Positions 1 to 64,000 of a DNA stretch of 64,000 nucleotides are shown here, one piece after another. Within the stretch, counting starts at the first letter, position 1. Each line of letters begins with the position of its first letter. The DNA is from a virus. The notes below the pieces were generated by a model, which saw only the letters and a program-made list of their open reading frames with translations, did not search any database and was not told the DNA's origin. Both the position numbers and the translations under genes were made by a program. Where the stretch lies: the IMG/VR virus record IMGVR_UViG_3300048926_000477; one strand, 5' to 3'.

Positions 1-1
1 C

Positions 2-121
2 CTCTACTACGTCCACACCGACCTCCCCGTGGCGGGCTACAGCGACGACGACCCCATCCAGTCGCAGAGCGCCTTCATCCCCAAGGGTGTCGTCAACGTC
101 GGCTTCAAGCTGACCGCCTGA
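2..121 (+). CDS. 3' end of a virion structural gene cut by the window edge (position suggests tail terminator / head-tail joining protein)
   Basis: Open frame ending at TGA 119-121, 17 nt upstream of the major tail protein gene; the call rests on position only. Confidence 0.35.
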   Translation, partial: LYYVHTDLPVAGYSDDDPIQSQSAFIPKGVVNVGFKLTA

Positions 122-137
122 TAGGAGATCCAGCAGC

Positions 138-920
138 ATGCCGAACACCGAGATCAGCACCACCGGCAACGTCGGATGGTTCGCCGGGCCCGACAGTGCC
201 ATCCCCTCCGCGTCCTGGAGCTCCGGCCCCACGCTGGCGCAACTCCTCACGCTCCTGAACGTCTCCGCGGGCGTGAAGATCGAGGGCACCGACTTCAGCG
301 TCGAGGCCTCCGAGCAGGTCGACGACCGCTCCTTCGCTGATCAGGCGGGCGCGCAGTCGCGCGGCCCCGTCCAGGCGTCGGGCAGCGTCGAGGTCTACAC
401 CCCCGGCAAGGGCGACAACACCAGCTCGCACGCCGTGGCGTACAACACCTTCTCGACGCCGCGCACGCGACTGGCTCTGTGCCAGCGCTTCGCCAAGCCT
501 CAGGCGAGCGCGCTCGTTGCTGGCGACGAGGTGAGCATCTTCCGCGTGCAGACGGACTCCCGTCAGCACAACCGCAACGAGGCGTCCCGCACCCTCGGCG
601 TGGGCCTCGTCTTCCAGGACGACGCGCTCATCAACTACATCGTCCCGGCCGCCACCCCCCAGTCGCCCACCGTGGCGATCCAGGGCGGCGCCAGCCTGAC
701 GACCGGTTTCACCACCGGCAAGGTCGCGATGCTCAAGGTCACGTACCACGGCCGCAACATCACGGCTGGTGCGACCTACACGTCGAGCAACGAGGCGGTG
801 TTCACCGTCTCCAAGGGCGGCGTCATCATCGCCGTCGGCCCCGGCACCGCGCAGCTGAACGTCAGCTACCCGGGCGCCGGCACGGTCGCCGCCCAGACCG
901 TCACCGTCACCGCCCCCTGA
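138..920 (+). CDS. major tail protein with a C-terminal bacterial Ig-like (Big_2-type) domain
   Basis: 260 aa; Thr/Ser/Gly/Val-rich beta-type sequence; C-terminal NEAVFTVSKGGVIIAVGPGTAQLNVSY is Ig-like; sits directly before the chaperone and tape measure genes; followed by a terminator hairpin. Confidence 0.7.
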   Translation: MPNTEISTTGNVGWFAGPDSAIPSASWSSGPTLAQLLTLLNVSAGVKIEGTDFSVEASEQVDDRSFADQAGAQSRGPVQASGSVEVYTPGKGDNTSSHAVAYNTFSTPRTRLALCQRFAKPQASALVAGDEVSIFRVQTDSRQHNRNEASRTLGVGLVFQDDALINYIVPAATPQSPTVAIQGGASLTTGFTTGKVAMLKVTYHGRNITAGATYTSSNEAVFTVSKGGVIIAVGPGTAQLNVSYPGAGTVAAQTVTVTAP

Positions 921-929
921 TCGACCCTG

Positions 930-954
930 CGCGAGGGGGCTTCGGCCCCCTCGC
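930..954 (+). terminator. stem-loop gcgagggggc-ttcg-gccccctcgc after the major tail protein gene (partial terminator / mRNA stabiliser)
   Basis: Perfect 10-bp GC stem with a TTCG tetraloop seen in the sequence; no U-tract, which is common in actinobacteria. Confidence 0.5.
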
Positions 955-988
955 CATCAGCTAGCTAAATCACGAGAGAGAAGAAGCA

Positions 989-1657
989 ATGAGCGATTCC
1001 ATCGACTCCGACATCCAGGCGATCGTCGACGACGCGCAGGACAACTTCGACCTGGGCGCGCGCCTGCGCGGCACCTCCGTCCGCACCAAGGAAGTGCGCG
1101 TCTACACCGATGAGGTGACAGGCGAGAAGCTCGGCGGCGCGGAGATCGTTGAGGAGTTCAACGCCGACGGCATACGCATGCGCAAGCCGCGCTCGTGGGG
1201 TCTCACCGCGGAGCTCATCGCACTCAAGGCCGTGAAGGAGCCCTCGAAGGAGGAGCTCGAGCGCATCGAGACTCTCAAGCTCGAGATCAAGGGCCTCGCC
1301 GAGAAGCTCGAGGCAAGCTCGATCGACTTCAAGCTCCGCGCCATCCCGAAGGTCATCAAGAAGGACGCCAAGCGTGCCGCGCGCGAGCACCTCGGGATCA
1401 AGGGCAAGCTCTCCGTCGAGGACCCCCGCTTCGAGGACTTCCTCGACGAGGAGGACGCGCAGCTCTTCCACCGCACGGTCGTCAGCTTCCATGACCACCA
1501 GGACGGCCGCACGCGCCGCGGCATCACGGTCGAGAACGCGCGCGCACTGAAGGCCTACCTCCCCGACAGCGAGTACAGCCGCCTCGCTGGTGGGCTGCGG
1601 GAACTGCTCTACCAGAACGCGATCGCCGACAAGGTCACCGAGGACGCGGATTTCTAG
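989..1657 (+). CDS. tail assembly chaperone (gpG-like)
   Basis: 222 aa, acidic; lies between the major tail protein and tape measure genes; SD gagagagaag; a -1 frame continues open downstream. Confidence 0.65.
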   Translation: MSDSIDSDIQAIVDDAQDNFDLGARLRGTSVRTKEVRVYTDEVTGEKLGGAEIVEEFNADGIRMRKPRSWGLTAELIALKAVKEPSKEELERIETLKLEIKGLAEKLEASSIDFKLRAIPKVIKKDAKRAAREHLGIKGKLSVEDPRFEDFLDEEDAQLFHRTVVSFHDHQDGRTRRGITVENARALKAYLPDSEYSRLAGGLRELLYQNAIADKVTEDADF

Positions 1658-1782
1658 CGAGGTACCTGGCCAGCTCGGCCGGCGCTAGGTACCTCATCGA
1701 CATCCAGGCGGCGCTCCAGGCCGGGCAGCCGCCCACGGCCTTCATCCTCGAGCGACGCCCGCGCGCCTGGTCGCGCTGGGAC

Positions 1783-2130
1783 GTGCTGCTCGCCAAGGCC
1801 GCTGCCATCCTCGACGCCGAGCGCTGCGGCTCCTGCGGGCGCCCCAAGTATGTCTGTCAGAACGTCGACAACGACATCGCCTTCCGTGTCTACGAGGAGA
1901 CGTGTCACGCCACACGCGAACGCGTCAAGCACGAGGAGAAGAAGAAGGACGCGAAGGACCGCGCCGGCATCTCGGTCGCCGTGGAGCCGTACACGTACAG
2001 CAAGACGCCGCTCGAGGAGTTCCGCCTGCCCTTCTACGAGCGTGAAGCCGACCGCGCGCGCAAGCGCGACGCCGCCCGCCCCGTGATTCCCCGCGAAGCC
2101 CCGCCTTCTTATACCCCCGAGGACGAGTGA
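1783..2130 (+). CDS. tail assembly chaperone frameshift extension (gpT-like part of G-T; -1 frame is open from 1495)
   Basis: Frame -1 relative to the gpG-like ORF is open from 1495 to 2130 and overlaps its 3' end, the canonical G/GT arrangement; no textbook XXXYYYZ heptamer is seen. Confidence 0.45.
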   Translation: MLLAKAAAILDAERCGSCGRPKYVCQNVDNDIAFRVYEETCHATRERVKHEEKKKDAKDRAGISVAVEPYTYSKTPLEEFRLPFYEREADRARKRDAARPVIPREAPPSYTPEDE

Positions 2131-2179
2131 AACCCGCACCTAGACTCCGGCGCGCTATGCGACGACTGGGAGGTGAGCG

Positions 2180-5100
2180 ATGAGCGAAGGCGTTGAGTCC
2201 GAAGCCGTAATGCGGCTCCGCTTCATCGAAGAACTCGCCAAGTGGACGCGCGAGATCAACGAGATCCAGGAAGCGACCGGCGACTGGGGTGGAGAGCTCC
2301 GCAAGACCGAGAAGATCCTCGACTCCACCAAGTCCTCGCTCGAGGGGCTCGGCAAGGCCGCCGGCGAGACGAAGCGCGCACTGAAGGACGGGCCGTCCGC
2401 TTCCTCCAAGCAGTGGGACGACCTGGCAGAGCGAGTTGCCGCGGCCACCCAGGCCTACCGTGCCTTCCGCCAGGAGGTCGCCGTCGGCAATCAGGCCGAC
2501 ATGGGCCTCGATGACTGGATCACCACCAACGGCGGCGTCAGCCGTGCGGACCTCGAGAAGTTCCGCCGCGGCAACGCCGGCGGGCTTGTCACCGACGACA
2601 CCGCAGAACTGCGTGAGCAAGAACGCCTCATGCAGAAGCGCATCAACGACGAGATCGCGCTCACACGCGAGATTCAGCGTCGCGCCGAGGCGTCGAAGCA
2701 GGCTCGAATCGCCGAGACCAGCGGGCGCGGCTACGCCAATGCCTCCGTCCTCAGCGACGCCGGCATCAGCGCCGACCGCCAGGCTGGACTCGACTTCTCC
2801 CGCCAGCTGCAGGCGCGGCTGCGCGAGGAAGAGGAAGCCACTCGCCGCGCGCAGCAGGCGCAGCAGGACTACATCAACACGCTCCCCCGCCTGCGGTACG
2901 CGCTCTATGACGTTGCCTCCTCGGCCACGTTCACCGGCGTCGCGCTCACCGGGCTCTCTGTCGCAAGCGCGGCCGCCGCGATCTCCATGGATCGTCAGTT
3001 CGCCGATGTGGTGCGCACCTCGGGCACCTACATCGACCAGACCGGCCGGTCGACGGAGAACCTGCGCGGCCAGTTCAACGAGCTCTTCTCGACACTTCCC
3101 GCCTCCTGGTCGGAGCTCACCGAGATTGGCACTCTGGCCGGACAGCTGGATATCGCGTCGGCCGACATGGCTGAGTTCACGCGGCTGGTCACGATGTTCA
3201 CGGCCACCTCGAACGTCGGCGTCGAGGACTCTGCCACCGCGTTCGGGCGGCTGTCGCAGCTGCTCGGTGTCTCCTCGGACCAGTACGAGAACCTCGGCTC
3301 GTCGATCCTCGCTGTCGGCACGAGCAGCGTCGCGACGGAGTCGCAGATCGTCTCCACGTCCAAGGAGATCGCGTCGATGGGCGCGACCGCCGGCTTCTCC
3401 GCGGCAGACGTGTTCGGCCTCTCCGCAGCCCTCGCCTCCCTCGGCACGCAGCCCGAGCTTTCGCGCGGTGTCGTCACCCGCACCTTCACCAACATCTCCA
3501 CGGCGATCTCTGAGGGCGGTCAGCGCCTCGAGGACTTCGGCGCTCTCGCCGGCATGAGTGGACGCGAGTTCGCGCAGGCGTGGGGCAAGGATGCCGCCGG
3601 AGCCTTCACCTCTCTCATGGAGGGCCTCGGACGCCTGCAGCAGTCGGACGCCACCGCCGTCCTCCGCGAGCTGGGCATCGAGGCCAGCCGCGACGTTCCC
3701 ACCCTCCTCCGCCTCGCCCAGAACAGCGAGGTCCTCGCTCGTTCGATCGAGGTGGCCAACAAGGGCTTCGAGGACGGCACGGAGCTCCAGGACCAGTACA
3801 ACGTCATCGCGAGCACGGTCGCCGAGAAGCTCAGCGTGCTCGTCAACAATTTCCAGCTGCTCGTGGGCACCGCTGCGCAGGCCACCGGTGGACTCGGGTT
3901 CCTCGTCGACGCGCTCATCGCTGTCACCCGCGGCCTCACATCCATCATCGACAACCCGGTCGCCAGCACCCTCGCCGGCATCGGCATCGCCGTCACCGCG
4001 ATCCTCGGCGTCATGGCGCTGCTCGTCGGCGCGCTCGGTCGCGGCGCTGCCAGCTGGCTCGCCATCCGCACCGCCATGGCAGAGTACGCCGCGGCCACCG
4101 GCACCACCACGCTCTCGATCTCCGGGCTCACCGGCGCGCTCGTCGGACAGGAAGTCGCCGCCGGCCGGGCCGCGGTGGCCAGCCGGATCCTCTCGATCGC
4201 CCTGCGCAGTCTCTCCGTCATCGGCATCGCCACGGCCGCGATCCCGCTCGCCGAGTGGATGCGCAGCCTCGCGATCGCCAGCCGCGACGCCTCCGTCGAC
4301 ACGCAGAATCTCACCACCTCGCTCTCTGGCCTCAGCGGCACCGAAGCGAAGGACTCCATCGACGAGATCAACCGCGCCATCGAGCAGCTTGGCCGCTCCG
4401 CGAACATGGGCAGCGGCGCTTCGCTCATCCCGGTTGCCGGCACCTGGCTCTCCCTCGCCGAAGGCGTCGAGCAGGGCGTCACCAAGGCTGAGACGGAGCT
4501 CGACGCCGGTCTTGCCCGCCTGTCGATGAAGACGACCAACTGGTTCGCCAACGCCGGGAACTTCGGCCTGGGCGTCGTCAACGACGCGAACGGCCTGGCG
4601 CCTTGGGCGTCGAGCGTCGACCAGTCCATCGGCGAAGTGCAGAAGGTCGTCGACGCGTACGTCCAGGCCTGGAACAGCGCCGACTCCGCCACCGCGCAGC
4701 AGAAGATCCTCGACGACTACGAGCGCCTCAAGCAGGCATCGATGGACGCCGCCGTTGCTCTCGGCACCTCCGCCGAAGAGGCCGCGTCGGCATGGGACTA
4801 CAACTGGGGCGCGTTCGCAGCCGCGACCGAAGGCGGCGTCAGCGCCCTGGAGCTCGTCGGCGAGCAGGCCGAAGCCACGGCAGAGCAGGTCTCCTCCACG
4901 ATCTCTTCGTTCACGGACGTTGCCAACGCCACCATCGGCGCCGAGAATGCGATCTGGGCCCTCGGCCAGTCGCTCGGCGAGAACGGCGCCCAGTGGAGCG
5001 AGTTCTCTGAGGGTGGCCGGGCGAACATGACCGCCCTCATGGACGTGGTCAACGCCATCGCTGCCCAGACCCCCGGCGACGCGTCGGCCATCGCGAGCAA

Positions 5101-6571
5101 CCTGCAGGCGCTCTTTGAGACCATCGTGAACGGCGGCTACGCCTCAGCGCAGCAGCTCAGCATGCTCTCCGGCATCATCTCCAGCCTCGCCGGCGGCAAG
5201 GCCGTCAAGGCATCCGCCCGCGACTTCTCCTCCTTTTTCGGCGGATGGCAGACGGGGGCGGCGAACGCGGAGAAGGCGACGCAGAAGGCTGGCCGCGCAG
5301 CCTCGCGCGCCGCCGCTGAAGTGCGCACGCTTGTCGACTACGCCGGCGACCTTGGCAACGTCTTCTCCCGCTCCTTCGACATCCGCTTCGGTGGCGCAGA
5401 GGCTCTGGACACCATCACTGGCGGCTGGATGAAGGTGGCGAACGCTTCGCAGGAAGCTCGCGACAACATCGCGGAGTACCAGCGCAAGCTCGGAGAACTC
5501 GGCGCGGACAAGGCGATCAAGGAGTATTGGCTCAGCGTCGCCGAGATGTATGGCGACGAACTGCGCGCGATGAAGCTGCGCGCCGAACTCGCAGAGATCA
5601 GCGCCGACCAGGCCGCCGAGCAGAAGAAGCTCGCCAAGGAGCAGGACAAGGCGTCCATGTCCCTCGAGGGCAACAGCGAGGCCGCCCTCGCCAACCGCGC
5701 CACGATCCTCGGCATGGTCGGCAACTACCAGGACTACCTCAAGGCCCTAGCCGCCAGCGGCGTGAGCCAGGCGGAACTGCAGGCCCAGAGCGCCCAGCTC
5801 AAGCAGGAGTTCATCGCCCAGGCGACCCAGGCGGGCTTCGGCCGAGCCGAGATCGAGAAGTACGCGGCGTCCTTCGACGACATGACGTTGGCGATCAGCC
5901 GCGTGCCGCGCAACATCACGGTCAACGCGGACCCGAACCCTGCTCTTCAAGCGCTTAACGAGCTCGAGTCTCGTGCGCGGCAGGTCGCATCCTCCATGGG
6001 GAGCGCGATCGGCGGGGCGCTGTCCAAGGGCATCGACACCTCCCCGATCGACGCTGTCGCCGACAAGAGCGCCCGCCTCGCCGGGGTTATTAGCGAGCTG
6101 GCCGTGCTCCAGGCGCGCGCACTCCAGTACGGCGTCAGTGGCAATGTCATCGGGGCCACTCTGATGGCGCCACTCATCGCCGCGAAGCGCTGGCAGATCG
6201 CCACTGGAAGCTACGCCACCGGTGGTTACACCGGATCCGGCGGTAAGTACACACCCGCGGGCATCGTGCACAAGGGCGAGTTCGTCTTCTCGAAGGAGGC
6301 CACGGCCTTCTTCGGCCCGAACCTGCTCAACCGCATGCACCAGGTCGGCGTCTCCGGCGGCGGCAGCTACACGGGAGGCGGCCGCGGAGCGCAGGCAGGC
6401 TTCCCCTCCAACGGCTCCGCCGGCGGCAGCGTGGTCGACCTGTCGGCCAACTCGGCGCGACTTCTTGCAGGCCTTATCAGCCAGTCGCTCACCGTCGTCC
6501 TCCCTGGCGCACAGCTCGCCGGGTCTATCGGGGCCCACAACATCGTCAGCGCAGGAAGGGGCGCCGCCTGA
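2180..6571 (+). CDS. tape measure protein
   Basis: 1463 aa, Ala/Gly-rich, long helical segments, internal TM-like block (GIGIAVTAILGVMALLVGALG); SD gggagg; position after the G/GT pair. Confidence 0.85.
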   Translation: MSEGVESEAVMRLRFIEELAKWTREINEIQEATGDWGGELRKTEKILDSTKSSLEGLGKAAGETKRALKDGPSASSKQWDDLAERVAAATQAYRAFRQEVAVGNQADMGLDDWITTNGGVSRADLEKFRRGNAGGLVTDDTAELREQERLMQKRINDEIALTREIQRRAEASKQARIAETSGRGYANASVLSDAGISADRQAGLDFSRQLQARLREEEEATRRAQQAQQDYINTLPRLRYALYDVASSATFTGVALTGLSVASAAAAISMDRQFADVVRTSGTYIDQTGRSTENLRGQFNELFSTLPASWSELTEIGTLAGQLDIASADMAEFTRLVTMFTATSNVGVEDSATAFGRLSQLLGVSSDQYENLGSSILAVGTSSVATESQIVSTSKEIASMGATAGFSAADVFGLSAALASLGTQPELSRGVVTRTFTNISTAISEGGQRLEDFGALAGMSGREFAQAWGKDAAGAFTSLMEGLGRLQQSDATAVLRELGIEASRDVPTLLRLAQNSEVLARSIEVANKGFEDGTELQDQYNVIASTVAEKLSVLVNNFQLLVGTAAQATGGLGFLVDALIAVTRGLTSIIDNPVASTLAGIGIAVTAILGVMALLVGALGRGAASWLAIRTAMAEYAAATGTTTLSISGLTGALVGQEVAAGRAAVASRILSIALRSLSVIGIATAAIPLAEWMRSLAIASRDASVDTQNLTTSLSGLSGTEAKDSIDEINRAIEQLGRSANMGSGASLIPVAGTWLSLAEGVEQGVTKAETELDAGLARLSMKTTNWFANAGNFGLGVVNDANGLAPWASSVDQSIGEVQKVVDAYVQAWNSADSATAQQKILDDYERLKQASMDAAVALGTSAEEAASAWDYNWGAFAAATEGGVSALELVGEQAEATAEQVSSTISSFTDVANATIGAENAIWALGQSLGENGAQWSEFSEGGRANMTALMDVVNAIAAQTPGDASAIASNLQALFETIVNGGYASAQQLSMLSGIISSLAGGKAVKASARDFSSFFGGWQTGAANAEKATQKAGRAASRAAAEVRTLVDYAGDLGNVFSRSFDIRFGGAEALDTITGGWMKVANASQEARDNIAEYQRKLGELGADKAIKEYWLSVAEMYGDELRAMKLRAELAEISADQAAEQKKLAKEQDKASMSLEGNSEAALANRATILGMVGNYQDYLKALAASGVSQAELQAQSAQLKQEFIAQATQAGFGRAEIEKYAASFDDMTLAISRVPRNITVNADPNPALQALNELESRARQVASSMGSAIGGALSKGIDTSPIDAVADKSARLAGVISELAVLQARALQYGVSGNVIGATLMAPLIAAKRWQIATGSYATGGYTGSGGKYTPAGIVHKGEFVFSKEATAFFGPNLLNRMHQVGVSGGGSYTGGGRGAQAGFPSNGSAGGSVVDLSANSARLLAGLISQSLTVVLPGAQLAGSIGAHNIVSAGRGAA

Positions 6572-7437
6572 TGGCCGCGAACGTCTGGATGGGAACACGA
6601 GGATCCGAGCGCTGGCTGAAGGCCCCCGCTCCTTCTGGCGCGTTCCAGGCCACCGGATGGTCTGCCCTCAACCAGCAGCGGAACGGTCGCGTCAACGGCC
6701 GCACCTCGCGCTCGACGCACATGGTCTACAACCTGTCGTGGCCTACCGCCGACCGAGACACTGCTCGTCAGCTCAGCGACATGTACTACGGCGTGCACGG
6801 CGACGGTCTCATCCACTGGATCGACCCCACGATCGACAACCAGCTCCCCGCGCACTGGTCCTACCCCGGCCTGGGGTGCGTGGACGGTCCCGTGATCTAC
6901 GGCACCAGTCGCCCCGCGTCCGCAGTCACCGCGGCGAACCCGCATGAGCTCCCTGCGCGATCCGCCGTTTTCACCCGTCCCTTCGCCGGCTACGTCCCGC
7001 CGAGCATGTACCTTCCGATCCCGCCCGGCTACGCGGCGCACATCGGCGTGCACGGCGTCGCCAGCGCGGGCGCTCTCATCGCGCGCCCGATGAACGACAC
7101 CACGCCCGTCGGCGCCGCCGCCATCATCCCGACGCTCGCAGCATCATCCGCCACCCGCTTCAGCACTGTCGTCACTCAGACCGGGAGCGTGACCGGCATC
7201 GAGCTGCGCCTGGCTCTCGGCGAAACGGTCGGATCGACCACCCTGCCCACGAGCGCAACCATCGCAGGAATGATGGTCGAGGTTCTCCCCGTCGGCCAGA
7301 CGCCCCGATCGGGCGGCTACCGTCGCGGCGAAGGCAACTCCGGCTGCCGCATGTTCGATCCGCCCGTCGAAGCGCCGATCTCGAGCATCTACGACATGGT
7401 GAGCGTCTCCGCCGTCCTGACGGAGGTGGGCCCGTGA
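6571..7437 (+). CDS. distal tail protein (Dit-like)
   Basis: 288 aa; start overlaps the tape measure stop (ATGA); called from the conserved siphovirus tail gene order. Confidence 0.5.
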   Translation: MAANVWMGTRGSERWLKAPAPSGAFQATGWSALNQQRNGRVNGRTSRSTHMVYNLSWPTADRDTARQLSDMYYGVHGDGLIHWIDPTIDNQLPAHWSYPGLGCVDGPVIYGTSRPASAVTAANPHELPARSAVFTRPFAGYVPPSMYLPIPPGYAAHIGVHGVASAGALIARPMNDTTPVGAAAIIPTLAASSATRFSTVVTQTGSVTGIELRLALGETVGSTTLPTSATIAGMMVEVLPVGQTPRSGGYRRGEGNSGCRMFDPPVEAPISSIYDMVSVSAVLTEVGP

Positions 7438-8936
7438 CCGCCGTCGACCTCCGCATCGGCAATACCTGGCACTTCGGCTTGGCGAACTACAGCGTCGTCG
7501 GTGACTCCACCGGCACTGTCGTCGGTGACATGACCGGCGGCGCCGGCACGATGTCCGTCGATTTGCCCGAGACCGTCGACTCGAAGCTCCTCTCGGGCCG
7601 CCCGGTGCTCCTGCGCGACGCTCACATGGGCGAAACCAGCGGGATCCTGCGCACGGGCTCTGGGAACGGCGTCAACGCGACGACGACCGCGGTCTCGCGC
7701 ATCGCGCTGCTCAACGTGAACCGCACCGCCGAAGCCTTCAGCGGCACCTTGCGCGCTGCGCTGCTCTACTACTTCGGCCTCGCCGGAATCACGACCAACG
7801 TCGTCATCGAGTCCAATCTCGCGTCCCGCGCGGTGAACTTCCCCGGCTGGCAGGGCAACGTCCTCGACTACCTCAAGGACCTCTGCGTCGCGCAGCGCAT
7901 GGAGCTCAGCCTGATCGGCGAGAAGTACGTCATCCGACCGATTCGCCGCCGCACGCTCGACCTCTCGAGCGCAGCCGAGCCGTCCTGGTCCACCGACGAG
8001 TCGTCCCTCGCCCAGGCTGTCGAGGTCCTCTGGTACCAGACCAGCCCGGTCCAGAACGGACTCGTCTATCCCGCCGGCGGATGGAGCGAGGAAGTCACCC
8101 CGCTGCAGGTCGACGAAGGAGAGCTCGTCGAGATTGAGCTCTCGCTCGCCCCTGAGGATGACGAAGGCCAAGGCGTCTCCGCCGTCACTGTCCAGCAGCC
8201 GGTGTGTGTCGACAGCGTCTCGCGCACGCACGCCACCTCCTCCGTCTACACGGTCTCCGGCAAGGACGGCCTGCCCATCAAGCCGGCACAGTGGAACGCC
8301 AGCGGCGGCAAGCTCACCGTCGGGCTCAAGGACGGCGGTTCCACCCTCGTCGTCACCATCCAGGGGCCCCGGGGCGTCGAGAACGGCCCCTACTCGATCG
8401 CCATGGCGTCCGGCACCAGCGACCAGTATTCATCCCTGCGTGTGTACGGGTCGCGCATGTACTACAAGCGGAATCTGCTCACGATGCAGACCGGTCTCAG
8501 CGAAGACGTGGCGACCCAAGAGAGTGCACCCCGCGCCGAGAGCCGCTTCATCAACTCGTACGAGAACGCTTGGCGCGCAGCGTCCAACCTCCTGGCGCAG
8601 CACGGCGGCGCACAGATGAGCGTGACCGTGCAGCTCGGCGTGATTGAAGGCACGACGATCGCCCACTCCTTCTTCGGCGGCGACACCGTCAAGGAGGGGC
8701 TGAGCGAGCAGCCCTTCGGCAACGTCGAGGGCGCTCGCCTCCGACACGACGGGACCATGTTCCGCACCCGCTCGGTCACCTCGACCGCCAGCGTCAGCAC
8801 AGCGACGGCGACGCAGGACACCATCTCGCAGGATCTCGCGACCGAGTTCGGCACCCTCACCGCCTCGCAGTGGAACGCGCGCCTGCCCGCAGGCATGACC
8901 GCCTCCCAGTTCAACGCTCGACAGATGAACGGATGA
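7434..8936 (+). CDS. minor tail protein (Tal / baseplate-hub-like)
   Basis: 500 aa; 4-nt overlap with the Dit-like gene; positional call. Confidence 0.45.
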   Translation: MTAVDLRIGNTWHFGLANYSVVGDSTGTVVGDMTGGAGTMSVDLPETVDSKLLSGRPVLLRDAHMGETSGILRTGSGNGVNATTTAVSRIALLNVNRTAEAFSGTLRAALLYYFGLAGITTNVVIESNLASRAVNFPGWQGNVLDYLKDLCVAQRMELSLIGEKYVIRPIRRRTLDLSSAAEPSWSTDESSLAQAVEVLWYQTSPVQNGLVYPAGGWSEEVTPLQVDEGELVEIELSLAPEDDEGQGVSAVTVQQPVCVDSVSRTHATSSVYTVSGKDGLPIKPAQWNASGGKLTVGLKDGGSTLVVTIQGPRGVENGPYSIAMASGTSDQYSSLRVYGSRMYYKRNLLTMQTGLSEDVATQESAPRAESRFINSYENAWRAASNLLAQHGGAQMSVTVQLGVIEGTTIAHSFFGGDTVKEGLSEQPFGNVEGARLRHDGTMFRTRSVTSTASVSTATATQDTISQDLATEFGTLTASQWNARLPAGMTASQFNARQMNG

Positions 8937-11359
8937 CGATGACCCGGCCCATCTCCAACCTCCCCGACGAAGCGCAGGCCTGGCGTCGCGCGATCGAAGA
9001 GGACATCGACGCTGCACTGCGCAACGCCCGCCTCGCGAGCTCCTCGGCGAAGGCCGGCCGAAGCGCCGCCGCCGGTGCCGCCCGTGGACTCGTGGCCGCA
9101 GGACTCAGCGCGGCCGAGGCGAACGCCGCGATCGCCAACGCAGCGCGCATGCCGGCGGCGCCGGCAGACTCCACTGCCAGCTCGAGCACCTACTTCGACG
9201 AGTTCGGCCGTCCGCGCGCCACGGTGTACAGCTCGTGCAGCCCGGTCACTCTCGACACTCGAGGCCGAGACATCGACGTGGAGTATTACGAGCTGTTCGG
9301 CCGCCCCGACATCGAAGGAGAGGCCTGGCGCAAGCTCTCTGAGACCTTCCTCACCCCGCCGGAGATGAGCTTCAACCCGCTCCCGGCGGGTGACAACTGG
9401 GCCTTCAAGATGCGCGGCGTCTCCACGAGCGGGACCCCCGGCGAGTTCGGAGCAGTCATCCCGCTCCTGCTCGCCAAGGACGAGACCCCGCCACCCAAGC
9501 CCGCCGCGCCGACGCCAACCTCCCGCCTCGGTCAGATCACGCTCGGCTGGTCGGGCACGACCGCCGACGGCAACCCGCAGCCGCCGGACTTCTCGCACGC
9601 GGATGTCTACATGGCAACCACGAGCACCGGCGCCGGTGCGGTCGTCGGCCGCATGACCGGATACGACGGCGACACCTTCGTCGCGCCCGAGCAGCCCTAC
9701 GGTCAGGAGCGCTGGTTCTGGCTCGTCGCCGTCGACTACGCCGGCAACCGTTCGGTGCCGTCCGACAAGCAGACCGCCACCGCGCAGTCCGTCGTCGAGG
9801 ACGACATCGACAGCGCGATCATCGACGCCATCACGGAGTCGGTCTCGTCGAACATCGGTGGCACGGCGACATGGAGCACCGCCGCTCCTACCGCTGCGGA
9901 CGGAGTGGGCAAGGCGTCGGGCGCCATGTGGTGGCGTCGTGACGGCAACAACGACGTGATCGGCGTCTGGGAGTGGACCGGGGTTGAGTGGAGCCCACGC
10001 GCGCTCTCGAACGAGGTGATCGCGAGCCTCGACGCCGGCAAGATCAATGCAGGATTCATCGACGTGGCCCGCCTGCAGGCCAACACCATCACGGCGAGCA
10101 AGCTCCTGGTCAGCAACTTCCAGAACCTCGTCGAGGACCCCGGCATGGTGCGAGCGATCGGCGCCGCATGGACCGACGGGAACGGCCTGGCTTCGATCTA
10201 CAGCGACCCAGACGTGGACCGCCTTCTGCGCATCCTGGGTGTTGCAGGCACTGGCGTCACCGTGCGCAACTCGAACCTCTTCACGGTCAAGCCTGGCGAG
10301 ACCTACCTGGTCACCGCCCGCACCTACAACGGCGCATCCGCGGGCTCCGCCGGGTTCGGCATCATGTGGTACGACGCCAGCAACACCTACATCTCAGCCA
10401 GTCTCGTCTCGGCTCCTGCTGGCGGGGGATGGCGAGACCTTTCGGGCCGCGTCGACGCCCCCGCGAGAGCCGTCACCGGCGTCTACTGCCTGTCGACATC
10501 AGCGGCTTTCGCCGGCGGAAACGTCCACCTCTCCAAGCCCGGAGTCTTCCGAGCTGTCGACTCGGAGCTCATCGTCGACGGCGCCATCACAGCGCGCTCC
10601 ATCGCGACCGACGCTGTCACGGCGGCCAAGATCGAGGCCGGCGCCGTCACAGCCGTCAAGGTCGCTGCCAACGCGATCTCGGCCGACAAGATCCAGTCGA
10701 ACGCGGTGACCACCGACAAGATCAACGCCAACGCGGTGACGGCGACGGAGATCGCGGCCGCTGCGATCACGTCGAAGCACACGATCACCGGCGCTCTCGT
10801 GCGCACGGCGGCATCCGGCGCTCGCACCGAGATGAACAGCAGCGGCCTCCAGGTCATCAACTCCTCCGGCAACCCACTCGTTCGCCTCGGGTACGGCATC
10901 CCGACTGGCCTGCAGGTTGCTCAGCCCGATACGGGCTCCTTGGTGGCGCTGGCGCCGTTCGTCTTCGGCATGCAGAACGCCACGAGCAACACCGCCTTCA
11001 ACCTCACCTGGCCCGGATCCGACAACGTGTGGGGAGCCACGACACTCGTGACTCCCGGCCTGACGGTCACCTCGCCGACCGGCAAGTTCATGGTGATCCT
11101 GACGGTGAAGGCGGCCGAGAACTCTCGTCAGAACTACGCCGTCGCGATGGGTATGGAGTTCATGGTCGGTACCGGCATCGCCGGCACCGTCGGAAACGCC
11201 TTTGCCCAAGGCGAGTACCCCTCGCCCCACTTCGGCATCGTCCAGCTCACCCCGAACGCCAACTACACGGTGCGTCTCGGATTCACGCCGAAGCGCTTCT
11301 TTGGTGGCACGGCCCCAGCGACCGTTGCTGGATATTCCGTTGCCATCTGGCCCGTTTAG
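8933..11359 (+). CDS. tail fibre / minor tail protein with 8-residue beta-helix-type repeats
   Basis: Start ATG 8933 overlaps the upstream stop (ATGA; MTMTRP...); 808 aa; repeats of the form AVT-AAK-IEAG, AVT-AVK-VAAN and AIS-ADK-IQSN around nt 10594-10790. Confidence 0.6.
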   Translation: MTMTRPISNLPDEAQAWRRAIEEDIDAALRNARLASSSAKAGRSAAAGAARGLVAAGLSAAEANAAIANAARMPAAPADSTASSSTYFDEFGRPRATVYSSCSPVTLDTRGRDIDVEYYELFGRPDIEGEAWRKLSETFLTPPEMSFNPLPAGDNWAFKMRGVSTSGTPGEFGAVIPLLLAKDETPPPKPAAPTPTSRLGQITLGWSGTTADGNPQPPDFSHADVYMATTSTGAGAVVGRMTGYDGDTFVAPEQPYGQERWFWLVAVDYAGNRSVPSDKQTATAQSVVEDDIDSAIIDAITESVSSNIGGTATWSTAAPTAADGVGKASGAMWWRRDGNNDVIGVWEWTGVEWSPRALSNEVIASLDAGKINAGFIDVARLQANTITASKLLVSNFQNLVEDPGMVRAIGAAWTDGNGLASIYSDPDVDRLLRILGVAGTGVTVRNSNLFTVKPGETYLVTARTYNGASAGSAGFGIMWYDASNTYISASLVSAPAGGGWRDLSGRVDAPARAVTGVYCLSTSAAFAGGNVHLSKPGVFRAVDSELIVDGAITARSIATDAVTAAKIEAGAVTAVKVAANAISADKIQSNAVTTDKINANAVTATEIAAAAITSKHTITGALVRTAASGARTEMNSSGLQVINSSGNPLVRLGYGIPTGLQVAQPDTGSLVALAPFVFGMQNATSNTAFNLTWPGSDNVWGATTLVTPGLTVTSPTGKFMVILTVKAAENSRQNYAVAMGMEFMVGTGIAGTVGNAFAQGEYPSPHFGIVQLTPNANYTVRLGFTPKRFFGGTAPATVAGYSVAIWPV

Positions 11360-11393
11360 TCGCCCGAAATTGGGCTTAGACTCCGGCGGCACA

Positions 11394-11987
11394 ATGGCAA
11401 CCACTTCCCGCGGGATTCCGCTCGCTGACGGCGACACGATCGTTAACCCGATCCAGACGCCGCTCAATGCGATGGCGAATGCCCTGGACACTGCCCTCGG
11501 CAACCTCGTCACCGAGCTGGGCCCCGCGATCGGGTGGCGCCGCGCTGGCACGAACGCCGATCGACTCGCTCTCGCCGCACCGGCGCTGGCCCGTGGAGTG
11601 CAGTTCTACTGCACCGACACCGACCGCGAGTGGGAATACAGCGGCTCCGCCTGGTACTGCACGCGGATGCCGTTCACAGACCTGAGCTACGCAACTGGCT
11701 GGAGCACCGTCGCCAATGCCCCGGGGGCCTACGTCCGCATCCGAGGCGGCATCGTCACCATCGGAGGCCGAGTCAGCGGCACCGGCACCGCTGGGACCAC
11801 CATCGCGACCCTCCCCGCCGAAGCACGCCCCGCAAAGGAGCTGACCTTCCAGGTCTACGTCGACTCAGTCAGCGCATGGGGCGCCATGCGCATCGGCACC
11901 GATGGCGCCATCGCCTTCTACAGCAAGACCACCCCGCTCTCCGATGTGCGACTCGACGGAGCCCCCTCCTGGTCGGTGTCCTCGTGA
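11394..11987 (+). CDS. minor tail protein (possible receptor-binding component)
   Basis: 198 aa from ATG 11394 (MATTSRGIPLADGD); the TAGACTCCGGCGGC motif lies 11 nt upstream; the ORF-track extension from 11202 overlaps the fibre gene and is rejected. Confidence 0.45.
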   Translation: MATTSRGIPLADGDTIVNPIQTPLNAMANALDTALGNLVTELGPAIGWRRAGTNADRLALAAPALARGVQFYCTDTDREWEYSGSAWYCTRMPFTDLSYATGWSTVANAPGAYVRIRGGIVTIGGRVSGTGTAGTTIATLPAEARPAKELTFQVYVDSVSAWGAMRIGTDGAIAFYSKTTPLSDVRLDGAPSWSVSS

Positions 11988-12015
11988 GCGCTTCCCCTGA
12001 TCTGAACGGACGAGC

Positions 12016-12726
12016 ATGAAGTACGGCAACGGAGAGATCCCCCTTGAGGAGCTCGTGCTCCTCGCCTCAGGCACGAACGAGGACGGCTATTGGGAGCACC
12101 GGCTCTCCCCCGCCTCCGCAGCGCGCTGGGCGGCCCTCGTGCGCGACGTATGGCTCAACGAGGGCGTCGCGCTCTACATCTCTCCCGGCTGGAACGCCTA
12201 CCGCCCACTCGCCGCGCAGATCCTCGCGAAGCAGAAGTATGGCCGCAATGCCGCCGCCCCTCGCTACTCGTCCCACGGCGGGTACTTCGAGGGACGCGAC
12301 ACTCTCGCGATCGACGTGGCCAACTGGGGCGATCTCGGCGCCGAGAAGTTCTTCGCGTACGCCCGCAAGCACGGCTTCATCGCCAACTACTTCGACGGCA
12401 GGAACGGCCGCCCGCTCGAACAGTGGCACATCATCGACCCCAATCCCTTCACCGGAGGCGCGGCGATCGCCGGCGGATCCTCCACATCCATCACCCCTGT
12501 CCCCGAGGAGGACGACATGTCGACACTGTTTCTCATGACCACCGAGGCGCAGGCCGGCCAGGGTTACGCCAAGGGCATCCTGCGATGGCTGGTCAACTCC
12601 TGGCCGAAGGGCCGCCGCGAGATCACGACCGAGGAAGAGGCGCTCTACAAGTCCCTCAACTACAAGGCCATCGCCGGCCTGCAGCCGCTCGCTCGAGCTG
12701 AGATCTACCCGCTCACGAACGCCTGA
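12016..12726 (+). CDS. endolysin, peptidase M15 / VanY-like D-Ala-D-Ala carboxypeptidase family
   Basis: 236 aa; the stretch SSHGGYFEGRDTLAIDV and a later H match the LAS metallopeptidase H-x6-D...H arrangement; lies in the lysis position after the tail genes. Confidence 0.6.
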   Translation: MKYGNGEIPLEELVLLASGTNEDGYWEHRLSPASAARWAALVRDVWLNEGVALYISPGWNAYRPLAAQILAKQKYGRNAAAPRYSSHGGYFEGRDTLAIDVANWGDLGAEKFFAYARKHGFIANYFDGRNGRPLEQWHIIDPNPFTGGAAIAGGSSTSITPVPEEDDMSTLFLMTTEAQAGQGYAKGILRWLVNSWPKGRREITTEEEALYKSLNYKAIAGLQPLARAEIYPLTNA

Positions 12727-12760
12727 CGCCCGCCCCACTCCTTCACGCAGAGAGACCTTC

Positions 12761-13132
12761 ATGGCCGCCGACGAGATCCCACCCTGGGTTGAGTTCGTGC
12801 TCGCCCAGGTGAGCAAGCAGTTCGACGGCGTCAACGCGCGCCTCGACAGTCTCGTCACCCGCGACGCGTTCACCGAGGAGCAGAAGCGCGTCAACGAGAA
12901 GTTCGACTCGCACGGCAGGGAAATCTCGTCGCTCAGGGCTGACCTAGCCGCTGAGGCCACGGCGCGAGCTGCAGAGCGTCTCGAGTCGGCGAACAAGGCG
13001 GCGGCGGACGCTCAGGCAAACCAGCGCACGGCCCGTCAGACCAATTGGCAATGGCTCGCTCTCATCGCGTCGCCCTTCATCGGCGGATTTGCCCTCTGGA
13101 TTCTCAACGGCGGATTGGCGGCGACTCCGTGA
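12761..13132 (+). CDS. holin-like membrane protein (coiled-coil N-terminus, single C-terminal TM)
   Basis: 123 aa; C-terminal [24 protein letters not shown] is a TM segment; adjacent to the endolysin gene. Confidence 0.4.
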
Positions 13133-13893
13133 CCGAAGAGCCCTTCGTTCCCACTCCCGGGGCGATCATCCCCGTCGAACAACCGCCGGCGCCTCGTCGT
13201 CAGTGGGTGCTCATGGCCACCATCACGGTGTTCGGAGTTCTGGCACTCGTCCTCGGAGGCGGCTGGATCTCGAACCTCGTGCAGCGCAACGAGCACCTCA
13301 ACCAGCAGGTCTCCCAGATCTACGACGACCTGCACGCCTCCGAGCAGAACGCGCAACGGCTCTACGACCAGCTCCTTGAACTCGGCGAAGCGCCAGAAGG
13401 CGTCGACCCTGCAACGATCACCGGCCCGGCCGGCGCGCGCGGGGAAGCCGGTCGCCCACCGACCGCCGCGGAGATCGCGGATGCTGTGAGCGCATTCTGT
13501 GCCGCACGCGGAGACTGCCGCGGCCCGGTCGGTGCAGTCGGCCCGGCAGGCGTGGCCGGTGCTGCAGGTGAGGACGGCGCTCCCGGCCCTTCTGGTCCGA
13601 GCGGACGCGACGGCCTCAACGGAACCACGGGCCCCGCAGGTCCAGCAGGACCACCTGGCGCCGACGGAGCTGCTGGCCCGGCCGGCCCTGTGGGGCCAGC
13701 TGGCGAGCCAGGCGCCACGGGCCCGCAGGGTGCCCCTGGACCCCAGGGCGAGCCGGGACCCACAGGCCCGCAAGGACCCGCCGGCCCGGCCTGCAGCGAC
13801 GGCTACACGCTCCGTCAGGTGACCGTCCTGCTTCAGGACCCCGAAACCGGCGAGTCTCAGCCGACTCTCGCCGAGGTGTGCCTGCCCGCCTGA
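13129..13893 (+). CDS. collagen-like repeat membrane protein (type II membrane anchor, coiled coil, Gly-X-Y repeats)
   Basis: GTG 13129 overlaps the holin-like stop (GTGA); [23 protein letters not shown]; about 35 [34 protein letters not shown]-type triplets. Confidence 0.55.
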
Positions 13894-13933
13894 CGGACGC
13901 ACACCACCCGATTTAGCTAGCAAAGGAGAGAGC

Positions 13934-15184
13934 GTGGCTAGGTCACCCCTCAGAGATAACCCGGACTTCCTCGCCGACTGCGCGTCGACCATGCGCAAGA
14001 AGGACATCGTCGAGAAGTGGGAGTGCTCCTCCGGCCTCGTCGTCGACGTGCGCCGAGAGCTCAACGGCCCCATCGACACGGCGCGTACCTCCCTGAAGGC
14101 GGGCGAGTCCGACGATGTGCAGGACGGCCCGGACGGCAAGGTCTTCAACTTCGTACGCCATCGCCCGATCACGCTCGAGGACGCGCGACAGTGGATCCGC
14201 TCGAGCGGTGACGATCCCGACCTCTTCCACATCTCTCTGCGCACGATCGCCTACGGTGGTGACCGGTCCTCCAACCGCATGTCAGCCTGGCCGAAGACGG
14301 GGAAGGCACTCGTGGAGTCCCTCAAGCTCGAGCAGCTGTACGCGGCCGCCGAGCGCCACACTCCCGCGCGTCCCACGCCGTCCGGCGACCGGGGCACGGT
14401 CACCGCACTGTGCGACTGGCAGGTCGGAAAGACCGGTCGCCGCGGGGGAACCCCCGAGCTCCTCCAGCGACTCGCTGAGAGCCGCGAGCGTGCAGCGCTC
14501 GAGTACGAGCGACGGGCACCTGCCCGCATCCTGCTCGCGGATGGCGGCGACGGCATCGAGAATTTCGAGTCCGGCGGCAACCCGATGTTCACCAACGATC
14601 TGAGCCTCCCGGACCAGCTCGACTGCTACGCGACAGAACTGTTCAAGTGGGTCGAGCTGGCCGCCCGGTTCGCCCCCGTCGACGTGATGGTCGTCTCCTC
14701 GAATCACAGCAGTTGGCGCCGCGGGAAGCAGGTGCTCGGCAAGCCGAGCGACGACTTCGGGATCTTCGTGCACAAGCAGGTCGAGAAGCTCGCGCAGCGC
14801 GCCGGCATCGACGCAACCTGGCACTACCCCGACGAGTGGGACGAGTCGGTGTGCGTGGATCTCCTCGGCACGCCCATCGGCCTCGTGCATGGATCTCAGT
14901 TCGGCCCCGGCGGCGCGATCGGCTGGTGGGAGAAGCAGGCGTTTGGCAGCCAGGCCATCACGCGCGCGGACATCCTCGTCACCGCGCACTACCACACGTA
15001 CGGCGCGGGCGTCGCAGGCATCAACCCGTTTAGCGGCCGCGAGCGCATGTGGCTCGGCGCCCCCACCATGGACAACGGCTCCGATCACTACCGCCACACC
15101 GCAGGGCGCGACTCGCTGCCCGGCACGCTCATCTTCGACGTGGCGCCGAGCGGCTTCGACATCTCGAGCCTCAACATCATCTGA
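13934..15184 (+). CDS. N-terminal HTH fused to a calcineurin-like metallophosphoesterase (MPP) domain protein
   Basis: 416 aa; MPP-like blocks LADGGDG, VVSSNHS, GLVHGSQ and VTAHYHTY (GD / GNH / GH / GHxH pattern); N-terminal MRKKDIVEKWECSSGLVVDVRREL is HTH-like; SD aaggagag then GTG. Confidence 0.5.
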   Translation: MARSPLRDNPDFLADCASTMRKKDIVEKWECSSGLVVDVRRELNGPIDTARTSLKAGESDDVQDGPDGKVFNFVRHRPITLEDARQWIRSSGDDPDLFHISLRTIAYGGDRSSNRMSAWPKTGKALVESLKLEQLYAAAERHTPARPTPSGDRGTVTALCDWQVGKTGRRGGTPELLQRLAESRERAALEYERRAPARILLADGGDGIENFESGGNPMFTNDLSLPDQLDCYATELFKWVELAARFAPVDVMVVSSNHSSWRRGKQVLGKPSDDFGIFVHKQVEKLAQRAGIDATWHYPDEWDESVCVDLLGTPIGLVHGSQFGPGGAIGWWEKQAFGSQAITRADILVTAHYHTYGAGVAGINPFSGRERMWLGAPTMDNGSDHYRHTAGRDSLPGTLIFDVAPSGFDISSLNII

Positions 15185-15235
15185 GCGACAGGCTTAGACT
15201 TCGCCGCCACAACGACCTTGAAGGAGGCTCCCCCG

Positions 15236-15526
15236 ATGGCAGAGCAGTCCACCCAGAGCGCGCACCCCTGGCGCGCCTCCGTCCGAACGGCAGCCGCCGT
15301 CGGCATCGCGGCTCTTGCCGCTCTCGCCGCGATCGGCCCCGAGCTGGTGAACTTCGTCGCCGAGCAGTTCCCGGGCTCGCCCGCCGCGGGGATCGTCGCC
15401 GCCGGCTCCGGCTTCATCGTCGGCCTGTCGCTGCTCGTGAACCGCATCGCGCTCCTGGCGCCGGTGGCGAGCTTCCTGCAGAGCATCGGGCTCGGCCCGA
15501 CGCCCAAGACCGGAGGTGACGACTGA
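15236..15526 (+). CDS. small membrane protein (2 predicted TM segments)
   Basis: ATG 15236 preceded by SD aaggagg; hydrophobic segments AAAVGIAALAALAAIG and IVAAGSGFIVGLSLLV; an alternative TTG start at 15218 is also possible. Confidence 0.45.
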   Translation: MAEQSTQSAHPWRASVRTAAAVGIAALAALAAIGPELVNFVAEQFPGSPAAGIVAAGSGFIVGLSLLVNRIALLAPVASFLQSIGLGPTPKTGGDD

Positions 15527-15585
15527 CGCCCCTCTCAGGATCAGCTAGCTAAACGCCGGCCCTGAGAGGAGCGTGGTCCGCATCT

Positions 15586-15638
15586 GCAAATAAGCCCCTG
15601 GCTTATAGATCGAAAAGATCAGCCAGGGGCTTATTTGC
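15586..15638. terminator. bidirectional terminator between the convergent late (+) and early (-) operons
   Basis: Perfect 18-bp inverted repeat gcaaataagcccctggct / agccaggggcttatttgc with a 17-nt loop, AT-rich flanks, between convergent stops at 15526 and 15648. Confidence 0.6.
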
Positions 15639-15647
15639 GCGCACGGG

Positions 15648-15881
15648 TCAGTTGCGCACAGCCTCGACAACGTAGTGCTGCGACTCCGGAAGCGGGAACG
15701 CTTGCTCGGCGATCGTCAATGCTTCTTCGACCGAGTTTGCGCGGACGACGGGGTGAGGTTCTCGCCCCGAGAAGATATTCATGACGCCCGGATTCGACGC
15801 CGGCCGCAGTGTGTAGACGAAGAGCTTCGCTCCGCAGGAGCACGACGCGGTCACGGCTACCCCTCCCGCCGCGGCGGCCAC
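15648..15881 (-). CDS. hypothetical protein (doubtful; overlaps the RuvC 3' end)
   Basis: 77-aa ORF; its start overlaps the RuvC gene end by 25 nt; no clear SD. Confidence 0.2.
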   Translation of the reverse strand: MAAAAGGVAVTASCSCGAKLFVYTLRPASNPGVMNIFSGREPHPVVRANSVEEALTIAEQAFPLPESQHYVVEAVRN

Positions 15882-16366
15882 AAACGCCTCATCGTCGGCG
15901 CATGCCGGCGCGCGCGCAGCGAGACTGCAATGTGCGTAATCGCATCGTTTGAGTCGTCATTGCCCGTCCCCGCCTTGAACAAGCCGTGCTCCTCGAGGAA
16001 GTCGAAGCGCACCCGCTGGCGCTGCACCTTCGTCCTCGCGCTCGGCGGGTAACCGGTCAGGCGGCCCTTGTCGAAGCGGTTCTGCTCGATGAGGGGGATG
16101 TGCAGCTGCCGAGCCCACCAGGCGAGCACTCCTTCGATCGGGATGCCGGAGAAGTCAGCACCATCCGCACTCTCGTCGTAGAGGAACTTCTCGTAGACGA
16201 TCTCCGACGGCGCCTCGCAGACGCCGCTCTCCAGCCAGTCGAGGAAGCCGTCGACGCCGCGGTGGATCTGCCAGCGATCGAGGACCTGCATGGGGGTGGT
16301 GGCGTCGTAGTACGCCAGCGCGGCGCCCGTCTCCAGGCCCGGGTCGACGCCGAGGATGAGGGTCAC
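15857..16366 (-). CDS. RuvC-like Holliday junction resolvase
   Basis: 169 aa; N-terminal ILGVDPGLETGAAL (catalytic Asp motif of RuvC) and C-terminal NDAITHIAVSL. Confidence 0.6.
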   Translation of the reverse strand: MTLILGVDPGLETGAALAYYDATTPMQVLDRWQIHRGVDGFLDWLESGVCEAPSEIVYEKFLYDESADGADFSGIPIEGVLAWWARQLHIPLIEQNRFDKGRLTGYPPSARTKVQRQRVRFDFLEEHGLFKAGTGNDDSNDAITHIAVSLRARRHAPTMRRLWPPRREG

Positions 16367-16740
16367 GATTCCTCCTCGAGCAGCTCGATGCCATAGTTGG
16401 CGCCGCGCTTCACTGCGATCCAGGTTCCCGTGACGACGCCGTGGTCGAGGGTGACCTTCGAGAGCATGTCAGTGAGGCCCTGGCCGAAGAAGGGGTACTC
16501 GGTGCCATCGGTGCCGACGAACCAGAAGCGGGCGGCGCTACGGCCACGCTCCAGGCGGTCCAGACGGAGGGTGTCGGCGAAGGGCTCGTTGGGGCGCCAC
16601 TCGACCTTCTTGTCGTAGTCGCTCGCCCATTCGAGCAGGCGTGCTCGCTCCTCCCATCGGAAGTCCGCATCTCCAAAGTGGCCTACGCCGACCCGGCGAG
16701 TGCCGAACGGGACGAGCTTGAGGCTGTTCTTCTTCGCCAT
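16363..16740 (-). CDS. hypothetical protein
   Basis: 125 aa from ATG 16740 (MAKKNSLKLVPF); ATGA overlap with the upstream gene. Confidence 0.4.
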   Translation of the reverse strand: MAKKNSLKLVPFGTRRVGVGHFGDADFRWEERARLLEWASDYDKKVEWRPNEPFADTLRLDRLERGRSAARFWFVGTDGTEYPFFGQGLTDMLSKVTLDHGVVTGTWIAVKRGANYGIELLEEES

Positions 16741-17246
16741 CACGCCACCGCCTTCACGGGCACCGCGCGCGAGGGGTCCTTCTGCACACGGATCTCGCGC
16801 CACGCGCGGAGGCTGAGTTCGCCCGTTGGGAACGGGATGATGATCTCGTCCAGCAGCTTGTCCTCTGGGCCGCCGGCGAGCTCATCGAGAAGCGTGTGCA
16901 GGTGCTCCTTCCACATCGACACACGGAGCGCGTTGTAGCCCTCCATCCAGGTGACACGCTTCTCGGTCACGTCGATCACTCCGAGGAGGTGGCGTCGGAA
17001 GGCGACCGTCTTGCGGTAGACCTCTGCGGGGCAGTTGGGGTCCTCGGCGCGCTGGGCGATCACGCTGTCGATGTACCAGAGCTGCTCGATCAGGGCAGTC
17101 AGGGTCCTGCGGATCACCGCGGGATCTTGGAAGGGGCTGCGGTGGCGGCCGGTGAAGCGGAGGTCGTCGGTCACGACCTCCTGGAAGTCGTCGTCGCTCA
17201 TTGCGACCAGTTCCTCGGCGGTGTAGTCGGCGGTGCTTTCAGTCAT
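16740..17246 (-). CDS. hypothetical protein
   Basis: 168 aa, acidic. Confidence 0.4.
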   Translation of the reverse strand: MTESTADYTAEELVAMSDDDFQEVVTDDLRFTGRHRSPFQDPAVIRRTLTALIEQLWYIDSVIAQRAEDPNCPAEVYRKTVAFRRHLLGVIDVTEKRVTWMEGYNALRVSMWKEHLHTLLDELAGGPEDKLLDEIIIPFPTGELSLRAWREIRVQKDPSRAVPVKAVA

Positions 17247-17397
17247 TTTCGTTCCTTTCGATGGGGTCTTCGAGTGCTTTCATTCGGACGTAAGTCGCGG
17301 TGGGGAGGTTGTGGAGGGCGGCGTGCTGTTCGATGACACGCTTCTGCTCGCGAGTGACCTCGATGTTGATGAGCACCTTGCCTTTGGAGATCGTCAT
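17239..17397 (-). CDS. ribbon-helix-helix (CopG/Arc-like) small DNA-binding protein
   Basis: 52 aa MTISKGKVLINIEVTREQKRVIEQHAALHNLPTATYVRMKALEDPIERNEND; start overlaps the upstream stop (ATGA); not in the ORF track. Confidence 0.4.
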   Translation of the reverse strand: MTISKGKVLINIEVTREQKRVIEQHAALHNLPTATYVRMKALEDPIERNEND

Positions 17398-18194
17398 GCC
17401 GCCCACTCCTGGCCGGCGAGAAGGGCGGCGTCGGATGGCGGCTGCGGCGTAGCTTCCGGCTCAGTTGCCGGCCCCTTCCTCTTCGGCGTCATGCGCTTCG
17501 CATCGGGCGCGAGGAGAGCGAGCCACTCATCCACCCAGAGCGAGAAGTCGCCGCCGACCTGGAAGATGTGGTCGTGCACGATGCGAGTGGTGCCGTCGTT
17601 GACCCGACGGTTCATCGCCATGCCCTCTTGGATGCGGCGCTCCTCGGTCCAGTTGAGCTCCTTGGCGCGGTTCTTGTCGACGGTGTAGTCGACCTCGTTG
17701 GGCCGCACGATGCCGACAGGGTCGGCCACGCGCGCGACCTGGAAGGCCGCTGTGGAGCCTTCCGCACCCTTACCCATGTAGGAAGCTCGGAAGCCGAGAG
17801 CGTGCTCTGGGTGGCGCGCCTCGACCGTGTAGCGGCGTGCCACGTACCCCTCGTAGCGCACGTCGCCCGCGCTGTACGTCTTCTTGTTGCCCTCCTTGGA
17901 GTCAGCCAGGTAGAGCACGGGTGAAACGTCGCCGACTGTGAGCCACGCCTGCACCTCGAGGCCGAGGGCGACGGCGGCGTTGAATGCCTTCTTGGGGGAT
18001 ACGCCGAGCGCGCCAGCATCGATCTTGTGGTTGGGGATTGTGACCGTCGTCACACCGCCGACGACAGGCTCTTCCTCGTCGTCGATCGGAGCGCCTGCCT
18101 TCTCCGCGAGCCACGCTCGGCGCTGATCGGCGTACTCGCGCATGTATTCCTCGGCGGTGAGCCCCATGCGCGACGGCCGGAAGTCGAAGCTCAT
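17394..18194 (-). CDS. hypothetical protein
   Basis: 266 aa; no recognisable motif. Confidence 0.4.
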   Translation of the reverse strand: MSFDFRPSRMGLTAEEYMREYADQRRAWLAEKAGAPIDDEEEPVVGGVTTVTIPNHKIDAGALGVSPKKAFNAAVALGLEVQAWLTVGDVSPVLYLADSKEGNKKTYSAGDVRYEGYVARRYTVEARHPEHALGFRASYMGKGAEGSTAAFQVARVADPVGIVRPNEVDYTVDKNRAKELNWTEERRIQEGMAMNRRVNDGTTRIVHDHIFQVGGDFSLWVDEWLALLAPDAKRMTPKRKGPATEPEATPQPPSDAALLAGQEWAA

Positions 18195-18592
18195 CGCCCG
18201 GGCCCTCCGAAGCCGTCCCCGCCGACCAGCTGGTCGAGTCGGTCAGGGAGGATCTCGTACGCGAGCTTCGTCCCCTCGCCGAACATCGCTTGCATCCACA
18301 TCTCCTCCGTGAAGGAGCCTGCAGCGCCGGCGGGCGCGTTGAGCATGAAGTCGAGTGCGGCCTTGACGCTCTCGAGTCGCTCGACGTTCTCGGGACGGAT
18401 GACGACGCTCTCGGTGTAGAAGGGCGCGGGCTCGCCGAAGCACAGCATCCGGCCAGGAGAACCGGGCACCGCCGGGACCACCTGCACCAGGTAGGGCAGG
18501 CCGAGCTCCGCCTTCGCCTGGCGCAGCACGGTCTCCTGCGCCGCCGTCAGTGGGTACGGGTGGACGGGGAGGGGGCGAACGTCGGCGCTCAT
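18191..18592 (-). CDS. hypothetical protein
   Basis: 133 aa from ATG 18592 (MSADVRPLPVHPYPL); ATGA overlap with the upstream gene. Confidence 0.4.
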   Translation of the reverse strand: MSADVRPLPVHPYPLTAAQETVLRQAKAELGLPYLVQVVPAVPGSPGRMLCFGEPAPFYTESVVIRPENVERLESVKAALDFMLNAPAGAAGSFTEEMWMQAMFGEGTKLAYEILPDRLDQLVGGDGFGGPGR

Positions 18593-18984
18593 GCTGCAGC
18601 TCCTTCGCTGGCGCGGCGCACGCGCCACTTGACACTGGACCAGGGCTGACCGAGGAGGCGGGCGAGGAAGCCGCTGCTGGTGCCCTGCTTGACGATGTGC
18701 GCGGTCAGGCGCGGGTTGGTCTCCCGCGCATCCTTCAGCGCGAACTCCTCGAGGATGAGCTCGAGAGTGTCGGGGTTGAAGCGGCCGCCGGTGTGGTCGG
18801 TCTTGTCGAACCTCTGACGGGCGTAGTGCTTCGAGACGCCGGCGATCTGGGTGATGTGCATGATCGACCACACGCCGTGCTCGACCAAGAGCTTCACGGC
18901 CTCGTCGCGCTGGAACTCGTCGAAGCCCGCGTTGCGCCTGTAGATGTCCAGGGCCTCCCGGACAGCCTTTCGGTTGTCAGCCAT
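18589..18984 (-). CDS. HTH DNA-binding protein
   Basis: 131 aa; MHITQIAGVSKHYARQRF is a helix-turn-helix. Confidence 0.45.
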   Translation of the reverse strand: MADNRKAVREALDIYRRNAGFDEFQRDEAVKLLVEHGVWSIMHITQIAGVSKHYARQRFDKTDHTGGRFNPDTLELILEEFALKDARETNPRLTAHIVKQGTSSGFLARLLGQPWSSVKWRVRRASEGAAA

Positions 18985-21598
18985 TGGTGGTCACTCCTTT
19001 GAGTCGGACGACATCGACGCCGCCTTCGGTCTTCCTGTCCACGCGACCCTGCGCGACGAGTTCTTGGATGAGGTCTTCGACTTCCCTGCGCCTGTTTTTG
19101 AACCTCGGGAGCCTGTGAATGGCGGCGAGGGGCATGAATCCGCCGGAGCCGATGACGGCCTGCTCGATCGCGTTCACCTCTCGGGTGCGAAGGGACTCGT
19201 CTGTCCACTCCACGAGGAGCATGATGTTGGTCGCCCACTCCTCCGCCTGCTCGATCGCGACGAGCATGTCGTCCATCGTGATGTTGAGGCGCCCCTCGCT
19301 GAGTGCGACGAGGGCGGCGCAGCGCATGGTGGTTTCCCGGAGGCGGCGGAAGGTCGGCTTAAGGCGGTCGACGTAGTGGGGCCTGCTGTTGGCCAGGGAG
19401 GTCAGCGCGCGCTTGAACTCGCCGTGACGGGCAATGACCTCGCGCGGGATGACCATGCGGTTCGGCTCGAGGGAGTCGGGGCGCGAGACGCGCTGCAGCG
19501 CGCTGGCGAACTCGCTGGCCCACTGCTGATACATCATCGAGCCGGATGCGACCGCTTCGGTGTCCTGGTCGAGCTCGCTGGCGTCGAGGTAGTCATCGTC
19601 GTCATCGTCCTCTGTGGGAAGCTCGCCAATCGCCCAGACGAAGCGGTTGAGGAAGCCGGACTCCCAGTCTTCCGGCGCCATCACATCGGTCATGCCGCGG
19701 GGCGTCCCCATGAAGTGCGCCGTCATGAACGCGCGCGCGCTCTTGCCCGAGATGTCCTTCTTCGTGGCTCGGTAGACCGCGCCCACGTCGCCGTCATAGA
19801 CATCGGTGATGATGCCGGGCATCTCCGAGTAGGGGCCCTGGATCTTCTTCCAGACCTGGATCTTGGTGTGCGCCTCGTCCATGTGGAACCACGTTGGTTT
19901 GCGGTCCTTGGCGATCAGGGTCTCGACGAGCGACTCGGGCGTGTGGTTGCCGCCGATGTCGGGGGTCTCCTCGAGGAGGAAGTAGGCCTTGAAGATGTGC
20001 TTGGCGACCCGCAGGGCCTCGGTCTTGCCGGAGCCGGTGGTACCGACGATGCCTTGGTAGAGGTTCAGGGGGCGGTCATTCTGGCCGGGGCGCGGGAGGA
20101 CCGCGGCGGGGCTGAAGATGACGGACAGCACGGTCCACCGGTTCATGCGGTAGTAGGGCAGGTTCACGGTGTCGAACGTCAGCCGCGCCCAGTCGATCAT
20201 CCGGCTGCCGAACCAGTCGGCGGCCAGCGCGCGTGAGCGCTCAGCCTCCGTCATGAAGCTGACTCGCTCAGGGCCGGCGTAGTTCGGGCGCTCGTCGGCG
20301 GGTGCTGCGGCCACGGTGTCACCGGTGGAGGTTGCAGCCTCGCCGCGTGCCGCCTCGAGCTCACGCCAAAGCTGCTCGTAGGTGATGCACTTCGAATGCT
20401 CGTCGACGTACTGGATGCCGTCGAAGGTGATGCCAGCGAGGCGCGCTGCCGCGGAGTGCCAGACGATCGTCGCGGCCTCCTGGTCGGTGAAGCCCGATGC
20501 CAGGAGCGCCGCGAGCAGCTGACGCCTTCTCCCCCACAGGGCGGCGTCCGTGCCCGCATCGGGGCGCGTCGACCACACCTGATAGAACATCTCCGATCCG
20601 ATCGAAGGGAAGCCCTTGTCGAGCGGGAAGCCGTTCCAGGGAAGGAGCTCTGGGAGGTCGGGCTCCGGCGGCGCCTCGTACTGCCCAGCCGTCTGCTTCT
20701 GCGCGGACTCCCACTGCTCGACGATCTTGTCGGTGCCCCAGGATGGGTAGGTGGGCACGTACTCGAGGAGCAGCTGGAGCGCCTGGTCGTCGTTCAGTGC
20801 GTAAGCGTTCGAGCGCGCGATCCGGGCGAGCCAGCATGCGGCCGCGAAGACGGTGTCGTGCCAGCCGGCGCCGGGAGCCCAGACCTCAGGGAGTCCCTGC
20901 AGGTTCGACACGATCGCGCGCAGCTTGCGCGCCTCCGTCGACGAGGCTACGTCCGGGATGTCACCGTCCCACTGCTGGCTCTGGTGCTCGTGCGAGTTGG
21001 GGTCGACGCGGAGGTAGTCGATCCACGCCTGCGGCAGGTACTCGAGGTCCGTGATGTGCGGCGGCTCTGTCATCGGCTCGCCGTCGGCGTCATACCAGAC
21101 GTACATCGCGCCGTCAGCGTCTGGGTTCACCGAAGGTGCTACCAGCGAGTACCGGTGACGGTACTGGATCACGTCGATGTCGGGCGCGGCCTTGCCGTCC
21201 AGGTCGACCGGCTCCGGGAGCAGGAAGAAGTGCTGTCGGCTCGGGCTGTCGGCGCCACGGCAGGTCGACGAGGGCGTGGCCGGCAGAGGGCCGAGCTTCG
21301 CCTCCAGCTCGGCGAGCTGCTCGGCGCCGTGCTTCGTGCCATAGTCGTCCACGTCGATGCGGACCTCGAGCGGGCCTGCGCGGAGGGCGGTGTTGGCGGT
21401 GCTCGGATCTTGCGTGTGCCATTCGTCAGTCTCGCGGTCGTACCAGCGGAAGCCGCTCTTGACCCACTCTGCGACCTTCTCGGGAGTGACGCTGCCCTGT
21501 GCGCCCGTCGCTCCGGCGGGGACCGGGCGCTTGCCCTTCACCGGGATGGGCAGGAACCCTCGCTCGAGGTAGAAGGGGGCGACGCTGGAGTACGTCAT
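18977..21598 (-). CDS. bifunctional primase-polymerase (PrimPol N-terminal domain) fused to a P-loop SF3/D5-type helicase
   Basis: 873 aa; N-terminal FLPIPVKGKRP is primpol-like; Walker A GIVGTTGSGKTEALRVAK in the C-terminal half. Confidence 0.65.
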   Translation of the reverse strand: MTYSSVAPFYLERGFLPIPVKGKRPVPAGATGAQGSVTPEKVAEWVKSGFRWYDRETDEWHTQDPSTANTALRAGPLEVRIDVDDYGTKHGAEQLAELEAKLGPLPATPSSTCRGADSPSRQHFFLLPEPVDLDGKAAPDIDVIQYRHRYSLVAPSVNPDADGAMYVWYDADGEPMTEPPHITDLEYLPQAWIDYLRVDPNSHEHQSQQWDGDIPDVASSTEARKLRAIVSNLQGLPEVWAPGAGWHDTVFAAACWLARIARSNAYALNDDQALQLLLEYVPTYPSWGTDKIVEQWESAQKQTAGQYEAPPEPDLPELLPWNGFPLDKGFPSIGSEMFYQVWSTRPDAGTDAALWGRRRQLLAALLASGFTDQEAATIVWHSAAARLAGITFDGIQYVDEHSKCITYEQLWRELEAARGEAATSTGDTVAAAPADERPNYAGPERVSFMTEAERSRALAADWFGSRMIDWARLTFDTVNLPYYRMNRWTVLSVIFSPAAVLPRPGQNDRPLNLYQGIVGTTGSGKTEALRVAKHIFKAYFLLEETPDIGGNHTPESLVETLIAKDRKPTWFHMDEAHTKIQVWKKIQGPYSEMPGIITDVYDGDVGAVYRATKKDISGKSARAFMTAHFMGTPRGMTDVMAPEDWESGFLNRFVWAIGELPTEDDDDDDYLDASELDQDTEAVASGSMMYQQWASEFASALQRVSRPDSLEPNRMVIPREVIARHGEFKRALTSLANSRPHYVDRLKPTFRRLRETTMRCAALVALSEGRLNITMDDMLVAIEQAEEWATNIMLLVEWTDESLRTREVNAIEQAVIGSGGFMPLAAIHRLPRFKNRRREVEDLIQELVAQGRVDRKTEGGVDVVRLKGVTTNG

Positions 21599-21661
21599 GC
21601 GAGCGTCGTCTTCTGGTACTGCAAGAGGGTCGCGCTCCTTGTCGATTAGCTGGATATCTGC

Positions 21662-21737
21662 TGGCTCCCCGGGCAGGACTCGAACCTGCGACCAACGGCT
21701 TAACAGGCCGCCGCTCTGCCAACTGAGCTACCGGGGA
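21662..21737 (-). tRNA. tRNA-Asn (anticodon GTT), CCA encoded
   Basis: Manual fold: acceptor tccccgg/ccgggga, D arm gctc-agttggca-gagc, anticodon stem gcggc/gccgt with loop ctGTTaa, T arm gcagg-ttcgagt-cctgc, discriminator g, CCA; 76 nt. Confidence 0.7.
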
Positions 21738-21771
21738 ATGTGGGCGGGGAGGGGGGCTCCCCGCCCGGGTC

Positions 21772-21924
21772 TTACTCGGCCGTGAACTCCACCTCGTCGA
21801 GCGCCGTGAGGTACTCGAGGGCTTCATCCTGGCCTTCGGCGGTCAGGCCGCTCTCGTGGTCGGGATCGAAGTGGTCGTCGATGTCCGGGGTGTAGTAGCC
21901 CGTGACCTTGATCCGGCCAGCCAT
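21772..21924 (-). CDS. small acidic hypothetical protein
   Basis: 50 aa from ATG 21924 (MAGRIKVTGYYTPDIDDHF...); the longer ORF-track version lacks support. Confidence 0.3.
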   Translation of the reverse strand: MAGRIKVTGYYTPDIDDHFDPDHESGLTAEGQDEALEYLTALDEVEFTAE

Positions 21925-22721
21925 CAGAAGCCCGTCCCCGGCGCCGCAGCGGCCTGCTGCAGGTTCGAGTTGGCGGCGGGCTGCGCCCAGCTGGGCGCCG
22001 GCGTGCCGGCCGGGGCGGCACCACCCGGGGCCTGCGCCCACGTCGGCTGCGGCGCGCTGGCCTGAGCTCCGGCCGCCGGCGCGGCCTCGCCGGTCAGCTC
22101 GGCGATGTACGCCTTCGCCTCGTCGGAGGTGAACGGGTACTCGAGGATCAGATCGTTCGACGGCGTGAGCCAGGGCGCGACCGACTCACCCTCCTTGCGG
22201 CGGGGCGTCGTCTGCGGATCGCCGGCCTTGTTGAAGAAGTTCACCTCGTTGGAGCCGAGCGGGTTCCACTTGTCGGGTTCGATCGGGTCCGAGATGGTGC
22301 CGCCGAGGCGCTTGCCCATCATCTCGTTCACCTCGAGGAGCTTGCCTGCGACGAGGTCCTCCTCGCTCACGCCGATCGCGCCCCAGAAGTCGAAGTAGTT
22401 CTTGGCGGGCTTCCCCTTCGGTGCGCCATCCTTCGGCGCGAAGCGGGTGAAGAGGGGGATGCGCACCTGGAAGTACCGCTTGGCACCGGTCGGCGAGTCG
22501 TCGATGACCTGCAGCGCGACGCGCAGCACCTTCTTCTTGCCGTTGGGGCCGGCGCCGCCGAAGTCGGCCACCTCGACGCGCTTGTTGGGGTCGTCCTTCT
22601 TGAGGGGGACGATGACGAACTGGTACTCGCCCCTGGGCAGCGGCGGGAACTTGCCGTTGCCGGTCTGGGACTCGGCCAGCGCCTCGGCGGCGTACTGGTC
22701 CGTTTCGACTGCGAATGACAT
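21924..22721 (-). CDS. DUF669-like protein (putative ssDNA-binding partner of the AAA_24 ATPase)
   Basis: 265 aa; sits immediately downstream of the AAA_24 gene as in phage Sak4-type modules; C-terminal Ala/Pro/Gln-rich tail; SD agagagga. Confidence 0.4.
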   Translation of the reverse strand: MSFAVETDQYAAEALAESQTGNGKFPPLPRGEYQFVIVPLKKDDPNKRVEVADFGGAGPNGKKKVLRVALQVIDDSPTGAKRYFQVRIPLFTRFAPKDGAPKGKPAKNYFDFWGAIGVSEEDLVAGKLLEVNEMMGKRLGGTISDPIEPDKWNPLGSNEVNFFNKAGDPQTTPRRKEGESVAPWLTPSNDLILEYPFTSDEAKAYIAELTGEAAPAAGAQASAPQPTWAQAPGGAAPAGTPAPSWAQPAANSNLQQAAAAPGTGF

Positions 22722-22735
22722 GGAGTTGTCCTCTC

Positions 22736-23596
22736 TTAGGCCGCGGCCGCGGCGGGGGTGGTGAAGATGGATGCCGGGGGTGCGGCGGGAGTGGCGCTCG
22801 GGGTCGCGAGGTGCTCGTCGAGCTTCGCGTACAGGTCGAGCAGGGAGAAGTCGGTCATCCGGTTCTCGAGGAACTTGGAGTACCGGTTCTTGGTCACGTG
22901 GATGTCGGACTCGCCGAGGTTGGCGACCAGCTCCGTCTCATCGGACTCCCCCTTCTTCTGGAAGGAGAGGTGCGCGACGATCGAGGGAACGCTGGCGATC
23001 GAGTCCTTTGCGCCACCCTGGAGCTTGGGCACGAGCGAGACCGAGCCGGTCTCCTCGGTGGCGACGCGCTCGTGCAGGACGAAGATCGGTGTGATGTGCG
23101 GGGCACTGTGCAGCGCGCGGACGATGCGCATGGTCTCCTGGCCGACGATGCCCCACGCGGCCTGCGTGTCGATCTTGCCCTGCGAGTTGGTCGTGGTCGC
23201 CAACAGGTACTTGACCATCACTTCCTGGAACACGTTGAGCGTGTCGACGAGAACGAACTCGAAGCCGTAGTCGTTCACGGCCAGGTCATCGAGGATGGCC
23301 AGCGTGTTCCCATAGGCGTTGGCCGCGGTGGGGTTCACGTTGTTCGACTCGATGACGAGGCGACCCTCCCGGCGAGCCTGCAGGATCTCGTCGTCGTTGA
23401 TGACGGACTCGGCGCCCTGGTCGATGTCCAGGAGCAGCACGCGGGGCTTGTTCGGCCGCTTGACCAGCTCGGCAGCCAGGCTGGTCTTGCGGGTGCCGGG
23501 GCGGCCGTAGAGCAGGATGCTCTTGGGGTAGCCGAAGCTGTCGGTCTCGCCGGCGACGGCGGAGAGCCACGGAGGAGTGGCGAAGGTGGTGTCCAT
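22736..23596 (-). CDS. AAA_24 family RecA-like ATPase (Sak4-like recombination protein)
   Basis: 286 aa; Walker A ILLYGRPGTRKTSL; Walker B-like VLLLDIDQG. Confidence 0.6.
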   Translation of the reverse strand: MDTTFATPPWLSAVAGETDSFGYPKSILLYGRPGTRKTSLAAELVKRPNKPRVLLLDIDQGAESVINDDEILQARREGRLVIESNNVNPTAANAYGNTLAILDDLAVNDYGFEFVLVDTLNVFQEVMVKYLLATTTNSQGKIDTQAAWGIVGQETMRIVRALHSAPHITPIFVLHERVATEETGSVSLVPKLQGGAKDSIASVPSIVAHLSFQKKGESDETELVANLGESDIHVTKNRYSKFLENRMTDFSLLDLYAKLDEHLATPSATPAAPPASIFTTPAAAAA

Positions 23597-23652
23597 TTCT
23601 GTTCCTCTCTCGAACTGAAGTGTAGGTGGCGATTAGCTAGATAAGGCGGGGT

Positions 23653-24639
23653 TCAGGCGCCGACGGGCGGCGCAACCTCGATGTCGGGGATCTCGAGCCG
23701 CTCCTGCTCGAACGAGCAGGCGTAGCAGTCGGGGTGGCTGGCGAAGTCCACGAATGCGGCGCCGGCCTCGAGGCGGGCGTACGTGTCCGCGCCGCGGGCG
23801 ATGAGCGCCAGCGCGTAGTCGTGGTTGTAGTCGAACGACAGCATCCAGACATCGCGGTTCTTCGTAGGGTCGTCGTAGCCGGCGGCGCCCGGGTCGTCGA
23901 AGTACCCGTTGCCGTCGCGGTTCAACCACGCGATGGTCCCACGGTGAGCGGGGCGGCCCTCGAGGAAGCGAGCGTGCATGTAGAGGGTCTGCTGGCCGAA
24001 GTAGCCGTCCATCTTGTAGACCATCTTGGCCATCTCAGCCTCGAACTGAGTGTGAGAGAGGCTCGCGACGGCATCGCCGCCGAGGTTCAGCTTGTAGCCG
24101 CCTCGGTAGGCCTTCGTGTCCTTCTGCTTCGCCCAGCGGCGCTCGGGGAGCCCTCGCTTCTCAGCGAGGAAGTCCTGGAGCAGAGCGCTCTTCTTGCGTG
24201 TCGACCCCTTCAGGTCGACGATCTGCCACGGCAGGTCGATGTCGATCGTTCCGTACACCGGGCCATAGCCGGGGATCTCGCAGATCAGCACCCGGCGCTC
24301 GGAGCGCGTGCCGTGCGGCAGGCCGAAGGTGGCCTGGACGATGCGGGCGAACGCCTCACGCTCCTCCGGGCTCAGTTCGGTTTCGCCCTGCCAGGCGTTC
24401 ACCTCGTTAATGCGGGACTCGATGAGTCCGTGCACCGCAGTCCCCCACTCTGCGCCGAACCACGGCCGGTCGGCCTGGGGGCTGGTTCGTTCGATGCCGC
24501 GCATCTTCATGGCGAGGCACCGGTCACAGCGATCGCAGAGATCGCTCGCACCGATTCTGGTCTGCAGCGTGCGCTCCGAAGGCTTGCGGAGCAGCTGCAC
24601 CAGCGAGTACCGGAGCTCGTCGTCGCTCAGGATGTTCAT
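23653..24639 (-). CDS. PD-(D/E)xK exonuclease with a C-terminal Cys cluster (Cas4 / RecB-nuclease-like)
   Basis: Motif IDIDLPWQIVDLKGSTRKK (D...D/ExK); C-terminal HPDCYACSF cysteines; ATG 24639 preferred over GTG 24651 on SD spacing. Confidence 0.55.
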   Translation of the reverse strand: MNILSDDELRYSLVQLLRKPSERTLQTRIGASDLCDRCDRCLAMKMRGIERTSPQADRPWFGAEWGTAVHGLIESRINEVNAWQGETELSPEEREAFARIVQATFGLPHGTRSERRVLICEIPGYGPVYGTIDIDLPWQIVDLKGSTRKKSALLQDFLAEKRGLPERRWAKQKDTKAYRGGYKLNLGGDAVASLSHTQFEAEMAKMVYKMDGYFGQQTLYMHARFLEGRPAHRGTIAWLNRDGNGYFDDPGAAGYDDPTKNRDVWMLSFDYNHDYALALIARGADTYARLEAGAAFVDFASHPDCYACSFEQERLEIPDIEVAPPVGA

Positions 24640-24761
24640 CGTGCTGCCCACCTCCTCACCTTGTACGGGTCGCGGCCCTTACGGGCGCTGGTCGGTTCAG
24701 TGCGGATCGGGCGCTTGGCGCCCTGCTCCTGCCTCCTTGGGAGACCACCTGCTCGTCGCAT
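24636..24761 (-). CDS. very basic 41-aa protein (MRRAGGLPRRQEQGAKRPIRTEPTSARKGRDPYKVRRWAAR)
   Basis: SD aaggag 5 nt before ATG 24761; stop overlaps the exonuclease ATG (ATGA); not in the ORF track. Confidence 0.35.
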   Translation of the reverse strand: MRRAGGLPRRQEQGAKRPIRTEPTSARKGRDPYKVRRWAAR

Positions 24762-24867
24762 CTTTTCTCCTTCGTTTCGTGATCTTCGCCCTGCGGCGAT
24801 GACTCAACGATAGCCGTATTTAGCTAGCTAATTCAAGATGCGAGCACCGCTTAATTTGCGGCAGTTT

Positions 24868-25158
24868 CTATGCAGTGTGCCCCAGCTTCTCGAGCCAGTG
24901 GCGCTGCTTCCCCTTGTCCCAGGCGATGCCACCCTTGACTCCCCAGGCGGGCTTGTCGACGAGCGCCGAGCGCCGGCAGATATCCAGCAAAGGGCAGCCG
25001 GAGCACAGGGCCTTCGCCTCCTCTTCACCCGGCGGCTTGTCGTAGTCAACGTACAGGTCGAAGCGCTCGACACACTTCGGCTGCGGCTGCTTAGGATCCT
25101 TCTCGGCGAGGGCAAGCGCGACGCGAAGCTCGAAGGTGTCGCCGCGGTTGGTCCTCAC
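24868..25158 (-). CDS. whiB: WhiB-family transcriptional regulator
   Basis: 96 aa; Cys pattern C-x(n)-CSGCPLLDIC followed by a GVKGG turn and a basic tail, typical of WhiB. Confidence 0.65.
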   Translation of the reverse strand: MRTNRGDTFELRVALALAEKDPKQPQPKCVERFDLYVDYDKPPGEEEAKALCSGCPLLDICRRSALVDKPAWGVKGGIAWDKGKQRHWLEKLGHTA

Positions 25159-25391
25159 AGCGCAGCCTCGAGCGTGCGGCGAGCGGACTCCACCGCATCC
25201 CGCAACTGCGAGGGCTCGGCAAACTCGCCGTTGTCGAGCATGCCGATCGCATCACGCACCGCCTGGGTGCGCGCCTGCTCAGCCTCGTGGGCCTTGAAGG
25301 ATGCGATGGCTTGCTCGTCGGTCTGCCCATAGCAGTCGCTCTCGCGGAATCGCAGGAAGCGTCGGATGATGTCGGTCGGGTCGTTCCCCAT
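25155..25391 (-). CDS. hypothetical protein
   Basis: 78 aa; ATGA-type overlap with the upstream gene. Confidence 0.4.
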   Translation of the reverse strand: MGNDPTDIIRRFLRFRESDCYGQTDEQAIASFKAHEAEQARTQAVRDAIGMLDNGEFAEPSQLRDAVESARRTLEAAL

Positions 25392-25445
25392 GGTGCCCTC
25401 TCTCGGCTGGAGCCGCGCAGTCTAGCTGCGAGGGCGCCAAGGGCG

Positions 25446-25871
25446 CTAGAGGACTCGACGGCCGTTCTTCGGTGCGAACTCTCGATGCAACTCCAGAAGC
25501 CTCTCCGACGCCGCGATCTGCTTCCACACCGGGTTCCACTCGGCACTGAAGTTGGACCTGACCTCAAGCCTTCGCAGTCTCCTGCGCACCGCGTTGGCGC
25601 TGAAGGGGTGCAGATCTTCGGCGATCCACGTGGCCGGCAGCCCTTCCTTCCCTAGCTCCGCGAGGCGTTTGAGCGTCTGCTCACCCATCGGCTTCGACAC
25701 CGCACCACTGCGCCTGCCGCGACGATGCAGTCGCTTCTGGAGCGTGTCGGATGTCCATGGCGTCCCCCGGCGGGTCTTGTGGCCGGCGAGGTTGAGTGCA
25801 TACGCGGCCTCGCGGTAGCTACTGGTCGACCTGACGGCTTCGTCAATCGCCTGATCGAGATCTGTCACCAC
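25446..25871 (-). CDS. DNA-binding protein with two HTH-like segments
   Basis: GTG start overlapping the upstream stop (GTGA); SYREAAYALNLAGHKTRRGTPWTSDTLQKRL and TLKRLAELGKEGLPATWIAEDL are HTH-like; too short to be a recombinase. Confidence 0.4.
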   Translation of the reverse strand: MVTDLDQAIDEAVRSTSSYREAAYALNLAGHKTRRGTPWTSDTLQKRLHRRGRRSGAVSKPMGEQTLKRLAELGKEGLPATWIAEDLHPFSANAVRRRLRRLEVRSNFSAEWNPVWKQIAASERLLELHREFAPKNGRRVL

Positions 25872-26212
25872 TCCCCTCCCTCCCGCCTGTTGCATCCCGG
25901 GGATGCGGCCATCGCGCGCATCCGCTCTGCCGACCGGGTGACGCCGTTGAGCATCACCCGCGACAGCTCCGGCAGATCGCTCACACGGGCCACGTCGTGC
26001 AGGGCGCATTCGTCCGCACGCGCCTCGCGTTCGATCCGGTCAGCCGCTTCGCGCAGCGCTTCTGCCCGCACCTGCGCAAACCACCGGTCGTACTCGCGGC
26101 CGCGCTCGTAGTAGACGCTCTTAAAGTCGATACCGTCGTCGGCCTGCTGGTAGGACTCCCGTACTTCGTCGTTGCTGGGGGTGTACGTTCGCAGCGATCG
26201 CTGGCCGCTCAT
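25865..26212 (-). CDS. hypothetical protein
   Basis: 115 aa, charged. Confidence 0.4.
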   Translation of the reverse strand: MSGQRSLRTYTPSNDEVRESYQQADDGIDFKSVYYERGREYDRWFAQVRAEALREAADRIEREARADECALHDVARVSDLPELSRVMLNGVTRSAERMRAMAASPGCNRREGGEW

Positions 26213-26460
26213 CGCTCCTCCGATCCGTTCAGGCCATGCTTGTCGGTGACGTGCTGAGACATCCGCTTCACGGTCTTACCTCGGCTGCCGTAGTCGCTCT
26301 CGTACCCGCACAGGTGGCAGTAGCCCTTGTACTCCCCGCCGAACTGCGAGTAGCGGATGCCGAAGTATCGGAACGACGGGCGGCGTGCGGGGCGACGGGG
26401 AAGGCGCACGGCCTCGTCCTCCATCTGCTCGCTCAGCGCTGCACCCTCGGTGTCGCTCAT
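26209..26460 (-). CDS. hypothetical protein (Cys/His-containing)
   Basis: 83 aa; contains CHLCGYESDYGSRGKTV. Confidence 0.4.
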   Translation of the reverse strand: MSDTEGAALSEQMEDEAVRLPRRPARRPSFRYFGIRYSQFGGEYKGYCHLCGYESDYGSRGKTVKRMSQHVTDKHGLNGSEER

Positions 26461-26666
26461 CCCTGCTCACCCCCGGAGTGATATGGGCAAAGGTCGCGCC
26501 CATTCCGATAGACCCAGCCCGCTGCCCTGCCACCGTCCCGAGCGGCCTTCACGGTGGGGGTGTCTCCGATCGCACCGCCGCCCATGCCGTCGTGCCACTC
26601 GACGCACCCGGAACCGTCATCTTCGATACCGTCACACCAGATGGTGACCGCCTTCGTGTAGCTCAT
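26457..26666 (-). CDS. hypothetical small Cys-rich protein
   Basis: 69 aa; contains WCDG...GCVEWHDG...CPYH. Confidence 0.4.
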   Translation of the reverse strand: MSYTKAVTIWCDGIEDDGSGCVEWHDGMGGGAIGDTPTVKAARDGGRAAGWVYRNGRDLCPYHSGGEQG

Positions 26667-27370
26667 CCCTGCTCACCCCCGGCCGTATCGCGCCACCGAC
26701 GATCCGCGCTGGCGTGCAGCGGCTCTGGGTGGCCTTCAGCACCCCAGCATCGGCTGAAGCCGCGGCTCGAGGTGCACCATGCCTCCCCGTCCTTGCGCGG
26801 CCGCGGAGTGTCACGCGGGTTCTCGCTCACGCTCCACTCCCCAACCCGAGCAGCAGCCTCCACGGGCTCCGGCGCTCCCGCCTTCTTGCGACGCAGCAGC
26901 ACGACGATCGGGTCGTGTGAATACTGCCCGAGGTCGTGCTCCGCCACTTCACGGAAGCGATACCAATCACCGAGCGGGAACCACTGGCCGCTGGAGCCCT
27001 GGTAGCCGACTGCGTACTCCCACTGCTCCTCGGTGGGCGGGGACGGGCGACGGGTGCTCATCCAGGCGAGGATGCGGTCAGCCGCGTCGAAGTAACCCGA
27101 CAGGTGCTCGACACCCTCGGATGTTGCGATACCCCACTCGCGATCGTCCAGGCCGGTCAGAATCTTCGCGACTGCTTCGCGGTCGTCGGTGGTGGGCGTC
27201 TCCCCCTCGAGCGCATACGCGCCGCCGGCGATGAAGGCGAGCCGAGCCGTCTCCTCGTAGCCGTAGGGGTCGGACTCCGCCTCTCCGGTCTCGCCGAAGG
27301 GGTCGTCGACGATGTGGTTGTGCGGGTGGCGGCGCTGTGCCTCAGCGATGATCTCGTCGTGTGTGCGCAT
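26663..27370 (-). CDS. hypothetical protein
   Basis: 235 aa, acidic. Confidence 0.4.
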   Translation of the reverse strand: MRTHDEIIAEAQRRHPHNHIVDDPFGETGEAESDPYGYEETARLAFIAGGAYALEGETPTTDDREAVAKILTGLDDREWGIATSEGVEHLSGYFDAADRILAWMSTRRPSPPTEEQWEYAVGYQGSSGQWFPLGDWYRFREVAEHDLGQYSHDPIVVLLRRKKAGAPEPVEAAARVGEWSVSENPRDTPRPRKDGEAWCTSSRGFSRCWGAEGHPEPLHASADRRWRDTAGGEQG

Positions 27371-27374
27371 CTTG

Positions 27375-28595
27375 TCAGCCCTTCACGCAGAGGATTGTGT
27401 CGAGCTTCTGCACGACTTCCACCAGATCGCTCTCGGCGGCGATGACGCTGTCGAGGTCCTTGTAAGCGAGCGAGATCTCGTCGATCACGCCCGCATCGGT
27501 GCGCGCCTCGATGCCCTTCATGGTGCGCTCGACATCCTCGACGGTGAACCGGCGCTTGGCTTCGCCGCGGCTCATCTTGCGGCCGGCGCCGTGGCTGGCC
27601 GACTGGAAGGAGGCTTCGTTGCCGAGTCCACGCACGATGTACGAGCCGGTCGCCATGCTGCCGGGGATGAGCGCCAGCTCCCCCTTCTTCGCGCTGATCG
27701 CGCCCTTGCGGGTGACGATCATCTGTCGACCGTCGATGATCTCCTCGGCGACGTAGTTGTGGTGGCAGTTGATCTCCTCGTCGTAGTCGACGAAGTAGCG
27801 CCCCTCGAGGTGGTCCGACAGCTCACGCTTGACGAGCTCCATCATGATCGTGCGCGAGCGCATCGCGTACTCCTGGGCCCAGTGCAGGTCGTGGAGGTAC
27901 TCGTTCATCTCGGGCGTGCCCTTGTAGAAGAGGGAGAGCTCCTGCAGGTGCTTCGGAAGGTCCTGGTTCACCTCGAGCGACTTGGCCTTCTCGATGTGGC
28001 GGGTGCCGAGCACGTTTCCGATGCCGCGGGAGCCGGAGTGCAGGGTGATCCAGATGCGCTTCTGCGCGTCGGTCGTCAGCTCGATGAAGTGGTTGCCGCC
28101 GCCAAGGCTGCCCATCTGCCGCCAGGCGCGCTCCTCCATCGCCCCCACGGGCGCGAACAGGTCGAGGAAGCGTTCCATGAAGCGGTGGTGATTGTTGGCC
28201 CATGCGTGCCCGAGGAGCTTGCTCACGCGCACGTCGCTCGCGTGCATGTTGTTGCCGACGGGAATGGCGTCCTGGAACCGCTGGCGAAGCATCTTCAGAT
28301 CGCGCTCGTCCAGGTCGTCGAGCACGAGGTTCGTGCGCACGGCGTTCACACCGCAACCGATGTCGACGCCGACGGCGGCCGGCGCGAGCGCCTGCTCCAT
28401 CGCGATCACCGAGCCGACGGTGGCGCCGTTGCCCCAGTGCACGTCGGGCATGACCCTCAGGCCGTACAGGCCCGGCAGCTGGGAGACGCTGCGCAGCTGG
28501 TCGAGCGCGCTGTGCTCGATCTCGTGCTCGTGCGCCCAGGCGAGGACCGGGGCTGCAGTGCCGGAGAGGGTGGTGGGGAACTCGTGGTTGGTCAT
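27375..28595 (-). CDS. rtcB: RtcB-family RNA ligase (3'-phosphate/5'-OH RNA-splicing ligase)
   Basis: 406 aa; signature blocks VGVDIGCG, GGGNHFIEL, HSGSRGIGN, NCHHNY and SASHGAGR (nucleotidyl-His region). Confidence 0.85.
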   Translation of the reverse strand: MTNHEFPTTLSGTAAPVLAWAHEHEIEHSALDQLRSVSQLPGLYGLRVMPDVHWGNGATVGSVIAMEQALAPAAVGVDIGCGVNAVRTNLVLDDLDERDLKMLRQRFQDAIPVGNNMHASDVRVSKLLGHAWANNHHRFMERFLDLFAPVGAMEERAWRQMGSLGGGNHFIELTTDAQKRIWITLHSGSRGIGNVLGTRHIEKAKSLEVNQDLPKHLQELSLFYKGTPEMNEYLHDLHWAQEYAMRSRTIMMELVKRELSDHLEGRYFVDYDEEINCHHNYVAEEIIDGRQMIVTRKGAISAKKGELALIPGSMATGSYIVRGLGNEASFQSASHGAGRKMSRGEAKRRFTVEDVERTMKGIEARTDAGVIDEISLAYKDLDSVIAAESDLVEVVQKLDTILCVKG

Positions 28596-28608
28596 ATTGC
28601 TCCTTCGA

Positions 28609-30495
28609 TCAGGCGGCGATGCCGCCGGCCATTGCGTTTCGGACAGCCCACTCCTTGGCGATGAGCTGCTGCAGAGAGATCTCGTCGACGCTGCCGCGCA
28701 TGACGAGCTCGACGTGCTGGAAGCCGCCCCACTGCTGGGTCATGCCGGGGCGGAAGTAGCGGCGGATGGACTGCTCGTTGACGGCGGGGTTTCCGTCGGC
28801 CTTGCTGATCCAGATCACCTTGTTGGCGCGGTGCTGGAACCCGTCGAGGCCAGTCCCGAAGGACTGGACGGTGGAGATGAGGTAGGGGAACTCGCCCGCG
28901 AGGAACGCAGCCTTGAGCTTCGCGCGCTCCGGCCGGGACAGGTCGCCGGTCCACGCCCGGGCGTCGTAGCCGGCGCGCTGCATGCGCTTGGCGATGAAGT
29001 GGGCGCCGATCTTCGAGTCGGTGTAGATCGCGACCGGCTGTCCGGCGTAGGCGATGTCCAGGAGGTTCCTCAGGGGAAGGAGCTTGGCGCTGGCGGCGTC
29101 GTCGGCCATGTAGACCGTCTCCTCACCCGTGACCGGATCGACCGTCATCGACAGCTCGGCGATCGCCACCTGGCGCAGGCGTAGGCGCAGGATCGGCGGC
29201 ATGTCCACGACGAGCGGCATCTCCTCGCCCTGCCAGTCGCGCACCCACGTCATGAGGTCGCGCTGCAGGTCATCCATCTGCCGCTGCTGCGCCGGCGTCG
29301 GGTCGCACCGCACGACCTCCGCCTTGGGCACGGGCTCAGTCTCGCGACGGATGTAGCACGGCAGCGTCGCGACGAACTCGCCGGGGATCTTCTCGCCGGC
29401 GACCTTCGTGATCGCATCACCACGCTCACTTGTCAGCGCCTTGCCGCCGCGGCCCAGCACGGGATCGACGGCGAGGTACCGCTCCTTCCAGCGCGAGAAG
29501 CTGGTCTCGATGTACGAGTAGCCCGTCTCCGGGTTCACGCCCGGCCACACCCACCGCGTGATCGACCACATGTTCTCGATCGCGTTCAGGAACCACGTCC
29601 CCGACAGAGCCGCGCGGTAGTCGGCCTTGATCGAGAGGATCGTGCGGCGCGTGTTCGAGCTCTTGTTCGCGATGGCCTGGCACTCGTCGAAGATGATCGC
29701 CTGGAGCGGCTTCCGCGCGAAGCGCCGATACGTCCCCTGGTGCACGCTCTTCGTCTTCACGATCGGCTCGAGCGCCGGCCCGATGGTGTTCTTGCGCGTC
29801 TTGCGGCGCTCGAGGTGCGGCTCCTGTGCGGGGCCGATCGCACCCTCGGGCCGATCACGCAGCAGCAGCTCGCCCTGGAGCGGCCCGTCGGGGCGCGGCT
29901 TGAGCTCCAGGTCTCCCGTCTTCTTCGAGACGCGGTAGACAGGCGAGCCATCCTCCTTGCGCACGACGACGCTCTTCCAGTCCTTCTCGCGCAGGAAGTC
30001 GGCGGTCGCGATGAACACGCCATCCTCGTGCTTCATGAAGGCTTCGTACTGCGCGCGGCCGGGGGTGGAGCCGTTCATGATCCGCACACCCCTGGTGCCA
30101 TCGCTCTGCGCGAGCAAGCGGTCGTTCCACTGCTCGTGCGTGTCGCCCAGCCCGATCAGCAGCATGCGCGTCCATCCGGCCCGGAGGATTACCTCTGCAC
30201 CAATGGCGGTCTTCCCAAAACCGGGCTCGTCGCCGATCAGGATGCCGTCGGACTTCCCCACCTCACCGAGTGCCGCCTGGATCGCGATCTCCTGGCTCGG
30301 CGTGATGCGGCCGCGCAGTTTCGACTGCTCGTCATCGAGCGACCAGTCGACGGGCAGGAACTTCACGATCTTGCGCACGGCGTCGCCCTCGTGGATGTGC
30401 ACGAAGCGGAGAAGGTGCTCGGGCGCCTTCTTGTTCGGCTCCCAGAGGGACTCGCCACACGCAGCGCAGAGCTCGACGGGGGTGGGGATGGTCAT
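28609..30495 (-). CDS. SNF2/DEAD-like superfamily 2 helicase with an N-terminal CxxC element
   Basis: ATG 30495 (MTIPTPVELCAACGES); Walker A GDEPGFGKT; DExx box IIFDECQ; helicase-C block LISTVQSFGTGLDGFQ; the upstream ORF-track extension is rejected. Confidence 0.65.
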   Translation of the reverse strand: MTIPTPVELCAACGESLWEPNKKAPEHLLRFVHIHEGDAVRKIVKFLPVDWSLDDEQSKLRGRITPSQEIAIQAALGEVGKSDGILIGDEPGFGKTAIGAEVILRAGWTRMLLIGLGDTHEQWNDRLLAQSDGTRGVRIMNGSTPGRAQYEAFMKHEDGVFIATADFLREKDWKSVVVRKEDGSPVYRVSKKTGDLELKPRPDGPLQGELLLRDRPEGAIGPAQEPHLERRKTRKNTIGPALEPIVKTKSVHQGTYRRFARKPLQAIIFDECQAIANKSSNTRRTILSIKADYRAALSGTWFLNAIENMWSITRWVWPGVNPETGYSYIETSFSRWKERYLAVDPVLGRGGKALTSERGDAITKVAGEKIPGEFVATLPCYIRRETEPVPKAEVVRCDPTPAQQRQMDDLQRDLMTWVRDWQGEEMPLVVDMPPILRLRLRQVAIAELSMTVDPVTGEETVYMADDAASAKLLPLRNLLDIAYAGQPVAIYTDSKIGAHFIAKRMQRAGYDARAWTGDLSRPERAKLKAAFLAGEFPYLISTVQSFGTGLDGFQHRANKVIWISKADGNPAVNEQSIRRYFRPGMTQQWGGFQHVELVMRGSVDEISLQQLIAKEWAVRNAMAGGIAA

Positions 30496-30502
30496 GGCGG
30501 AG

Positions 30503-31102
30503 TCAGGCAGCCTTCCGTGCGGCGAAGCTGGCGCCCTGCACCCAGGTCTGGATGCGCGTGGCGTAGGGCGCGTGCTGAGACAGCGCGACGACCGGGTGGC
30601 GACCGATGGAGGGCACGAAGGCGGCCGTCTCGGCGCGCCAGAGGCCGGACTTGGCGTCGTAGGAGAACTCGGCGCTCTGCAGCTCCGGGTTCGCATCGAA
30701 CGTCTCGCGGCTCATGGAGAGGGCATCGAGGATGGGGTCGATGTCTGCGGCCTTCGGCGTGACGATGAACCGGCCGGCGCCGGCCGTCTCGAACTCGGGG
30801 CGAGCGTCCTGGGCGATGGCGTCGGCGCTCTCCTTAGCCAGATAAGCCTGGCCCTCGCGGATCGCGTTGTAGGCCGTGATCGTGGCCGTGGTGTGCAGGC
30901 CCTCCTTCGAGATCCTGGTCACGGGGCGGCCAGCGGCCTGCGCCTCGGCGGCCTTGATGCAGCGGAAGACGCGGGCGGCCTCGATCTCCTCCTCCATCTC
31001 CTCGCGGATGCGACGCTCGAGCGTCTTGCGGAGTTCACGCCAGCGGTTGTCGGCGTCGGCGACGGCCTGGATGTACGGGTCGACGTTGGTGGCGGCGGTC
31101 AT
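30503..31102 (-). CDS. hypothetical protein
   Basis: 199 aa from ATG 31102 (MTAATNVDPYIQ); SD aggagc. Confidence 0.4.
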   Translation of the reverse strand: MTAATNVDPYIQAVADADNRWRELRKTLERRIREEMEEEIEAARVFRCIKAAEAQAAGRPVTRISKEGLHTTATITAYNAIREGQAYLAKESADAIAQDARPEFETAGAGRFIVTPKAADIDPILDALSMSRETFDANPELQSAEFSYDAKSGLWRAETAAFVPSIGRHPVVALSQHAPYATRIQTWVQGASFAARKAA

Positions 31103-31272
31103 TTGGTGATGCTCCTGTTCTGCGAGAGCTCTTTGAGGAGCTCTTCTCTGGTGCGGACGAGGCGGAAGTGGGGGTTGTTGTCGGGGATGAGGCGGTACTC
31201 GCCCGGGCCGATCTGCTCGACGCGACAGCGACCGTGCTCGGGGTGCTGGGCGTAGTAGGCGGACGCGCTCAT
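31099..31272 (-). CDS. small hypothetical protein (57 aa)
   Basis: ATGA overlaps at both ends; not in the ORF track. Confidence 0.3.
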   Translation of the reverse strand: MSASAYYAQHPEHGRCRVEQIGPGEYRLIPDNNPHFRLVRTREELLKELSQNRSITK

Positions 31273-31535
31273 GTGTGGCCGTACCTCTCTCGGATGGCTT
31301 CGCCCGCCTTCGCGATGAGGATGAACACGTCATCGCCGTAGCGGTGCTGGAAGGTGGCCGTGAGAACGGGCTGGCGTGCCGGGATTCTTTGCTGCACCTC
31401 GACTTCGTACTCGCGCACCTGTTCGTGGTCGGGATGCCCTTCAGAGTCCTTCGCGATCACGTTGCTGATGCAGTAGATCGCCATCCGGCGAAATGCTGCG
31501 CCCGACGCGATCTGAACATCGACGATCACGCTCAT
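31269..31535 (-). CDS. hypothetical protein
   Basis: 88 aa from ATG 31535 (MSVIVDVQ). Confidence 0.4.
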   Translation of the reverse strand: MSVIVDVQIASGAAFRRMAIYCISNVIAKDSEGHPDHEQVREYEVEVQQRIPARQPVLTATFQHRYGDDVFILIAKAGEAIRERYGHT

Positions 31536-31894
31536 GCGGCACGCGCCCGCTGGTGTGCGCGGATCGCGGCGGCGCCCGCGGCGACGATCTCCCGGCCACG
31601 CTTGCGCCAGTCGAACGGCTCCAGCGTCACCTCGTAGATCTCGTCGTAGTCGAAGCCTAGACGCTCCACGGCGACGGTGCGAATGACGTGCCAGACCTGC
31701 TCGTCGGCCAGTTGGGGCCAGGTGCCGATCTCGTCGGCCGCCCGCTCGCAGGACGCGAGGATCGCGCCTTCGATCGCGTCGTCGGCCATGGTGGCGAAGC
31801 GCGCCGGCTGCAGCGCGGTCCAAAGGTCGTCGCGCAGCTGCGCGGTGCGATCGCGGAACGCGCGCGTCTCGGCGAAGCTCTCGCTCGTGGTCAT
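31532..31894 (-). CDS. hypothetical protein
   Basis: 120 aa; ATGA overlaps with its neighbours. Confidence 0.4.
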   Translation of the reverse strand: MTTSESFAETRAFRDRTAQLRDDLWTALQPARFATMADDAIEGAILASCERAADEIGTWPQLADEQVWHVIRTVAVERLGFDYDEIYEVTLEPFDWRKRGREIVAAGAAAIRAHQRARAA

Positions 31895-32115
31895 CGGGCG
31901 TCCTCCTTCGCGGGGTTGAGCCAGCCCGCGGCCTCGCCGGCGAGCTTCAGCTGGTGGTAGATGGCTGCGAGGGGGCCGGGCGCATTCTCGGTGACGTAGG
32001 TGAACTCCTCGCCGCTCGGGTCGACGCCAAATGCGATCCAGGGGCGGATGCGCGCGCTCGCTTCGCGGAAGTCGGACTCCCAGATGTCTCGCTCGGTCAT
32101 GGCGGTGACGCTCAT
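31891..32115 (-). CDS. hypothetical protein
   Basis: 74 aa from ATG 32115 (MSVTAMTERD). Confidence 0.4.
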   Translation of the reverse strand: MSVTAMTERDIWESDFREASARIRPWIAFGVDPSGEEFTYVTENAPGPLAAIYHQLKLAGEAAGWLNPAKEDAR

Positions 32116-32495
32116 GCTGCGAGCCTCCTCTCCTCGAGCTCCCGCTCGTACCGGGCGAGCGCCTCGCCCCAGCTCTTGCCGTTGTCCTGCGCCGCCTGCG
32201 CCACCTGGGCGGCGATGAGCACGCTGCCCGGCAGGCCGAAGCCCCTGAGAATCAGGCTGGCACCCGCCCAGGTGCCGTATGCCGGGACGATGGAGGGGTC
32301 GATCTTGTGGAGCGCCAGGCCGATGATGCAGCCGGGCTCGCCGTCGAGGGTCGTGTACTGGCACAGGCCGCTGCTGTCGCGCCAGCCGGTGTCGTAGGCG
32401 ACCTGATCGTTGGCGGGGTACACCCAGTCCTCGCCGCGCTCGGCGACGGCGGCGCGCATGGCTTCGGTGAACTGCCTGGCGGTGATGGTGGTCAT
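32112..32495 (-). CDS. hypothetical protein
   Basis: 127 aa from ATG 32495 (MTTITARQFTEAMRAAVAERGEDWVYP). Confidence 0.4.
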   Translation of the reverse strand: MTTITARQFTEAMRAAVAERGEDWVYPANDQVAYDTGWRDSSGLCQYTTLDGEPGCIIGLALHKIDPSIVPAYGTWAGASLILRGFGLPGSVLIAAQVAQAAQDNGKSWGEALARYERELEERRLAA

Positions 32496-32641
32496 GCTGA
32501 GGTCCTTCCCTGGCGGGCGTAGCGGGTGCGGCGGCGGCCGCGGCGCGAGGTGATGGCGAAGAGGGTGGCGGAGAAGAGGAGGAGGGCGGCCGCCGTGAGC
32601 GTGACGAGGATCACGACTGCCTCGGCCCACTGCCCGCTCAT
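32492..32641 (-). CDS. small single-TM membrane peptide (49 aa)
   Basis: MSGQWAEAVVILVTLTAAALLLFSATLFAITSRRGRRRTRYARQGRTSA: one TM segment then a basic tail. Confidence 0.35.
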   Translation of the reverse strand: MSGQWAEAVVILVTLTAAALLLFSATLFAITSRRGRRRTRYARQGRTSA

Positions 32642-32958
32642 GCGCCCATCCGTTTCGCGTTGGCGAGGGCGGTGAGGTAGTCCTCGGGCGTGGGATCGGT
32701 GCAGCCTCCCGAGGCGCGCTGCAGCGTGATCGGCAGGCCGTTGTCCGAGACCCCGAGCCGAAGCTCCCGAACGAGGCGCCACCGCTGCGCGTACTCCTGG
32801 CGGTGGTCGTACTCGGCGTCGGCGTCGGGCGCCATGTCGATGGCCTCGAAGAGGAGAATGCGCTGGAGTTCGGTCAGGCGGGGGAAGTCATCGAGCGCGA
32901 CCATGATGCGGTCGAGATGCTGTGCTTCCTCGGTGAGGATCGGGTCTGCGAGGCTCAT
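32638..32958 (-). CDS. hypothetical protein
   Basis: 106 aa, acidic. Confidence 0.4.
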   Translation of the reverse strand: MSLADPILTEEAQHLDRIMVALDDFPRLTELQRILLFEAIDMAPDADAEYDHRQEYAQRWRLVRELRLGVSDNGLPITLQRASGGCTDPTPEDYLTALANAKRMGA

Positions 32959-33236
32959 GCCAGCACCTCTCCAACGATGATGCGGAGCGCGTCGGGGATC
33001 GACGAGTACGGCACGCAGCGGCAGACAGCCTCAAACTGTGCTTCGGTGAGCGGGGTTTCGGTGACTGTCTCCACGAAGACGCGACCGACGGGGGGCTGGT
33101 GGCGCTGCGCGCGGTCGACCTTGATGGCGGCGATGATGGCGGCCTTGATGACCCGGCCATGCGCCGATACGTCCGGGTTCGCGATGCGCCCGTGCAGCAC
33201 CTCGGCCGCGATCTCTTCGGGGGTCTTGTGGGTCAC
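32955..33236 (-). CDS. hypothetical protein
   Basis: GTG start overlapping the upstream stop (GTGA); VTHKTPEEIAAEVLHGRIANPDV... Confidence 0.35.
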   Translation of the reverse strand: MTHKTPEEIAAEVLHGRIANPDVSAHGRVIKAAIIAAIKVDRAQRHQPPVGRVFVETVTETPLTEAQFEAVCRCVPYSSIPDALRIIVGEVLA

Positions 33237-33745
33237 CTGTAGTCCTCCTTGTTCTGGCTGTAGTCGCGGCGTGGGGCGAGGCTCGCGAGGTTGTAGACGA
33301 TGCCGCCCCACTCGCCATCGTTCGCGCTCTCGCGGACGGCTTCGACGGTGTAGCGACCGGCGTCGGGCCCCTGCCCCTCGTCCACCTCTGCGACGTAGTA
33401 GGGCTTCGGGTCCAGCGGGATAGCATCGCGCTCGTGCACGGCGAGCATGTACTCGCGGATGCTGTTGGCGAGACCGCGCACCTCGGAGGCGATCTCGTCG
33501 GCGGGTAGGCCGTCGGCCCACGCCTCGTAGCGGGCCAGCGCGAGGCTCGGGGCAACCGGGGCGGTTGAATCGGACTGCGGGAACGCGCCGGTCGCGACGA
33601 CGCGATTCGCCGCGATCCAGGCCTCGAATCGCTCCTGCGCCTCGTCGGCCCAGGAGGCTGTGAAATGCCCCCATCTCGGGGTCTCGTTCGGGGCGCTGGT
33701 CTCGGCGCTGTAGCCGATGATCTCGGTGATGCGAGGGGTGGTCAT
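33233..33745 (-). CDS. hypothetical protein
   Basis: 170 aa. Confidence 0.4.
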   Translation of the reverse strand: MTTPRITEIIGYSAETSAPNETPRWGHFTASWADEAQERFEAWIAANRVVATGAFPQSDSTAPVAPSLALARYEAWADGLPADEIASEVRGLANSIREYMLAVHERDAIPLDPKPYYVAEVDEGQGPDAGRYTVEAVRESANDGEWGGIVYNLASLAPRRDYSQNKEDYR

Positions 33746-34125
33746 GTGGATGCTCCTTCGGTGAGTCGGGCAAGACGGGTGAGAACGCGGCGGGCATGGT
33801 CGATACGGGCAGGCGTGTGCTCATGCATCCGAGGGTCGATCATGCGGGGATCGTTCAGCATGTAATCCACGATCTCGGCGTGCGTCCCACACTTCGGGTC
33901 GTCCCAGATCGCTCGAAGCCACACGAGAATCGGGTTCGGCGGGTTGTGCTGGACGTGATCGAACTCGGGGCGCGGGTCGTAGCGGGTTCCGCATGCCTGG
34001 CAGTGGTCAGGCGTCGAGTACGGCTCGGAGAAACGGCGACCGAAGCCTGCCGTGTCCAAGTGTCCATCGACGTATGGCTCCCTGTCGTGGTTCAGGTCGC
34101 GGGGCGTCTTGCTGGCGAAGATCAC
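33742..34125 (-). CDS. hypothetical protein (Cys/His-containing)
   Basis: GTG start with GTGA overlap; contains DHCQACGTRYDPRPEFDHVQHNPPN. Confidence 0.35.
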   Translation of the reverse strand: MIFASKTPRDLNHDREPYVDGHLDTAGFGRRFSEPYSTPDHCQACGTRYDPRPEFDHVQHNPPNPILVWLRAIWDDPKCGTHAEIVDYMLNDPRMIDPRMHEHTPARIDHARRVLTRLARLTEGAST

Positions 34126-34301
34126 ACGACCACCTCGTTCTGGCAGAACCACTGCTCGTACTCGACGCCGCGGGCAACGCCACGGTCGAAGGCGTCTTGG
34201 ATGGCGGATGCGTCGGCGGCGCTCTGGAGGGAGCTTCCGAGTACGACGCCGCCTGCAGCTGCGAAGAGCGCGAGGGTCAGGGCTGCGGTGATGCGCTTCA
34301 C
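34122..34301 (-). CDS. small secreted protein with a predicted signal peptide (59 aa)
   Basis: VKRITAALTLALFAAAGGVVLGSSLQSAADASAIQ... starts with an n-h-c signal-peptide pattern; GTGA overlaps at both ends; not in the ORF track. Confidence 0.35.
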   Translation of the reverse strand: MKRITAALTLALFAAAGGVVLGSSLQSAADASAIQDAFDRGVARGVEYEQWFCQNEVVV

Positions 34302-34825
34302 TTCTGAGCTCCCTTCGGATCGAGCGCGTCAAGCAAGGCCAAGATCGCCTCGCCTCCTGCGTGAAAGTTGTTCGGAGTGGTCACGTCACCGTGACGATCT
34401 CGCCAAACGTTTCTGCGCACATCGGCGATCAGGGCGGCGAGGTTGGCCGGAACCATCGCGCTCTCCAGGCTCTCGGCCTCGACGTACTCTCCGTTCACAT
34501 AGACGGTCGTCTCGGCACCAGGGGCATCGTCGTCCCACTCCTGGTGATGAGTGATGCGGCCCGTTGCCTTGGAGAGCTCCACGATGGCCGCGATGGCCTC
34601 CTCTGCGCGCCACTTGCTGCCGCCCGCGATGATGAGGGAGCCGTCGGGGTTACCGGGGCGCCCCGGGAAGATGAAGGCCTCAGTTCGACGCTCGGGTACG
34701 TCGATGCGCTCATCGGTGGCGTCATAGTCCTCCCAGATCTCGCCATCGCTTGTGAGGGCTTCGGGCAGGGTCTCGATGGTCAACGCGCCGGGATTCTCGA
34801 TGGTGATGCTGTTGTAGGTGCTCAT
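34298..34825 (-). CDS. hypothetical protein
   Basis: 175 aa from ATG 34825 (MSTYNSITIENPGAL). Confidence 0.4.
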   Translation of the reverse strand: MSTYNSITIENPGALTIETLPEALTSDGEIWEDYDATDERIDVPERRTEAFIFPGRPGNPDGSLIIAGGSKWRAEEAIAAIVELSKATGRITHHQEWDDDAPGAETTVYVNGEYVEAESLESAMVPANLAALIADVRRNVWRDRHGDVTTPNNFHAGGEAILALLDALDPKGAQK

Positions 34826-35139
34826 GCGTCCTCGTCCTCCTCGATCGGCGCGTCGATGCTGACGAGCGTGTATCCGCACCACTCCAGGAACTCAGGGATA
34901 CCGCGTACGGCTCCGGCGTGAGTGACGTAGTTCAGCACGTCGCTGGTCACACGACCGGTGCGCTCGTCATAGCCGTCGACCTGCCACGGGTAGTCATCCG
35001 TCAGGGCGGCGACCTCGGCGGGGGTGCCGAAGGGGGCATCCTCCAGGCGGTAGATGCGCACCTTCGTGATCTCGGACCCGGTGTAGCGGCTCATGTCCCC
35101 CGGCGCGTGCAGGGTGCTGGTGCTCACTGGATCGCCCAC
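34822..35139 (-). CDS. hypothetical protein (start uncertain: GTG 35139 or ATG 35094)
   Basis: ORF-track frame; SD ggggg before ATG 35094. Confidence 0.3.
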   Translation of the reverse strand: MGDPVSTSTLHAPGDMSRYTGSEITKVRIYRLEDAPFGTPAEVAALTDDYPWQVDGYDERTGRVTSDVLNYVTHAGAVRGIPEFLEWCGYTLVSIDAPIEEDEDA

Positions 35140-35324
35140 TCTCCGACGCGCGCGCCCGTGAGGAGGATCGAGCCTCCGTCGTCGGGCAGCGTCATACCGT
35201 CCCAGCGGTTAGCCAGATAATCGGCCACACTGCGCAGGGCCTCGGCGGCGTCGTCGCCGGAGCGCACGCCTCCGTCGCGACCATCGGTCACGCGCAGCGT
35301 CAGGGTCAGGGTGCGGGCGCTCAC
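35124..35324 (-). CDS. hypothetical protein
   Basis: 66 aa. Confidence 0.3.
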   Translation of the reverse strand: MSARTLTLTLRVTDGRDGGVRSGDDAAEALRSVADYLANRWDGMTLPDDGGSILLTGARVGEWAIQ

Positions 35325-35704
35325 GCTGCGCCCTCCAGCTTGTACGTGATGCGCGCGTGCTCACGCTGCTTGTAGCCCACGGCCTCCATCTGCGAGTAGT
35401 AGGTCACGAGCACCGGGTTCCCGTCCGCATCCTCGTACCACTCGTCTTGCAGTGTCTCCGCGAATCGCGTGGCGGCGGTCGGCTCCCATCCGCCCAGTCG
35501 GTCCTTGTAGTAGACGCCCGTGCCGGTGACGCGCGCGATCTCGCGCCGCACGCCGACAATGGGGCGCTCTCGGTGCGTGCCGGGACTGTTCGTCGGGGCA
35601 TCTTCCCCACGGATCGTTCGAGCGACGATGGTGGCGTGTGATGCAGCCCGAAACCGGCGCACGGCTTCAGCTCGGGGGATTCTCGTGAGGGTGCTGGTAC
35701 TCAT
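35321..35704 (-). CDS. hypothetical protein
   Basis: 127 aa. Confidence 0.4.
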   Translation of the reverse strand: MSTSTLTRIPRAEAVRRFRAASHATIVARTIRGEDAPTNSPGTHRERPIVGVRREIARVTGTGVYYKDRLGGWEPTAATRFAETLQDEWYEDADGNPVLVTYYSQMEAVGYKQREHARITYKLEGAA

Positions 35705-35961
35705 CGGTTGGCCTCTCTCTCGGCGTTGTGGGCAGACTCGACAGCGTCCAGGAAGGAGCGGCCGATCTGTCGGGCTTCGTCTTCGGTGTGCGCTCGCACG
35801 CTGTATTCGGCGTGCAGGTCGGCCAGCGATTCGCCGGCCATCCAGCGCTCTTCAACCTCTCGGGCGGCCTCCGTGCCCAGGTAGAGCGGTGGCAGGCTCG
35901 TGCCGTAGAAGTGCACGAGTTCGATCGGAATGCGGGTGTCCTCGCGGGTGATGGTGACCAT
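35701..35961 (-). CDS. hypothetical protein
   Basis: 86 aa from ATG 35961 (MVTITREDTRIPIELVHFYG). Confidence 0.35.
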   Translation of the reverse strand: MVTITREDTRIPIELVHFYGTSLPPLYLGTEAAREVEERWMAGESLADLHAEYSVRAHTEDEARQIGRSFLDAVESAHNAEREANR

Positions 35962-36224
35962 CACCACTCCCCCTCGCCAAGATCGACGGTCACGAGCTCC
36001 CCGGGACACTCCTGTACGACGTAGCTCCCGCGCTGAGGCACGCCAGGCTGACTCAGCAGCGCGGCGACCTGCTCAGCGGCATCCTGCGCGCTTTCCGCAT
36101 CCACGTCGATGGTGTACGAGACGCGATAGGCGCGCTCTTCGGTCACGGGGGCAGTGAATGCCGCCTCGCGCGGCAGGCAGGGGCCGGGGTGCTCAAACCG
36201 GTAGCAGCGGTGACATAGCTTCAT
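35961..36224 (-). CDS. small Cys-rich (zinc-ribbon-like) protein
   Basis: Contains CHRCYRFEHPGPC...C. Confidence 0.4.
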   Translation of the reverse strand: MKLCHRCYRFEHPGPCLPREAAFTAPVTEERAYRVSYTIDVDAESAQDAAEQVAALLSQPGVPQRGSYVVQECPGELVTVDLGEGEW

Positions 36225-36571
36225 CGCACGGCCTCCATGATGATCTGAGGGATAGTGTCGAACGGTCCCGCGGCGTGCCCGCTCGTGTGCCGCCTGGCCT
36301 CGTTACGGAAGGCGTCGAAGTCATCGGGGAGCGTGCCGCCTTCGCCACACTCTGCGCACGTCCACTCCCATTCCTTGACCGGGCGCAAGTCCGGCACCGG
36401 CTCCCCGGGGTATTCCGCGATCCAGTCGTCGCGGTGTTCGGCGCAGATGTGGCGCTCATCGTCAGTCTCGACGCCACACAGCCCCGACCATGCCGTCTCT
36501 CCGTCGGGCTCGTTGGCCCACACGGGGCCCACGGTTCCATAGTGGGTCTGCCACTGGCATCGAACGCTCAT
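36221..36571 (-). CDS. Cys-rich (zinc-finger-like) protein
   Basis: ATG 36571 (MSVRCQWQTHYG); contains CGVETDDERHICAEH ... CAECGEGG. Confidence 0.4.
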   Translation of the reverse strand: MSVRCQWQTHYGTVGPVWANEPDGETAWSGLCGVETDDERHICAEHRDDWIAEYPGEPVPDLRPVKEWEWTCAECGEGGTLPDDFDAFRNEARRHTSGHAAGPFDTIPQIIMEAVR

Positions 36572-36900
36572 CGCACGGCCTCCAGCTCTGCCATTGCGAG
36601 GGTGGCGGCGACGATCGTTTCGTGGATGCTCGGGCGCTTGCCGTCGCGGAGGTCGGCCTCGTACCGCTCCATCCCCTCGCGCGCCAGGCGGTCGGCGTCC
36701 GCGCGGCGCATCTCGGCTACGGAGGCCTCTCGGAGAGCGATGTACGCCTCTGAGACTTCCTGACCGAAAGCGCGGGGGCACACCCATGTATTCGCCTGCG
36801 CGCGATCGCGCATGAGGGCATGCGGGTCGGTCGGGTGGGCATCGGGGCAGCGGTGCGGACCGATGCCGTGGCGCACGTAGCGCGTCGCCTTGTAGGTCAC
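36568..36900 (-). CDS. hypothetical protein
   Basis: GTG 36900 with GTGA overlap. Confidence 0.35.
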   Translation of the reverse strand: MTYKATRYVRHGIGPHRCPDAHPTDPHALMRDRAQANTWVCPRAFGQEVSEAYIALREASVAEMRRADADRLAREGMERYEADLRDGKRPSIHETIVAATLAMAELEAVR

Positions 36901-37166
36901 TGGTCGACCGCCTCGATGGAGCGCACGAGGATGGGCACCGTCAGACACTCCTGACAGCCCAGCACCGCGACCCGCGCGAGCGCCGCGAAGTGCGCTTCCT
37001 GGGTCGCCTCGGCGTGCGCGGTGCACGCCAGGTCAACGCACCCGCACGTGTACGTGATGCGGTAGCGCACGGGCGGCGGGGCGTCGTCGGCGTGCTGCTC
37101 GCACGGGATCACCGGCGCCGGGAAGTCGAGCGCGGCGAGCTCTGAGGGGGTGGTGGTCATGCTCAC
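36897..37166 (-). CDS. Cys-rich hypothetical protein
   Basis: Contains CEQH...CGCVDLACTAH...CQEC. Confidence 0.4.
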   Translation of the reverse strand: MSMTTTPSELAALDFPAPVIPCEQHADDAPPPVRYRITYTCGCVDLACTAHAEATQEAHFAALARVAVLGCQECLTVPILVRSIEAVDQ

Positions 37167-37576
37167 AGTGCACGCTCCAGGAGGTACAGGGCGCGGTCAC
37201 GCGCCTCGGCGGTCGGGTAGAACTCCGTAATCAGGTCGCCCTCTGCGTAGGTCGTGATGACGTAGGGGTGCGTCTTGGTGATCCGCGGGTGGGCGGCGTT
37301 GCCGTAGGTGTTGCGCGCGTCGTAGGCGGCGAACAGGACATGCGGCGCGCTCTGCATGAGGTTGCTCGCGGTCGGCTCGCTGATCGTCACGCCGTAGACG
37401 GACGCCGCGCTGCGCATCCGCAGCGCCCACCCTGCGGACATGAGCGGCGTGTGCGCCCGCATGTAGTAGGGCGTCGGCTCCGTTCCGGGCATGCTCGCTT
37501 CGGTGGCCTTCGCGTCGGCGTAGGCGTAGGCGGCGGCGTGCTCGCGGTACTTGGTCCAGGGGGCCGGGGCGTTCAT
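37163..37576 (-). CDS. hypothetical protein
   Basis: 137 aa. Confidence 0.4.
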   Translation of the reverse strand: MNAPAPWTKYREHAAAYAYADAKATEASMPGTEPTPYYMRAHTPLMSAGWALRMRSAASVYGVTISEPTASNLMQSAPHVLFAAYDARNTYGNAAHPRITKTHPYVITTYAEGDLITEFYPTAEARDRALYLLERAL

Positions 37577-38160
37577 GCGGTCACCTGCAGGCTCTCGGCG
37601 GCGTGGGCGCTGAACGCGTCGACCATGGCGGCGTGCATCGCGCGTCGAGTGTTGGCGTCTATGGCCGCGCTGTAGAACTCGCGCGCGCCCTCATCCTGGC
37701 GGTACTTGTCCCACGGGGCGCGGTTGTTGTTCGAGAGGTAGCCGAGGCTGTGCCCGTAGTCCTTCGCGGCGGCGATGAGCGCGGCGCGGTATTCCTGCAC
37801 GGTCCACGCGGGCAGGTCGAGCGTGAGGGCGTCGAACTCGGTGCTGAGCGTCGCGCTCATGCGGTCGGTGAGCGCGTTGGACCAGATGCCGCCGCGCAGG
37901 CCGTAGCCCGCGTGCTCGATCTGGTGATACGTGCCCACGTCCGACAGGTGCCGCGTGGTGCGCCCGATCTTGACCAGGGTTTCCCCGCTCAGACGGTCGC
38001 CGTTCGGCTGCACCGGCGAGATCACGGCTCGCTTGTGGTACATGTCGCCGGCGTCGTCCACGCTGCGCGCGTCCCAGATCATCCAGAGCACGGGTTCACC
38101 GGTTTCGGCGATGGTGAGGCTCGGCAGGGAGAACGTGTCGCCGTAGGTGAGGGTGCTCAC
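37573..38160 (-). CDS. hypothetical protein
   Basis: GTG 38160 with GTGA overlap; VSTLTYGDTFSLPS... Confidence 0.4.
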   Translation of the reverse strand: MSTLTYGDTFSLPSLTIAETGEPVLWMIWDARSVDDAGDMYHKRAVISPVQPNGDRLSGETLVKIGRTTRHLSDVGTYHQIEHAGYGLRGGIWSNALTDRMSATLSTEFDALTLDLPAWTVQEYRAALIAAAKDYGHSLGYLSNNNRAPWDKYRQDEGAREFYSAAIDANTRRAMHAAMVDAFSAHAAESLQVTA

Positions 38161-39023
38161 AGGGACACCTCCCCGGCGATGACGCGGCGCGCGAAGTCGG
38201 CGGCCCACTTAGACACGTCCTGCTCGCTCAGCGAGCCCTCACGGCTGTAGTCCTCCGCGGCCTCAAGCGCCAGGTTCTCGACGTAGGCGACGGTGGGCCC
38301 GCTCTCCTCCCCGCGGGCGATGCGGACGGCGGCGATCGCAATGTCGCGCGCCTCGTCGGCATCCTGTGACAGAATCCAGTTCGAGCTACTGACGATCCGC
38401 TCGGCGATCTGCTCGGGGGTAGCCGCGAGCGTCTCGCGTACCGCGGCGGCGAGCACGTCAGCGGTGTTCTCGTCGCCCCCCTCGCGGTCATACCGCGCAT
38501 AGGCCTCGGCGAGCGGCGTCCGGAGAGCGAGTCCCTTCTCTGCCAGCGTGTCGCGCTCGCTCCACCCGCTCACGTAGGCGTCGGTGAGCATGGACAGAAC
38601 GCCGTCCAGCTCGATCAGGCTCGGGATGCCGTCGAAGGCGTCACCTGCGGCGCTGCGCGCGTAGGCGCGTCCGCGCTCGTGCAGGACTTCCATGTCGACG
38701 GCGATGCGCAGTGCAGTGGTCGCTCCCTTGACGCCCTGAGCGTCGGGAGCGCCGGTCGCCAGGGCGTAGGCCTCGATGCTGGGCGGCTCGATCTCGTCGG
38801 CGCGGGCGGTCAGGTCGGCGGCGAGGGTGCGAGCCTGTTCAGGCGTGAGCCTCGCGGCGGGGCCGTTGTACTCGCTCGCGTAGCGCATCCACAGGCCGAT
38901 AGCTTCCGCGCCGCTGTTGGCGCCGATCTCGGTTTCAGTGGCGTCATACGCATTGTGCGGCACGGCGGGCACGGTCATCGTCAGGGCGTGGTGTGCCTTG
39001 CGGGGCGTGGGGTTCGTGTTCAT
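38157..39023 (-). CDS. first gene of the leftward early operon, hypothetical Ala/Glu-rich protein
   Basis: ATG 39023 (MNTNPTPRKAHHALTMTV) preceded by ggag; lies downstream of the predicted promoter at 39100-39129. Confidence 0.45.
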   Translation of the reverse strand: MNTNPTPRKAHHALTMTVPAVPHNAYDATETEIGANSGAEAIGLWMRYASEYNGPAARLTPEQARTLAADLTARADEIEPPSIEAYALATGAPDAQGVKGATTALRIAVDMEVLHERGRAYARSAAGDAFDGIPSLIELDGVLSMLTDAYVSGWSERDTLAEKGLALRTPLAEAYARYDREGGDENTADVLAAAVRETLAATPEQIAERIVSSSNWILSQDADEARDIAIAAVRIARGEESGPTVAYVENLALEAAEDYSREGSLSEQDVSKWAADFARRVIAGEVSL

Positions 39024-39074
39024 GGGAGGTATCTCCGGTCTGTGGAGCGGGTGTCTAGGTGGGGGCGCGGGGCC

Positions 39075-39087
39075 TTTATCTAGATGA
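39075..39087. repeat. palindromic operator-like site tttaTCTAGAtga, downstream of the promoter -10
   Basis: Member of the TTAGCTAGCTAA / TTATCTAGATAA family (at least 16 copies in the window). Confidence 0.5.
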
Positions 39088-39099
39088 TCCGACGATCCC

Positions 39100-39129
39100 A
39101 CCCTAGGGGCGGTGTGTGCTGTGAGTCAA
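39100..39129 (-). promoter_or_regulatory. candidate early leftward sigma-A-type promoter (-35 TTGACT, 18-nt spacer, -10 TAGGGT)
   Basis: On the - strand: TTGACT (+39129..39124), an 18-nt spacer, then TAGGGT (+39105..39100); flanked by two palindromic TTATCTAGATAA-type sites. Confidence 0.45.
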
Positions 39130-39132
39130 CAC

Positions 39133-39146
39133 TTTATCTAGATAAT
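39133..39146. repeat. palindromic operator-like site TTTATCTAGATAAT abutting the promoter -35
   Basis: Perfect palindrome TTATCTAGATAA; same family as above. Confidence 0.5.
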
Positions 39147-39149
39147 CTG

Positions 39150-39610
39150 AGCGGTCGTGATGTGCACAGGCCGCTGTGGAGGGCGTGGACGGGGCTCGAC
39201 GTTGTGCGAATCGTCAATCGGCCGTATTTGGCTGAGTCTGGAGAGGCCGTCCGTATTTGTTCGTGCTTAAGGCCGTATTCAGTTGCTTATCCCCGTATGT
39301 ATGCTTACGACTTCGTATAAAGTATCGCGAACAAATAAGCGAATCCGTAAGCATGCTTATGCCGATATGCAAGTGCTTATGGCGATATGCACGGCTAAAT
39401 ACGGGGAGTCATTTCCCATGGATAAAGGGAAGTAGGGGTGTAGAGGTGTGGGGGTGTGTGTGTGGTGTGTGTAGTTGTATATTCACAAACATTCGTACAT
39501 GGGGGTACGGCGTGCGGCGTTTGGGGGCTCAAAAATCGGGCCTGAAAACGTCGCTGTGGGAACCTACAAACACACGGGGCCTGTTGAGTTGTTCTGAGGG
39601 CGGGGTGGCC
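39150..39610. other. AT-rich non-coding region with iterons and tandem repeats (candidate replication origin / regulatory hub)
   Basis: No credible ORF and GC far below the genome mean; CCGTATTY in 4 direct copies plus 1 inverted copy (39230-39406); 19-bp tandem tgcttatgCcgatatgca / tgcttatgGcgatatgca (39352-39392); 9-bp inverted repeat atgcttacg / cgtaagcat; GT-rich tract 39425-39480. Confidence 0.5.
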
Positions 39611-39753
39611 TAGCTCGAGAGGGGCGGCGGGGTGTACCGGATGCGGCCGGATCGGGTGAGGTTGGCATCCGGGGCGATGCGCTTGACGTGGCGGGCGCAG
39701 CGGCGGGCGAGGGTGGCAGCTTTGGCACCGGGGGTGCGGGTGCGGTCCGACAT
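39610..39753 (-). CDS. small very basic protein (47 aa)
   Basis: MSDRTRTPGAKAATLARRCARHVKRIAPDANLTRSGRIRYTPPPLSS; SD aaagga; not in the ORF track. Confidence 0.35.
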   Translation of the reverse strand: MSDRTRTPGAKAATLARRCARHVKRIAPDANLTRSGRIRYTPPPLSS

Positions 39754-39991
39754 GATGGGCGATCCTTTCGGGGTGGGGGTGGGTTAAGCGGGGAGCGAGA
39801 GAGCGAAGATGAGGATGAGGAGGGCTCCCAGGGCGATCTGGGAGAGGACGGCGGCGAGGGTGCGGATCATCCGTGGCGCCAATCCGTGTTGGCGAAGGCG
39901 TGATAGCCGCACGCGAGGATGGGGAAGGGGCGCCCGGTGTAGATCGTCACAGTGTCGTCACTGTGGTGCGGGCCGGGGGCCTGACAGAGCG

Positions 39992-40183
39992 TCATGCGGA
40001 CACCTCATCCCCGTTAGCGGCGATGATTCGCCGCGTTTGCGCAACGCTCAGTCGTGCGGCACGCGCGATCTCAGCGGCAGGCACACCCTCGCGGTGCGCG
40101 GCGAGAATCTGGCGGTTGCGACCCTCCGCGCTAACCCGCGAGGCGGCGCGTACTGTGTCGAGAATCAGCGGCCACGCGATCAT
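39992..40183 (-). CDS. small HTH regulator (sigma-70 region-4-like / excisionase-like)
   Basis: 63 aa; GVPAAEIARAARLSVAQTRRIIA is a classic helix-turn-helix. Confidence 0.45.
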   Translation of the reverse strand: MIAWPLILDTVRAASRVSAEGRNRQILAAHREGVPAAEIARAARLSVAQTRRIIAANGDEVSA

Positions 40184-40395
40184 GCGGTCACCGTCCGGGC
40201 GCGGGTGAGGCTGACGCGGGCGGCACGGGCGAGGGTGCGGGGCGAAAACCCGGCACCACGCGCCACTCTCATGAGGGCGTCGCGTCCGGCAGTGCGGGCG
40301 GCGTCGCTTGCTGTCCGAATACGGGCGAGCATGAGGCGGTCGAAGAGGGGTGTCGCGTCGGCTTGTGCGGCGAGGCGGTCGTAGATGGGTGACAT
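40180..40395 (-). CDS. small HTH protein
   Basis: ATG 40395 (MSPIYDRL...); the palindromic motif lies 10 nt upstream; GFSPRTLARAARVSLTRARTV is HTH-like; the longer ORF-track version is rejected. Confidence 0.4.
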   Translation of the reverse strand: MSPIYDRLAAQADATPLFDRLMLARIRTASDAARTAGRDALMRVARGAGFSPRTLARAARVSLTRARTVTA

Positions 40396-40459
40396 GCTGT
40401 GCTCCGGTTTAGCTAGATACGGGCGGGTTAGGCGGTGCGGGCCGCGGTGGCCGTGGCGC

Positions 40460-40984
40460 TCATGCGGACGCCCGGTCATAGGTAATCCAGCGCTTGCGCG
40501 CGTTCTCGGTTTCGACGTAGGCGGCGACGGCATCTCGCAGCGCTCCGGCGTCGTGCTCGCGCTGGAATGCGGTGGCGATGGTCTTGAACTTGCGGCGCGC
40601 GGTGGGGATATCGTCGGGCGTCCGGTAGGCGTCGCGATTGATCCGGTAGCCGACGCGCTCGCCCGTGCTCACCGCGGTGAGCATGTGGTCAGTGGTCGAC
40701 GCGTAGAGCGTGACGGTAGCGGAACCGTCGGCGAGGATGCCGTGGCCGATCTGCTCGCCGATCCGGGTGGATAGTTGCGCGTCGAGCGCGAGGGACCGAT
40801 CGAGCAGAGCATTCGTGACGACGCCCAGCGCCGCGGCGATGACGCTATTGGTCGTCGTGTTCGCGGTGAACTCGGCTTCGTGTTCGGCGACGTACTGCGC
40901 CAGTGCGGCGCGTTCCATCTCGCTCATGTCGGCGCGGGTGGCGGCATCCTCCCAGAATGGGGAGAGCGTGGTGGTCATGGTCAT
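40460..40984 (-). CDS. hypothetical protein
   Basis: 174 aa; SD gggag; palindromic motif about 20 nt upstream. Confidence 0.45.
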   Translation of the reverse strand: MTMTTTLSPFWEDAATRADMSEMERAALAQYVAEHEAEFTANTTTNSVIAAALGVVTNALLDRSLALDAQLSTRIGEQIGHGILADGSATVTLYASTTDHMLTAVSTGERVGYRINRDAYRTPDDIPTARRKFKTIATAFQREHDAGALRDAVAAYVETENARKRWITYDRASA

Positions 40985-41015
40985 GGTGGCTCCCAGGTGT
41001 GTTAGCTAGATACGG

Positions 41016-41447
41016 TCAGGCGGTGTAGTCGGCATAGCCGTTGGATGCGTACCACGCGTAACACTCGGCGAGGGTGAGGAAGTGGACAGCCCTGACAAGG
41101 CCGACGCCCGTGTGGTACCACTCGATCCGATAGTCACACCCGTCGGTGTACGTGTTCGCTTCGTACTCGGCGGACTCTGCGTCCTCTGGGATGTAGAGCC
41201 ACACATCGCCGATGGCGCGATACTCCCCGGGCTCACCCTCCCCCATGTACGGGCCGTACTCACCGCCCGTCGTGCGGGCGTCGGCTTCGGCCTGCGTGAT
41301 GGGCTCAGGGGTGGCGCGTCCGGCCTGCGTGGCGTGCATGAATGCCACGGCGTCGGCGTAGCCGCCCCGCGTGGTGAATCCCACGATCGCACCCGCGACG
41401 CGGGCATACACAGTGAACAGGGGGCGGGTGTCCAGCGCTTCGTTCAT
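41016..41447 (-). CDS. hypothetical protein; first gene of the leftward unit at the divergent promoter region
   Basis: 143 aa; ATG 41447 has no SD but has TAGACT 6 nt upstream on the - strand, suggesting a leaderless transcript. Confidence 0.45.
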   Translation of the reverse strand: MNEALDTRPLFTVYARVAGAIVGFTTRGGYADAVAFMHATQAGRATPEPITQAEADARTTGGEYGPYMGEGEPGEYRAIGDVWLYIPEDAESAEYEANTYTDGCDYRIEWYHTGVGLVRAVHFLTLAECYAWYASNGYADYTA

Positions 41448-41692
41448 GGAACAAGTCTACCGTGAGTGCTTAGGTTTAGCTAGATAAATATGTAGTGTGG
41501 GGGAAGTGAGAACCATACTCAACACACGACGGGGAGGGTGGGAGCGGGGCAAGCGACACGAGCGCGCGGATTGGCGACCGCGGGAAACCACTCAGATTTT
41601 CAGAGCGCGGGCGAAGGGCGCGGAGGGTGGGGCGCCCCCACGCGCAGATTTTTCTTCTCCCCCAAATCGGCCATTCCGCTACCATCGGCCCC

Positions 41693-42019
41693 ATGACGCT
41701 CCACTCCCCCGCCCGGCCCCGCATGCGCTTCAGCCCGATCTTCTGGATCGCCCTGGCCGGCCTCATTGCGATCGTCGCCGTGGGCGTCTACTACAACCTC
41801 CCCGCCGTCGCAGACGCCAAGGCCACCGCCGCATGCGAGGACGCCGTCAAGCCGGCCCTCACCGCCCCCGCGTCAGCCTCCTTCCACAGCTGGAAGGTCG
41901 ACGGCGACACCGTCCGAGGCTCCGTCGACAGCCAGAACGGCTTCGGCGCCCTGCTCACGAGCTCCTTCGAGTGCCGCGTCGTCCCCAACGGCACCGCCGC
42001 GCTCATCAGCATCAGCTGA
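41693..42019 (+). CDS. membrane-anchored protein (one TM segment, extracytoplasmic domain)
   Basis: ATG 41693 (MTLHSPARPRMRFSPIFWIALAGLIAIVAVGVYY) preferred over 41627. Confidence 0.45.
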   Translation: MTLHSPARPRMRFSPIFWIALAGLIAIVAVGVYYNLPAVADAKATAACEDAVKPALTAPASASFHSWKVDGDTVRGSVDSQNGFGALLTSSFECRVVPNGTAALISIS

Positions 42020-42238
42020 GCCCCCAGGGCGCCCCGGAACCGCCCATAGACTCCGCGTCAGCCCCCGGTCGAGACGAGTCCTCTCTCCTTGTCCACCGGG
42101 GGCCTTCGCGTTGCCCTAGTTCCACGCCGCCACCACGCGCAAACCCCTCGAGAAGAGCCCACCTCCCACCGAAACGGCCGGTCGCCGCATATTTTTAGCC
42201 AGCAAATACACGCTCAAGCCCCCTTGTTATCTAGATAA

Positions 42239-42619
42239 ATGGGCGATAATCTGGCTACGCGCCACACGGCGAGACACGCCCCAGAAGCGCAATCACCCAG
42301 ATCCCCGTCGAGAGAGGACGAGATCATCCCTTACCCCTTCATCCTGGAAGCCACCGCCAGTGTCGAGACCCGCCTGTTCGTGTGGGCAGACGACTACGAG
42401 CAGGCCCAAGAGCTGCTCCGCGAGCGCGCCGAAGAGCTGGTCGCCTCGATCACCGACCACTTCCCCGGCCTGAAGGGCGCCGACGGTGTCGGCTACACGC
42501 TGAACGCGCGCGGTGCGCACGGATACGAGGTGATCGGCGCTGAGGCCCTCCAGGTCGGCATCCCCACCGTCAGCACCGACGGGGACATCTGCGACGACCC
42601 GGACCACGAGCACGCATGA
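42239..42619 (+). CDS. hypothetical acidic protein
   Basis: 126 aa; the palindrome TTATCTAGATAA directly abuts the ATG. Confidence 0.45.
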   Translation: MGDNLATRHTARHAPEAQSPRSPSREDEIIPYPFILEATASVETRLFVWADDYEQAQELLRERAEELVASITDHFPGLKGADGVGYTLNARGAHGYEVIGAEALQVGIPTVSTDGDICDDPDHEHA

Positions 42620-42774
42620 TCCTCCTCGGCATCGCCCTCGTCTGTCTCGCGCTCGGCGCGACCACCACGATCCTCGTGCTCGCTGCCCGCGGTGCCCAGC
42701 TGCAAGCGCGCCGGGACCGCGCCCGCACCGCCCAGCCCACCCACGCCACCCAGACCATCAACGGAAGGAAGTAA
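42616..42774 (+). CDS. small TM peptide (52 aa)
   Basis: MILLGIALVCLALGATTTILVLAA...; ATGA overlap with the upstream gene; not in the ORF track. Confidence 0.35.
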   Translation: MILLGIALVCLALGATTTILVLAARGAQLQARRDRARTAQPTHATQTINGRK

Positions 42775-42782
42775 CCCTCCCC

Positions 42783-43721
42783 ATGTTCCTGCTCATCCTC
42801 GCGATCGCGCTCGCGCTCGTCGGCCTGGTGGCCGCCGCGGCCGCGTTCTTCTCGCGCAACGTCAGATTCGCCGCGGTGATCGTCGCGATCATCGCCTTCA
42901 TCGGTGGCGGCGTGTCGCTGTTCTCCGCCACGTTCTACGCCAACGGCGTCGGCGAGGCCAAGGTGCTCGTCAACAGCGTCGACAAGACCGTCGTCGGCAC
43001 CATCGAGGAGCCCGGTTCGGGCTTCAAGGCGCCCTGGATCGACTTCGTCGACTTCGACTTGTTCTCCCAGGAGCTCCTCTACGCCGGCTCCGGTGACTCC
43101 ACCCCTTCGTACTCCGGCGGCTCGGTCTCGGGCGCTGAGGTGACCGTCTCGGTCGGCGGCGCGAACGGCGGCTCCACTCAGGCCAACGTCGACATCTCGG
43201 TGACCTACAGCGTCGACGCGGATGCCGTCGAGGCGATCTACGAGGGCTACCGCTCGCAGGAGCGCTTCACCAAGCAGGTCATCGAGAAGACGATCCTCTC
43301 GACGATCCGCAGCGTCCCCTCGGCCTACTCCGCAACCGACTTCCGTGGCGCATCGCGCACCGAGGCCGCCGACATCATCACGAAGCAGCTGAACGAGAAG
43401 CTGCAGCCCCTCGGCGTCAACGTCGACTTCGTGAACATCCAGAACGTCACCTACCCCGACGAGGTGGAGGCCGCGCTGAAGGACGTGGAGGTGGCGAACC
43501 AGAAGCAGCAGAAGGCCCAGGCTGACCTGCGCGCCGCGGAGACCGCCGCCCAGCAGAAGGTCGTCGAGGCCCAGGCCGAGTCGGACGCCAACGGCATCCT
43601 GAGCGCCAGCCTCACCCCGCAGGTGCTCGAGCAGCGCCGCATCGACGCCCTGCTGAAGGCCGCCGAGTCCGGCAGCCTCATCGTCGACGGCGGTGGCGGC
43701 GGGATCCTCATCCAGAAGTAA
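42783..43721 (+). CDS. SPFH / band-7 (stomatin-prohibitin-flotillin-HflK/C) domain membrane protein
   Basis: 312 aa; N-terminal 2 TM segments, then a typical SPFH core (ADIITKQLNEKLQPLGVNVDFVNIQNVTYPDEVEAALKDVEVANQ) and a C-terminal coiled coil. Confidence 0.65.
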   Translation: MFLLILAIALALVGLVAAAAAFFSRNVRFAAVIVAIIAFIGGGVSLFSATFYANGVGEAKVLVNSVDKTVVGTIEEPGSGFKAPWIDFVDFDLFSQELLYAGSGDSTPSYSGGSVSGAEVTVSVGGANGGSTQANVDISVTYSVDADAVEAIYEGYRSQERFTKQVIEKTILSTIRSVPSAYSATDFRGASRTEAADIITKQLNEKLQPLGVNVDFVNIQNVTYPDEVEAALKDVEVANQKQQKAQADLRAAETAAQQKVVEAQAESDANGILSASLTPQVLEQRRIDALLKAAESGSLIVDGGGGGILIQK

Positions 43722-43847
43722 CCCCACCCCAGCGCCGATGCGGCAACTCCTCCCCACCGCCCCACGCGGGCACCAGGCTGAGGAGTCCGGGTTCGACCCC
43801 CGGCGGCGCACCAGAACACCCCACGACCCCAGACCGAAGGAGAGAGC

Positions 43848-44606
43848 ATGACGAACCCCAACAGCAAGGCGGGCCTCCGCGAGAGGCTCATCGAAGAGCT
43901 TGAGCTGACTTCCCGCCTTGACAGCAAGCTGGCCAAAGCCGAGAGCGTGCTCCGCAACCTCGGCTACGAGCGTGTGACGGATGAACGCCCCATCCCTGGC
44001 TCCTCGGGTATCGTCCTCTTCGATCTTGGTAGGACAGACTGGCGCCTCTCGCGCGAGGCTCTCGAGGAGAAGCGCAAGGTGAGCGAGGACGCCAAGGCTG
44101 CCCACCAGAAGGACATCGCCGCCGCCGTGGAGCAGTCCCGCCTCGACACCCTCGCCGCGGTCATCGACGCGCTCGAGCTGAGCGAGTACGGCTACCAGCG
44201 CCCCAACAGCACGGGCTTCGCGTACCCCGCTGCGGACATCCGAGGAGCCCTCGGTCTCGGACCCAAGGGCCCCGAGCGCCTCTGGTCGGACATCCAGACC
44301 GCCCTCGCGCTGCGCGCTGAGGCGAAGACCGACGCTGACCGCCGGGCCGCCGCGGAACGGCTCAAGCGCGCCACGCGGCCCGCCTTCGCCACTGGCGGCT
44401 ACACCGGCACGACCGGTGACCCGGCCGGGCTTGTTCAGCATGCCCTGCTGAAGGTTGGTTACGCCGGTCCTCTCTCCGCCGCCGACACCGAGAGCATCAG
44501 GGCTCTCGCCAAGCGGTTCTCCACCTCGACCACCGCCAAACCGAGTCCCGCCCCCGCCGCCGCCCCGAAGAAGCCGAAGGCCAAGAAGAAGGCGGCCAAG
44601 AAGTGA
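43848..44606 (+). CDS. hypothetical protein with a C-terminal lysine-rich tail (KKPKAKKKAAKK)
   Basis: 252 aa; the histone-H1-like basic tail suggests nucleic-acid binding. Confidence 0.45.
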   Translation: MTNPNSKAGLRERLIEELELTSRLDSKLAKAESVLRNLGYERVTDERPIPGSSGIVLFDLGRTDWRLSREALEEKRKVSEDAKAAHQKDIAAAVEQSRLDTLAAVIDALELSEYGYQRPNSTGFAYPAADIRGALGLGPKGPERLWSDIQTALALRAEAKTDADRRAAAERLKRATRPAFATGGYTGTTGDPAGLVQHALLKVGYAGPLSAADTESIRALAKRFSTSTTAKPSPAPAAAPKKPKAKKKAAKK

Positions 44607-44842
44607 GCGGCCTGCTGTCGGTCGACTCCCGCCGCGTCGACGCCGTCGTCAGCGTCGTCGGCGGCTCGCTGGAGATCGCCCTCTTCGACGAGGAGCAGGA
44701 CGCCGAACGCTACAGCGCGTACGTCGGTCGCATGAAGCCGTGCGTGGTGATGCCCGACCTGAAGGTGATGCGAACCAGCTTCGCTGAGCACTTCCGTGAC
44801 GACCCGCGTCTGGTCGAGGTCCTCGATCGGGGTGAGGCATGA
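44603..44842 (+). CDS. hypothetical protein
   Basis: 79 aa; ATGA overlap with the upstream gene. Confidence 0.4.
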   Translation: MSGLLSVDSRRVDAVVSVVGGSLEIALFDEEQDAERYSAYVGRMKPCVVMPDLKVMRTSFAEHFRDDPRLVEVLDRGEA

Positions 44843-45222
44843 AGGTCATCGACCTCCCCCAGGGCGCCGGCAAGACCACGCAGCTCGTCGAGTCCATGCT
44901 GCAGCCCGGCAACGAGGACGTGATCTACATCGCGCCCACCATCGCCCAGGCTGACCACGCCCGTCGCATGGCCGCCAGCATGATCCTCGATCGCGCGAGC
45001 GCTTTGCTCGGCTTCGACATGAGCGTCATCGTGCCCACGGTCTCCCGGGCGGGCAAGCTCGGCCGACGCTTCATGGGCGCCAGCCAGCTGGCGAACCACC
45101 CGCGCCAGCTCATCGACGCCCGCGTCGTGATCGACGAGCTCCCCGGGGTGCTCTACGTGCTCGCCGGCTGCGCCCGCGTGGAGACGGTCGCCCTCACCAG
45201 CAATGAGGAGCGGACGCCGTAA
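44839..45222 (+). CDS. small P-loop NTPase
   Basis: Walker A DLPQGAGKTTQL; DE-type Walker B VVIDELPG. Confidence 0.45.
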   Translation: MKVIDLPQGAGKTTQLVESMLQPGNEDVIYIAPTIAQADHARRMAASMILDRASALLGFDMSVIVPTVSRAGKLGRRFMGASQLANHPRQLIDARVVIDELPGVLYVLAGCARVETVALTSNEERTP

Positions 45223-45461
45223 TGAACCCCGACGCACCCCTCGGACTCGTCCCGGCACCAGGCTGGCCTGTTCGGATCAACGAGCGCCTGGACCCGACGA
45301 TGGACATGGTCGAGGTCCGCATACGCCCCGACCAGGAGGCGATGATCCTCATCCCGCTCGAGGCCGCCGGCGACAAGGGCTACGTCGCCGAGGCCGTCCG
45401 TTACGCAGCGGAGAACCTCGCCAACCGTGTCATCTCCCAGTTCCAGGAGGCAGTGAAGTGA
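45222..45461 (+). CDS. hypothetical protein
   Basis: 79 aa. Confidence 0.4.
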   Translation: MNPDAPLGLVPAPGWPVRINERLDPTMDMVEVRIRPDQEAMILIPLEAAGDKGYVAEAVRYAAENLANRVISQFQEAVK

Positions 45462-45778
45462 CCAGCCGCCGCCTCCAGACTCGCCGTCTGCGGCTGCGCG
45501 GCGCGCCTCCGCTCGAGCACAACGCACACATCTCAGCGGCCAAGGCGAGCGCCCGCCGCATCCGCCGACAGATCGCCGCTCAACGACGCCTCGCAATCGC
45601 GTATCGGAAGCTCTATCACACGCTTGGGGCACTGAGCCTCGGTGCCAACCAGGCCGCAAAGGCCATCGGTGGCTTCACTGACGCGCTGTCGGACCAGCAA
45701 TCCGTGCGGACCCGCCACGTAGCCGTCGGCGTGGTCCACCGTGGCAAGTTCTACTTCCCAGCCCAGCCCAACTTCTGA
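45458..45778 (+). CDS. hypothetical basic protein
   Basis: GTG start with GTGA overlap; Arg-rich. Confidence 0.35.
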   Translation: MTSRRLQTRRLRLRGAPPLEHNAHISAAKASARRIRRQIAAQRRLAIAYRKLYHTLGALSLGANQAAKAIGGFTDALSDQQSVRTRHVAVGVVHRGKFYFPAQPNF

Positions 45779-45812
45779 CCCATAGCCCCCCCGAGAGAGG
45801 AATTAGCTAGAT

Positions 45813-46088
45813 ATGTCCAACTTCAACAGTGACATCGTTCTCGGCGACGAGTACGAGGACACCCAGACCGAGTTTCGTGGCATCGCCACGGCGATCTACT
45901 TCTACCAGTACGGCTGTGAGCGGGTGAACCTCGAGGCCTTCGACAAGAAGACCAAGGACATCCGCTCGCTCACCTTCGACGCGCCCCGCCTGCGACACGT
46001 CAAGACCGGCAGGGTCGCGACCGTGACGCGTACAGGTGGTCCCGGAAACGGACGCGAGGCGCGCCGTGACGAGGGGGCTCGTCGATGA
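45813..46088 (+). CDS. hypothetical protein
   Basis: The palindrome ttagctagat directly abuts the ATG; SD gagagagg. Confidence 0.4.
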   Translation: MSNFNSDIVLGDEYEDTQTEFRGIATAIYFYQYGCERVNLEAFDKKTKDIRSLTFDAPRLRHVKTGRVATVTRTGGPGNGREARRDEGARR

Positions 46089-46342
46089 GCCATTTCAACC
46101 CCGCCTTCAAGTCCAGCGCTGACCAGGATGCCGCGATCGCCCTGATCGTAGATCACGGTCTCGACCCGAGGCTCATCCTCGCCGACGCACTCAGCGCGGA
46201 GGGCTACTACGTCTTCCGTGAGGGTGAGCCGAGGTTTCTCGACCCGGACTCGGACGAGCCGAACGTCGAGCTCCGCCCCTGGCCCGAGGGTTTCCCCTGG
46301 AGCGAGCTCGAGTCCCACCTCACGTCGGAGGTGCTCCGATGA
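46085..46342 (+). CDS. hypothetical protein
   Basis: 85 aa. Confidence 0.4.
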   Translation: MSHFNPAFKSSADQDAAIALIVDHGLDPRLILADALSAEGYYVFREGEPRFLDPDSDEPNVELRPWPEGFPWSELESHLTSEVLR

Positions 46343-46497
46343 GCAGCGCCACATCCATCACCGGCGGTCTCGCCCGGCTCGGCGCCCGCGAGGTGTTCGC
46401 CCTGGCCACCGCCAAGCGACTCGCTCGCGAGGCGACTGACCAGGACTTCCACAACGTCGTCACGGTCGACGAGAACGGCAAGGAGGACTGGTCGTGA
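46339..46497 (+). CDS. small hypothetical protein (52 aa)
   Basis: ATGA and GTGA overlaps with its neighbours. Confidence 0.3.
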   Translation: MSSATSITGGLARLGAREVFALATAKRLAREATDQDFHNVVTVDENGKEDWS

Positions 46498-46880
46498 ACG
46501 CCGAAGAACTTGAGCCCTTGACCGAGGCCCGCGAACAGCTCGCCACCGCGGTGATCGGACGCAAGATCACGCGAGTCGAGCGCTCTGGTCGGGGCCGCGA
46601 CTGGGATCCGATCGAGATCACTCTCGATGATGGAGCGGTCGTGAAGCTGGATGGATACGGCGACTGCTGCGCATTCGCTGGCGTCGACGCGTTCACCTTC
46701 CTGCCCGGAGTAGAACACGTCATCACCAACGTCACCCCATCTGGCAATGGTGAGCAGTGGTTCATCCTGGCGAACCTCGCCGAAGTTCTCACCCTCGACG
46801 TTTCGGCTAGCGAAGGCAGCGGCTACTACAGCTTCGGCATCGCAGTAAGCGTCACCCGATCGAAGGAGGCAGCAGCGTGA
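46494..46880 (+). CDS. hypothetical protein
   Basis: 128 aa. Confidence 0.4.
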   Translation: MNAEELEPLTEAREQLATAVIGRKITRVERSGRGRDWDPIEITLDDGAVVKLDGYGDCCAFAGVDAFTFLPGVEHVITNVTPSGNGEQWFILANLAEVLTLDVSASEGSGYYSFGIAVSVTRSKEAAA

Positions 46881-47143
46881 GCGACCGCATCTACCAGTCC
46901 ATCGACATGCCTCAGGACTATCACGCCCAGCCGGCGACCATTGCGGCCGCCGTGGCTGCAGCCCTGACCAACCTCGAGGACAAGGTCAAGGCGCGCGGCC
47001 TGCGCCCGATCTGGGACACCGTCGAGATTGCCACGGAGGCTAACGAGATCGACGAGTCGACCTTCGCCGAGAGCGACACCTACCGCATCACCACCGGCGA
47101 GGTGTCTGTCCTCGCCGTCGACCCCAAGGAGGTCTCCGAGTGA
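46877..47143 (+). CDS. hypothetical protein
   Basis: 88 aa. Confidence 0.4.
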   Translation: MSDRIYQSIDMPQDYHAQPATIAAAVAAALTNLEDKVKARGLRPIWDTVEIATEANEIDESTFAESDTYRITTGEVSVLAVDPKEVSE

Positions 47144-47421
47144 GCACCGCATCCACCCTCACCGTCGACGAGTTCATCGAGGTTCGCACCGAGGTCGCGA
47201 AGCGCCTCGGCGAGAACAGCCAGACGCAGGTCCCCACCCGTGAGCGCCAGGCCGAGAAGCTCATGCGTCTCGGGTACATCAACTTCGAGGCCGTGCTGCT
47301 GGTGTTGCACCCGCCGGCTCCGCCCGAGCCGGCCGAAGGCGAGAAGACCGTCACCCGACTCCTGGAAGACCTCGAGGAGCCCGACGCCAACCCCTACGAC
47401 TACCAGGAGGACCCCCAGTGA
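47140..47421 (+). CDS. hypothetical protein
   Basis: 93 aa. Confidence 0.4.
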   Translation: MSTASTLTVDEFIEVRTEVAKRLGENSQTQVPTRERQAEKLMRLGYINFEAVLLVLHPPAPPEPAEGEKTVTRLLEDLEEPDANPYDYQEDPQ

Positions 47422-47747
47422 CCGCTCTCGACCTCGATGAGGCCTTCAAGCGCCTCGACAGCTACAACAACGAGACGAAGAGCCTCGCCAGGCAGGAGAT
47501 CCGCCGCGAGTTCGCCCGTCTGCAGCTCCTTGAGCCGCAGGCTGCGGCATACCGCGAGATCGCAGAGAGTCAGGCGCGCGACATTGCGATCCTGTCCACC
47601 CAGCTCGCCGTCAAGGCCAACGAACCACTCGCCGTCTCCCTCGGCCAGAACGAGTACGCGAACATCGCCGCGACCGTGCACCAGCTCCTCGTGGATCTCG
47701 AGCTCGTGCCGGCACCGACCGTCCCGTCGGGAGGGCAGCTCTCGTGA
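47418..47747 (+). CDS. hypothetical coiled-coil protein
   Basis: 109 aa. Confidence 0.4.
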   Translation: MTALDLDEAFKRLDSYNNETKSLARQEIRREFARLQLLEPQAAAYREIAESQARDIAILSTQLAVKANEPLAVSLGQNEYANIAATVHQLLVDLELVPAPTVPSGGQLS

Positions 47748-48247
47748 CCACGACCACCGAGTACGAGTTCCAGGTCCTCTCCCCCGGCCAGGTCGACGCG
47801 ATCCGTTCGTTGCAGAGTTTCATCGGCGCGATGAACGCTGAGAAGGGCTTCCACGACGAGGGCGACAACCTCCGGTCGATGGACAACGTCTTCGACGACG
47901 AGGGCTTCACCGCTCCCTACCTGCGGAACTACTACACCGCGCGCCTGGCGCTCGTCACCACCGAGGTCGCCGAGGCGGTCGAGGAGTTGCGCAACGGCCG
48001 CGCCGTCGATGAGACGTACTACCTCTACGAGGATGGCGGCGAGGCTGTCGCGCACGGGAATCGTCCAGCCTCCGTCGACCCGATGGACCGCCCTCGCAAG
48101 CCCGAAGGCGTCCCCTCCGAGGTCGCCGACGTAGTGGTGCGCTCGTTCGACTTCGCGGACGAGGCCCAGTTCGACCTCGCCGAGATCCTGGACCGCAAGC
48201 TCGCCTACAACGCGAGCCGGCCCAAGATGCACGGCCGGAAGTTCTGA
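47744..48247 (+). CDS. mazG: MazG-like nucleoside triphosphate pyrophosphohydrolase
   Basis: TTEVAEAVEELR and EVADVVVRSFDFADEAQFDLAEILDRKLAYNASR match the MazG EExxE/D metal-binding helices. Confidence 0.6.
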   Translation: MTTTTEYEFQVLSPGQVDAIRSLQSFIGAMNAEKGFHDEGDNLRSMDNVFDDEGFTAPYLRNYYTARLALVTTEVAEAVEELRNGRAVDETYYLYEDGGEAVAHGNRPASVDPMDRPRKPEGVPSEVADVVVRSFDFADEAQFDLAEILDRKLAYNASRPKMHGRKF

Positions 48248-48249
48248 CC

Positions 48250-48483
48250 ATGAGCGCGCCATCCCCCGCCGTCGGCCAGCGCTGGCTCCGCGACCGTGAC
48301 GGTCACGAGGTCGCGATCACCGGCATCCTCGACAACCACCGCGGCGATGTCCTTGAGATTGCCTACCGTCGAGTCCAGGAGGATGGCGCGCTCCTCGGCA
48401 GCACGAGCCGCCTGCTCCCCCACACCTTCGCCCGCCGCTTCACCCTCATCGAGAAGGAGACCCGAGATGGTTCTGCTGGATAA
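48250..48483 (+). CDS. hypothetical protein
   Basis: 77 aa. Confidence 0.4.
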   Translation: MSAPSPAVGQRWLRDRDGHEVAITGILDNHRGDVLEIAYRRVQEDGALLGSTSRLLPHTFARRFTLIEKETRDGSAG

Positions 48484-48599
48484 CCGCCCCCGTGGCCCGA
48501 GGTTCAACCCTGGCGTGTACCTCTTCCTCATGCTCGCCCTCTGCGGCCTCGCCGCACTCGGCGCACTCGCCGTCGGCGCCTGAGAGAACGGAGAAGCAC

Positions 48600-48818
48600 A
48601 TGGGAGCACGCGTAGCGTTCCGAAACCGAGCCAACGGCGCACGACTGGATGGGGAGTTCATTGCGGACACCGGCGTCGCCTGGCTCGTCAAGCCCGACGG
48701 GGGCTACCCCGTCTACACGGTCCAGCGCAGCGAGTGGGACTCCGTCGAGCCCGCACCGACGCGCGGCGGCCGCAACAGCCCGTTCGACGACCTGTTTCGG
48801 GGTCAGTGGCATGGCTGA
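48600..48818 (+). CDS. hypothetical protein
   Basis: ATG 48600 after SD ggagaag. Confidence 0.35.
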   Translation: MGARVAFRNRANGARLDGEFIADTGVAWLVKPDGGYPVYTVQRSEWDSVEPAPTRGGRNSPFDDLFRGQWHG

Positions 48819-49074
48819 GCAGATCGCCGAACTCGAGGCGCTTATCGCCGCCCCCGTCGGCCCCTTCGTGCGGCTGAGCATCGCCGTCGATGAATCCCCC
48901 GCCTCAGACGCCCCCGTGGGCACCAAGGTCGAGAGTCGCGTGCTCAGCTTCGGCCACACACTCCCCGCCGGCTTCCCTGAGCGCTTCAACGAACCCGCTC
49001 AGCGAGCCTTCGCCAACCTGTTCGGCGCCGCCGCTGCACAGATGTTCCTCGAACACTTCAAGGAGTCCGAATGA
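48811..49074 (+). CDS. hypothetical protein
   Basis: ATG 48811 overlaps the upstream stop. Confidence 0.35.
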   Translation: MAEQIAELEALIAAPVGPFVRLSIAVDESPASDAPVGTKVESRVLSFGHTLPAGFPERFNEPAQRAFANLFGAAAAQMFLEHFKESE

Positions 49075-49286
49075 GCCCTCACCGCTGGCAGGTCGTCGTC
49101 AAGCCCGGCCCCTTGGGCATCGGGTGGATCGTCAGGCTCGAGAAGAGTCTGCTGCTGTACGGCCCGCGCCTCCGCTCGGCCCTCGGGCCCCGGTTCGCCT
49201 GGTGGTGGCGCCCCACGCACGCCGCCGCAGTCACGAAGGGTTTCGCGCTCGTCACCGAACTCGAGCGACCGAAGGGAATTAGCTAG
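49071..49286 (+). CDS. hypothetical protein
   Basis: 71 aa. Confidence 0.35.
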   Translation: MSPHRWQVVVKPGPLGIGWIVRLEKSLLLYGPRLRSALGPRFAWWWRPTHAAAVTKGFALVTELERPKGIS

Positions 49287-49520
49287 ATGACCGCCTACCT
49301 CGACCGCACCCGCAGCTGGGGCGAGCGCAACGGCGGCGTATCCGACCCCCGCCTCATCCGCCGCCTCGACAACATCCCCGCCAACACCGAAGAGGAGATC
49401 GCCGCCGTGAAGCGCATGATCGCCACCCACTTCCCCGGCGCCGACCCCGCGTCGACGACGACCCGCCACCAGCTGGAGGCCATGCTCCTTCCCGCAGACG
49501 ACCTGGCGCTGGCAGCATGA
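49287..49520 (+). CDS. hypothetical protein
   Basis: The palindrome ttagctag overlaps the ATG. Confidence 0.4.
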   Translation: MTAYLDRTRSWGERNGGVSDPRLIRRLDNIPANTEEEIAAVKRMIATHFPGADPASTTTRHQLEAMLLPADDLALAA

Positions 49521-50245
49521 CCGGCCAGCTGCTCGTCTTTGACACCGAGACAACTTCGGCGAACCCGGAAGAGGCCCGGATCGTCAGCGCCTACCTCGGC
49601 ATGCTCGCCGGCGACGGCTCGATCGTCATCGAGAAGGAGTGGATCGTCCAGCCCGACGGCTGGGTCATCCCTGACGAGGCTGCCGCTATCCACGGCATCA
49701 GCACGGAGGAGGCGACCGAACGTGGCGCCCCACTCGAGGACGTGCTGCGCGAGATCTGCCAGATCATCGCCAACCAGGTGGGGGCGCACTATGCCCCGCT
49801 GGCGGGCCAGAACCTCCAGTACGACCTGACGCTCCTCGACCGCGAGATGAAGCGCCTGTGGCCCGGCTCCGGCGTCCAGGAGGTGCTCGGAGACGGCGTG
49901 GTGCTCGACTCGCTCGTCATCGACAAGGAGATCGACAAGTACCGCAAGGGCAAGCGCATCCTCACGGCGATGACGGCGCACTACGGCGTGTCGCTCTCCG
50001 AGGAGGAAGCCCACGGCGCTCGCGCCGACGCCGTCGCCGCCGGCCGCGTCATCCAGGCGATGGCGCGACACCCCAAGGGCGGCGTGCTGCGCGCCCTGCC
50101 GCTGCGACTGCTGCACCAGAAGCAGGTCCAGTGGAAGGCCGAGCAGGCCGCCAGCCTGCAGCACTACTTCCGCACCAAGGGAGGCGAGCCGGACGCCGTC
50201 GTGCGCGGCGAGTGGCCCTTCATCCCCGCGGCGACCGCCGCCTAA
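49517..50245 (+). CDS. DnaQ-like (DEDDh) 3'-5' exonuclease
   Basis: Exo I LLVFDTETTS; Exo II QNLQYDLTLL; Exo III YGVSLSEEEAHGARADAVA. Confidence 0.65.
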   Translation: MTGQLLVFDTETTSANPEEARIVSAYLGMLAGDGSIVIEKEWIVQPDGWVIPDEAAAIHGISTEEATERGAPLEDVLREICQIIANQVGAHYAPLAGQNLQYDLTLLDREMKRLWPGSGVQEVLGDGVVLDSLVIDKEIDKYRKGKRILTAMTAHYGVSLSEEEAHGARADAVAAGRVIQAMARHPKGGVLRALPLRLLHQKQVQWKAEQAASLQHYFRTKGGEPDAVVRGEWPFIPAATAA

Positions 50246-50261
50246 TCGACCAGGAGAGAAC

Positions 50262-50576
50262 ATGACCCCCACCCCGAAGCCCACGCCCCGCCCGCAGGCG
50301 ACCGCCACCCCTTCCGCGGCCCAGTCGGCCCCCGCCGCAGATCTGTCCTTGCTCGACAAGGAGCTCGAGGATCTGCTCATCGAGGAGGTCTCACTCAAGG
50401 ATGCGGTCGCGTCCCTGATCGCCGCGCTCGAGCTGGATGAGCGCGATGTCCAGTCGATCGACATCCGCCCGCACGGCACAATCCGCCTCCGCCTCGAGGG
50501 CAACGTCGCGCGCTCGATCACCTTCCCCGCCCTGCAGCGTCACAAGCGCGACGACGAGAACCGCATCATCCGATGA
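50262..50576 (+). CDS. hypothetical protein
   Basis: 104 aa. Confidence 0.4.
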   Translation: MTPTPKPTPRPQATATPSAAQSAPAADLSLLDKELEDLLIEEVSLKDAVASLIAALELDERDVQSIDIRPHGTIRLRLEGNVARSITFPALQRHKRDDENRIIR

Positions 50577-51151
50577 ACGGGCTCAGGATCCTCGTCGACC
50601 TGGACGGCGTCGTCGCCGACTGGGGAGGCGCCTACGGGCGCCGCCTCGACGCCTACGGCGCCGCAGCCGCCGGCATCCCTCGACACCGCGACCAGCTCAC
50701 CTTCGACCTGAACGAGGGGCGCACGGACGCCGAGAAGCGCATCATCGCCGCCATCATGGTGGAGCCCGGCTTCTACGCCGAGCTCGAGCCGATCGCCGGC
50801 GCGCGCTCCGTGCTGAAGGCGCTGCGTGCACAGGGCCACGAGATCTACTTCGTGACCAGCCCGTGGGTGTCCAATCCCACCTGCGCGAGCGACAAGCTCA
50901 ACTGGGTCGCCCGCGTCTACGGCGACCACTGGGCCCAGCGCACGATCATCACCTCCGAGAAGCACCTCGTCCGCGGTGACGTGCTCATCGACGACAAGCC
51001 CGAGATCAAGAACGCCGCCGACGCCGAGTGGCGCCACATCCTCTTCACGCAGCCCTACAACGCACACATCGACGATCATCGAGCGCGGCTCGACAGCTGG
51101 ACGCTCGATGGCGCGGCGTGGGCGATCACGCAGGCGGTGATGGGGCGATGA
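50573..51151 (+). CDS. HAD-family 5'(3')-deoxyribonucleotidase
   Basis: LVDLDGVVAD (HAD motif I), a YFVTSP-type motif II, GDVLIDDKPE (motif III/IV). Confidence 0.55.
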   Translation: MNGLRILVDLDGVVADWGGAYGRRLDAYGAAAAGIPRHRDQLTFDLNEGRTDAEKRIIAAIMVEPGFYAELEPIAGARSVLKALRAQGHEIYFVTSPWVSNPTCASDKLNWVARVYGDHWAQRTIITSEKHLVRGDVLIDDKPEIKNAADAEWRHILFTQPYNAHIDDHRARLDSWTLDGAAWAITQAVMGR

Positions 51152-51375
51152 CCGCCGCGAATCTCGTCCCTCACGGCCACATGAAGCAGTGGAACGTCAC
51201 CGGCGTCGCGCTCTTCCCCGCCAGCAAGCCTGACCAGAAGCCGCAAGACCGTACGGTCATGGCCGAGCTCTTCATCGGTGGCATCTGGGCGCCGACGATC
51301 GCCGAGGCCGAGCAGAAGTTCGCCGAGGCGTTCACCTTCGACGTGCGCGTCACGAAGGTCGAGGGGCACCGATGA
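51148..51375 (+). CDS. hypothetical protein
   Basis: 75 aa. Confidence 0.4.
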   Translation: MTAANLVPHGHMKQWNVTGVALFPASKPDQKPQDRTVMAELFIGGIWAPTIAEAEQKFAEAFTFDVRVTKVEGHR

Positions 51376-51974
51376 CCGCCCTCGTCGTCGGCCTCGGTGG
51401 CGCGCTGCGCTCCGGCAAGGACGCCATCGCAGATCACCTCGTCGCTCGCCACGGCTTCGTGAAGAAGGGCATGAGTGACCCGCTGCTCGAGCATGCCCTG
51501 ATCCTCGATCCGTACATCCCCGTGAACGCACACCCGGCTCGGGACATGCAAGGCGCCCTCAACGGCACCTTCATCCGGCTGTCGCACCTCGTCGAGGCTG
51601 TCGGCTACGTCGAAGCCAAGACCAACCCGGAGGTGCGCCGATTCATGCAGCAGGACGGCACCGAGGGTGGGCGTGACTTCCACGACGAGAACGTCTGGGT
51701 CAACCGCGCTGCGCGCGCGATCGACGACCACCTCTACGCCGACCAGCGCGTCGTGCTGACCGGCGTCCGCTTCCCGAATGAGCTCGCCATGGTGCGCCAG
51801 TTCGCCGGGAGCACCTGGTGGGTCTCACGGCCGGGCCTAGACTCCGCCTCTTCGGCCGCGGCGCACGCCAGCGAGAACGGCGTCGATGCGGCCATGTTCG
51901 ACCACATCATCACGAACGCCGGCTCGCTGGAGGATCTCTACGCGGCCGTCGACAGACTCATGGAGACCCTGTGA
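51372..51974 (+). CDS. deoxynucleoside monophosphate kinase-like P-loop kinase
   Basis: Walker A GLGGALRSGKD; sits among nucleotide-metabolism genes. Confidence 0.55.
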   Translation: MTALVVGLGGALRSGKDAIADHLVARHGFVKKGMSDPLLEHALILDPYIPVNAHPARDMQGALNGTFIRLSHLVEAVGYVEAKTNPEVRRFMQQDGTEGGRDFHDENVWVNRAARAIDDHLYADQRVVLTGVRFPNELAMVRQFAGSTWWVSRPGLDSASSAAAHASENGVDAAMFDHIITNAGSLEDLYAAVDRLMETL

Positions 51975-52195
51975 ACACCCACTCCGCAACCGGCACCCAC
52001 GAGATCGGACACACGCCGACCCTGACCATCTCGGGCGGCGCCGGCAACACCGACTCCCCCGAGGTGCACCTGCAGTTCCGCGAGAGCGACGAGAACTCGA
52101 TCCGCTCCCTCTTCGGCTGGTTCGACGCCGAGGCGCTCATTCGAGACATCGCGGCCGCCGCCGGCCTCGAGGTCTCCGTGGCGGCCGCCGCGTGA
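51971..52195 (+). CDS. hypothetical protein
   Basis: GTG start with GTGA overlap. Confidence 0.35.
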   Translation: MNTHSATGTHEIGHTPTLTISGGAGNTDSPEVHLQFRESDENSIRSLFGWFDAEALIRDIAAAAGLEVSVAAAA

Positions 52196-52479
52196 CCCGC
52201 CTGCACCTCTACGTCACCACCACCTGCCCCCGCTGTCGCGCCGTCGAGCGCTGGCTCAACGATCGAGACATTCCCTTCACCGAGACCAACATGGAGGCGT
52301 TGCCGCCGGCCGAGGCCGACGCGATCCGCTCCAGTCTCGCTGCTGATGGATACACGCAGGCACCCGCCGTCTACTTCACCGACGACGAGTCGGGCGTCGC
52401 GCTCTCCTTCACCGGTTTCGATGTGACCCAGCTCGAGACTATCCATGCCCATTTAGCTAGCAGATTGAACAACTCGTGA
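52192..52479 (+). CDS. nrdH: NrdH-like glutaredoxin
   Basis: LHLYVTTTCPRCRAVERWL is the CxxC thioredoxin-fold active site; 95 aa. Confidence 0.55.
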   Translation: MTRLHLYVTTTCPRCRAVERWLNDRDIPFTETNMEALPPAEADAIRSSLAADGYTQAPAVYFTDDESGVALSFTGFDVTQLETIHAHLASRLNNS

Positions 52480-52748
52480 CCCAGCAAAAGAAGCCCGGCC
52501 CCACCTACAAGCTCGTGGCGTCCCGGCGCGGCTACATCCGACGCGCGGGTGGACTCGAGGTGAGCGAGGCGCGCCTCGCGGACCTTCCCGAGCAGCCGCG
52601 GTCATTCGCCGAAGTGACTGGTACGTATGAGCATGTCGCGGCCGCCGCAGTGAAGGCGAACAACGTCCAGGAGCGCGCGAGCTACCTCGACTATCTCTAC
52701 TTCCCGGAGCTCGTCGACGAGAAGGAGCTCGCTCATGGGTCCGTTTAG
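52476..52748 (+). CDS. hypothetical protein
   Basis: 90 aa. Confidence 0.4.
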   Translation: MTQQKKPGPTYKLVASRRGYIRRAGGLEVSEARLADLPEQPRSFAEVTGTYEHVAAAAVKANNVQERASYLDYLYFPELVDEKELAHGSV

Positions 52749-52828
52749 CGCGGGCGAGCAGCTCCTCCTGGACCGGAGCCTTAAGGTCGAGTTCGTGCGA
52801 GAACTCGCCCCTGACCAGGCGATCGTGT

Positions 52829-53170
52829 CTATGGCTGGATCAACTCACGTTGTCCCCCTGCTGGCTCTTTCGCGCTCCGAAGGATAGGGCAGGCCTCCGA
52901 CACGAGGTGGGCGTCCCCGTTGGCGCCCGCCTTGCATCGGTGTGTTTCGAGGAGGAAGTCGATCGCCTGTGATGCGACATCCGCCCCGATCTCCCGCCGA
53001 AACGCGTTGGCCAGGATGTTCAGGTCGAACTCATAGCTGAAGCCTCGACCCCAGATGAATGCGCTGCCGTTGCGCACTTCCACCTGAACACTCCTGCCAC
53101 CGTCGATGTCTTTCAGCACCGTCGCCATCGTCAAAGTCCCCACAATCTCGGCGCGTCCTTGTAGCGCCAC
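52829..53170 (-). CDS. hypothetical protein on the opposite strand inside the lower-GC island
   Basis: 113 aa; the only - strand gene within the + strand arm; local drop in GC. Confidence 0.35.
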   Translation of the reverse strand: MALQGRAEIVGTLTMATVLKDIDGGRSVQVEVRNGSAFIWGRGFSYEFDLNILANAFRREIGADVASQAIDFLLETHRCKAGANGDAHLVSEACPILRSAKEPAGGQRELIQP

Positions 53171-53250
53171 CTAGTTCCGAGCGTAAGCTATGTCCGAGCA
53201 CGGTATAACCGGCTTCAGACATTCGAACACAAATACGATCCGGAGCTGTC

Positions 53251-54675
53251 ATGGAAACCGTTACGGATAAGGCCAGCCGTGCGCTGCCCACCTCATCCAT
53301 CAGTACCGACAAGGAATACTTCGCCACCCGCTACAAGCAGGGTGGTCGCACCGTTTACTCCCTGGCCCAGAGCCCAACGCAGGTCACCGGCCTGGTCAAG
53401 CGTCCTGACCCTAGCGCGTCGAACCCGGGAAACCGCCGAATCCGCCCGGACCACGCGAGCGCCTTCGCGCGCTACCTCATCGAGAACGACAATTGGGTCA
53501 TCCCGGGCATCATCCTGCGCGCGCCGAGCATCTTCAGCTTCGAGGAGGACGCCGACGCGGTTGGCTTCCAGACGGGCGTGATGCGCTACGCCGAGCGCAA
53601 CCAGGGCGATATCCAGATACTCGACGGCCAGCACCGAATCCTCGGCTTCCACATGGCTCACGACATGCTGGACGCTCGCATGGACAAGGCGCGGTCGGCC
53701 CGAGCCACCGCGCGCCGCGTGCAGGACGACAACGCAATCAAGGCCGCCGAGGCCGAGATCCGCCAGCTTGACGCCGTGCGCGAGCGCCTCGCGACCGAGC
53801 GCTTCACGGTCGAGATCCACGTAACCGACGACCTGCAGGCGTACCGCCAGATGTTCTTCGATATCGCGGAGAACGCGCTCGGCATCACCGCCTCCGTCAA
53901 GGCGCGCTTCGATGCGCGGAAGGTCGTCAACCGCGCGCTGCCGACGGTGCTCGAGCAATCCCTCCTTGAGGGGCGAGTGGACCTCGAAGCCGACCGCATC
54001 CCGCCGACGAGCACCTACTACCTCGCCGCGCGACACGTCATGGAGACGCTGCGGGTGCTGACCGTCGGCTACGACGGCCGTGTGAGCAAGCGGATGGACA
54101 AGGAGATGAGCGAGGTGGAGATCGCACGCCGCGGCGTGGAGTTCTTCGACGGCCTCGTCGCTGCCTTCCCCGTTCTCACCACGCTCAAGGCCGGTCAGAT
54201 CACGCCCGAGCAGATCCGCAAGAGCTCGCTCATGGGCTCGCCGGCCTTCATCCGCGTGCTCGCCGGTGTCTTCTACGAGCTGACCACGAACCACTCCTAC
54301 ACGCCGAGCATGGTGTTCGAGTTCTTCGGCCGCCTGGCGAAGCACACCAACGCTTCTGCGCACGCCAACTCGATCTGGCGCAAGTACGCTGCTCCCGAGG
54401 CGTTCCACGAGGGCGCCTGGGGCCCGAACCAGCGCCGCCAGGACGCCAAGGGCCTCGTCATGACGATCGCCGACTGGGCGATCGACAAGGAGCCCTTCGT
54501 CGACGCCGAGGCCGAGCCGGCGCCGGTGATCGAAGAGGAAGAGATCGACGAGGACGCACTGATCGACTTCGCCATGGGCCACAACACGAAGCCCCTGGAC
54601 GTGGAGCTGCGCAACGAGGCCGAGGATATCGCCGCTGCGTCGAAAGCCCGCGTGAAGGCCAAGACCACGTCGTAG
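53251..54675 (+). CDS. DGQHR-domain (DndB-like, ParB/Srx-fold) protein
   Basis: 474 aa; exact motif QILDGQHRILG with an upstream FQTGVMRYAERNQGD block, as in DndB/DGQHR proteins; SD ggag; followed by a strong terminator. Confidence 0.65.
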   Translation: METVTDKASRALPTSSISTDKEYFATRYKQGGRTVYSLAQSPTQVTGLVKRPDPSASNPGNRRIRPDHASAFARYLIENDNWVIPGIILRAPSIFSFEEDADAVGFQTGVMRYAERNQGDIQILDGQHRILGFHMAHDMLDARMDKARSARATARRVQDDNAIKAAEAEIRQLDAVRERLATERFTVEIHVTDDLQAYRQMFFDIAENALGITASVKARFDARKVVNRALPTVLEQSLLEGRVDLEADRIPPTSTYYLAARHVMETLRVLTVGYDGRVSKRMDKEMSEVEIARRGVEFFDGLVAAFPVLTTLKAGQITPEQIRKSSLMGSPAFIRVLAGVFYELTTNHSYTPSMVFEFFGRLAKHTNASAHANSIWRKYAAPEAFHEGAWGPNQRRQDAKGLVMTIADWAIDKEPFVDAEAEPAPVIEEEEIDEDALIDFAMGHNTKPLDVELRNEAEDIAAASKARVKAKTTS

Positions 54676-54721
54676 ACTGCGCTCCACCCTGCCAGGCCTC
54701 CTTCCCGAGGCCCGATTGACA

Positions 54722-54750
54722 CCCCTCCGGGATTCACACCCCCGGAGGGG
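54722..54750 (+). terminator. intrinsic terminator hairpin cccctccggg-N9-cccggagggg
   Basis: Perfect 10-bp stem then a T-rich tgtcgttgtt; lies between the DGQHR gene and TerS. Confidence 0.6.
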
Positions 54751-54779
54751 TGTCGTTGTTCGACCTAGACTCCGCCGCC

Positions 54780-55292
54780 ATGTACGGGGAGATCAAGCTC
54801 GGCAAGAACAGGTCGATCGACGACGCGCTGCTCGAGGCCGCCGTCATGGACCTGTCCGCCGAGGAGACCTCCGCTCGGCTCAACGGCGTGCTCTCCCCCG
54901 CGCGCGTGATGGTCCGATGGAAGGAGCTCCTGCGCTCGAACACCTGGCTCGAGGCAGCAGAGCGTGAGCAGGCCCTCCTTCGCGTCCTCCAGAAGAACCT
55001 CGTCGATCTCCAGAACGCCGAGCTCATGGGGGCGGAGGGCTTCAAGATCCAGCTGAGCTACATCCGCCAGCTCTTCGAGCGCCTCGACAAGCGCCAGGCC
55101 GCCACCGAGGAGCAGCTGAACACCTACAACGAGAACGTCGGCCGCCAGCTCGGACGCGTCGTCGACATGACGCTCAAGTACATGCAGGGCGCCCTCCGCG
55201 AAGTCATCGAACCTGCCAAGTGGGACGAGCTCGTGCAAGAAGCGCTCGTCATGGCCCAGGTCGAGATCGCGAAGAAGCAGGTCGAGGCCTGA
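54780..55292 (+). CDS. terminase small subunit (positional call)
   Basis: ATG 54780 immediately follows CTAGACTCCGCCGCC; 170 aa, helical and charged; lies directly upstream of TerL. Confidence 0.45.
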   Translation: MYGEIKLGKNRSIDDALLEAAVMDLSAEETSARLNGVLSPARVMVRWKELLRSNTWLEAAEREQALLRVLQKNLVDLQNAELMGAEGFKIQLSYIRQLFERLDKRQAATEEQLNTYNENVGRQLGRVVDMTLKYMQGALREVIEPAKWDELVQEALVMAQVEIAKKQVEA

Positions 55293-55293
55293 C

Positions 55294-56991
55294 GTGATGC
55301 TCGACTCCCGCATTTTCGATGCCGCGATGGACGAGCTCGCGCAGAAGTCCAAGAAGGCGCTGTACCAGCGCGACTTCGAGGCCTGGCTCGCCGACGTGCT
55401 GCACGAGCGCATGTACCGGAAGATGGCCGAGGTCAGCCATGACGTGCTTTTCGGTAAGCACCCGCGCACCCTCGTCAAGTCGGCCAACGGTACCGGCAAG
55501 ACTCACTCGGCCGCTCGCTGGGTCATGTGGTGGGTGACCGCCTTCCCGAAGGAGGAGTCGCTCGCGATCCTCACAGCCCCGACTCTAAAGCAGGTGCGTC
55601 TCGGCGTGCTCGCATACCTCAAGGAGTCGTACGGCTACGTCAAGACTCACGCCCAGTCGCAGGGCAAGCAGATGCCCTGGCCAGGCTGGATCAGTGAGCA
55701 GGACGAGTGGCGCTACTCGACCCTCGGAGGTAACCAGACACTCGCCGTCGCGCGCGTGCCCGGCGCATCCGACGCGATCTCGACCTTCCAGGGTCTCCGC
55801 AAGACCGGTGGTCGCAACTTCATCTCGCTCGATGAGGCCGGCGGTGTCTCGCGTGACATCTTCACCGCGATCGACGCGCTCATGACCTCGGGCGACGCAC
55901 GCATGGGCGGGATCGGGAACCCCGACCGCCGCGGCACCGCGTTTTACGACGCCTTCACCGATCCGCGTCTGGCGCGCGAGTATCAGCTGCACACGATCTC
56001 CGCCTACGACACCCCGAACCTCACCGGCGAGGTCGTCTACAAGGACGACCCCGAGAAGGAGCGGATGCTCCGAAACGGTCTCATCTCCGCGCGCTGGGTG
56101 TTCGAGCGCGAGCGCATGTGGAAGACCGGCGGCGAGGTCGTCTACGACGAGGCGGTCGAAGCAGAGCGCAACCTCACCGGGCGCCCCGACGGCCGCTTCA
56201 AGGCCAAGGTCGGCGGGCAGTTCCCCGACGAGGACGACCACACATTCTTCCCCGAGGAGCCGATCACGGCCGCCCGTCACCGCGAGCTCACCGACGAGCA
56301 GATTGCGACCTCGCCGATCGTCCTCGGGGTCGACCTCGCAACCATGGGTACTGACGAGACCGTCGTGATGATGAACAAGGGCGGCCGATGCCGCGTGTTC
56401 GACGGCCGCGTGAAGTACGACGACGGCGGCGAGATCCGCGAGACCAGCGGAACCTGGGCCAAGGAGGACGAGCTCTCCAACGCCCGCCGCGTGCACGCCG
56501 TGGCCACCTACCTCGGCGCGACAGAGGTGCGCCTGGACGCCGGCGGCATCGGCGCCGGCATCGCGACGAACCTCATGCGACTCGACGAGTTCGCCGGCAA
56601 GCAGTACATGGTCATCCGCGTCGACGGCTCCAAGGCGTCAGCCGACAGCGCGCGCTGGGCGAACGCGCGCTCCCAGAACCACGACCAGCTCCGCGAGCTC
56701 CTCGCCGAGGGCGTCCTCGACATCGACTACGACGACGACGTGCTGAAGGAGCAGCTGCTCGCCGTCACCTACGACCTGAACAAGCGCGGCGCCGTGCAGA
56801 TCACCCCGAAGAAGGACATGCGCACCGAGATGCACGGCTCGCCTGACCGTCTCGACGCCCTCATCTACGCCGTCATCAACACCGACGCGCTCTCCGACCC
56901 ATTGAACCAGCTCGAGCGCGGCGATCGCGTGTTCGTCGATCCGTGGGAGCTACTGGCGATGTCTCGCGCGGGCGCCGGCATGCCTTTGTGA
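55294..56991 (+). CDS. terminase large subunit
   Basis: 565 aa; ATPase motif VKSANGTGKTHSAARW; Walker B-type FISLDEAGG; C-terminal nuclease-like acidic residues. Confidence 0.8.
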   Translation: MMLDSRIFDAAMDELAQKSKKALYQRDFEAWLADVLHERMYRKMAEVSHDVLFGKHPRTLVKSANGTGKTHSAARWVMWWVTAFPKEESLAILTAPTLKQVRLGVLAYLKESYGYVKTHAQSQGKQMPWPGWISEQDEWRYSTLGGNQTLAVARVPGASDAISTFQGLRKTGGRNFISLDEAGGVSRDIFTAIDALMTSGDARMGGIGNPDRRGTAFYDAFTDPRLAREYQLHTISAYDTPNLTGEVVYKDDPEKERMLRNGLISARWVFERERMWKTGGEVVYDEAVEAERNLTGRPDGRFKAKVGGQFPDEDDHTFFPEEPITAARHRELTDEQIATSPIVLGVDLATMGTDETVVMMNKGGRCRVFDGRVKYDDGGEIRETSGTWAKEDELSNARRVHAVATYLGATEVRLDAGGIGAGIATNLMRLDEFAGKQYMVIRVDGSKASADSARWANARSQNHDQLRELLAEGVLDIDYDDDVLKEQLLAVTYDLNKRGAVQITPKKDMRTEMHGSPDRLDALIYAVINTDALSDPLNQLERGDRVFVDPWELLAMSRAGAGMPL

Positions 56992-57039
56992 GTGGTTAGC
57001 CCCCGGTTTACCCCCGTTTCAACCCTAGACTCCGCCGCC

Positions 57040-58617
57040 ATGACCAGTTCCGGCTCCATCCTGCTCGAGAGCATGTACAACTCCGCGGCTCTCGCGTTCG
57101 AGCAGGCTGACGCCAGTCAGAAGCCCGCGATCCTCGAGATGATGGACGGGCTGCGCATGATGCTGCAGCGCGAAGACCAGGGTTGGACGCCGTTCTACGG
57201 CGGCACCGACGAAGGATTCCAGCTCGCCATCACCCTGGACCAGCTGAAGGGCTGGGAGAAGGACCTCTCGGAGCTCGCACTCGGCGCCGCGTGGATGCGC
57301 CGCGGCCTCATGCTGCACTGCGGCTACATCTGGAACGGCGGCATCCGCTACTCCCCTCTCAGCGAGGGCGGCTCCCAGGGCATCAAGAACGTCAAGAAGT
57401 TCTTCGACGACGCAGAGAACCAGCAGAACTTCTTCGGCCCCGACGCGCGCCGCCGGCGCCAGTCGCGCCTGTACTACTCCGGCATCGTCCTCTACCTCGG
57501 CAACGAGAAGACGAAGAAGCTCACGCCGATCCCCCTCCACCAGATCACCGACCAGATCCTCGCGCCCGACGGCACTGGCGAGATCTGGGCCTACAAGCGC
57601 GAGTGGTCCGAGCGCAATCTCAAGACCGCGAAGGTGATCGAGAAGAAGGAGTGGATCTTCACGCACCGGGCGATCGGGCACCGCGTGGACAAGATCAAGG
57701 AGGCCGGCGCTGAAGAGACATGGACGCCGGTGTCGCAGACCGAGCGCATCTTCGACATGCACGCCAACCGCCTCGAGGGCATGGCCTACGGCGTCCCCGA
57801 CGCCCTCGCTGCGGCGTCCTGGCACAAGATCGCCAAGAACGCGTTCCTCGACGGCATCACCATGACCCAGGCCCTCGCCTCCTTCGCCTTCCAGGTGACC
57901 AACCGCAGCGCAAAGGGCGGCGAGAACGCGGCGCTCCAGTTCGCGACACCCCAGGGCGCCGGGCAGACGATCGTCGGCGCCAGCGAGCTCCGCTCCGTGA
58001 ACTCCGCCGGCAGCAGCTACGACTTCCAGGGCCTCACGCCCGTCCTGGCGATCATGGCGACATCCCTCGACGTGTCGGTGATCCACCTCTCCGCCTCCCC
58101 CGGCGACGCCGGCTCCAGCTACTCCGCCGCCGAGACCATGGACCTGCCCACGCGGCTCGCCATGGGCACGCGCCGGGACATGCACATCGAGTTCGACCGC
58201 CAGGTGCTCGAGTGGATGGGCCAGAAGGATCCTGAGGTGTTCTTCGCGCCGTTCGAGAGCGGCACCGAGACCTACCGCAACATCCAGGCCCTCATCCTCG
58301 CCGCGCAGGCCGGCGCCTACTCGATCGAGCAGCTGCGCGTCATGATCGACGACCTCCTCGCGCTGCCCAACGGCAAGCCGCCCACGGGCGCACTCGAGTT
58401 CAACAACCAGAAGACCCTGGAGATCCAAGCGCGCATCGCGGCGAAGAACGCGCCGAAGCCTGCCGCCAGCGACGACTCCGACGGCGACAAGTCCTCCGTC
58501 GCCTCCCCGGCACAGGGTCGCGGCAACGGCAGTGGCGGGCAGGACGGCGGCAACGCGTCGAACGACCTGCGTGACAAGGCGGAGCAATTTCTGGTCTCCG
58601 GCGACCTTCGGCCCTAA
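57040..58617 (+). CDS. portal protein
   Basis: ATG 57040 immediately follows CTAGACTCCGCCGCC; 525 aa; position after TerL; acidic C-terminus. Confidence 0.65.
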   Translation: MTSSGSILLESMYNSAALAFEQADASQKPAILEMMDGLRMMLQREDQGWTPFYGGTDEGFQLAITLDQLKGWEKDLSELALGAAWMRRGLMLHCGYIWNGGIRYSPLSEGGSQGIKNVKKFFDDAENQQNFFGPDARRRRQSRLYYSGIVLYLGNEKTKKLTPIPLHQITDQILAPDGTGEIWAYKREWSERNLKTAKVIEKKEWIFTHRAIGHRVDKIKEAGAEETWTPVSQTERIFDMHANRLEGMAYGVPDALAAASWHKIAKNAFLDGITMTQALASFAFQVTNRSAKGGENAALQFATPQGAGQTIVGASELRSVNSAGSSYDFQGLTPVLAIMATSLDVSVIHLSASPGDAGSSYSAAETMDLPTRLAMGTRRDMHIEFDRQVLEWMGQKDPEVFFAPFESGTETYRNIQALILAAQAGAYSIEQLRVMIDDLLALPNGKPPTGALEFNNQKTLEIQARIAAKNAPKPAASDDSDGDKSSVASPAQGRGNGSGGQDGGNASNDLRDKAEQFLVSGDLRP

Positions 58618-58659
58618 ACCCCCCAAGGTCCGAAAATCTCGCCCCTAGACTCCGGCGCC

Positions 58660-59784
58660 ATGCCAACGGACAACTCCACCGCCGGGACCCAGCTGCGCGT
58701 TCGCGAAGCCGGGTACCGCCAGGGCACCCGCGCGGTCGTCCCCGAGGGCAACGGCCAGAAGATCAAGGTGCGCCTCATGGGCTGGGAGCCCGGCACCACG
58801 GTCGTCGAGGGCTCGAGTGCCGACTATCCGGTGGACCGCATCGTCCGCGACTTCCCCGAGTCGTTCCCCGTCGGCACGCGCATGCGCGCCAACCACGACG
58901 GCTTCTGCGAGGCCGGCGGCGACATCCGCCGCGTCATGGCCAAGACCACCTCCGATCCGTGGGAGGAGGAGGACGGGATGTACGCCTGGGCGGTCGCCCG
59001 CGAAGGCGACGCCAGCGAGTTCCTCCGCCAGTTCGCCGATGTCATCGGCACCTCCGTCTCCGTGGCCGCAGAGGTCGAGATGGAAGCAGCCGTCGACAGC
59101 AACGGCAAGCCGATCATCGACGAGAACAACCAGCCCGTCATGAAGCCGCGTCTCAGCGAGCGCGGCGCCCAGATCGTCGAGCGATTCCTCCCCATGAGCG
59201 AGTCGCCGTACAACGCCGTCGACTTCGTCGAGGCACCCGGCGCCGACGGCGCCATCGTCGCTCTCGCCACCGAGAGCGCCAAGGAGCTGGTCGAGAAGAC
59301 CATGCTCCGCGAGGCATCGAGCTTCGCAATCGATCTCGCCGGCAAGCGCGAGAAGACTTCCGCGGCAAACCGGCCCGGAACCACCCAACAGGAGGACCAC
59401 ATGGATCCGAAGGTGATCGAGGCAGCCGTTCGCAGCGTGCTCGCCGAGGCACTCGCGCCCATCAACACCTTCCTCGCGGACGAGGGCGCCCGTCGCCAGG
59501 CCGAGGCGGAAGCCCAGGCCGGTGCGGACGGAGTGAAGGAGGCCCGCGAGGCCGCCGTCACCGCAGTCGAGGCCGTCAAGGCCGCGAAGCTCCCCGAGTC
59601 CGTCGAGGTCGACCTGCTCGCGCAGCTCAAGGAGGGCGCGGACATCAGTAAGGACCTCGCCTTCGCGCAGAAGGTCCTGGAGGCCAAGACCTCCACGAGC
59701 GAGTCGACCGACTCGTTCATCACCCACGAGTCGGCCGCCGGCGACGGCGAGTCCTTCTCCCTCGGTCTCGGAGGTAGCCGCTAA
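58660..59784 (+). CDS. capsid maturation protease / scaffolding-like protein (helical Ala/Glu-rich C-terminal half)
   Basis: ATG 58660 immediately follows CTAGACTCCGGCGCC; C-terminal EAEAQAGADGVKEAREAAVTAVEAVKAAK is coiled-coil; lies between portal and capsid genes. Confidence 0.45.
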   Translation: MPTDNSTAGTQLRVREAGYRQGTRAVVPEGNGQKIKVRLMGWEPGTTVVEGSSADYPVDRIVRDFPESFPVGTRMRANHDGFCEAGGDIRRVMAKTTSDPWEEEDGMYAWAVAREGDASEFLRQFADVIGTSVSVAAEVEMEAAVDSNGKPIIDENNQPVMKPRLSERGAQIVERFLPMSESPYNAVDFVEAPGADGAIVALATESAKELVEKTMLREASSFAIDLAGKREKTSAANRPGTTQQEDHMDPKVIEAAVRSVLAEALAPINTFLADEGARRQAEAEAQAGADGVKEAREAAVTAVEAVKAAKLPESVEVDLLAQLKEGADISKDLAFAQKVLEAKTSTSESTDSFITHESAAGDGESFSLGLGGSR

Positions 59785-60245
59785 TGGCTCACGTCGCCAC
59801 CCAGGAGGTCTTCGCGCACCGCAAGGCCACCATCGTCAAGGCCCCCGCCGCCACGCCGGCGCGGACCCTGCTGCTCGATGCCGGCAAGCCGGTCGTCACG
59901 CTGACCGACACCAAGGGTGTCGCGCGGCCCGACAAGAACATCAAGGTCGGCAACCTCACCGTGAGCGGCTTCGTCGCCCCGGGTGTTGGCAACGAGGAGG
60001 CGGAGGCCGTCATCGGCGAGTTCGCCGTCGGCGCCGCACTCGACGGGACCTGGGAGTTCGAGGACATCGTCTCCTCCGGCACGACCGCCGTCCCGACGAC
60101 CACGCCGCAGCGCACGCCGGTCTTCCTGACCAGCGCCGGCGCCCTGACGCTCGCCGCGTCGGGCAACACCCGAGTCGGCGTCGTCGACTACCCCGCCAGC
60201 TACGTCAAGGTCGCGGGCACCCTGCCTGTCGCGATCGGAGAGTAA
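59784..60245 (+). CDS. head protein (decoration / scaffold-associated), unknown
   Basis: 153 aa, beta-rich; ATGA overlap with the upstream gene. Confidence 0.35.
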   Translation: MAHVATQEVFAHRKATIVKAPAATPARTLLLDAGKPVVTLTDTKGVARPDKNIKVGNLTVSGFVAPGVGNEEAEAVIGEFAVGAALDGTWEFEDIVSSGTTAVPTTTPQRTPVFLTSAGALTLAASGNTRVGVVDYPASYVKVAGTLPVAIGE

Positions 60246-60248
60246 GAG

Positions 60249-61403
60249 ATGCAGATCAAGGAAGAGTTCACGCTCGACAACCGCCTGTCGCCGGCGAAGT
60301 TCGGCGTCACCAAGGAGAAGGCGCGTTACGTCAAGAGCCTCTACGAGAAGGCTCGCAACGGCTCCCGCGCCGCCGAGGGCCAGCTGGTGGAGCTCTTCAC
60401 GTCCTCGGACGCGGCGCACACCATCGCGCACCTCATCAACATCGACACCATCCCGCAGCTTCCCGAGGAGCTGAAGGACCTGGAGACCTTCGCGCCCGTG
60501 CGCAAGACGAAGGACTTCAATCCGGTCTACCTGCTGTCGCTCATCGGCGCGGCGGGTGTCGAGGGTGCCGGTGTCGACAAGAACGGCGCCGCCTCGATCG
60601 TGCCCGAGGGTACTCGCTACCCGTACGTCACGGTCAAGAGCGACCAGGAAGCCTTCTACTCGAAGCTCGCCAAGCGCGGTGTCGCCTTCGGGTGGACCTT
60701 CGAGGCGTGGATCAACGACCTGGTCGGCCAGATCGAGGCCATGCCGCAGGAGCTCCTGGCCCTGACCAAGGCCACCGCGTACGCGGAGGTCTGGGAGGCA
60801 CTGCTCAACGCGAACGTCGAGCTGAAGTCGGTCACCCTGCCCGACGGCACCACGACCACGCCGAACGCGCCGGTCTCGGCCAATGCGCTCATCGCGGCAT
60901 CCGTGGAGCTGAGCCTCCGCGAGATCAACGGTCGCAAGATCGGCGACAAGAACGACTTCATCGTGCACGTCCCGACGGGCCGGAAGAAGTTCCTCGAGTA
61001 CGACATCGCCCAGTTCGGCCGGATCAAGGAGATCCACGAGCAGGACGGATCGGTCACGAAGGTCCTGGCGCCGGACACGGCGATCCAGTCGCTCTTCCCG
61101 AAGATCGAGATCAAGGAGACCGACTTCCTGACCGGCACGCAGTGGAAGCTGCAGCCGCGTCCGGGAACGACCAACGGTCGCCCCGTCCTCGAGCGCCTGT
61201 CGCTCCGTGGCTACGAGAACCCCGAGCTGCGCTACCGCAACGACCAGGGCGTGGCTCTGGGCGGCGGCCAGATCGGCCCGTTCCAGGGCGGCTTCGACAC
61301 CGACACCGCCGAGATGCGCTACCGGTACATCACCGGCGGCGTGCTCTGGGACCCGACCTGGATCGTCTCGTCCAAGGGCGACGGCTCGGCCGCAGCTGGC
61401 TGA
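60249..61403 (+). CDS. major capsid protein
   Basis: 384 aa; position; followed by a hairpin terminator. Confidence 0.6.
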   Translation: MQIKEEFTLDNRLSPAKFGVTKEKARYVKSLYEKARNGSRAAEGQLVELFTSSDAAHTIAHLINIDTIPQLPEELKDLETFAPVRKTKDFNPVYLLSLIGAAGVEGAGVDKNGAASIVPEGTRYPYVTVKSDQEAFYSKLAKRGVAFGWTFEAWINDLVGQIEAMPQELLALTKATAYAEVWEALLNANVELKSVTLPDGTTTTPNAPVSANALIAASVELSLREINGRKIGDKNDFIVHVPTGRKKFLEYDIAQFGRIKEIHEQDGSVTKVLAPDTAIQSLFPKIEIKETDFLTGTQWKLQPRPGTTNGRPVLERLSLRGYENPELRYRNDQGVALGGGQIGPFQGGFDTDTAEMRYRYITGGVLWDPTWIVSSKGDGSAAAG

Positions 61404-61416
61404 TAGCTAGCTAATC

Positions 61417-61443
61417 GGGGTGGGGCTCACAAGGCCCCACCCC
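61417..61443 (+). terminator. hairpin ggggtggggc-tcacaag-gccccacccc after the major capsid gene
   Basis: Perfect 10-bp stem seen in the sequence. Confidence 0.5.
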
Positions 61444-61462
61444 CTCAGCACAAGGAGACCCC

Positions 61463-61630
61463 ATGGCTGCACCTCGCCCCCGCCCCATCAAGCTCACCTC
61501 GACTGCCACGAACCCCGCCGCCCCCAAGCTGCCGGAGCCGTTCGTGGTCGTGATCCCGGGCTACGACGCGACGAAGACCCAGACGCTCAAGCACGTCAAC
61601 GGCGTGCTGACCTGGGTCACCGACGCCTGA
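61463..61630 (+). CDS. small head-completion-region protein (55 aa)
   Basis: SD caaggag; MAAPRPRPIKLTSTATNPAAPKLPEPFVVVIPGYDATKTQTLKHVNGVLTWVTDA; not in the ORF track. Confidence 0.35.
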   Translation: MAAPRPRPIKLTSTATNPAAPKLPEPFVVVIPGYDATKTQTLKHVNGVLTWVTDA

Positions 61631-61650
61631 CCTTCAGCACGACTGAAACA

Positions 61651-61692
61651 CCGGCCCCCTCGCGCACCTGACCCCTCGCCCGAGGGGGCCGG
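61651..61692 (+). terminator. 12-bp inverted repeat ccggccccctcg / cgagggggccgg (hairpin, 18-nt loop)
   Basis: Seen in the sequence between the small ORF and the adaptor gene. Confidence 0.35.
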
Positions 61693-61710
61693 CCAGTACA
61701 AGGAGACGAC

Positions 61711-62151
61711 ATGCCCCGCGGCGCAGCCCCCATCGACCCGATGTCCCCCATCGGGCAGTTGCGCGTCCTCGTCGGCGACACCGCCAGCGCCGCGCTCCAG
61801 CCCCCAATGCCGGGCGAGGTGGACTACGCCGTCTTCGGCGACGACACGCTCGCCACAGCCCTCGAGACGGCCGCAGGGAACGTCTACCGCGCCGCCGGCA
61901 ATCTCTACTCCGCCCTCGCTGTCGAGTACATCCAGCAGGGCAAGAGCATCCGCACCGACGACCTCTCCATCGACACACGCACGCGAGGCGCCGACCTCGC
62001 AAAGGTCGCAGCCTCCTTCTGGGAGCAGGCCGATGCGCACGATGCGGCCGCCGGCGCCGACGGCTTCATGATCATCCCCTTCGCTGGCCGCGCGCCGCGT
62101 CATGGGTACATCCGCCCCGAGGCCACGCCTCACTACTCCCTGGGAGCCTGA
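61711..62151 (+). CDS. head-tail adaptor / connector-like protein
   Basis: 146 aa; SD caaggag; positional call. Confidence 0.4.
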   Translation: MPRGAAPIDPMSPIGQLRVLVGDTASAALQPPMPGEVDYAVFGDDTLATALETAAGNVYRAAGNLYSALAVEYIQQGKSIRTDDLSIDTRTRGADLAKVAASFWEQADAHDAAAGADGFMIIPFAGRAPRHGYIRPEATPHYSLGA

Positions 62152-62152
62152 G

Positions 62153-64000
62153 TTGCCCTTCCCCTCCTACATCACCACCCGGACGGTCACCGTCGGTGGC
62201 GCCAGCGGCCTCGAGACGGGCCGTGCGCTCCCGATCCTCATCTCCGTCCAGGCCTCGCGGGCCCTCGTCTGGGCTGAGACGGGCTACCGCTTCGAGCTCG
62301 ACACGGCGGCCGCGCAGGCCATTCCGGGTGCAGAGGCGAGCATCACGCTGCCGACCACCGACATCCAGGGGTGGATGGACGCAGAGTCGAAGCAGCTCAT
62401 CGACGTGTCGGCCGAGGGCTCGTACAGCCACCAGTACGTTGCCACCTTCCAGGCTGGCTCCAAGACCTACACCGTCGGCCCATTCGTTCTTCCTCTGGGC
62501 GATGGCTCCCCCATCGACCTCGACACGATGCTGCAGGCCGAGACCGTCGCCGGCGGGCAGGTCACGATCCCCGACTCTTGGAGTGGTGTGGTGGCCGAGG
62601 CCGCCGCCGCCGCCCTTGGCGCCGAGCAGACGCTCACACAGCTCGAGGCTCAGCGCGGCGTTCCGGGCGGCTTCGCGGACCTCGACGAGGACGCGAAGCT
62701 GCTCGAGTCGCAGCTGCCCGAGCGCCTCTCACCCGATGGGCTAAACACTGCCATTGGGGACATCGTGAATCCGGCGGTTGCGACCAAGGCGCCGGTTACT
62801 CGGGGCACACTGTTCGCTGCCCGACGCTGGGTTCTCGCTGCCGATTCTCACGGCGCGGGTCTCGGTACCAGTGCCGCAGGTTACGAGTACGCGCAGCAGG
62901 CGATGCACTATGCGGGGACGTTCTTTGCCCGTCGTGACTACATCCAGGGCAGCATCGCGGGGCAGAACAGCATCGAGGTGCTCGCGCGCGTCGATGGGCT
63001 GCTCGCCACGGCCGGTGCTGGCGGATTGATCATCGAGGTTGGTGCGAACGATGCATCCGAGGCTCGGTCGGTCACTGACTTCATGGCGAACATGCTTGCC
63101 ATGACCGATAAGGCCAAGGCTAAAGGTCTTCCGGTGATCTGGGTCGGGGTTCCCCCGAAGGCGGCGCTTGCTCCGAGTGCAAGCAGCGGGCGAACCTACG
63201 TGGAGCGGTACAACGCTGCGATGCGCCTGTCAGCAGGTGCAGCTGGCGTGTTGTTCGCGGACATCCACCCCGCTCTTGTCGACGGAGCAACCGGCAACCT
63301 CCTTGAGGTGTACCGCAGCGACCTCTCCGACACGTTCCACATGAACGACCTCGCGCACGCTCGCATCGGCGACATTCTGGGTGAGCAGATTCGCGCGGCA
63401 CAGACCTCGTTCCCCTACCCCGCAAAGGTGCAGAACGACCCCCTATCCCTCATCACGAACGGCTTCATGGTCGGTTCCGGCACGGTGCCGGATGACTGGA
63501 CCAATGAGAGCACCGCGGGTGACGCCGTCGTCTACTCGATCGTGGACGACACATCGGGTGAGCTCCCCGGAGGGCGGTGGTTTGAGTGCCACATCGGGCC
63601 GACAACGCAGCTCACGTCGCGTCTGCTGCGCCACAACCTGAAGTCGACGGGATGGGCTGCAGGAGATGTTCTCGCGCTGACGTGCATGATGCAGATCGAA
63701 GACACCAGCGGGACTCTGCTCAACGACCTCAACCGCGACCATACGGCCTCCTACTCGATCGGCGTGCGGATGGGATCGACGACTCTTACTCCGACGCAGA
63801 ACAGCGCACACGGACGCAAGAAGGGCAACGTCTACACCATCGGTCCGGTGTGGCTTACGGGAGCAGTCCCCGCGTCGAACTCGGACCCGCGTATCCGCTG
63901 GCTCGTGCAACTCCCTGCGGGAGCTCGCGAGGCTAAGTTCCGCATCGGCGCGGTGCAGGTCCTGAACCTCACGCAACTCGGAATCGCAGAGCACCGCTGA
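62153..64000 (+). CDS. large structural-region protein with an SGNH/GDSL hydrolase domain (3' end truncated by the window)
   Basis: SGNH blocks: I VLAADSHGAG (Ser nucleophile), II QGSIAGQNS, III IIEVGANDAS, V SDTFHMNDLAH (DxxH); start at TTG 62153 or ATG 62102. Confidence 0.55.
   Translation: MPFPSYITTRTVTVGGASGLETGRALPILISVQASRALVWAETGYRFELDTAAAQAIPGAEASITLPTTDIQGWMDAESKQLIDVSAEGSYSHQYVATFQAGSKTYTVGPFVLPLGDGSPIDLDTMLQAETVAGGQVTIPDSWSGVVAEAAAAALGAEQTLTQLEAQRGVPGGFADLDEDAKLLESQLPERLSPDGLNTAIGDIVNPAVATKAPVTRGTLFAARRWVLAADSHGAGLGTSAAGYEYAQQAMHYAGTFFARRDYIQGSIAGQNSIEVLARVDGLLATAGAGGLIIEVGANDASEARSVTDFMANMLAMTDKAKAKGLPVIWVGVPPKAALAPSASSGRTYVERYNAAMRLSAGAAGVLFADIHPALVDGATGNLLEVYRSDLSDTFHMNDLAHARIGDILGEQIRAAQTSFPYPAKVQNDPLSLITNGFMVGSGTVPDDWTNESTAGDAVVYSIVDDTSGELPGGRWFECHIGPTTQLTSRLLRHNLKSTGWAAGDVLALTCMMQIEDTSGTLLNDLNRDHTASYSIGVRMGSTTLTPTQNSAHGRKKGNVYTIGPVWLTGAVPASNSDPRIRWLVQLPAGAREAKFRIGAVQVLNLTQLGIAEHR

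Follow-up and report, generated by a model that had tools for sequence, protein, structure and literature searches.

The DNA analysed here, termed the window, is a 64-kb stretch from a new, roughly 70-kb temperate, tRNA-integrating siphophage of the Microbacterium type. The phage encodes a tyrosine integrase, and contigs L007 and L005 share a tRNA-derived att core at their ends; both features mark the element as temperate. A 70-kb relative, IMGVR_UViG_3300042934_000727 (termed R), is identical, where overlap was compared, to a contig assigned to a Microbacterium MAG. R and the window phage display 65%–78% nucleotide identity in shared genes (about 70%).

A 12-base palindrome, TTA[G/T]CTAG[C/A]TAA, is found in about 19 copies across the window. 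It is known from these two independent genomes only, and statements on its conservation refer to one comparison. The degenerate consensus TTAKCTAGMTAA, with up to two mismatches allowed, defines the set of 19 sites (named below by their first position), against ~0.05 expected in the whole window. For either perfect core with ≤2 mismatches, dinucleotide-preserving shuffles yield 0.05–0.07 matches, and the observed count was not reached in any of 100. A sequence-only reading had listed at least 16 copies and considered a chance origin very unlikely; all 16 are recovered, 1–3 nt from where it placed them, and the shuffles bear out its judgment. The near-copies at 30834 and 35209, both inside genes, were absent from its list.

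The density is about one site per 3.4 kb, and every operon is covered. By gene calls made in this analysis from codon usage, 6.7% of the window is non-coding, but 15 sites out of 19 lie mostly between genes (binomial p ~8e-15) and two more (49279 and 52453) straddle gene junctions, in agreement with the placement previously noted. The tetranucleotide CTAG occurs 36 times in the window, where base composition predicts ~195. Thus a site centred on CTAG has few chance look-alikes.

The cores had been described as perfect palindromes. This holds for three copies only: 24820, which is TTAGCTAGCTAA, and 39134 and 42227, which are TTATCTAGATAA. The G/A hybrid form TTAGCTAGATAA is exact at 23633 and 41476 and numbers six when one-mismatch copies are included; copies that are neither perfect nor exact hybrids have one or two mismatches each. 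Four copies (21646, 30834, 35209 and 42195) show CTGG/CCAG instead of the central CTAG. Positions 4 (G/T) and 9 (C/A) assort independently in the window, i.e. six hybrids among 15 sites where 7.2 are expected, and the same two positions interchange between orthologous sites of the window phage and R. The 12-mer region has no fold of its own (−2.9 kcal/mol, z = 0.6). The independent variation of the half-sites, together with the lack of a fold, fits DNA that is bound by a dimeric protein and not a hairpin.

Among the window sites no flank conservation is seen beyond ±1 nt, thus the 12-mer appears to be the whole element, and no orientation relative to transcription is detected. As had been pointed out, a CCGTAT flank is common to the motif and the iteron region: CCGTATNT occurs seven times (1.8 expected), three copies abutting motif sites and four lying within the iteron region at 39.2–39.4 kb. 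The motif is present at 12 orthologous places in R, where motif identity is 90% and that of the 60-nt flanks 44%.

The promoters given here were read by eye from the sequence and are predicted, not mapped; a consensus promoter scan of the window found none. The motif overlaps five predicted promoters in both phages. The putative rightward early promoter, P_R (42224..42252, plus strand), consists of a −35 TTGTTA (42224–42229), a 17-nt spacer with the motif (42227..42238) and a −10 TAATCT (42247–42252). R has TTGTTA-17-TAACCT with TTAGCTAGCTAA in the same place, so that the layout TTGTTA-17-TAAtCT is kept. A degenerate copy, TTAGCCAGCAAA (42195..42206), lies 32 bp, or three helical turns, upstream of the 42227 copy. 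A similar arrangement (TTGAaT-18-TAnnnT in both phages) is predicted on the minus strand at 24807..24836, downstream of a WhiB-like gene. Here the −35 TTGAAT (24836–24831) and the −10 TATCGT (24812–24807) are separated by an 18-nt spacer with the 24820..24831 copy; the counterpart in R is TTGATT-18-TACCTT, and its motif is identical.

The predicted leftward early promoter, P_L (core 41445..41459, minus strand), has the copy at 41476..41487 in the −35 position. This copy ends 16 nt upstream of a −10 TAGACT (41459–41454), which is followed after 6 nt by ATG 41447. Because this ATG has no Shine-Dalgarno sequence and stands 6 nt past the −10, a leaderless mRNA is predicted. R displays TTATCTAGATAA, 15 nt, TATCAT, 6 nt and ATG, i.e. 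the layout motif - 15/16 nt - TAnnnT - 6 nt - ATG is conserved. A further leftward promoter is predicted at 39100..39129 (minus strand; −35 TTGACT at 39129–39124, 18-nt spacer, −10 TAGGGT at 39105–39100). One copy (39134..39145) is 4 nt upstream of its −35; another, TTATCTAGATGA (39076..39087), is at about +7 to +18 past its predicted start. This is the promoter that the sequence-only reading had described as bracketed by two copies, and 39134 and 39076 do flank TTGACT-18-TAGGGT. In R the upstream arrangement is motif - 5 nt - TTGACA - 18 nt - TACGCT, thus motif - 4/5 nt - TTGAC(T/A) - 18 nt - TAnnnT in both phages; the 39076 copy is absent there. In the gap between a nuclease-like gene and an AAA_24 gene, the 23633..23644 copy is identical in R, and a −10-like TACACT (23619..23624, minus strand) located 8 nt downstream, also kept in R, weakly hints at another promoter. 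Just outside the window, a copy at the −35 of the connector promoter and one that separates the integrase from an excisionase-like gene are likewise conserved in R.

Relative to the predicted −10 elements the motif ranges from about −46 to about +12. With this shifting position and no conserved flank, a conserved promoter element as such, which had been offered as an alternative, is not supported. The late genes have a separate conserved promoter-like motif of their own. A second motif, CCTAGACTCCGsCGCC-ATG, is also present in the window.

Other copies lie between cistrons or beside terminator hairpins. TCAGCTAGCTAA occurs at 957..968, 6 nt past a terminator-like hairpin and 20 nt ahead of the start at 989 (R ortholog TTTGCTAGCTAA), and again at 15541..15552 in the loop of a strong hairpin (−32.3 kcal/mol, z = −4.0) at the convergent junction of the plus and minus gene arms, with an ortholog in R. 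The copy at 61403..61414, ATAGCTAGCTAA, whose first base is also the final one of the major capsid stop codon, lies 5 nt ahead of a strong terminator hairpin (−36.5 kcal/mol, z = −4.4) and is identical in R; a degenerate copy of this site, ATAGCCAGCTAA, is found in L003. The variant at 21646..21657, TTAGCTGGATAT, has a CTGG centre, lies between tRNA-Asn and a PrimPol gene, and keeps CTGG in R (TTAGCTGGATGA).

TTAGCTAGATAC is present both at 40409..40420, in the gap ahead of a 71-aa gene whose ATG is 13 nt on, and at 41002..41013, in a 31-nt gap ahead of a 174-aa gene. Both sites are kept in R, the former identically and the latter as CTAGCTAGATAC, although the neighboring genes are non-homologous. 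At 13913..13924, TTAGCTAGCAAA is followed directly by the Shine-Dalgarno sequence GGAGAG, with GTG 13934 lying 9 nt on; R has a degenerate copy only. TTAGCTAGCAGA (52453..52464) precedes GTG 52476 by 11 nt. The last 2 nt of TTAGCTAGATAT (45803..45814) overlap ATG 45813, and TTAGCTAGATGA (49279..49290) overlaps ATG 49287 as well as the stop codon of the preceding gene, an orthologous junction that reads GTAGCTAGCTAA-ATG in R. The earlier observation that copies abut start codons is thus correct for 42227, 45803 and 49279, but the ATG at 42239 is within predicted P_R and has no counterpart in R. The two in-gene near-copies, both TTAGCCAGATAA, encode YLAK with rare T-ending codons (30834..30845) and YLAN (35209..35220). 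They have no counterpart in R, and a function for them is doubtful.

The motif appears to be specific to one lineage, as it is absent from the more distant relatives examined: two Microbacterium prophages with 59% capsid identity (~21-kb loci around the capsid gene), the lytic Clavibacter phage CN1A (first 50 kb) and the Cluster EG phage Hyperion (right 27 kb).

The motif is probably (at roughly 0.6) a multi-copy DNA operator and roadblock for a dimeric regulator, most likely the lysogeny repressor of the phage. This reading is the best supported because of the palindrome with independently assorting half-sites, the absence of an RNA fold, the strong intergenic enrichment, the selective conservation at orthologous places, the overlap with conserved predicted promoters, the lineage specificity, and the precedent of phiC31. 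The dimer would read the two half-sites TTA(G/T)CT and would maintain lysogeny in the window phage. At five or more promoters, where a site overlaps or abuts core elements, the bound protein may exclude RNA polymerase. These would be the leftward and rightward early promoters, the one after the ori-like region and the one that serves the recombination genes, as well as those of the xis operon and the head-tail connector, which lie just outside the window. At the remaining copies, which lie between cistrons or beside intrinsic terminators in every transcription unit, it may act as a roadblock to read-through, the action ascribed to the phiC31 conserved inverted repeats and the Cluster A stoperators. 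The fully conserved CTAG centre and the total of 12 bp, short for a classical HTH dimer, speak against this reading.

From the start, the motif had been proposed to serve a single DNA-binding protein as an operator or stoperator, but the candidate binders then named are not supported. Neither the 63-aa nor the 71-aa HTH protein has a homologue in ~61 kb of the 70-kb R, which has the identical motif, and for the RHH protein R has a positional analogue only, with a different DNA-reading beta-strand. The window yielded no Cro/CI-type repressor gene, a conserved candidate for a phage repressor did not emerge, and the phiC31 c repressor is without a homologue in the window, R or the flanking contigs. 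The sole clear Xre-type HTH of the phage belongs to a 69-aa protein encoded just outside the window (L005 3825–4034) and has no homologue in R. HTH-like segments are present in the conserved proteins at 18589–18984 (73% identical in R) and 25446–~25900 (38%); these are within replication-type operons and have no repressor-like context.

The missing candidate would fit with a recruited host (Microbacterium) transcription factor at the sites, by which phage expression would follow a host signal. Both motif-bearing phages are linked to Microbacterium, and early-operon genes beside the sites differ between them with the sites unchanged. However, the other Microbacterium prophages and phages do not have the motif in the parts examined, and a site density such as this over every operon is typical of phage-encoded systems, e.g. 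phiC31; on these indirect grounds a host factor is considered unlikely. The motif as the site of a phage activator or timing factor, turning on middle genes and replacing the −35 element, is considered quite unlikely. In P_L and the connector promoter it does take the place of the −35 hexamer, 15–18 nt upstream of the TAGACT/TATCAT −10, and the 39134 copy adjoins a −35 and is centred near −46, a position that activators use too and that counts against repression. But the promoters at P_R and 24820 have a TTG-type −35 of their own and the motif occupies their spacer, the 39076 copy is downstream of the predicted start, and many copies have no nearby −10 and stand directly before a Shine-Dalgarno sequence or beside terminators. 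The 39.1-kb promoter is near-consensus and should need no activation, and the late genes are already served by their own promoter-like motif.

An element acting in RNA or translation, i.e. an AU-rich intercistronic processing site or an all-frame stop insulator that uncouples neighbors, is very unlikely. TTAGCTAGCTAA does present stops in all three frames on both strands, many copies are 0–36 nt ahead of starts and overlap upstream stop codons, and the motif would stand out as AU-rich in a transcriptome of 67% GC. TTATCTAGATAA, however, gives stops in two frames only, and copies occur at non-transcribed or promoter positions, i.e. upstream of a −35 (39134), between divergent promoters (41476) and past the last gene of converging arms (15541). 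The RNA is unfolded, the expected orientation relative to transcription is not seen, and dyad symmetry is kept though an RNA site needs none. It is most improbable that the repeats are recombination linkers or a selfish short repeat at module boundaries, serving cassette exchange with no regulatory role. Genes of the early leftward operon differ between the phages, and the cassette junctions share the motif and ~8 nt of flank, a pattern more likely to be a by-product of regulatory-site conservation. Twelve bp is too short for efficient homologous exchange, exact promoter placement and strict palindromy are left unexplained, and the motif is conserved in collinear, highly conserved modules (23633, 24820) where no exchange is needed.

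The operator reading has its nearest parallel in phiC31. The conserved inverted repeats (CIRs) of this phage reportedly bind its c repressor. The genome (NC_001978) contains this repeat, given as CTACTCACGTGAGTAG or (C)TACTCACGTGAGTA(G), in at least 15 perfect copies, in positions of the same kinds as those of the window motif: directly past the major head gene, behind the genes for terminase and tape measure, and ahead of starts, as well as before and inside the repressor gene c. Both sets are (near-)perfect palindromes in 15–19 copies in a temperate high-GC actinophage; both are spread through short gaps between genes in the early as well as the late regions, just past stops and 8–25 nt ahead of starts, with copies next to terminators and at early promoters. 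The sequences are unrelated, however, and the window motif has 12 bp where the phiC31 repeat has 16–17 bp. The host family is another one, and the window phage has three gene arms and a tyrosine integrase, whereas phiC31 has a serine integrase.

Stoperators of Cluster A mycobacteriophages (L5, Bxb1) and Cluster CA Rhodococcus phages number ~20–35 copies genome-wide, intergenic or over gene termini; one copy is also the operator of the early lytic promoter, and the consensus varies by immunity group (PMC13313380, PMC6550527, PMC9283540), which is comparable to the lineage specificity of the window motif. Stoperators are 13–14 bp, asymmetric, bound by a monomeric two-domain repressor and oriented to transcription (PMC9283540, PMC13313380), unlike the window motif, which is a palindrome with no detectable orientation.

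The 18-bp repeat of Cluster EG Microbacterium phages and the 17-bp repeat of Cluster O mycobacteriophages (8–10 copies, function unknown) are inverted repeats in short intergenic gaps, 14–22 bp upstream of starts, kept despite differing flanking genes (PMC7302621). The former was recovered de novo in Hyperion (GGTTGATCA...). The window motif shares the short intergenic placement, the inverted symmetry and the conservation where flanking genes differ, but those repeats belong to lytic phages, occupy one genome end and one strand, and have a different sequence. SAS/ESAS of Cluster K mycobacteriophages and Cluster EF Microbacterium phages are conserved short motifs directly upstream of starts (PMC7302621). 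SAS have no symmetry and fall on the ribosome-binding site, whereas the window motif is palindromic, precedes any Shine-Dalgarno sequence and occurs far from starts too; the second motif of the window is closer to the SAS idea. By its site features the window motif is set apart from both the phiC31 CIRs and the Cluster A stoperator family, and by analogy it would be another case of a layout already known from phiC31 and the Cluster A mycobacteriophages.

The motif, a 12-bp palindrome built around CTAG with the consensus TTAKCTAGMTAA, is found at 19 sites spread across all three gene arms of the window. All 16 copies listed in the sequence-only reading were found, within 1–3 nt, and additional copies inside genes are located at 30834 and 35209. 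With up to two mismatches allowed, the perfect cores give 17 and 12 matches, against 0.05–0.07 expected from shuffles. No shuffle reached the observed counts, in line with the view of that reading that chance is a very unlikely source of the copies, and the observation of a repeated palindromic motif is confirmed.

In the 15 good copies, positions 3 and 5–8 are invariant and positions 1, 2 and 10–12 are 80%–93% conserved; the bases seen are G and T at position 4, and C and A at position 9. Conservation was not found past ±1 nt in the flanks, which add no asymmetry. Non-coding DNA makes up 6.7% of the window, yet it holds 15 of the 19 sites (p about 8e-15), and two further sites straddle gene junctions. 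The tetranucleotide CTAG is present 36 times in the window vs about 195 predicted from base composition; more than half of these fall in the motif or in a second motif, C(C/T)TAGACT(C/T)CGsCGsc.

The six hybrid copies with G and A (23633, 40409, 41002, 41476, 45803 and 49279) all read TTAGCTAGATAA on the + strand of the window (two-sided p for the orientation bias about 0.03), with local genes on + or − alike. A palindrome as such has no orientation; the asymmetry of these hybrids follows the genome strand and not transcription, because the + strand reading is the same whatever the direction of transcription. The in-gene near-copies (30834–30845 and 35209–35220) are identical, with minus strand TTATCTGGCTAA, and share the frame in which they encode Tyr-Leu-Ala-(Lys/Asn), each with codons ending in T that are rare in this genome. 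Neither is kept in R, the relative phage IMGVR_UViG_3300042934_000727 that shares the motif.

The window has a GC content of 67%, and its genes, mapped by our own codon-usage gene calls, are densely packed in three arms. Arm 1 (positions 1–15526, + strand) carries tail tube, tape measure, tail and lysis genes. Arm 2 (15857–41447, − strand) carries PrimPol, AAA_24, SNF2 helicase and WhiB-like genes. Arm 3 (41693–64000, + strand) has small early genes, nucleotide metabolism genes, a DndB-like gene, and the terminase, portal and capsid genes. A search of GenBank phages with the 38–46 kb region gave no nucleotide match, and the nearest terminase is that of Clavibacter phage CN1A (44.6% amino acid identity). 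All three capsid relatives from genome collections are in Microbacterium, and a large contig on record (0.2–1 Mb) has capsid and tail-tube proteins identical to those of the window. A tRNA-Asn (GTT) gene (21662–21737, − strand) is situated inside the replication arm, its 3′ end being 4 nt away from a motif copy of the CTGG variant; R keeps this arrangement.

Contigs with 100% identity prolong the window on both sides. To the right there is a 92-aa reverse gene, followed by a tRNA-derived core that is also present at the start of the second contig. This att core, which is similar to a tRNA 3′ end and is common to both contig ends (L007 11700–11774 and L005 33–61), is flanked by GCTACAC repeats resembling integrase arm sites. 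Next in the second contig come a tyrosine integrase and an excisionase-like gene (L005 208–1476) with a motif copy between them, then a small operon ending with an HTH_3 protein, and head-tail connector genes that lead to window position 1. The shared att core, together with the integrase and the xis-like gene, shows that the window belongs to an integrating prophage. The right end of the prophage is about 0.5 kb beyond the window and its left end about 6 kb before it; of this temperate phage or prophage of roughly 70.6 kb, the window covers ~64 kb.

R (complete genome under accession JAQZBG010000002.1) was recovered in pieces, and about 61 kb of its 70 kb was compared. It matches a contig assigned to a Microbacterium MAG at 100% identity over the 11.9 kb of overlap compared. 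Genes common to the window and R show 65%–78% nucleotide identity, and many other genes are replaced. Twelve motif copies of R are orthologous to sites in the window, with an identity of 90% in the motif vs 44% across 60 flanking bases. The CTGG variant beside the tRNA gene is kept as a variant. Copies 40409 and 41002 in the leftward early operon are kept with ~8 nt of flank despite non-homologous neighbors.

The gene contents of this operon are entirely different between the window (40395–41447; proteins of 143, 174, 71 and 63 aa) and R (5200–6970 of its sequence piece L012; 220, 77, 92 and 114 aa). The conserved parts are the motif copies at the junctions and the last small basic gene (39610–39753). 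The operon is a clear case of cassette replacement bounded by repeats. R also displays a cytosine-5 DNA methyltransferase-like gene beside its integrase and xis (18478–19272 of its piece L002; motifs FCCQGG and PPCQGY, identified by eye). This gene lies in the integrase-proximal operon, where the window's phage has unrelated genes.

The motif was not found in two Microbacterium prophages with 59% capsid identity (~21 kb around each capsid gene), in CN1A (first 50 kb), or in Hyperion, a phage of Cluster EG (right 27 kb). When repeats were sought de novo in L009 and L010, two relatives without the motif (~21 kb each), no alternative motif emerged; in Hyperion the same script did recover the repeat already known from Cluster EG. 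The short relative fragment L003, whose terminase is 71% identical, carries a degenerate motif copy, the variant ATAGCCAGCTAA, after its capsid gene. Metagenome scans with the P_R (predicted rightward early promoter) first-gene family and the SNF2 helicase yielded no relatives, and several viral-contig scans with early proteins found nothing; the comparison thus relies on R, together with the short fragments L001, L003 and L005. By this comparison, the motif is under selection and specific to one lineage.

A promoter and terminator scanner of the E. coli type gave nothing above shuffles in the window. Such a scanner is unsuited to a high-GC genome, and promoters were therefore read by eye and their conservation was checked in R. 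Five layouts with predicted promoters were obtained by placing conserved non-coding DNA of the window and R side by side. At P_R (TTGTTA-17-TAATCT; TAACCT in R) the motif fills the spacer, and a degenerate second copy is located 32 bp upstream. The motif is also in the spacer of a minus-strand promoter downstream of the WhiB-like gene (TTGAAT-18-TATCGT; TTGATT-18-TACCTT in R). The predicted leftward early promoter, P_L, reads motif-16-TAGACT-6-ATG (motif-15-TATCAT-6-ATG in R) without a Shine-Dalgarno sequence; its mRNA would be leaderless, and the motif would take the −35 position. Beyond the origin-like iteron region, the leftward promoter displays the motif, 4 nt and TTGACT-18-TAGGGT (5 nt and TTGACA-18-TACGCT in R), and in the window a second motif copy is at about +7 to +18. 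An earlier claim that two copies bracket a promoter is borne out here, one copy being upstream of the −35 and the other at about +7 to +18. In both the window and R, TACACT comes 8 nt after the copy at 23633. The predicted promoters would start transcripts near 42259 (+), at 41447 (−, leaderless), near 39093 (−) and near 24800 (−). Outside the window, the copy between the integrase gene and xis, and a copy 18 nt upstream of the connector promoter TAGACT, are also present in R.

The remaining copies show no recognizable promoter. Copies 13913, 40409, 41002 and 957 lie directly before a Shine-Dalgarno sequence, and copies 45803, 49279 and 52453 are on stop/start junctions. Copy 957 is 6 nt after a strong hairpin, 61403 is 5 nt before a strong hairpin and just after the capsid stop codon, and 15541 is in the loop of a hairpin at a convergent junction.

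Two observations concern the DNA around these promoters. The ATG at 42239 (gene 42239–42619), which abuts the motif, falls between the predicted −35 and −10 of P_R, and the R homolog (L012 7650–8128) has no ATG, GTG or TTG near the conserved N-terminal region; the start codon of both genes may be non-canonical. An element of ~25 nt, CAAATTAAGCGGnnCTCGCA, immediately precedes the −35 of the promoter that follows the WhiB-like gene, both in the window (24837–24865, − strand) and in R, where it precedes P_R as well (L012 7605–7634). It resembles a promoter cassette that was duplicated, or else a second binding site.

The second motif is found on the + strand of the window at 2139–2154, 11375–11390, 15193–15208, 51836–51851, 54764–54779, 57024–57039 and 58644–58659, and also in L001, L002, L003, L005 and R (12 matches at three mismatches or fewer vs 3.4 expected). 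In five copies an ATG follows after 0–4 nt; at 15193 the leader is longer and contains a Shine-Dalgarno sequence, and copy 51836 is inside a gene. Four copies have aCCCCCG about 21 nt upstream. The second motif precedes the small terminase, the portal, the gene at 58660 and the tape-measure region. This has the look of a dedicated late-promoter class, with TAGACT as the −10 and leaderless or short-leader mRNAs, or a start-associated sequence.

What the motif does can be weighed from its form and its placement. If the palindrome acted as an RNA hairpin or intrinsic terminator, positions 4 and 9 should co-vary. G is paired with A in 6 of 15 copies vs 7.2 under independent assortment, which is not a compensatory pattern, and G/T and C/A interchange freely between window sites and their R orthologs. 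Folded on its own, the motif region reaches −2.9 kcal/mol (z = 0.6), no better than shuffles. The weak fold and the absent co-variation speak against a hairpin formed by the repeat, and indicate that two half-sites are read independently on duplex DNA. This is the signature of a dimeric binding protein. A role as replication iterons is rejected, as the copies are dispersed over the whole window and not clustered at one locus. The AT-rich region at 39200–39410, where at least four CCGTAT(T/G)T repeats accompany an imperfect inverted repeat of 65 nt (arms 39251–39315 and 39340–39404), resembles a replication origin with iterons. The hexamer CCGTAT adjoins three motif copies (24814, 40415 and 41008), and CCGTATNT occurs 7 times vs 1.8 expected. 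The CCGTAT repeats at 39.2–39.4 kb are a separate element, having only this 6-nt flank in common with three motif copies.

Counted from where the motif ends, the nearest TAnnnT is 7–8 nt, 15–18 nt or about 28 nt away, or there is none, and the distance to the start ranges from −4 to >100 nt. With no fixed spacing and no conserved flank, the motif itself is not supported as a sigma-70-type −35 or −10 element. Sites that range from about −46 to about +12, and also fall inside operons, are not what a fixed promoter element or a classical activator would show; they fit a repressor that also acts as a roadblock, at whose copies read-through would be expected to end in lysogens. The operator idea of the sequence-only reading is the best reading of these data, with a probability of about 60%, while the HTH and RHH proteins it proposed as binders gain no support from R.

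The search for a repressor used Pfam and PHROG scans of ~90 window proteins, none of which gave a Pfam match pointing to the L5 gp71/Bxb1 gp69 family of immunity repressors. DNA-binding-type matches inside the window are limited to a weak wHTH (the 63-aa protein), a NikA-like RHH, WhiB, and a weak recombinase-like HTH (25446–26009); outside it are a 69-aa HTH_3 protein and the excisionase-like protein. The 63-aa and 71-aa basic HTH proteins have no homolog in ~61 kb of R. The NikA-like RHH (17239–17406) has only a positional analog there, and its DNA-facing strand reads VLINIEV vs HRLHIAL in the analog. The 69-aa HTH_3 protein, just outside the window (L005 3825–4034), is the sole clear Xre-type regulator and has no homolog in R. 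The c protein of phiC31 gave no match at E ≤ 1 by tblastn against the window, R, L005 and L007.

Several other proteins are conserved. A 131-aa protein (18589–18984) with two HTH-like segments is 73% identical in R, the second helix being nearly identical, and has a homolog beside the primase of the lytic phage CMP1. A recombinase-like double-HTH protein of ~140 aa (25446–about 25900) is 38% identical in R, the WhiB-like protein (24868–25158) 53%, and the basic 47-aa protein (39610–39753) is conserved. A reverse-oriented 99-aa gene of no family (52829–53128, − strand) is conserved as a 65-aa version in R with the core LKDxDGxRSVQ...FIWGxGFSYEFD, and its product has no Pfam, PHROG or PDB match. 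It sits alone in a gap of ~500 nt (52749–53250) within the rightward arm, and the divergent upstream region between it and the DndB-like gene is conserved without a motif copy; this gene may be expressed in the lysogen. The DndB-like protein is 48%–49% conserved in prophages without the motif, which makes it an unlikely binder. PDB sequence searches with five candidate binders gave nothing useful.

None of these candidates stands out as the binder from the scans and the comparison with R, and a host (Microbacterium) factor may bind the motif instead. The window's phage and R have no detectable common Cro/CI-, Xre- or RHH-type repressor despite an identical operator set. It is conceivable, if rather improbable, that the motif is read by a kind of regulator not yet recognized, either a host factor or a conserved family-less protein, such as those at 52829–53128, 39610–39753, 18589–18984 and 25446–25900. 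On this reading, the copies bounding cassettes may also serve as sites where modules are exchanged.

Temperate Microbacterium phages are barely described: a 2020 survey of 116 Microbacterium phages listed three as possibly temperate and found no repressor gene (PMC7302621). The window offers a full map of likely immunity operators and predicted early promoters for a new 70-kb temperate lineage. With the operator map, the repressor becomes directly findable by DNA pull-down with the 12-mer duplex (TTAGCTAGCTAA). From the operator they have in common, the window's phage and R are predicted to be homoimmune. A short, highly specific operator centered on the rare CTAG is also a possible regulatory part for Microbacteriaceae genetics.

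The nearest precedent is phiC31, and the motif behaves alike. In the phiC31 genome (C)TACTCACGTGAGTA(G) recurs without mismatch at least 15 times, after the terminase, major head, tape-measure and tail-fiber genes, 8–25 nt before starts, and before and inside gene c. These are the conserved inverted repeats bound by the c repressor. In both cases a palindrome of at least 15 copies is found in intergenic gaps of the early and late regions of a temperate actinophage. The sequences differ, the phiC31 consensus being CTACTCACGTGAGTAG (16–17 bp) whereas that of the motif is TTAKCTAGMTAA (12 bp).

Stoperators of Clusters A and CA share the dispersed intergenic layout; here too, many copies are in short intergenic gaps and gene termini, with one at a predicted early lytic promoter. 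Stoperators are asymmetric, oriented and read by a monomer (PMC9283540, PMC13313380, PMC6550527), and those of the Cluster A type are 13–14 bp, in contrast to the 12-bp palindrome with flanks that add no asymmetry. Repeated intergenic inverted repeats are also known in Cluster EG Microbacterium phages and Cluster O mycobacteriophages (PMC7302621). A literature search for the exact 12-mers gave unrelated matches only. The principle of dispersed operators is already established, and the motif changes no concept. Being like the phiC31 and stoperator layouts, it adds a case to a known kind of system rather than a new kind, and would be the second palindromic case, after phiC31, of high-GC actinophages silencing whole prophages via dozens of dispersed operators.

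Follow-up and report, generated by a model that had tools for sequence, protein, structure and literature searches.

A conserved TAGACT element before phage packaging and head genes as the likely -10 box of a leaderless promoter family

The closest precedent for the element described here, which was analysed in a 64-kb stretch of viral DNA (IMG/VR record IMGVR_UViG_3300048926_000477; hereafter the window), is provided by the late promoters of Thermus phages. The late promoters of phage P23-45 are of the same type as those of phages YS40 and Lalka27a. In Lalka27a, and in YS40 before it, most transcripts are leaderless, and the Lalka27a late promoters possess a distinct TAGGGT -10 hexamer together with a conserved upstream C (bioRxiv 10.64898/2026.04.20.719267). 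The present element shares with this type a distinct -10 hexamer, a conserved upstream C, the lack of a normal -35 hexamer and the start-codon A or G at the predicted +1, while the host phylum and the sequence are different, the latter including here a GC-only 7-8-mer and an A(C/G)CCC box at a 22-nt spacer; the promoters of this phage are predicted from the sequence.

The leaderless promoters of Actinobacteria, described by Cortes in 2013 and Shell in 2015, are reportedly characterized by a TANNNT -10 hexamer and usually by no -35 hexamer. The same TANNNT located 6-9 nt before ATG or GTG, the absence of a Shine-Dalgarno (SD) sequence and a GC-rich host are found here; however, host promoters vary in the middle of the hexamer and in the discriminator, while here the whole 12-17-mer is kept, being repeated 4-8 times per genome and common to phages of 40-49% portal identity. 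Another related feature is the 18-bp repeat TAGaCTATaGGTgTaAgC of Microbacterium phages of Clusters EC and EI, which is asymmetric, co-oriented and present in 12 copies per genome in short intergenic gaps, and in Cluster EC, whose phages encode their own sigma factor, it is always situated 21-30 bp upstream of the start and upstream of the ribosome-binding site (RBS), never start-adjacent (PMC7302621, PMC9224216). The first six bases (TAGACT), the asymmetry, the co-orientation and the host genus are common to this repeat and the element, while the 12 downstream bases are unrelated and no phage sigma factor or RNA polymerase was found here among ~58 window proteins (Pfam) and 10 (PHROGs). The start-associated sequences (SAS) of mycobacteriophages contain, according to their consensus, an SD-like core. 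The SAS and ESAS of Cluster K mycobacteriophages and Cluster EF Microbacterium phages (GGGATAGGAGCCC and GGGAAAGGACCCC) occupy the RBS position (PMC7302621). The present element is likewise a conserved short motif before a subset of start codons, but it contains no counterpart of their SD-like purine core and is not bound to the start codon, so the functional analogy with them drawn in the first-pass annotation fails.

The sequence CTAGACTCCGCCGCC occurs exactly at 54765-54779 and 57025-57039 of the plus strand, immediately followed by ATG 54780 and ATG 57040, and its one-mismatch form CTAGACTCCGGCGCC at 58645-58659 is immediately followed by ATG 58660; all three had been reported as full copies, which is correct for the coordinates and, strictly, for the first two sequences. 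The looser copies reported at 2140, 11376, 15194, 42047, 51837 (inside the dNMP kinase gene) and 54673 are also real. With two or fewer mismatches 6 copies of CTAGACTCCGCCGCC were counted in the window versus 0.50 expected, on the plus strand only, and none of 100 shuffled windows reached 6 copies; for TAGACTSCGSSSSSRTG there were 3 occurrences versus 0.00 expected. Since with three or fewer mismatches the window gave 12 copies versus 6 expected, which is no significant excess, the cut-off of two mismatches plus the hexamer context was adopted. The core of the element is TAGACT with 11 copies in the window (Table 1), 10 of which are intergenic (binomial p ~5e-9 at an intergenic share of 11.7%) and all 11 of which follow the local gene direction. 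The earlier view of a plus-strand element holds for the copies with at most two mismatches, while TAGACT itself is also present twice on the minus strand, in both cases between genes and in the direction of minus-strand genes. The CTAGTTCC variants at 42116 and 53170, previously counted in the family, are not supported as its members: T at hexamer position 6 and the upstream box are both missing, and L048, a relative of 81% identity, does not conserve the 53170 copy.

Table 1. Coordinates of TAGACT-containing features in the window
Feature	Coordinates	Strand	Composition
Promoter (predicted) upstream of tape-measure gene	2113..2183	+	box ACCCCC 2113-2118, TAGACT 2141-2146
Minor-tail promoter (predicted)	11349..11396	+	partial box GGCCCG, TAGACT 11377-11382, CCGGCGGC
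Leadered promoter (predicted)	15195..15238	+	TAGACT 15195-15200, TCGCCGCC, A, leader with SD GAAGGAGG, ATG 15236
TAGACT 25419-25424	25392..25424	-	leader with SD GAGAGAGGG, then ATG 25391
TAGACT 41454-41459	41445..41459	-	6 nt, then leaderless-type ATG 41447
'Orphan' copy	42019..42115	+	box AGCCCC, 22-nt spacer, TAGACT 42047-42052, then strong hairpin
Intragenic copy TAGACTCCGCC	51838..51843	+	within dNMP kinase gene (PF21448)
'Orphan' copy	54645..54764	+	box AGCCCG, TAGACT 54673-54678, then 15-bp terminator-like hairpin
TerS promoter (predicted)	54738..54782	+	box ACCCCC 54738-54743, 22-nt spacer, TAGACT 54766-54771
TerS promoter (predicted), 3' part		+	discriminator CCGCCGCC 54772-54779; ATG 54780 = predicted +1
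Portal promoter (predicted)	56998..57042	+	box AGCCCC 56998-57003, TAGACT 57026-57031, CCGCCGCC, ATG 57040
Protease promoter (predicted)	58618..58662	+	box ACCCCC 58618-58623, TAGACT 58646-58651, CCGGCGCC, ATG 58660

The gene at 58660 is a head maturation protease (PHROG) and the portal identity was checked by homology, while TerS is named from its position only; PHROGs matches were obtained for TerL, the protease and the tape measure, and only weakly for the minor tail. The motif before these genes is CTAGACT followed by a GC-only tract of 7-8 nt (consensus CCGCCGCC, without any A or T), which in nearly all leaderless-type copies ends with C before the start codon, and a GGAG-type core is absent. 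An SD-like sequence was detected in 64 of the 91 called genes and in none of the motif genes, as had been noticed for the motif genes and their neighbours before. At loci chosen independently of the motif the start codon follows the hexamer after 8 nt in 13 cases, after 7 nt in 5 and after 10-11 nt in 4, so that 18 of the 22 unbiased leaderless-type copies show the 7-8 nt spacing, with C preceding the start and no SD-like sequence. Minimum-energy folding of the predicted leaderless mRNAs leaves their 5'-terminal 8-20 nt unpaired.

The features that are seen directly, namely the sequence anatomy, the orientation, the intergenic placement, the positional conservation and the covariation of spacing with the start codon, make it likely that the element represents the -10 box and GC-only spacer of a promoter family giving leaderless mRNAs. 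According to this model, TAGACT would be a -10 hexamer of the actinobacterial TANNNT type and the next 7-8 G/C-only nucleotides a discriminator, read probably by the host (Microbacterium-type) RNA polymerase carrying the primary sigma factor, and the pyrimidine-purine step (C, then A or G) ending the discriminator would set +1 on the first base of the start codon, A in ATG and G in GTG. For the terminase, portal and protease genes transcription probably begins on the ATG itself or a few bases ahead of it; the mRNAs of terS(-terL), portal and protease(-scaffold-capsid) would then be leaderless and translated from the 5'-terminal AUG with no need of an SD sequence. As an alternative, the start may fall on the G six nucleotides after the hexamer with a 3-nt leader. 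A discriminator of 8 nt counts against the model, being close to the upper limit of what is usual. The reading of TAGACT as the -10 box of (near-)leaderless promoters was already put forward in the first-pass annotation, and the comparative evidence for it is strong, the exact start site being a prediction.

Because a megablast search of 54000-60000 against cultured phages gave no matches, the relatives were reached through proteins. The portal site is unchanged in L002, a relative of 92% identity. TAGACT(C/G)CGC is retained before the same three genes (TerS, portal, and protease) in L005, L007, L008, and L010, where the portal identity is only 43-49% and the intergenic DNA is unalignable, and the counts of TAGACT on the gene strand and the opposite one were 7/0, 8/0, 6/0, and 4/0, respectively; the same retention was found in a second subgroup with ~40% portal identity. 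In these relatives of 40-49% portal identity, some of them Microbacterium prophages, TAGACT(C/G)CGC stands 7-8 nt before ATG or GTG. The arrangement of TAGACT, 8 nt and ATG is seen at TerS of L005, L007, L008, L039, and L048, and TAGACT precedes the portal ATG by 7-11 nt in L005, L007, L008, L010, L040, L041, and L048. Automatic gene callers placed the TerS start at a TTG 24 nt upstream; in L005 TerS there is no in-frame start upstream of the ATG behind TAGACT.

In a broader set of 23 lineages TANNNT preceded the portal ATG by 6-11 nt in 22 and occurred likewise before the protease ATG in 19, ranking first among 64 XYNNNZ patterns at both genes, with the runner-up reaching 7-9. The hexamers before the SD-less ATG of distant relatives include TAAACT, TAGAAT, TATACT, TATCGT, and TAGGGT, and the cultured phages Pan2, BarnCat, and CMP1 are among those with TANNNT 6-11 nt before it. 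Upstream of the capsid gene, which uses an SD, the top pattern was the SD-derived GANNNG (14/17) and TANNNT did not rank near the top; a per-gene scan detected no TANNNT there. By these comparisons the predicted layout recurs over a broad range of related phages.

The conservation may also be regarded from another side. Cluster A stoperators, to which the phage repressor binds, are asymmetric, co-oriented and intergenic. The element is similarly asymmetric, dispersed and co-oriented (11/11, 10 intergenic), its 15-17-mer is conserved beyond the needs of a -10 box, and temperate relatives exist; it could be a binding site of a phage regulator, either stoperator-like or a late regulator, with an incidental -10 resemblance and an orientation set by the asymmetry. 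This explanation appears improbable, since distant relatives keep only T, A and T of TANNNT together with the ATG spacing, which is the signature of RNA polymerase recognition rather than of a specific protein site, and since the 7-8 nt spacing to SD-less starts would stay unexplained, while stoperators have no fixed start-codon relation. Besides, a separate dispersed palindrome, TTAGCTAGMTAA, present at ~19 sites versus 0.31 strand-matches expected and overlapping divergent control regions, is the better repressor-site candidate. At the same time the 17-mer TAGACTCCGCCGCCATG is identical in phages sharing only ~40-49% portal identity; this constraint exceeds what recognition as a -10 box alone would demand, which counts against the plain promoter model, and the discriminator may be recognized by a further factor.

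The element is not tied to start codons. Though it was designated as start-associated in the first-pass annotation, the copies at 15195 and 25424 (minus strand) lie 23-35 nt upstream of SD-led starts; in the unbiased loci eight copies (3 in the window and 5 in L007/L008) are situated 23-45 nt upstream of such starts, and the leadered copies outside the window number six, in L007, L008, and L049. The position of the 15195 site is kept in L050 (16868), L051 (16211), and L052 (16670), all with an SD leader. The operon behind 25424 consists of a 78-aa gene and then a WhiB-like gene (24868-25158, PF02467), and the same arrangement is present in L051 at 5335 with TAGACT and in L050 with TATACT. Under the promoter model the same -10 and discriminator placed further upstream would yield short SD leaders at 15195 and 25424.

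The tail-gene sites exhibit intermediate forms. The hexamer of the 2140 copy is 10 nt before ATG 2157 of an upstream ORF (uORF) of 8 codons, whose TGA (2181-2183) overlaps the SD-led tape-measure ATG 2180 as ATGA; under the promoter model the 2141 site would serve this short uORF as well as the tape-measure gene with its SD. In L049 a leaderless 14-codon uORF has its TGA overlapping the GTG start of a 1363-aa ORF, which is unannotated and presumably the tape-measure gene. At the minor-tail gene TAGACT is 11 nt upstream of ATG 11394, without SD; the 11377 promoter would give a leader of 2-3 nt (3 nt with the predicted +1 at A 11391), and L051 carries a positional analogue of this site at 20799.

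Three or four copies have no start codon after them, including those at 42047, 54673, and 51838. The hairpin after the 42047 copy (-34.1 kcal/mol, z = -5.0) and that after the 54673 copy (-45.8 kcal/mol, z = -5.7) match, like the element, no known RNA family, as the Rfam search returned tRNA only. That these two copies are directly followed by strong hairpins and not by genes counts against the promoter model; the 42047 copy may give rise to a short transcript or be a mere remnant. The TAG of TAGACT 54673-54678 also serves as the stop codon of the DndB-like gene, and L048 (8562) and L007 (7647) likewise have TAGACT at the DndB stop. The 51838 copy, kept in L048 at 5785, is possibly an internal promoter serving small genes downstream. 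At the minus-strand site 41454-41459 the -35 region is overlapped by an operator-like palindrome, and the gene starting at 41447 adjoins an immunity-type region.

These placements bear on the proposal that the element acts in RNA, as a translation enhancer or ribosome-recruitment signal for SD-less genes on polycistronic transcripts. It would agree with the position of the element directly before the ATGs of three successive genes that lack an SD and are not separated by terminators, yet it is very unlikely, because copies also occur 23-45 nt upstream of genes with their own SD or have no following start codon, because the motif possesses no purine-rich or anti-SD-complementary core, and because conservation falls on the positions expected of a -10 hexamer in DNA. 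In the terminator scan no terminators were detected between terL, portal and protease, and no terminator excess was observed; a series of three promoters lacking intervening terminators is unusual for a head operon, which also counts against the promoter model. The same absence, together with the phage-encoded RNA ligase RtcB that brings RNA-end chemistry into play, is compatible with an RNA-processing site, at which the polycistronic late transcript would be cleaved ahead of each AUG by an endoribonuclease of the host or the phage, so that leaderless mRNAs would arise post-transcriptionally. Such processing has an extremely low probability, as Pfam scans of ~58 window proteins provided no nuclease candidate and TANNNT is kept at -10-like spacing across lineages with differing flanks, which points to transcription initiation.

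Returning to the promoter model, an A(C/G)CCC box, absent from the first-pass annotation, is located exactly 22 nt upstream of the hexamer at 6 of the 11 window TAGACT copies, all on the plus strand, while the chance of A[CG]CCC at this spacer, estimated from base composition, is ~0.004 per site. In 36 aligned sites A occupies position -28 in 22 and C position -26 in 31, and the information profile has a peak at -28 to -23 and is flat at -23 to -18. The box recurs in relatives, and the second subgroup carries yGAAssGAT at the same position; an ECF-type reading of the GAAC/GAAG box of this subgroup was dropped, the spacing to CGT being too long. A scan with an E. coli-type consensus revealed no -35 hexamer at a 16-19 nt spacer and no two-hexamer promoter at the element; as a -35 is optional in Actinobacteria, the empty scan is expected if it is absent and adds no positive support. 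Elsewhere, at 39076-39145 (minus strand), a canonical TTGACT-N18-TAGGGT promoter is flanked by operator palindromes, indicating that the host-type -10 is of the TAGnnT kind and that the phage also has normal -35 promoters.

The absence of a canonical -35 and the presence of the A(C/G)CCC box instead suggest that the promoters may be conditional and need either an activator or a sigma factor that has been remodelled, and such promoters would hold the head and tail genes silent in the lysogen. In having a -10 plus a non-canonical upstream box replacing the -35 they resemble the T4 middle promoters (AsiA/MotA); however, the box lies ~-40 from the predicted start here versus -30 in T4, and no MotA homologue was found in this phage. 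The only regulators found by Pfam are the WhiB-like (Wbl) protein and a weak HTH match, and the Wbl gene is conserved together with its neighbours. For the Wbl family, AsiA-like binding to region 4 of sigma-A has been demonstrated (PMC13013590). Any action of the phage Wbl protein at the TAGACT promoters would be hypothetical. It is conceivable, though doubtful, that the TAGACT promoters of head, tail and lysis genes form a class of the sigma-appropriation type, in which the phage cluster of HTH protein, small protein and WhiB-like protein (~24868-26009, minus strand) would remodel host sigma region 4, and the remodelled sigma would retarget RNA polymerase to -35-less A(C/G)CCC-N22-TAGACT promoters with the GC-only discriminator, starting exactly on the AUG. 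The promoters would be called late solely on account of the type of gene behind them; the leaderless-type 41447 gene by the immunity-type region and the WhiB operon, both on the minus strand, have TAGACT as well.

Should the transcription starts coincide with the AUGs, the packaging and head genes of this lineage are expressed as leaderless mRNAs, each promoter being conserved individually. Leaderless portal and protease genes, each with its own promoter, might then be an old feature of a large phage lineage whose hosts span 47-70% GC. This would also provide a ready rule of start annotation for these phages and a compact portable promoter with leaderless cassette for Microbacterium and perhaps other Actinobacteria, and would suggest that the TAGACT-initiated repeat of Cluster EC is a promoter too. 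Together with the conserved Wbl gene of the phage, the upstream box would make a concrete system for testing Wbl redirection of a host sigma factor. Should the sigma appropriation be true, phage Wbl proteins would gain a defined promoter class, and the prophage silence of three strong head-gene promoters would be explained.

The repeated element noticed in the first-pass annotation was confirmed overall: the three best copies of the 15-mer lie where they had been placed, each directly followed by the ATG of terS (54780), portal (57040) or protease (58660), and, as also claimed, Shine-Dalgarno (SD) sequences of GGAG type are found in most other genes and at none of the motif-adjacent ones. At ≤2 mismatches six copies are present in the window, all six on the + strand, versus 0.5 expected. 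The informative core is the hexamer TAGACT, whose total of 11 copies is not striking, approximately 4 being predicted by a second-order Markov model and approximately 10 by simple base composition. Ten of the 11 copies are intergenic, intergenic DNA being 11.7% of the window (p ~5e-9), and all 11, including two on the - strand, have the orientation of the local genes.

In four related loci (L005, L007, L008, and L010), with 43–49% portal identity to the window and intergenic DNA unalignable with it, TAGACT(C/G)CGC is kept before the TerS, portal, and protease ATGs, mostly at a gap of 7-8 nt, although for portal in L008 and L010 the gap is 10-11 nt, and each locus contains 4–8 TAGACT copies, every one on the gene strand. 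The second subgroup of IMG/VR relatives (~40% portal identity) possesses identical TAGACTCCGCCGCC before the ATG or GTG of the same genes. In more distant relatives (27–62% portal identity, 54–66% GC), including the cultured Pseudanabaena phage Pan2, Microbacterium phage BarnCat, and Clavibacter phage CMP1, the sequence differs (TAAACT, TAGAAT, TATACT, TATCGT, TATCCT, TAGGGT, or TAGCGT), while TANNNT is kept 6–11 nt before an SD-less ATG. When all 64 XYNNNZ patterns were ranked without prior choice, TANNNT was first before both portal (22 of 23 lineages; runner-up 7) and protease (19 of 23; runner-up 9). Before the capsid gene it was outside the top-ranked patterns and was absent from the per-gene scan, the SD-derived GANNNG being at the top (14/17). 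Hexamers with T, A, and T conserved around a variable middle, standing a short fixed number of bases before SD-less ATG or GTG codons, are what textbooks describe for a -10 element driving leaderless mRNA, an attribution that follows reports by Cortes 2013 and Shell 2015.

The "start-associated" label could not be kept, because the same core occurs 7-8 nt before SD-less ATGs and also far upstream of SD-led ones; for TAGACT(C/G)CG in L007, L008, and the presumed tape-measure site of the related locus L049, the latter distance is 29–46 nt. Thus the element is not bound to start codons, and its variable distance from them fits a -10 box with a discriminator and not a translational element. An RNA-level translation enhancer is likewise disfavoured, since some copies precede SD-led genes and others have no start codon after them, and an RNA-processing site is very improbable. 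At two tape-measure sites (one presumed) TAGACT is followed after 8–10 nt by a uORF, whose TGA overlaps the start of the next long ORF as ATGA at the window tape-measure gene and as GTGA at a 1363-aa ORF of L049 (presumably tape measure); with this arrangement, translation of the downstream ORF may be coupled to that of the leaderless or near-leaderless uORF.

The consensus was derived from 36 aligned sites of the window and its high-GC relatives. The hexamer is preceded by C at -2 (29/36) and a pyrimidine at -1 and is followed by C or G, then C (36/36), G (34/36), C (31/36), and a G/C-only tract; A or G is the 8th or 9th base after it, and C almost always precedes the start codon. Transcription starts prefer a pyrimidine at -1 and a purine at +1, which the C before the start-codon purine fits. 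A second information peak lies upstream, with A at -28 (22/36) and C at -26 to -24 (31, 25, and 25 of 36). The corresponding box, A(C/G)CCC, stands at an exact 22-nt spacer in 6 of the 11 window copies (chance per site ~0.004, estimated from base composition), and the second subgroup carries another box, yGAAssGAT, at the same position. No canonical -35 was found at TAGACT sites in the 36-site profile or the consensus promoter scan. The two - strand copies have no box and have operator-like palindromes nearby, which suggests at least two promoter classes sharing one -10.

Judged from sequence, the TAGACT element probably functions as a promoter, and a transcription start exactly on the AUG is proposed with somewhat less confidence. 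The hexamer would be recognised by the host RNA polymerase holoenzyme, the GC-only discriminator, with its terminal C-to-purine step, would place +1 on the start codon, and the resulting 5'-AUG mRNAs would be translated without SD; according to predicted folding, the first 8–20 nt of the predicted leaderless mRNAs are unpaired. The first-pass reading of a promoter -10 giving leaderless or near-leaderless mRNAs is thereby retained in substance, without its start-associated framing, its analogy with start-associated sequences (SAS) of mycobacteriophages, or its variant copies at 42116 and 53170.

A regulator-binding, stoperator-like site was also considered and is disfavoured, as the distant relatives retain only the -10 signature and spacing, and a separate dispersed palindrome, TTAGCTAGMTAA, is a better operator candidate. 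This 12-bp palindrome, TTAGCTAG(A/C)TAA, has approximately 19 window sites (37 strand-matches vs 0.31 expected), mostly intergenic with a few inside called genes (30834, 35209, and 52453), clustered at divergent control regions (39.1 kb; 41–42.2 kb) and also scattered among structural genes; the two copies at 45803 and 49279 adjoin start codons. With this stoperator-like distribution, it resembles a repressor operator. The canonical TTGACT-N18-TAGGGT promoter has the palindrome on both sides and probably serves as an early promoter under repressor control. Related palindromes are located just upstream of TAGACT in L008 (TTAGCTGGCTAA), L014 (TTATCTAGATGA), and L004 (TTTAGCCCGCTAAA).

The putative TAGACT promoters, lacking a -35 and having a lineage-specific upstream box, occur in a phage with prophage relatives, where head genes must stay silent in the lysogen, and together these features suggest dependence on an activator. 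A conserved regulatory cluster starts with a gene for an HTH-like protein ending in HREFAP (weak HTH_62, HTH_23, and Sigma70_r4_2 matches), followed by a predicted TAGACT or TATACT promoter with an SD leader and by genes of a 71–78-aa protein, for which the L050 gene call is shorter, and of a WhiB-like protein (Wbl; PF02467; 24868-25158 in the window). AsiA-like binding to region 4 of sigma-A has been described for phage Wbl proteins (PMC13013590). The cluster is a candidate activator of TAGACT promoters, though a doubtful one.

Several TAGACT copies directly follow a stop codon and are at once followed by a very stable hairpin, and the DndB-terS junction has a second predicted TAGACT promoter beyond the hairpin. 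The hairpins gave no Rfam match; these copies could produce transcripts of ~55–75 nt or represent terminators with a vestigial promoter.

The window has 65–68% GC; a megablast of positions 54000–60000 gave no DNA-level similarity to cultured phages, and the portal is ≤37% identical to theirs. Microbacterium is very likely the host, since its isolates and metagenome-assembled genomes contain homologues of PrimPol and portal, in some cases inside integrated prophages. One related prophage, L052, belongs to Microbacterium sp. T32 (GCA_001619615.1). The DndB-like gene is immediately 5' of terS in every relative examined (L004, L005, L007, L008, L009, and L048), usually preceded by a short opposite-strand gene. 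In relatives a tyrosine integrase gene separates the capsid/lysis-like block from the head-tail and tail genes, and prophage relatives have the host junction there; therefore the structural module is divided by integration. The GDSL-lipase gene preceding this integrase position is the last in the window, which ends exactly at its stop codon. The L004 large terminase (911 aa vs the usual ~565 aa) has a faint LAGLIDADG match, suggesting an intein or homing-endonuclease insertion.

Coordinates of the described features in the window and related loci
Feature	Locus	Position	Strand	Details
Genes	window	~41.7-64 kb and 1-15.5 kb	+	small genes, nucleotide metabolism, DndB-like, terS, terL, portal, protease, capsid, tail, lysis
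Genes	window	15.8-41.4 kb	-	PrimPol, AAA_24, RtcB, SNF2 helicase, WhiB-like
TAGACT	window	2141		then 8-codon uORF overlapping SD-led tape-measure ATG 2180
TAGACT	window	11377		11 nt before its ATG
TAGACT	window	15195		35-nt leader with GAAGGAGG
TAGACT	window	25424	-	23-nt leader with GAGAGAGGG
uORF	window	2157-2183		8 codons
uORF	L049	2876-2920		14 codons
TAGACT and hairpin	window	42047-42115		z = -5.0
TAGACT and hairpin	window	54673-54764		z = -5.7
TAGACT and hairpin	L007	7647-7722
TAGACT and hairpin	L016	4425-4460
TAGACT within gene	L005	16295-16340		then tandem CTCGGCT heptamer repeat (cggctctcggctctcggctctcgg...)
Palindrome	window	957-968, 13913-13924, 15541-15552, 23633-23644, 24820-24831, 30834-30845, 35209-35220, 39076-39087, 39134-39145, 40409-40420, 41002-41013, 41476-41487, 42227-42238, 45803-45814, 49279-49290, 52453-52464, 61403-61414
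TTGACT-N18-TAGGGT promoter	window	39076-39145	-	upstream of - strand gene 38157-39023
Regulatory cluster	window	24868-26009	-
Regulatory cluster	L050	6138-6703
Regulatory cluster	L051	4935-5932
Regulatory cluster	L052	5367-6330
tRNA-Asn (GTT)	window	21662-21737	-	just upstream of PrimPol gene
RNA ligase RtcB	window	27375-28595	-	phage-encoded
DndB-like gene	window	53251-54675		PF14072, DNA-sulfur-modification associated
Integrase	L005	18336-19436
Integrase	L009	17038-18174
Integrase or host junction	L008	18412 onward
Large terminase	L004	7215-9950

Thermus phage late promoters combine a distinct -10, a conserved upstream C, and mostly leaderless transcripts (bioRxiv 10.64898/2026.04.20.719267). 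The TAGACT element would work like these and like ordinary actinobacterial leaderless promoters. Membership in the SAS group and the analogy with it were rejected, the element not being tied to start codons. In the literature searched, which covered part of the journals, no description of the TAGACT motif or of leaderless portal or protease genes in actinobacteriophages was found. For locus L003, automatic gene callers put the TerS start at TTG 54756, which gives 178 aa and treats the predicted promoter element (window 54750-54779) as coding sequence, while the relatives show ATG 54780 to be the start; thus leaderless starts of this lineage are prone to mis-annotation. The Cluster EC repeat has the same initial TAGACT, although the element is not a member of the EC family, and by analogy this shared beginning suggests that the EC repeat may also be a promoter.

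Follow-up and report, generated by a model that had tools for sequence, protein, structure and literature searches.

The stretch of DNA analysed here, hereafter the window, comprises 64,000 nucleotides with a GC content of 67% and a siphophage-like gene layout, the principal parts of which are the following.

55.3-61.4 kb: terminase, portal, protease and capsid genes
0.1-11.4 kb: tail genes, including a 1463-aa ORF of tape-measure size
39023 to 15857, minus strand: a 23.2-kb block of replication and nucleotide-metabolism genes
39150..39609: a conserved AT-rich non-coding region with four 18-nt repeats (TGCTTATGSCGATATGCA), 65-nt inverted arms and AAATACGG repeats

The leftward block encodes an SNF2 helicase, RtcB, a WhiB-like protein, an exonuclease-like protein, an AAA_24 protein, a tRNA-Asn and a primase-polymerase with DUF3987, and the primase-polymerase is 27% identical to those of Microbacterium phages. 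Near-identity and protein searches of deposited phages did not return a close relative, nor did the terminase-adjacent protein find a match among them; the window is a novel, uncultured Microbacterium-type siphophage genome. Its host is probably Microbacterium, given that the relatives recovered by protein searches (designated here by L numbers) carry Microbacterium names. The nearest cultured architecture is that of the Microbacterium phage Pioneer3, from which the palindrome described below is absent and whose leftward-block gaps carry TTGACA-N-TAnnnT sequences. Gene calling by third-position GC places seven further minus-strand genes (41447 to 39610) upstream of the promoter studied here, with their own palindrome-associated, leaderless-type promoter-like site at 41476. 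They are set apart from position 39023 by a conserved, repeat-rich and AT-rich non-coding gap of 586 bp in which no terminator is evident; repeats related to those of 39150..39609 are present in L129 and L133, and this region may be an origin or a regulatory array. Among 70 non-structural proteins no integrase, CI/Cro-type repressor, ParAB/partition protein or sigma factor was found, in a window that may miss ~8 kb of the genome. A relation to the ParB fold was seen in one protein only, which is DndB-like and encoded next to the packaging genes; nothing ties it to the palindromes.

At the head of the leftward block, between 39075 and 39146, the minus strand carries a promoter bracketed by two palindromes, with offsets counted from a predicted +1 at 39093 (minus strand).

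39134..39145, minus strand: upstream palindrome TTATCTAGATAA, perfect, at -52..-41, ending 4 nt (AGTG) before the -35
39124..39129, minus strand: -35 hexamer TTGACT, at -36..-31, matching TTGACA at 5/6 positions
between the hexamers, minus strand: promoter spacer CACAGCACACACCGCCCC, 18 nt from TTGACT to TAGGGT
39100..39105, minus strand: -10 hexamer TAGGGT, of the TANNNT class, at -12..-7
39076..39087, minus strand: downstream palindrome TCATCTAGATAA, 12 nt past the -10, at +7..+18, palindromic at 11/12 positions
39024..39093, minus strand: predicted 5' untranslated leader, 70 nt, with a GGAG ribosome-binding site
38157..39023, minus strand: first gene past the promoter, a 288-aa orphan, mosaic with a conserved N-terminus

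The preliminary description had read TTGACT (39129-39124) and TAGGGT (39105-39100) on the minus strand, 18 nt apart, and these coordinates are borne out. Its statement that one palindrome abuts the -35 is essentially right, save for the four intervening nucleotides, as is its placing of the other at +8 to +20, which differs slightly from the span given above and overlooks one mismatch. Each palindrome is part of a 19-nt direct repeat, CTTTATCTAGATRATCYGA, and the two repeats lie 58 bp from each other. That translation starts at the ATG at 39023 is borne out by the N-terminus it specifies, MNTNPTPRKA, which is kept in relatives; 52 nt separate this ATG from the end of the downstream palindrome, including the GGAG Shine-Dalgarno sequence, which sits 8-11 nt ahead of the ATG. 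Significant RNA structure was not found in the leader (z = -1.1), and an Rfam scan of 38900-42400 matched no RNA family.

The segment 39100-39129 is well supported as a predicted promoter of the host housekeeping sigma factor (actinobacterial SigA/HrdB type). It combines a near-TTGACA -35 with a TANNNT -10 at a spacing within 16-19 nt, it is intergenic and oriented toward a gene with a leader and a ribosome-binding site, and its hexamers are conserved relative to the spacer and flanks. TANNNT is the relevant -10 class in high-GC actinobacteria. A promoter scan tuned to the E. coli TATAAT called nothing across 33-50 kb and misses this promoter because TAGGGT agrees with TATAAT at only 3/6 positions. 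TANNNT is itself scarce in the window, with 91 occurrences on both strands (0.0007 per nt). The composite pattern TTGAC-N(17-20)-TANNNT matches twice on both strands of the 64 kb, against 0.63 expected; the second match is antisense within the capsid gene, and 39129-39100 is the sole intergenic full match in the window.

The two palindromes are members of a family dispersed through the window, whose consensus, from a matrix that pools 39 sites of five lineages, is tTAKCTAGCTAA. At two or fewer mismatches the 12-mer is matched 12 times in the 64-kb window, against 0.07 expected, and weaker copies bring the family with a CTAG core to about 14-15 sites. All of the 14 sites lie in or border non-coding DNA, which makes up 7.1% of the window. 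Two matches without the CTAG core (30834 and 35209) fall inside genes and are probably coding coincidences. Beyond the two sites described above, the family is placed as follows.

24820..24831, minus strand: in a promoter spacer downstream of the WhiB-like gene; TTGAAT overlaps TTAGCTAGCTAA, followed by 7 nt and TATCGT
23633..23644, minus strand: before the AAA_24 gene, 8 nt upstream of a TACACT -10
41476..41487, minus strand: in the divergent region, followed by 16 nt, TAGACT, 6 nt and the ATG of a 143-aa gene; leaderless-type geometry
42227..42238, plus strand: a perfect site abutting the ATG of a 126-aa rightward gene, with degenerate copies on either side (42195, 42247)
40409..40420, minus strand: between genes, 13 nt ahead of the gp71 ATG and upstream of the ribosome-binding site; a mosaic junction
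41002..41013, minus strand: in the gap that separates the 143-aa gene from the 174-aa gene, ahead of the ribosome-binding site
45803..45814, plus strand: ahead of the ATG of a rightward gene, following its ribosome-binding site
49279..49290, plus strand: where one rightward gene stops and the next starts, past the ribosome-binding site and before the ATG; kept in L005
13913: just upstream of a ribosome-binding site within a gene run
957, 61403 and 15541: after stop codons, beside terminator hairpins

At least six sites keep a conserved geometry relative to a -10, and at least 5/13 oriented sites have a TANNNT no more than 30 nt downstream, where 1.4 are expected from the non-coding background (P = 0.0085). 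The sites at 23633 and 41476 accompany a good -10 with no recognisable -35, the palindrome covering about -40..-21. About half of the family (8/14 sites) has no adjacent -10 element, so that control of initiation cannot be its only role; such sites separate a ribosome-binding site from its ATG, follow a stop codon or neighbour a terminator. This distribution bears on the standing of the locus, which had been described as the best candidate for the main early control point of a ~24-kb leftward operon whose first ATG is 39023. The ATG stands as the true start, yet seven leftward genes precede it. Moreover, the 23.2-kb block holds gaps of several hundred bp, the tRNA-Asn and at least two internal, conserved promoter-like sites that bear the palindrome (24820 and 23633); it is therefore probably not one operon with one control point, and, given these internal sites and the one at 41476, the locus is one of several control points and not demonstrably the main one, while its early timing is putative.

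As to what the palindrome is, a -10 element is rejected, as no TANNNT occurs inside it, and so is an intrinsic terminator: it has no loop, is AT-rich and lacks a T-run, and a terminator scan was negative at the sites. Start-associated sequences of the Cluster K or EF type, defined as asymmetric motifs at the position of the ribosome-binding site and complementary to the 16S rRNA 3' end, do not fit either, since the present motif is a palindrome, rich in AT and distinct from the GGAG-type ribosome-binding sites. The dyad symmetry of the 12-bp sites is compatible with a dimer, and the two sites around this promoter fall within the footprint of RNA polymerase, as do those at 24820, 23633 and 41476, which sit in the spacer or over the -35 position. 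The asymmetric copies in the window share one absolute strand orientation irrespective of gene direction; this orientation is not kept between lineages, the upstream site being flipped in L133, and for this reason we treat the sites as functionally symmetric. Near-symmetric sites whose asymmetric variants occur in both orientations across lineages are what would be expected for a dimer.

The conservation of the head-of-operon promoter was followed through two sets of relatives. Exact-protein look-ups recovered L001-L004, which are the same phage from four other samples and identical across the promoter region, as well as L005 and L007; a graded series was obtained by a search with the SNF2 helicase, and the head-of-operon regions were aligned on the -10. 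In the three-way alignment of the window, L005 and L007, 66/70 columns from palindrome to palindrome are invariant, with both palindromes, TTGACT and TAGGGT unchanged and all four variable columns outside these elements, located either in the spacer or past the -10 and ahead of the second palindrome. This footprint is modest on its own, because the background identity among the three is 83-91%. Across the graded series the arrangement is as follows, with the identity of the SNF2 protein.

Window, L005 and L007 (SNF2 94-100%): palindrome-4-TTGACT-18-TAGGGT-12-palindrome
L129 (SNF2 77%): palindrome-5-TTGACA-18-TACGCT; downstream copy absent
L131 (SNF2 60%): TACACT-5-ATAGCTAGCTAA; upstream site absent
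L133, a 1.86-Mb Microbacterium contig (SNF2 58%): TTAGCTAGATAA-4-TTGACA-19-TAAGCT-0-GTAGCTAGCTAA

The same geometry thus appears in relatives whose SNF2 proteins are 58-96% identical and whose spacers and flanks are unalignable, and this persistence amid unalignable DNA is the main, and strong, evidence from sequence comparison that promoter and palindromes are functional. Paired palindromes occur again, independently, in the distant L133; the dual arrangement is not obligatory, as L129 is without the downstream site and L131 without the upstream one. From centre to centre the palindromes are 58 bp apart in the window and 47 bp apart in L133, values that differ by 11 bp, or about one helical turn, and that are both half-integral in turns (58 bp being about 5.5), which hints at a phasing constraint between the two sites (n = 2). 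The exact promoter string was absent from the viral contigs searched, and the dual-palindrome pattern, sought in viral and metagenome collections, turned up in unrelated AT-rich sequences only (0/121 loci above 55% GC). A search with the extended promoter 18-mer, TTAGCTAGCTAAATACGG, matched a single contig of the genome collection, and that contig is phage-like.

The other palindrome-linked promoters behave alike. The layout downstream of the WhiB-like gene, with the palindrome in the spacer, is kept in L129, L130, L131, L133 and L137. At the AAA_24 promoter the palindrome is followed after 7-9 nt by TACACT or TAGACT in the window, L129, L130, L131 and L137, and L133 has a degenerate copy there. 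In the divergent region of L129 the order is palindrome, 15 nt, TATCAT, 6 nt and ATG, the intervening sequence being unrelated to that of the window. Offsets from palindrome to -10 are thus fixed across lineages at four promoter types, the head-of-operon promoter included, and this last is the only one with a canonical -35.

Two lineages essentially lack this motif. In L138 (SNF2 51%) the orthologous -10 is retained, TACGCTCGACAC (TACGCT, as in L129), with one degenerate upstream copy, TTATCTAGGTAA, and no other family member. Exactly two exact GATAA-N4-TTATC palindromes occur in its 21.6 kb, 15 nt past the orthologous -10 and 6 nt before the TACACT of AAA_24; a composition-based estimate gives ~0.02 such exact palindromes by chance, and a shuffle control with one mismatch allowed gives 0.68. 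On the chromosome of Microbacterium marinum, L139 (SNF2 50%) shows CTAG just once in 22 kb and no copy of the family at all; at its promoter downstream of WhiB, the spacer and -10 are overlain by CCATATACGTATATGG, a palindrome of 16 bp without mismatch, and the site upstream of AAA_24, TTTAGCGCGCAAA, lies 7 nt ahead of TAGACT. Lineage-specific palindromes at conserved positions are the pattern that operator and regulator exchanged together would leave, and we count them as support and not as proof, because the numbers are small. L006, considered as a further negative control, was downgraded, as it covers only a mosaic-replaced early module.

From the elements themselves, their rarity, their conservation and their geometry across lineages we infer a model of binding, repression and timing at this promoter. 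A host polymerase of SigA/HrdB type would start, or restart, leftward transcription into the replication and nucleotide-metabolism block, and a dimeric DNA-binding protein would recognise tTAKCTAGCTAA and control the promoter negatively, one dimer sitting just upstream of the -35 (centre -46.5) and another over the initially transcribed region (centre +12.5). The dimer at +12.5 would block open-complex formation or escape; that at -46.5 would disturb upstream contacts, or could touch the polymerase. The open complex of RNA polymerase covers roughly -55 to +20. As both sites lie inside this footprint, a dimer bound there ought to keep the polymerase from binding or from leaving the promoter. 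About a dozen further sites of the genome would be targets of this protein, some within promoters and the rest in short intergenic gaps, so that the promoter would be one node of a small phage-wide regulon and not a single master switch.

The operator reading of the palindromes, already advanced in the preliminary description, has gained ground: the family is promoter-linked and genome-wide, the dual layout recurs in L133, and comparative conservation makes the reading well supported. That a SigA-type promoter is negatively controlled by a dimer at flanking palindromes, as a node of a regulon, is the interpretation we favour and hold to be fairly probable. We likewise lean toward repression as the most economical sign of the regulation, because elsewhere the palindromes occupy the spacer or the -35, classical positions for occlusion; the upstream site at -46.5, clear of the -35, could equally be the position of an activator.

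The main, though clearly less probable, alternative is a dual-function switch, in which the binder would repress the canonical promoter and activate the -35-less promoters (23633, 24820, 41476), maybe with the WhiB-like protein. WhiB-family proteins bind region 4 of SigA, and a switch of this kind would parallel phi29 p4, lambda CI at PRM, or the appropriation of sigma by T4 MotA/AsiA. It would suit the canonical -35 being confined to the head-of-operon promoter, the palindrome at about -40..-21 of the 23633 and 41476 promoters with their good -10 and missing -35, and a WhiB-like gene, present in all lineages, directly upstream of the palindrome-in-spacer promoter. Yet a site centred near -27 usually occludes RNA polymerase, WhiB is found in the motif-less L138 and L139 as well, and the -35-less promoters may call for no activator, as is true of many actinobacterial promoters without a -35. 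Bolder, and to our mind improbable, is the proposal that a novel phage regulator, possibly of the gp139 HTH family described below, and the WhiB-like protein together re-programme SigA, turning the canonical promoter off by way of its flanking sites and turning on the -35-less ones, where the palindrome would stand in for the -35.

The sites without a nearby -10 (8/14), in tiny gaps of co-directional runs or by terminators, invite another view, namely that the palindromes mainly serve a role outside initiation, as stoperator-like roadblocks to elongation or in a DNA-level role as proposed for Cluster O repeats, their placing around this promoter then being secondary. Precedents in other actinobacteriophages (PMC4351075, PMC7302621, PMC9283540) and the single absolute orientation of asymmetric variants in the window, whatever the gene direction, agree with it. 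We nonetheless consider it a rather unlikely main role, in view of the palindrome-to-(-10) offsets conserved at four promoter types, the other palindromes that L138 and L139 carry at these promoter positions, and an orientation that differs across lineages, as at the flipped upstream site of L133. About as doubtful is a host (Microbacterium) transcription factor that would bind the palindromes and couple phage expression to host physiology, with no binder encoded by the phage. No phage protein co-occurs cleanly with the motif, which is common to phages with heavily mosaic early-gene content, as a host factor would explain. However, the motif differs between closely syntenic lineages that apparently all infect Microbacterium (L138, L139), which fits a phage-borne specificity better, and the 18-mer occurred in just the one phage-like genome-collection contig, in a search limited to the extended promoter sequence. 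Least probable by far, and scarcely credible to us, is that the palindromes are gene-boundary linkers promoting the recombinational exchange of modules, with an incidental link to promoters: the 40409 site does border a block of homology with L005/L007 where the flanking genes are swapped for unrelated ones, but any conserved intergenic element tends to mark mosaic boundaries, 12 bp is very short for homologous recombination, and dyad symmetry, fixed -10 offsets and two copies around one promoter would be left unexplained.

For the dimer that would bind these operators, the phage genes offer a short list, of which the following were retained.

25450..25868, minus strand: gp139, HTH family, 139 aa; in all motif-bearing lineages and not in L138, with a partial homologue in the motif-less L139
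39610-39753: gp47, arginine-rich; conserved where covered, L139 included
18589-18984: gp131, two HTH-like helix pairs in a low-confidence model (pLDDT 54); conserved where covered, L139 included

The best guess for the palindrome-binding protein is gp139, a putative assignment; its ORF is overlooked by simple ORF filters. The family has about 120 representatives, and in a scan of 46 members HTH_23 was matched by 32/46, the resolvase HTH_7 by 22/46 and Sigma70_r4_2 by 20/46, while the family profile matches solved HTH domains of resolvase/invertase and GerE type. The putative recognition helices of gp139 vary between lineages that share the motif, and homologues of gp139, gp47, gp131 and WhiB are all present in the motif-less L139. 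The WhiB-like protein (24868-25158) was set aside as binder, occurring in all lineages, motif-less ones included. Also excluded were gp63 (39992-40183; weak HTH, 63 aa), which is found in the motif-less L006 and missing from the motif-bearing L005 and L007, and the ribbon-helix-helix protein RHH55 (17239-17406; 55 aa), missing from L130. The highly conserved gp71 (40180-40395) was demoted, as it is missing from L129 and L131; its AlphaFold model consists of three helices without a structural match in the PDB.

Phage promoters under operator control are familiar from textbooks, and as a kind the arrangement holds no surprise. Several operators flank or overlap the promoters at lambda OR/OL (CI/Cro) and phi29 A2b/A2c/A3 (p4). 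The likeness to these lies in a promoter of the sigma-70 family, more than one palindromic operator in its footprint, a position at the head of a long operon and an adjacent divergent control region; unlike there, no CI, Cro or p4 homologue is at hand, and the operators stand clear of the hexamers, 58 bp apart (47 bp in L133), and are reused at many distant sites. Thus, of the classic dual-operator arrangement first proposed, the bracketing of the promoter by two palindromes stands, and a lambda-type design does not, since the hexamers are not overlapped, the sites are 58 bp apart and CI/Cro are missing. The KorA/KorB regulon of plasmid RK2, with operators GTTTAGCTAAAC and TTTAGCSGCTAAA, offers a resemblance only: about a dozen palindromes of 12-13 bp, a TTAGC-type half-site, variable positions at promoters and the coordination of several operons. 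No KorA/KorB homologue was identified here, however, and the half-site spacing differs.

Closer in kind are repeats of other actinobacteriophages. Cluster O mycobacteriophages carry a dyad-symmetric intergenic repeat, TGTTCGGNNNCCGAACA, in more than 30 copies (PMC4351075), and Cluster EG Microbacterium phages carry GATCAACCNNGGTTGATC in 8-10 copies, 14-22 bp upstream of start codons (PMC7302621). The function of both was described as unknown and no binding protein was identified there (PMC4351075, PMC7302621); in Cluster O, association with a promoter is the exception, and a role other than the control of initiation was the authors' conclusion (PMC4351075). The likeness is of a short palindrome in some ten or more copies, placed in small gaps of an actinobacteriophage that looks non-temperate, kept between relatives despite diverged flanks, with predicted binding of a dimer; the sequence is unrelated, and in contrast at least six sites here are tied to a -10 and two bracket a canonical promoter. 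In Cluster A mycobacteriophages (L5 gp71, TipsytheTRex) one regulator acts at more than 20 sites, as operators and stoperators, and these sites are 13-bp, asymmetric and monomer-bound, with an orientation that follows transcription, in phages that are temperate (PMC9283540). The sites described here are similarly genome-wide, some in promoters and others in short gaps, whereas they are near-palindromic and have no orientation consistent with transcription. A Cluster A-type stoperator system is rejected on this symmetry and orientation, and an integrase or immunity repressor was not found in the window, a statement on lifestyle that holds for a window possibly ~8 kb short of the genome, with relatives (L133, L139) that lie in chromosomal contigs. 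No phage or bacterial paper came up when the literature was searched for the motif string.

Actinobacteriophage genomes of several clusters pose a recurring puzzle in their short repeated palindromes, and the present phage group offers an unusually clean case, with fixed -10 offsets, a bracketed canonical promoter and swapped palindromes in sister lineages. The regulatory hypothesis is directly testable and its list of candidate regulators is short, and the work defines promoter and operator parts for Microbacterium genetics. If the re-programming of SigA were true, it would be an actinobacterial analogue of T4 MotA/AsiA, with operator sequences swapped between lineages, for which L138 and L139 give a hint.

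Directly upstream of the leftward promoter lies a conserved, AT-rich non-coding region, made up as follows:

39150-39609: the AT-rich non-coding region as a whole
39251-39315 and 39340-39404: 65-nt inverted arms
39222, 39251, 39273 and 39398: AAATACGG/CCGTATTT repeats
four copies within the region: 18-nt repeats TGCTTATGSCGATATGCA

Related repeats are carried by the close relatives L005 and L007 and by the more distant lineages L129 and L133, and as single-stranded DNA the region 39150-39609 forms a somewhat better fold than shuffled sequence does (z = -2.4). It looks like a replication origin or a second binding-site array. One of its repeats, AAATACGG, recurs in the WhiB-downstream promoter (24814-24831, TTAGCTAGCTAAATACGGC), with no gap between it and the palindrome; the resulting 18-mer is identical in several lineages (the window, with equivalents in L129, L130, and L137), and this conservation suggests that a second factor binds there, beside the one that recognizes the palindrome.

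Palindromes are also clustered around the perfect copy at 42227, which is flanked by two degenerate ones:

42195: degenerate copy TTAGCCAGCAAA, 32 bp from 42227, start to start
42247: degenerate copy TAATCTGGCTAC, 20 bp from 42227, start to start

All three copies (42195-42258) fall within a 90-nt block kept in L005, together with a -10-like element, TATTTT, and the rightward gene set is probably controlled from this region. At 41447-41487 (minus strand), 6 nt separate a TAGACT -10 from the ATG of a 143-aa leftward gene, with no ribosome-binding site ahead of that ATG; the same geometry recurs at 92-133 of L129 in unrelated sequence. Judged from this layout, the mRNA of the gene appears to be leaderless.

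At all the asymmetric palindrome copies of the window (23633, 40409, 41002, 41476, 45803, and 49279) the plus strand reads TTAGCTAGATAx, whether the adjoining gene runs leftward or rightward. This uniformity may be due to chance, or it may in part be forced by the start codons that overlap the copies at 45803 and 49279; between lineages the orientation varies, being flipped in L133. CTAG itself is strongly depleted in the window, with 36 occurrences against roughly 195 expected by our own estimate from base composition, and about 15 of the 36 fall within the palindrome family. In L139, the chromosomal relative in which the motif has been lost, a single CTAG occurs in 22 kb. The palindrome at 40409 sits on the border of a homology block (window 40396-40459, compared with L005 and L007): the gp71 module beside it is common to all three genomes, while the gene on its other side has been swapped for unrelated ones. 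Palindromes therefore mark mosaic junctions.

Two small open reading frames were also noted:

39610-39753, minus strand: 47-aa arginine-rich ORF with the core ARRCARHxK...GRIR
25450-25868, minus strand: 139-aa ORF in an apparent 474-bp gap between called genes

The first, usually the final gene ahead of the long non-coding region, is 100% identical in L005 and L007 despite neighbours that are only 70-85% identical; it has homologues in L129, L131, L133, and L139, and its single, weak PHROG match is to a family of unknown function. The second, easily missed by ORF filters because of its GTG start, is one of a family of small HTH proteins with about 120 members; in some relatives the N-terminal unit is repeated 3-9 times.

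Structural genes leave the window at its right end and resume at its left end, and its exact proteins also turn up on a metagenome contig of 287.6 kb, perhaps a genome of roughly 70 kb in concatemeric form. L133 and L139 are embedded hundreds of kb deep in chromosomal contigs of Microbacterium; the group may therefore include temperate members, though no integrase was seen in the window.

Two further features may bear on modification and repair:

53251-54675, plus strand: DndB-like protein of 474 aa (Pfam E = 2.9e-26)
21662-21737: tRNA-Asn

The DndB-like protein (DNA-sulfur-modification-associated, ParB-fold-related) is encoded immediately ahead of the packaging genes; no partner genes were identified for it, and its family assignment hints at a role in DNA modification or anti-defence. 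RtcB is encoded by the window (27375-28595, minus strand), L005, L130, and L133, whereas L129 (11964-14271) has a different RNA-repair module at the corresponding place, a polynucleotide kinase-phosphatase with an RNA ligase, as has the cultured phage Pioneer3. Together with the tRNA-Asn, this exchange suggests a means of countering host tRNA-cleaving defences.
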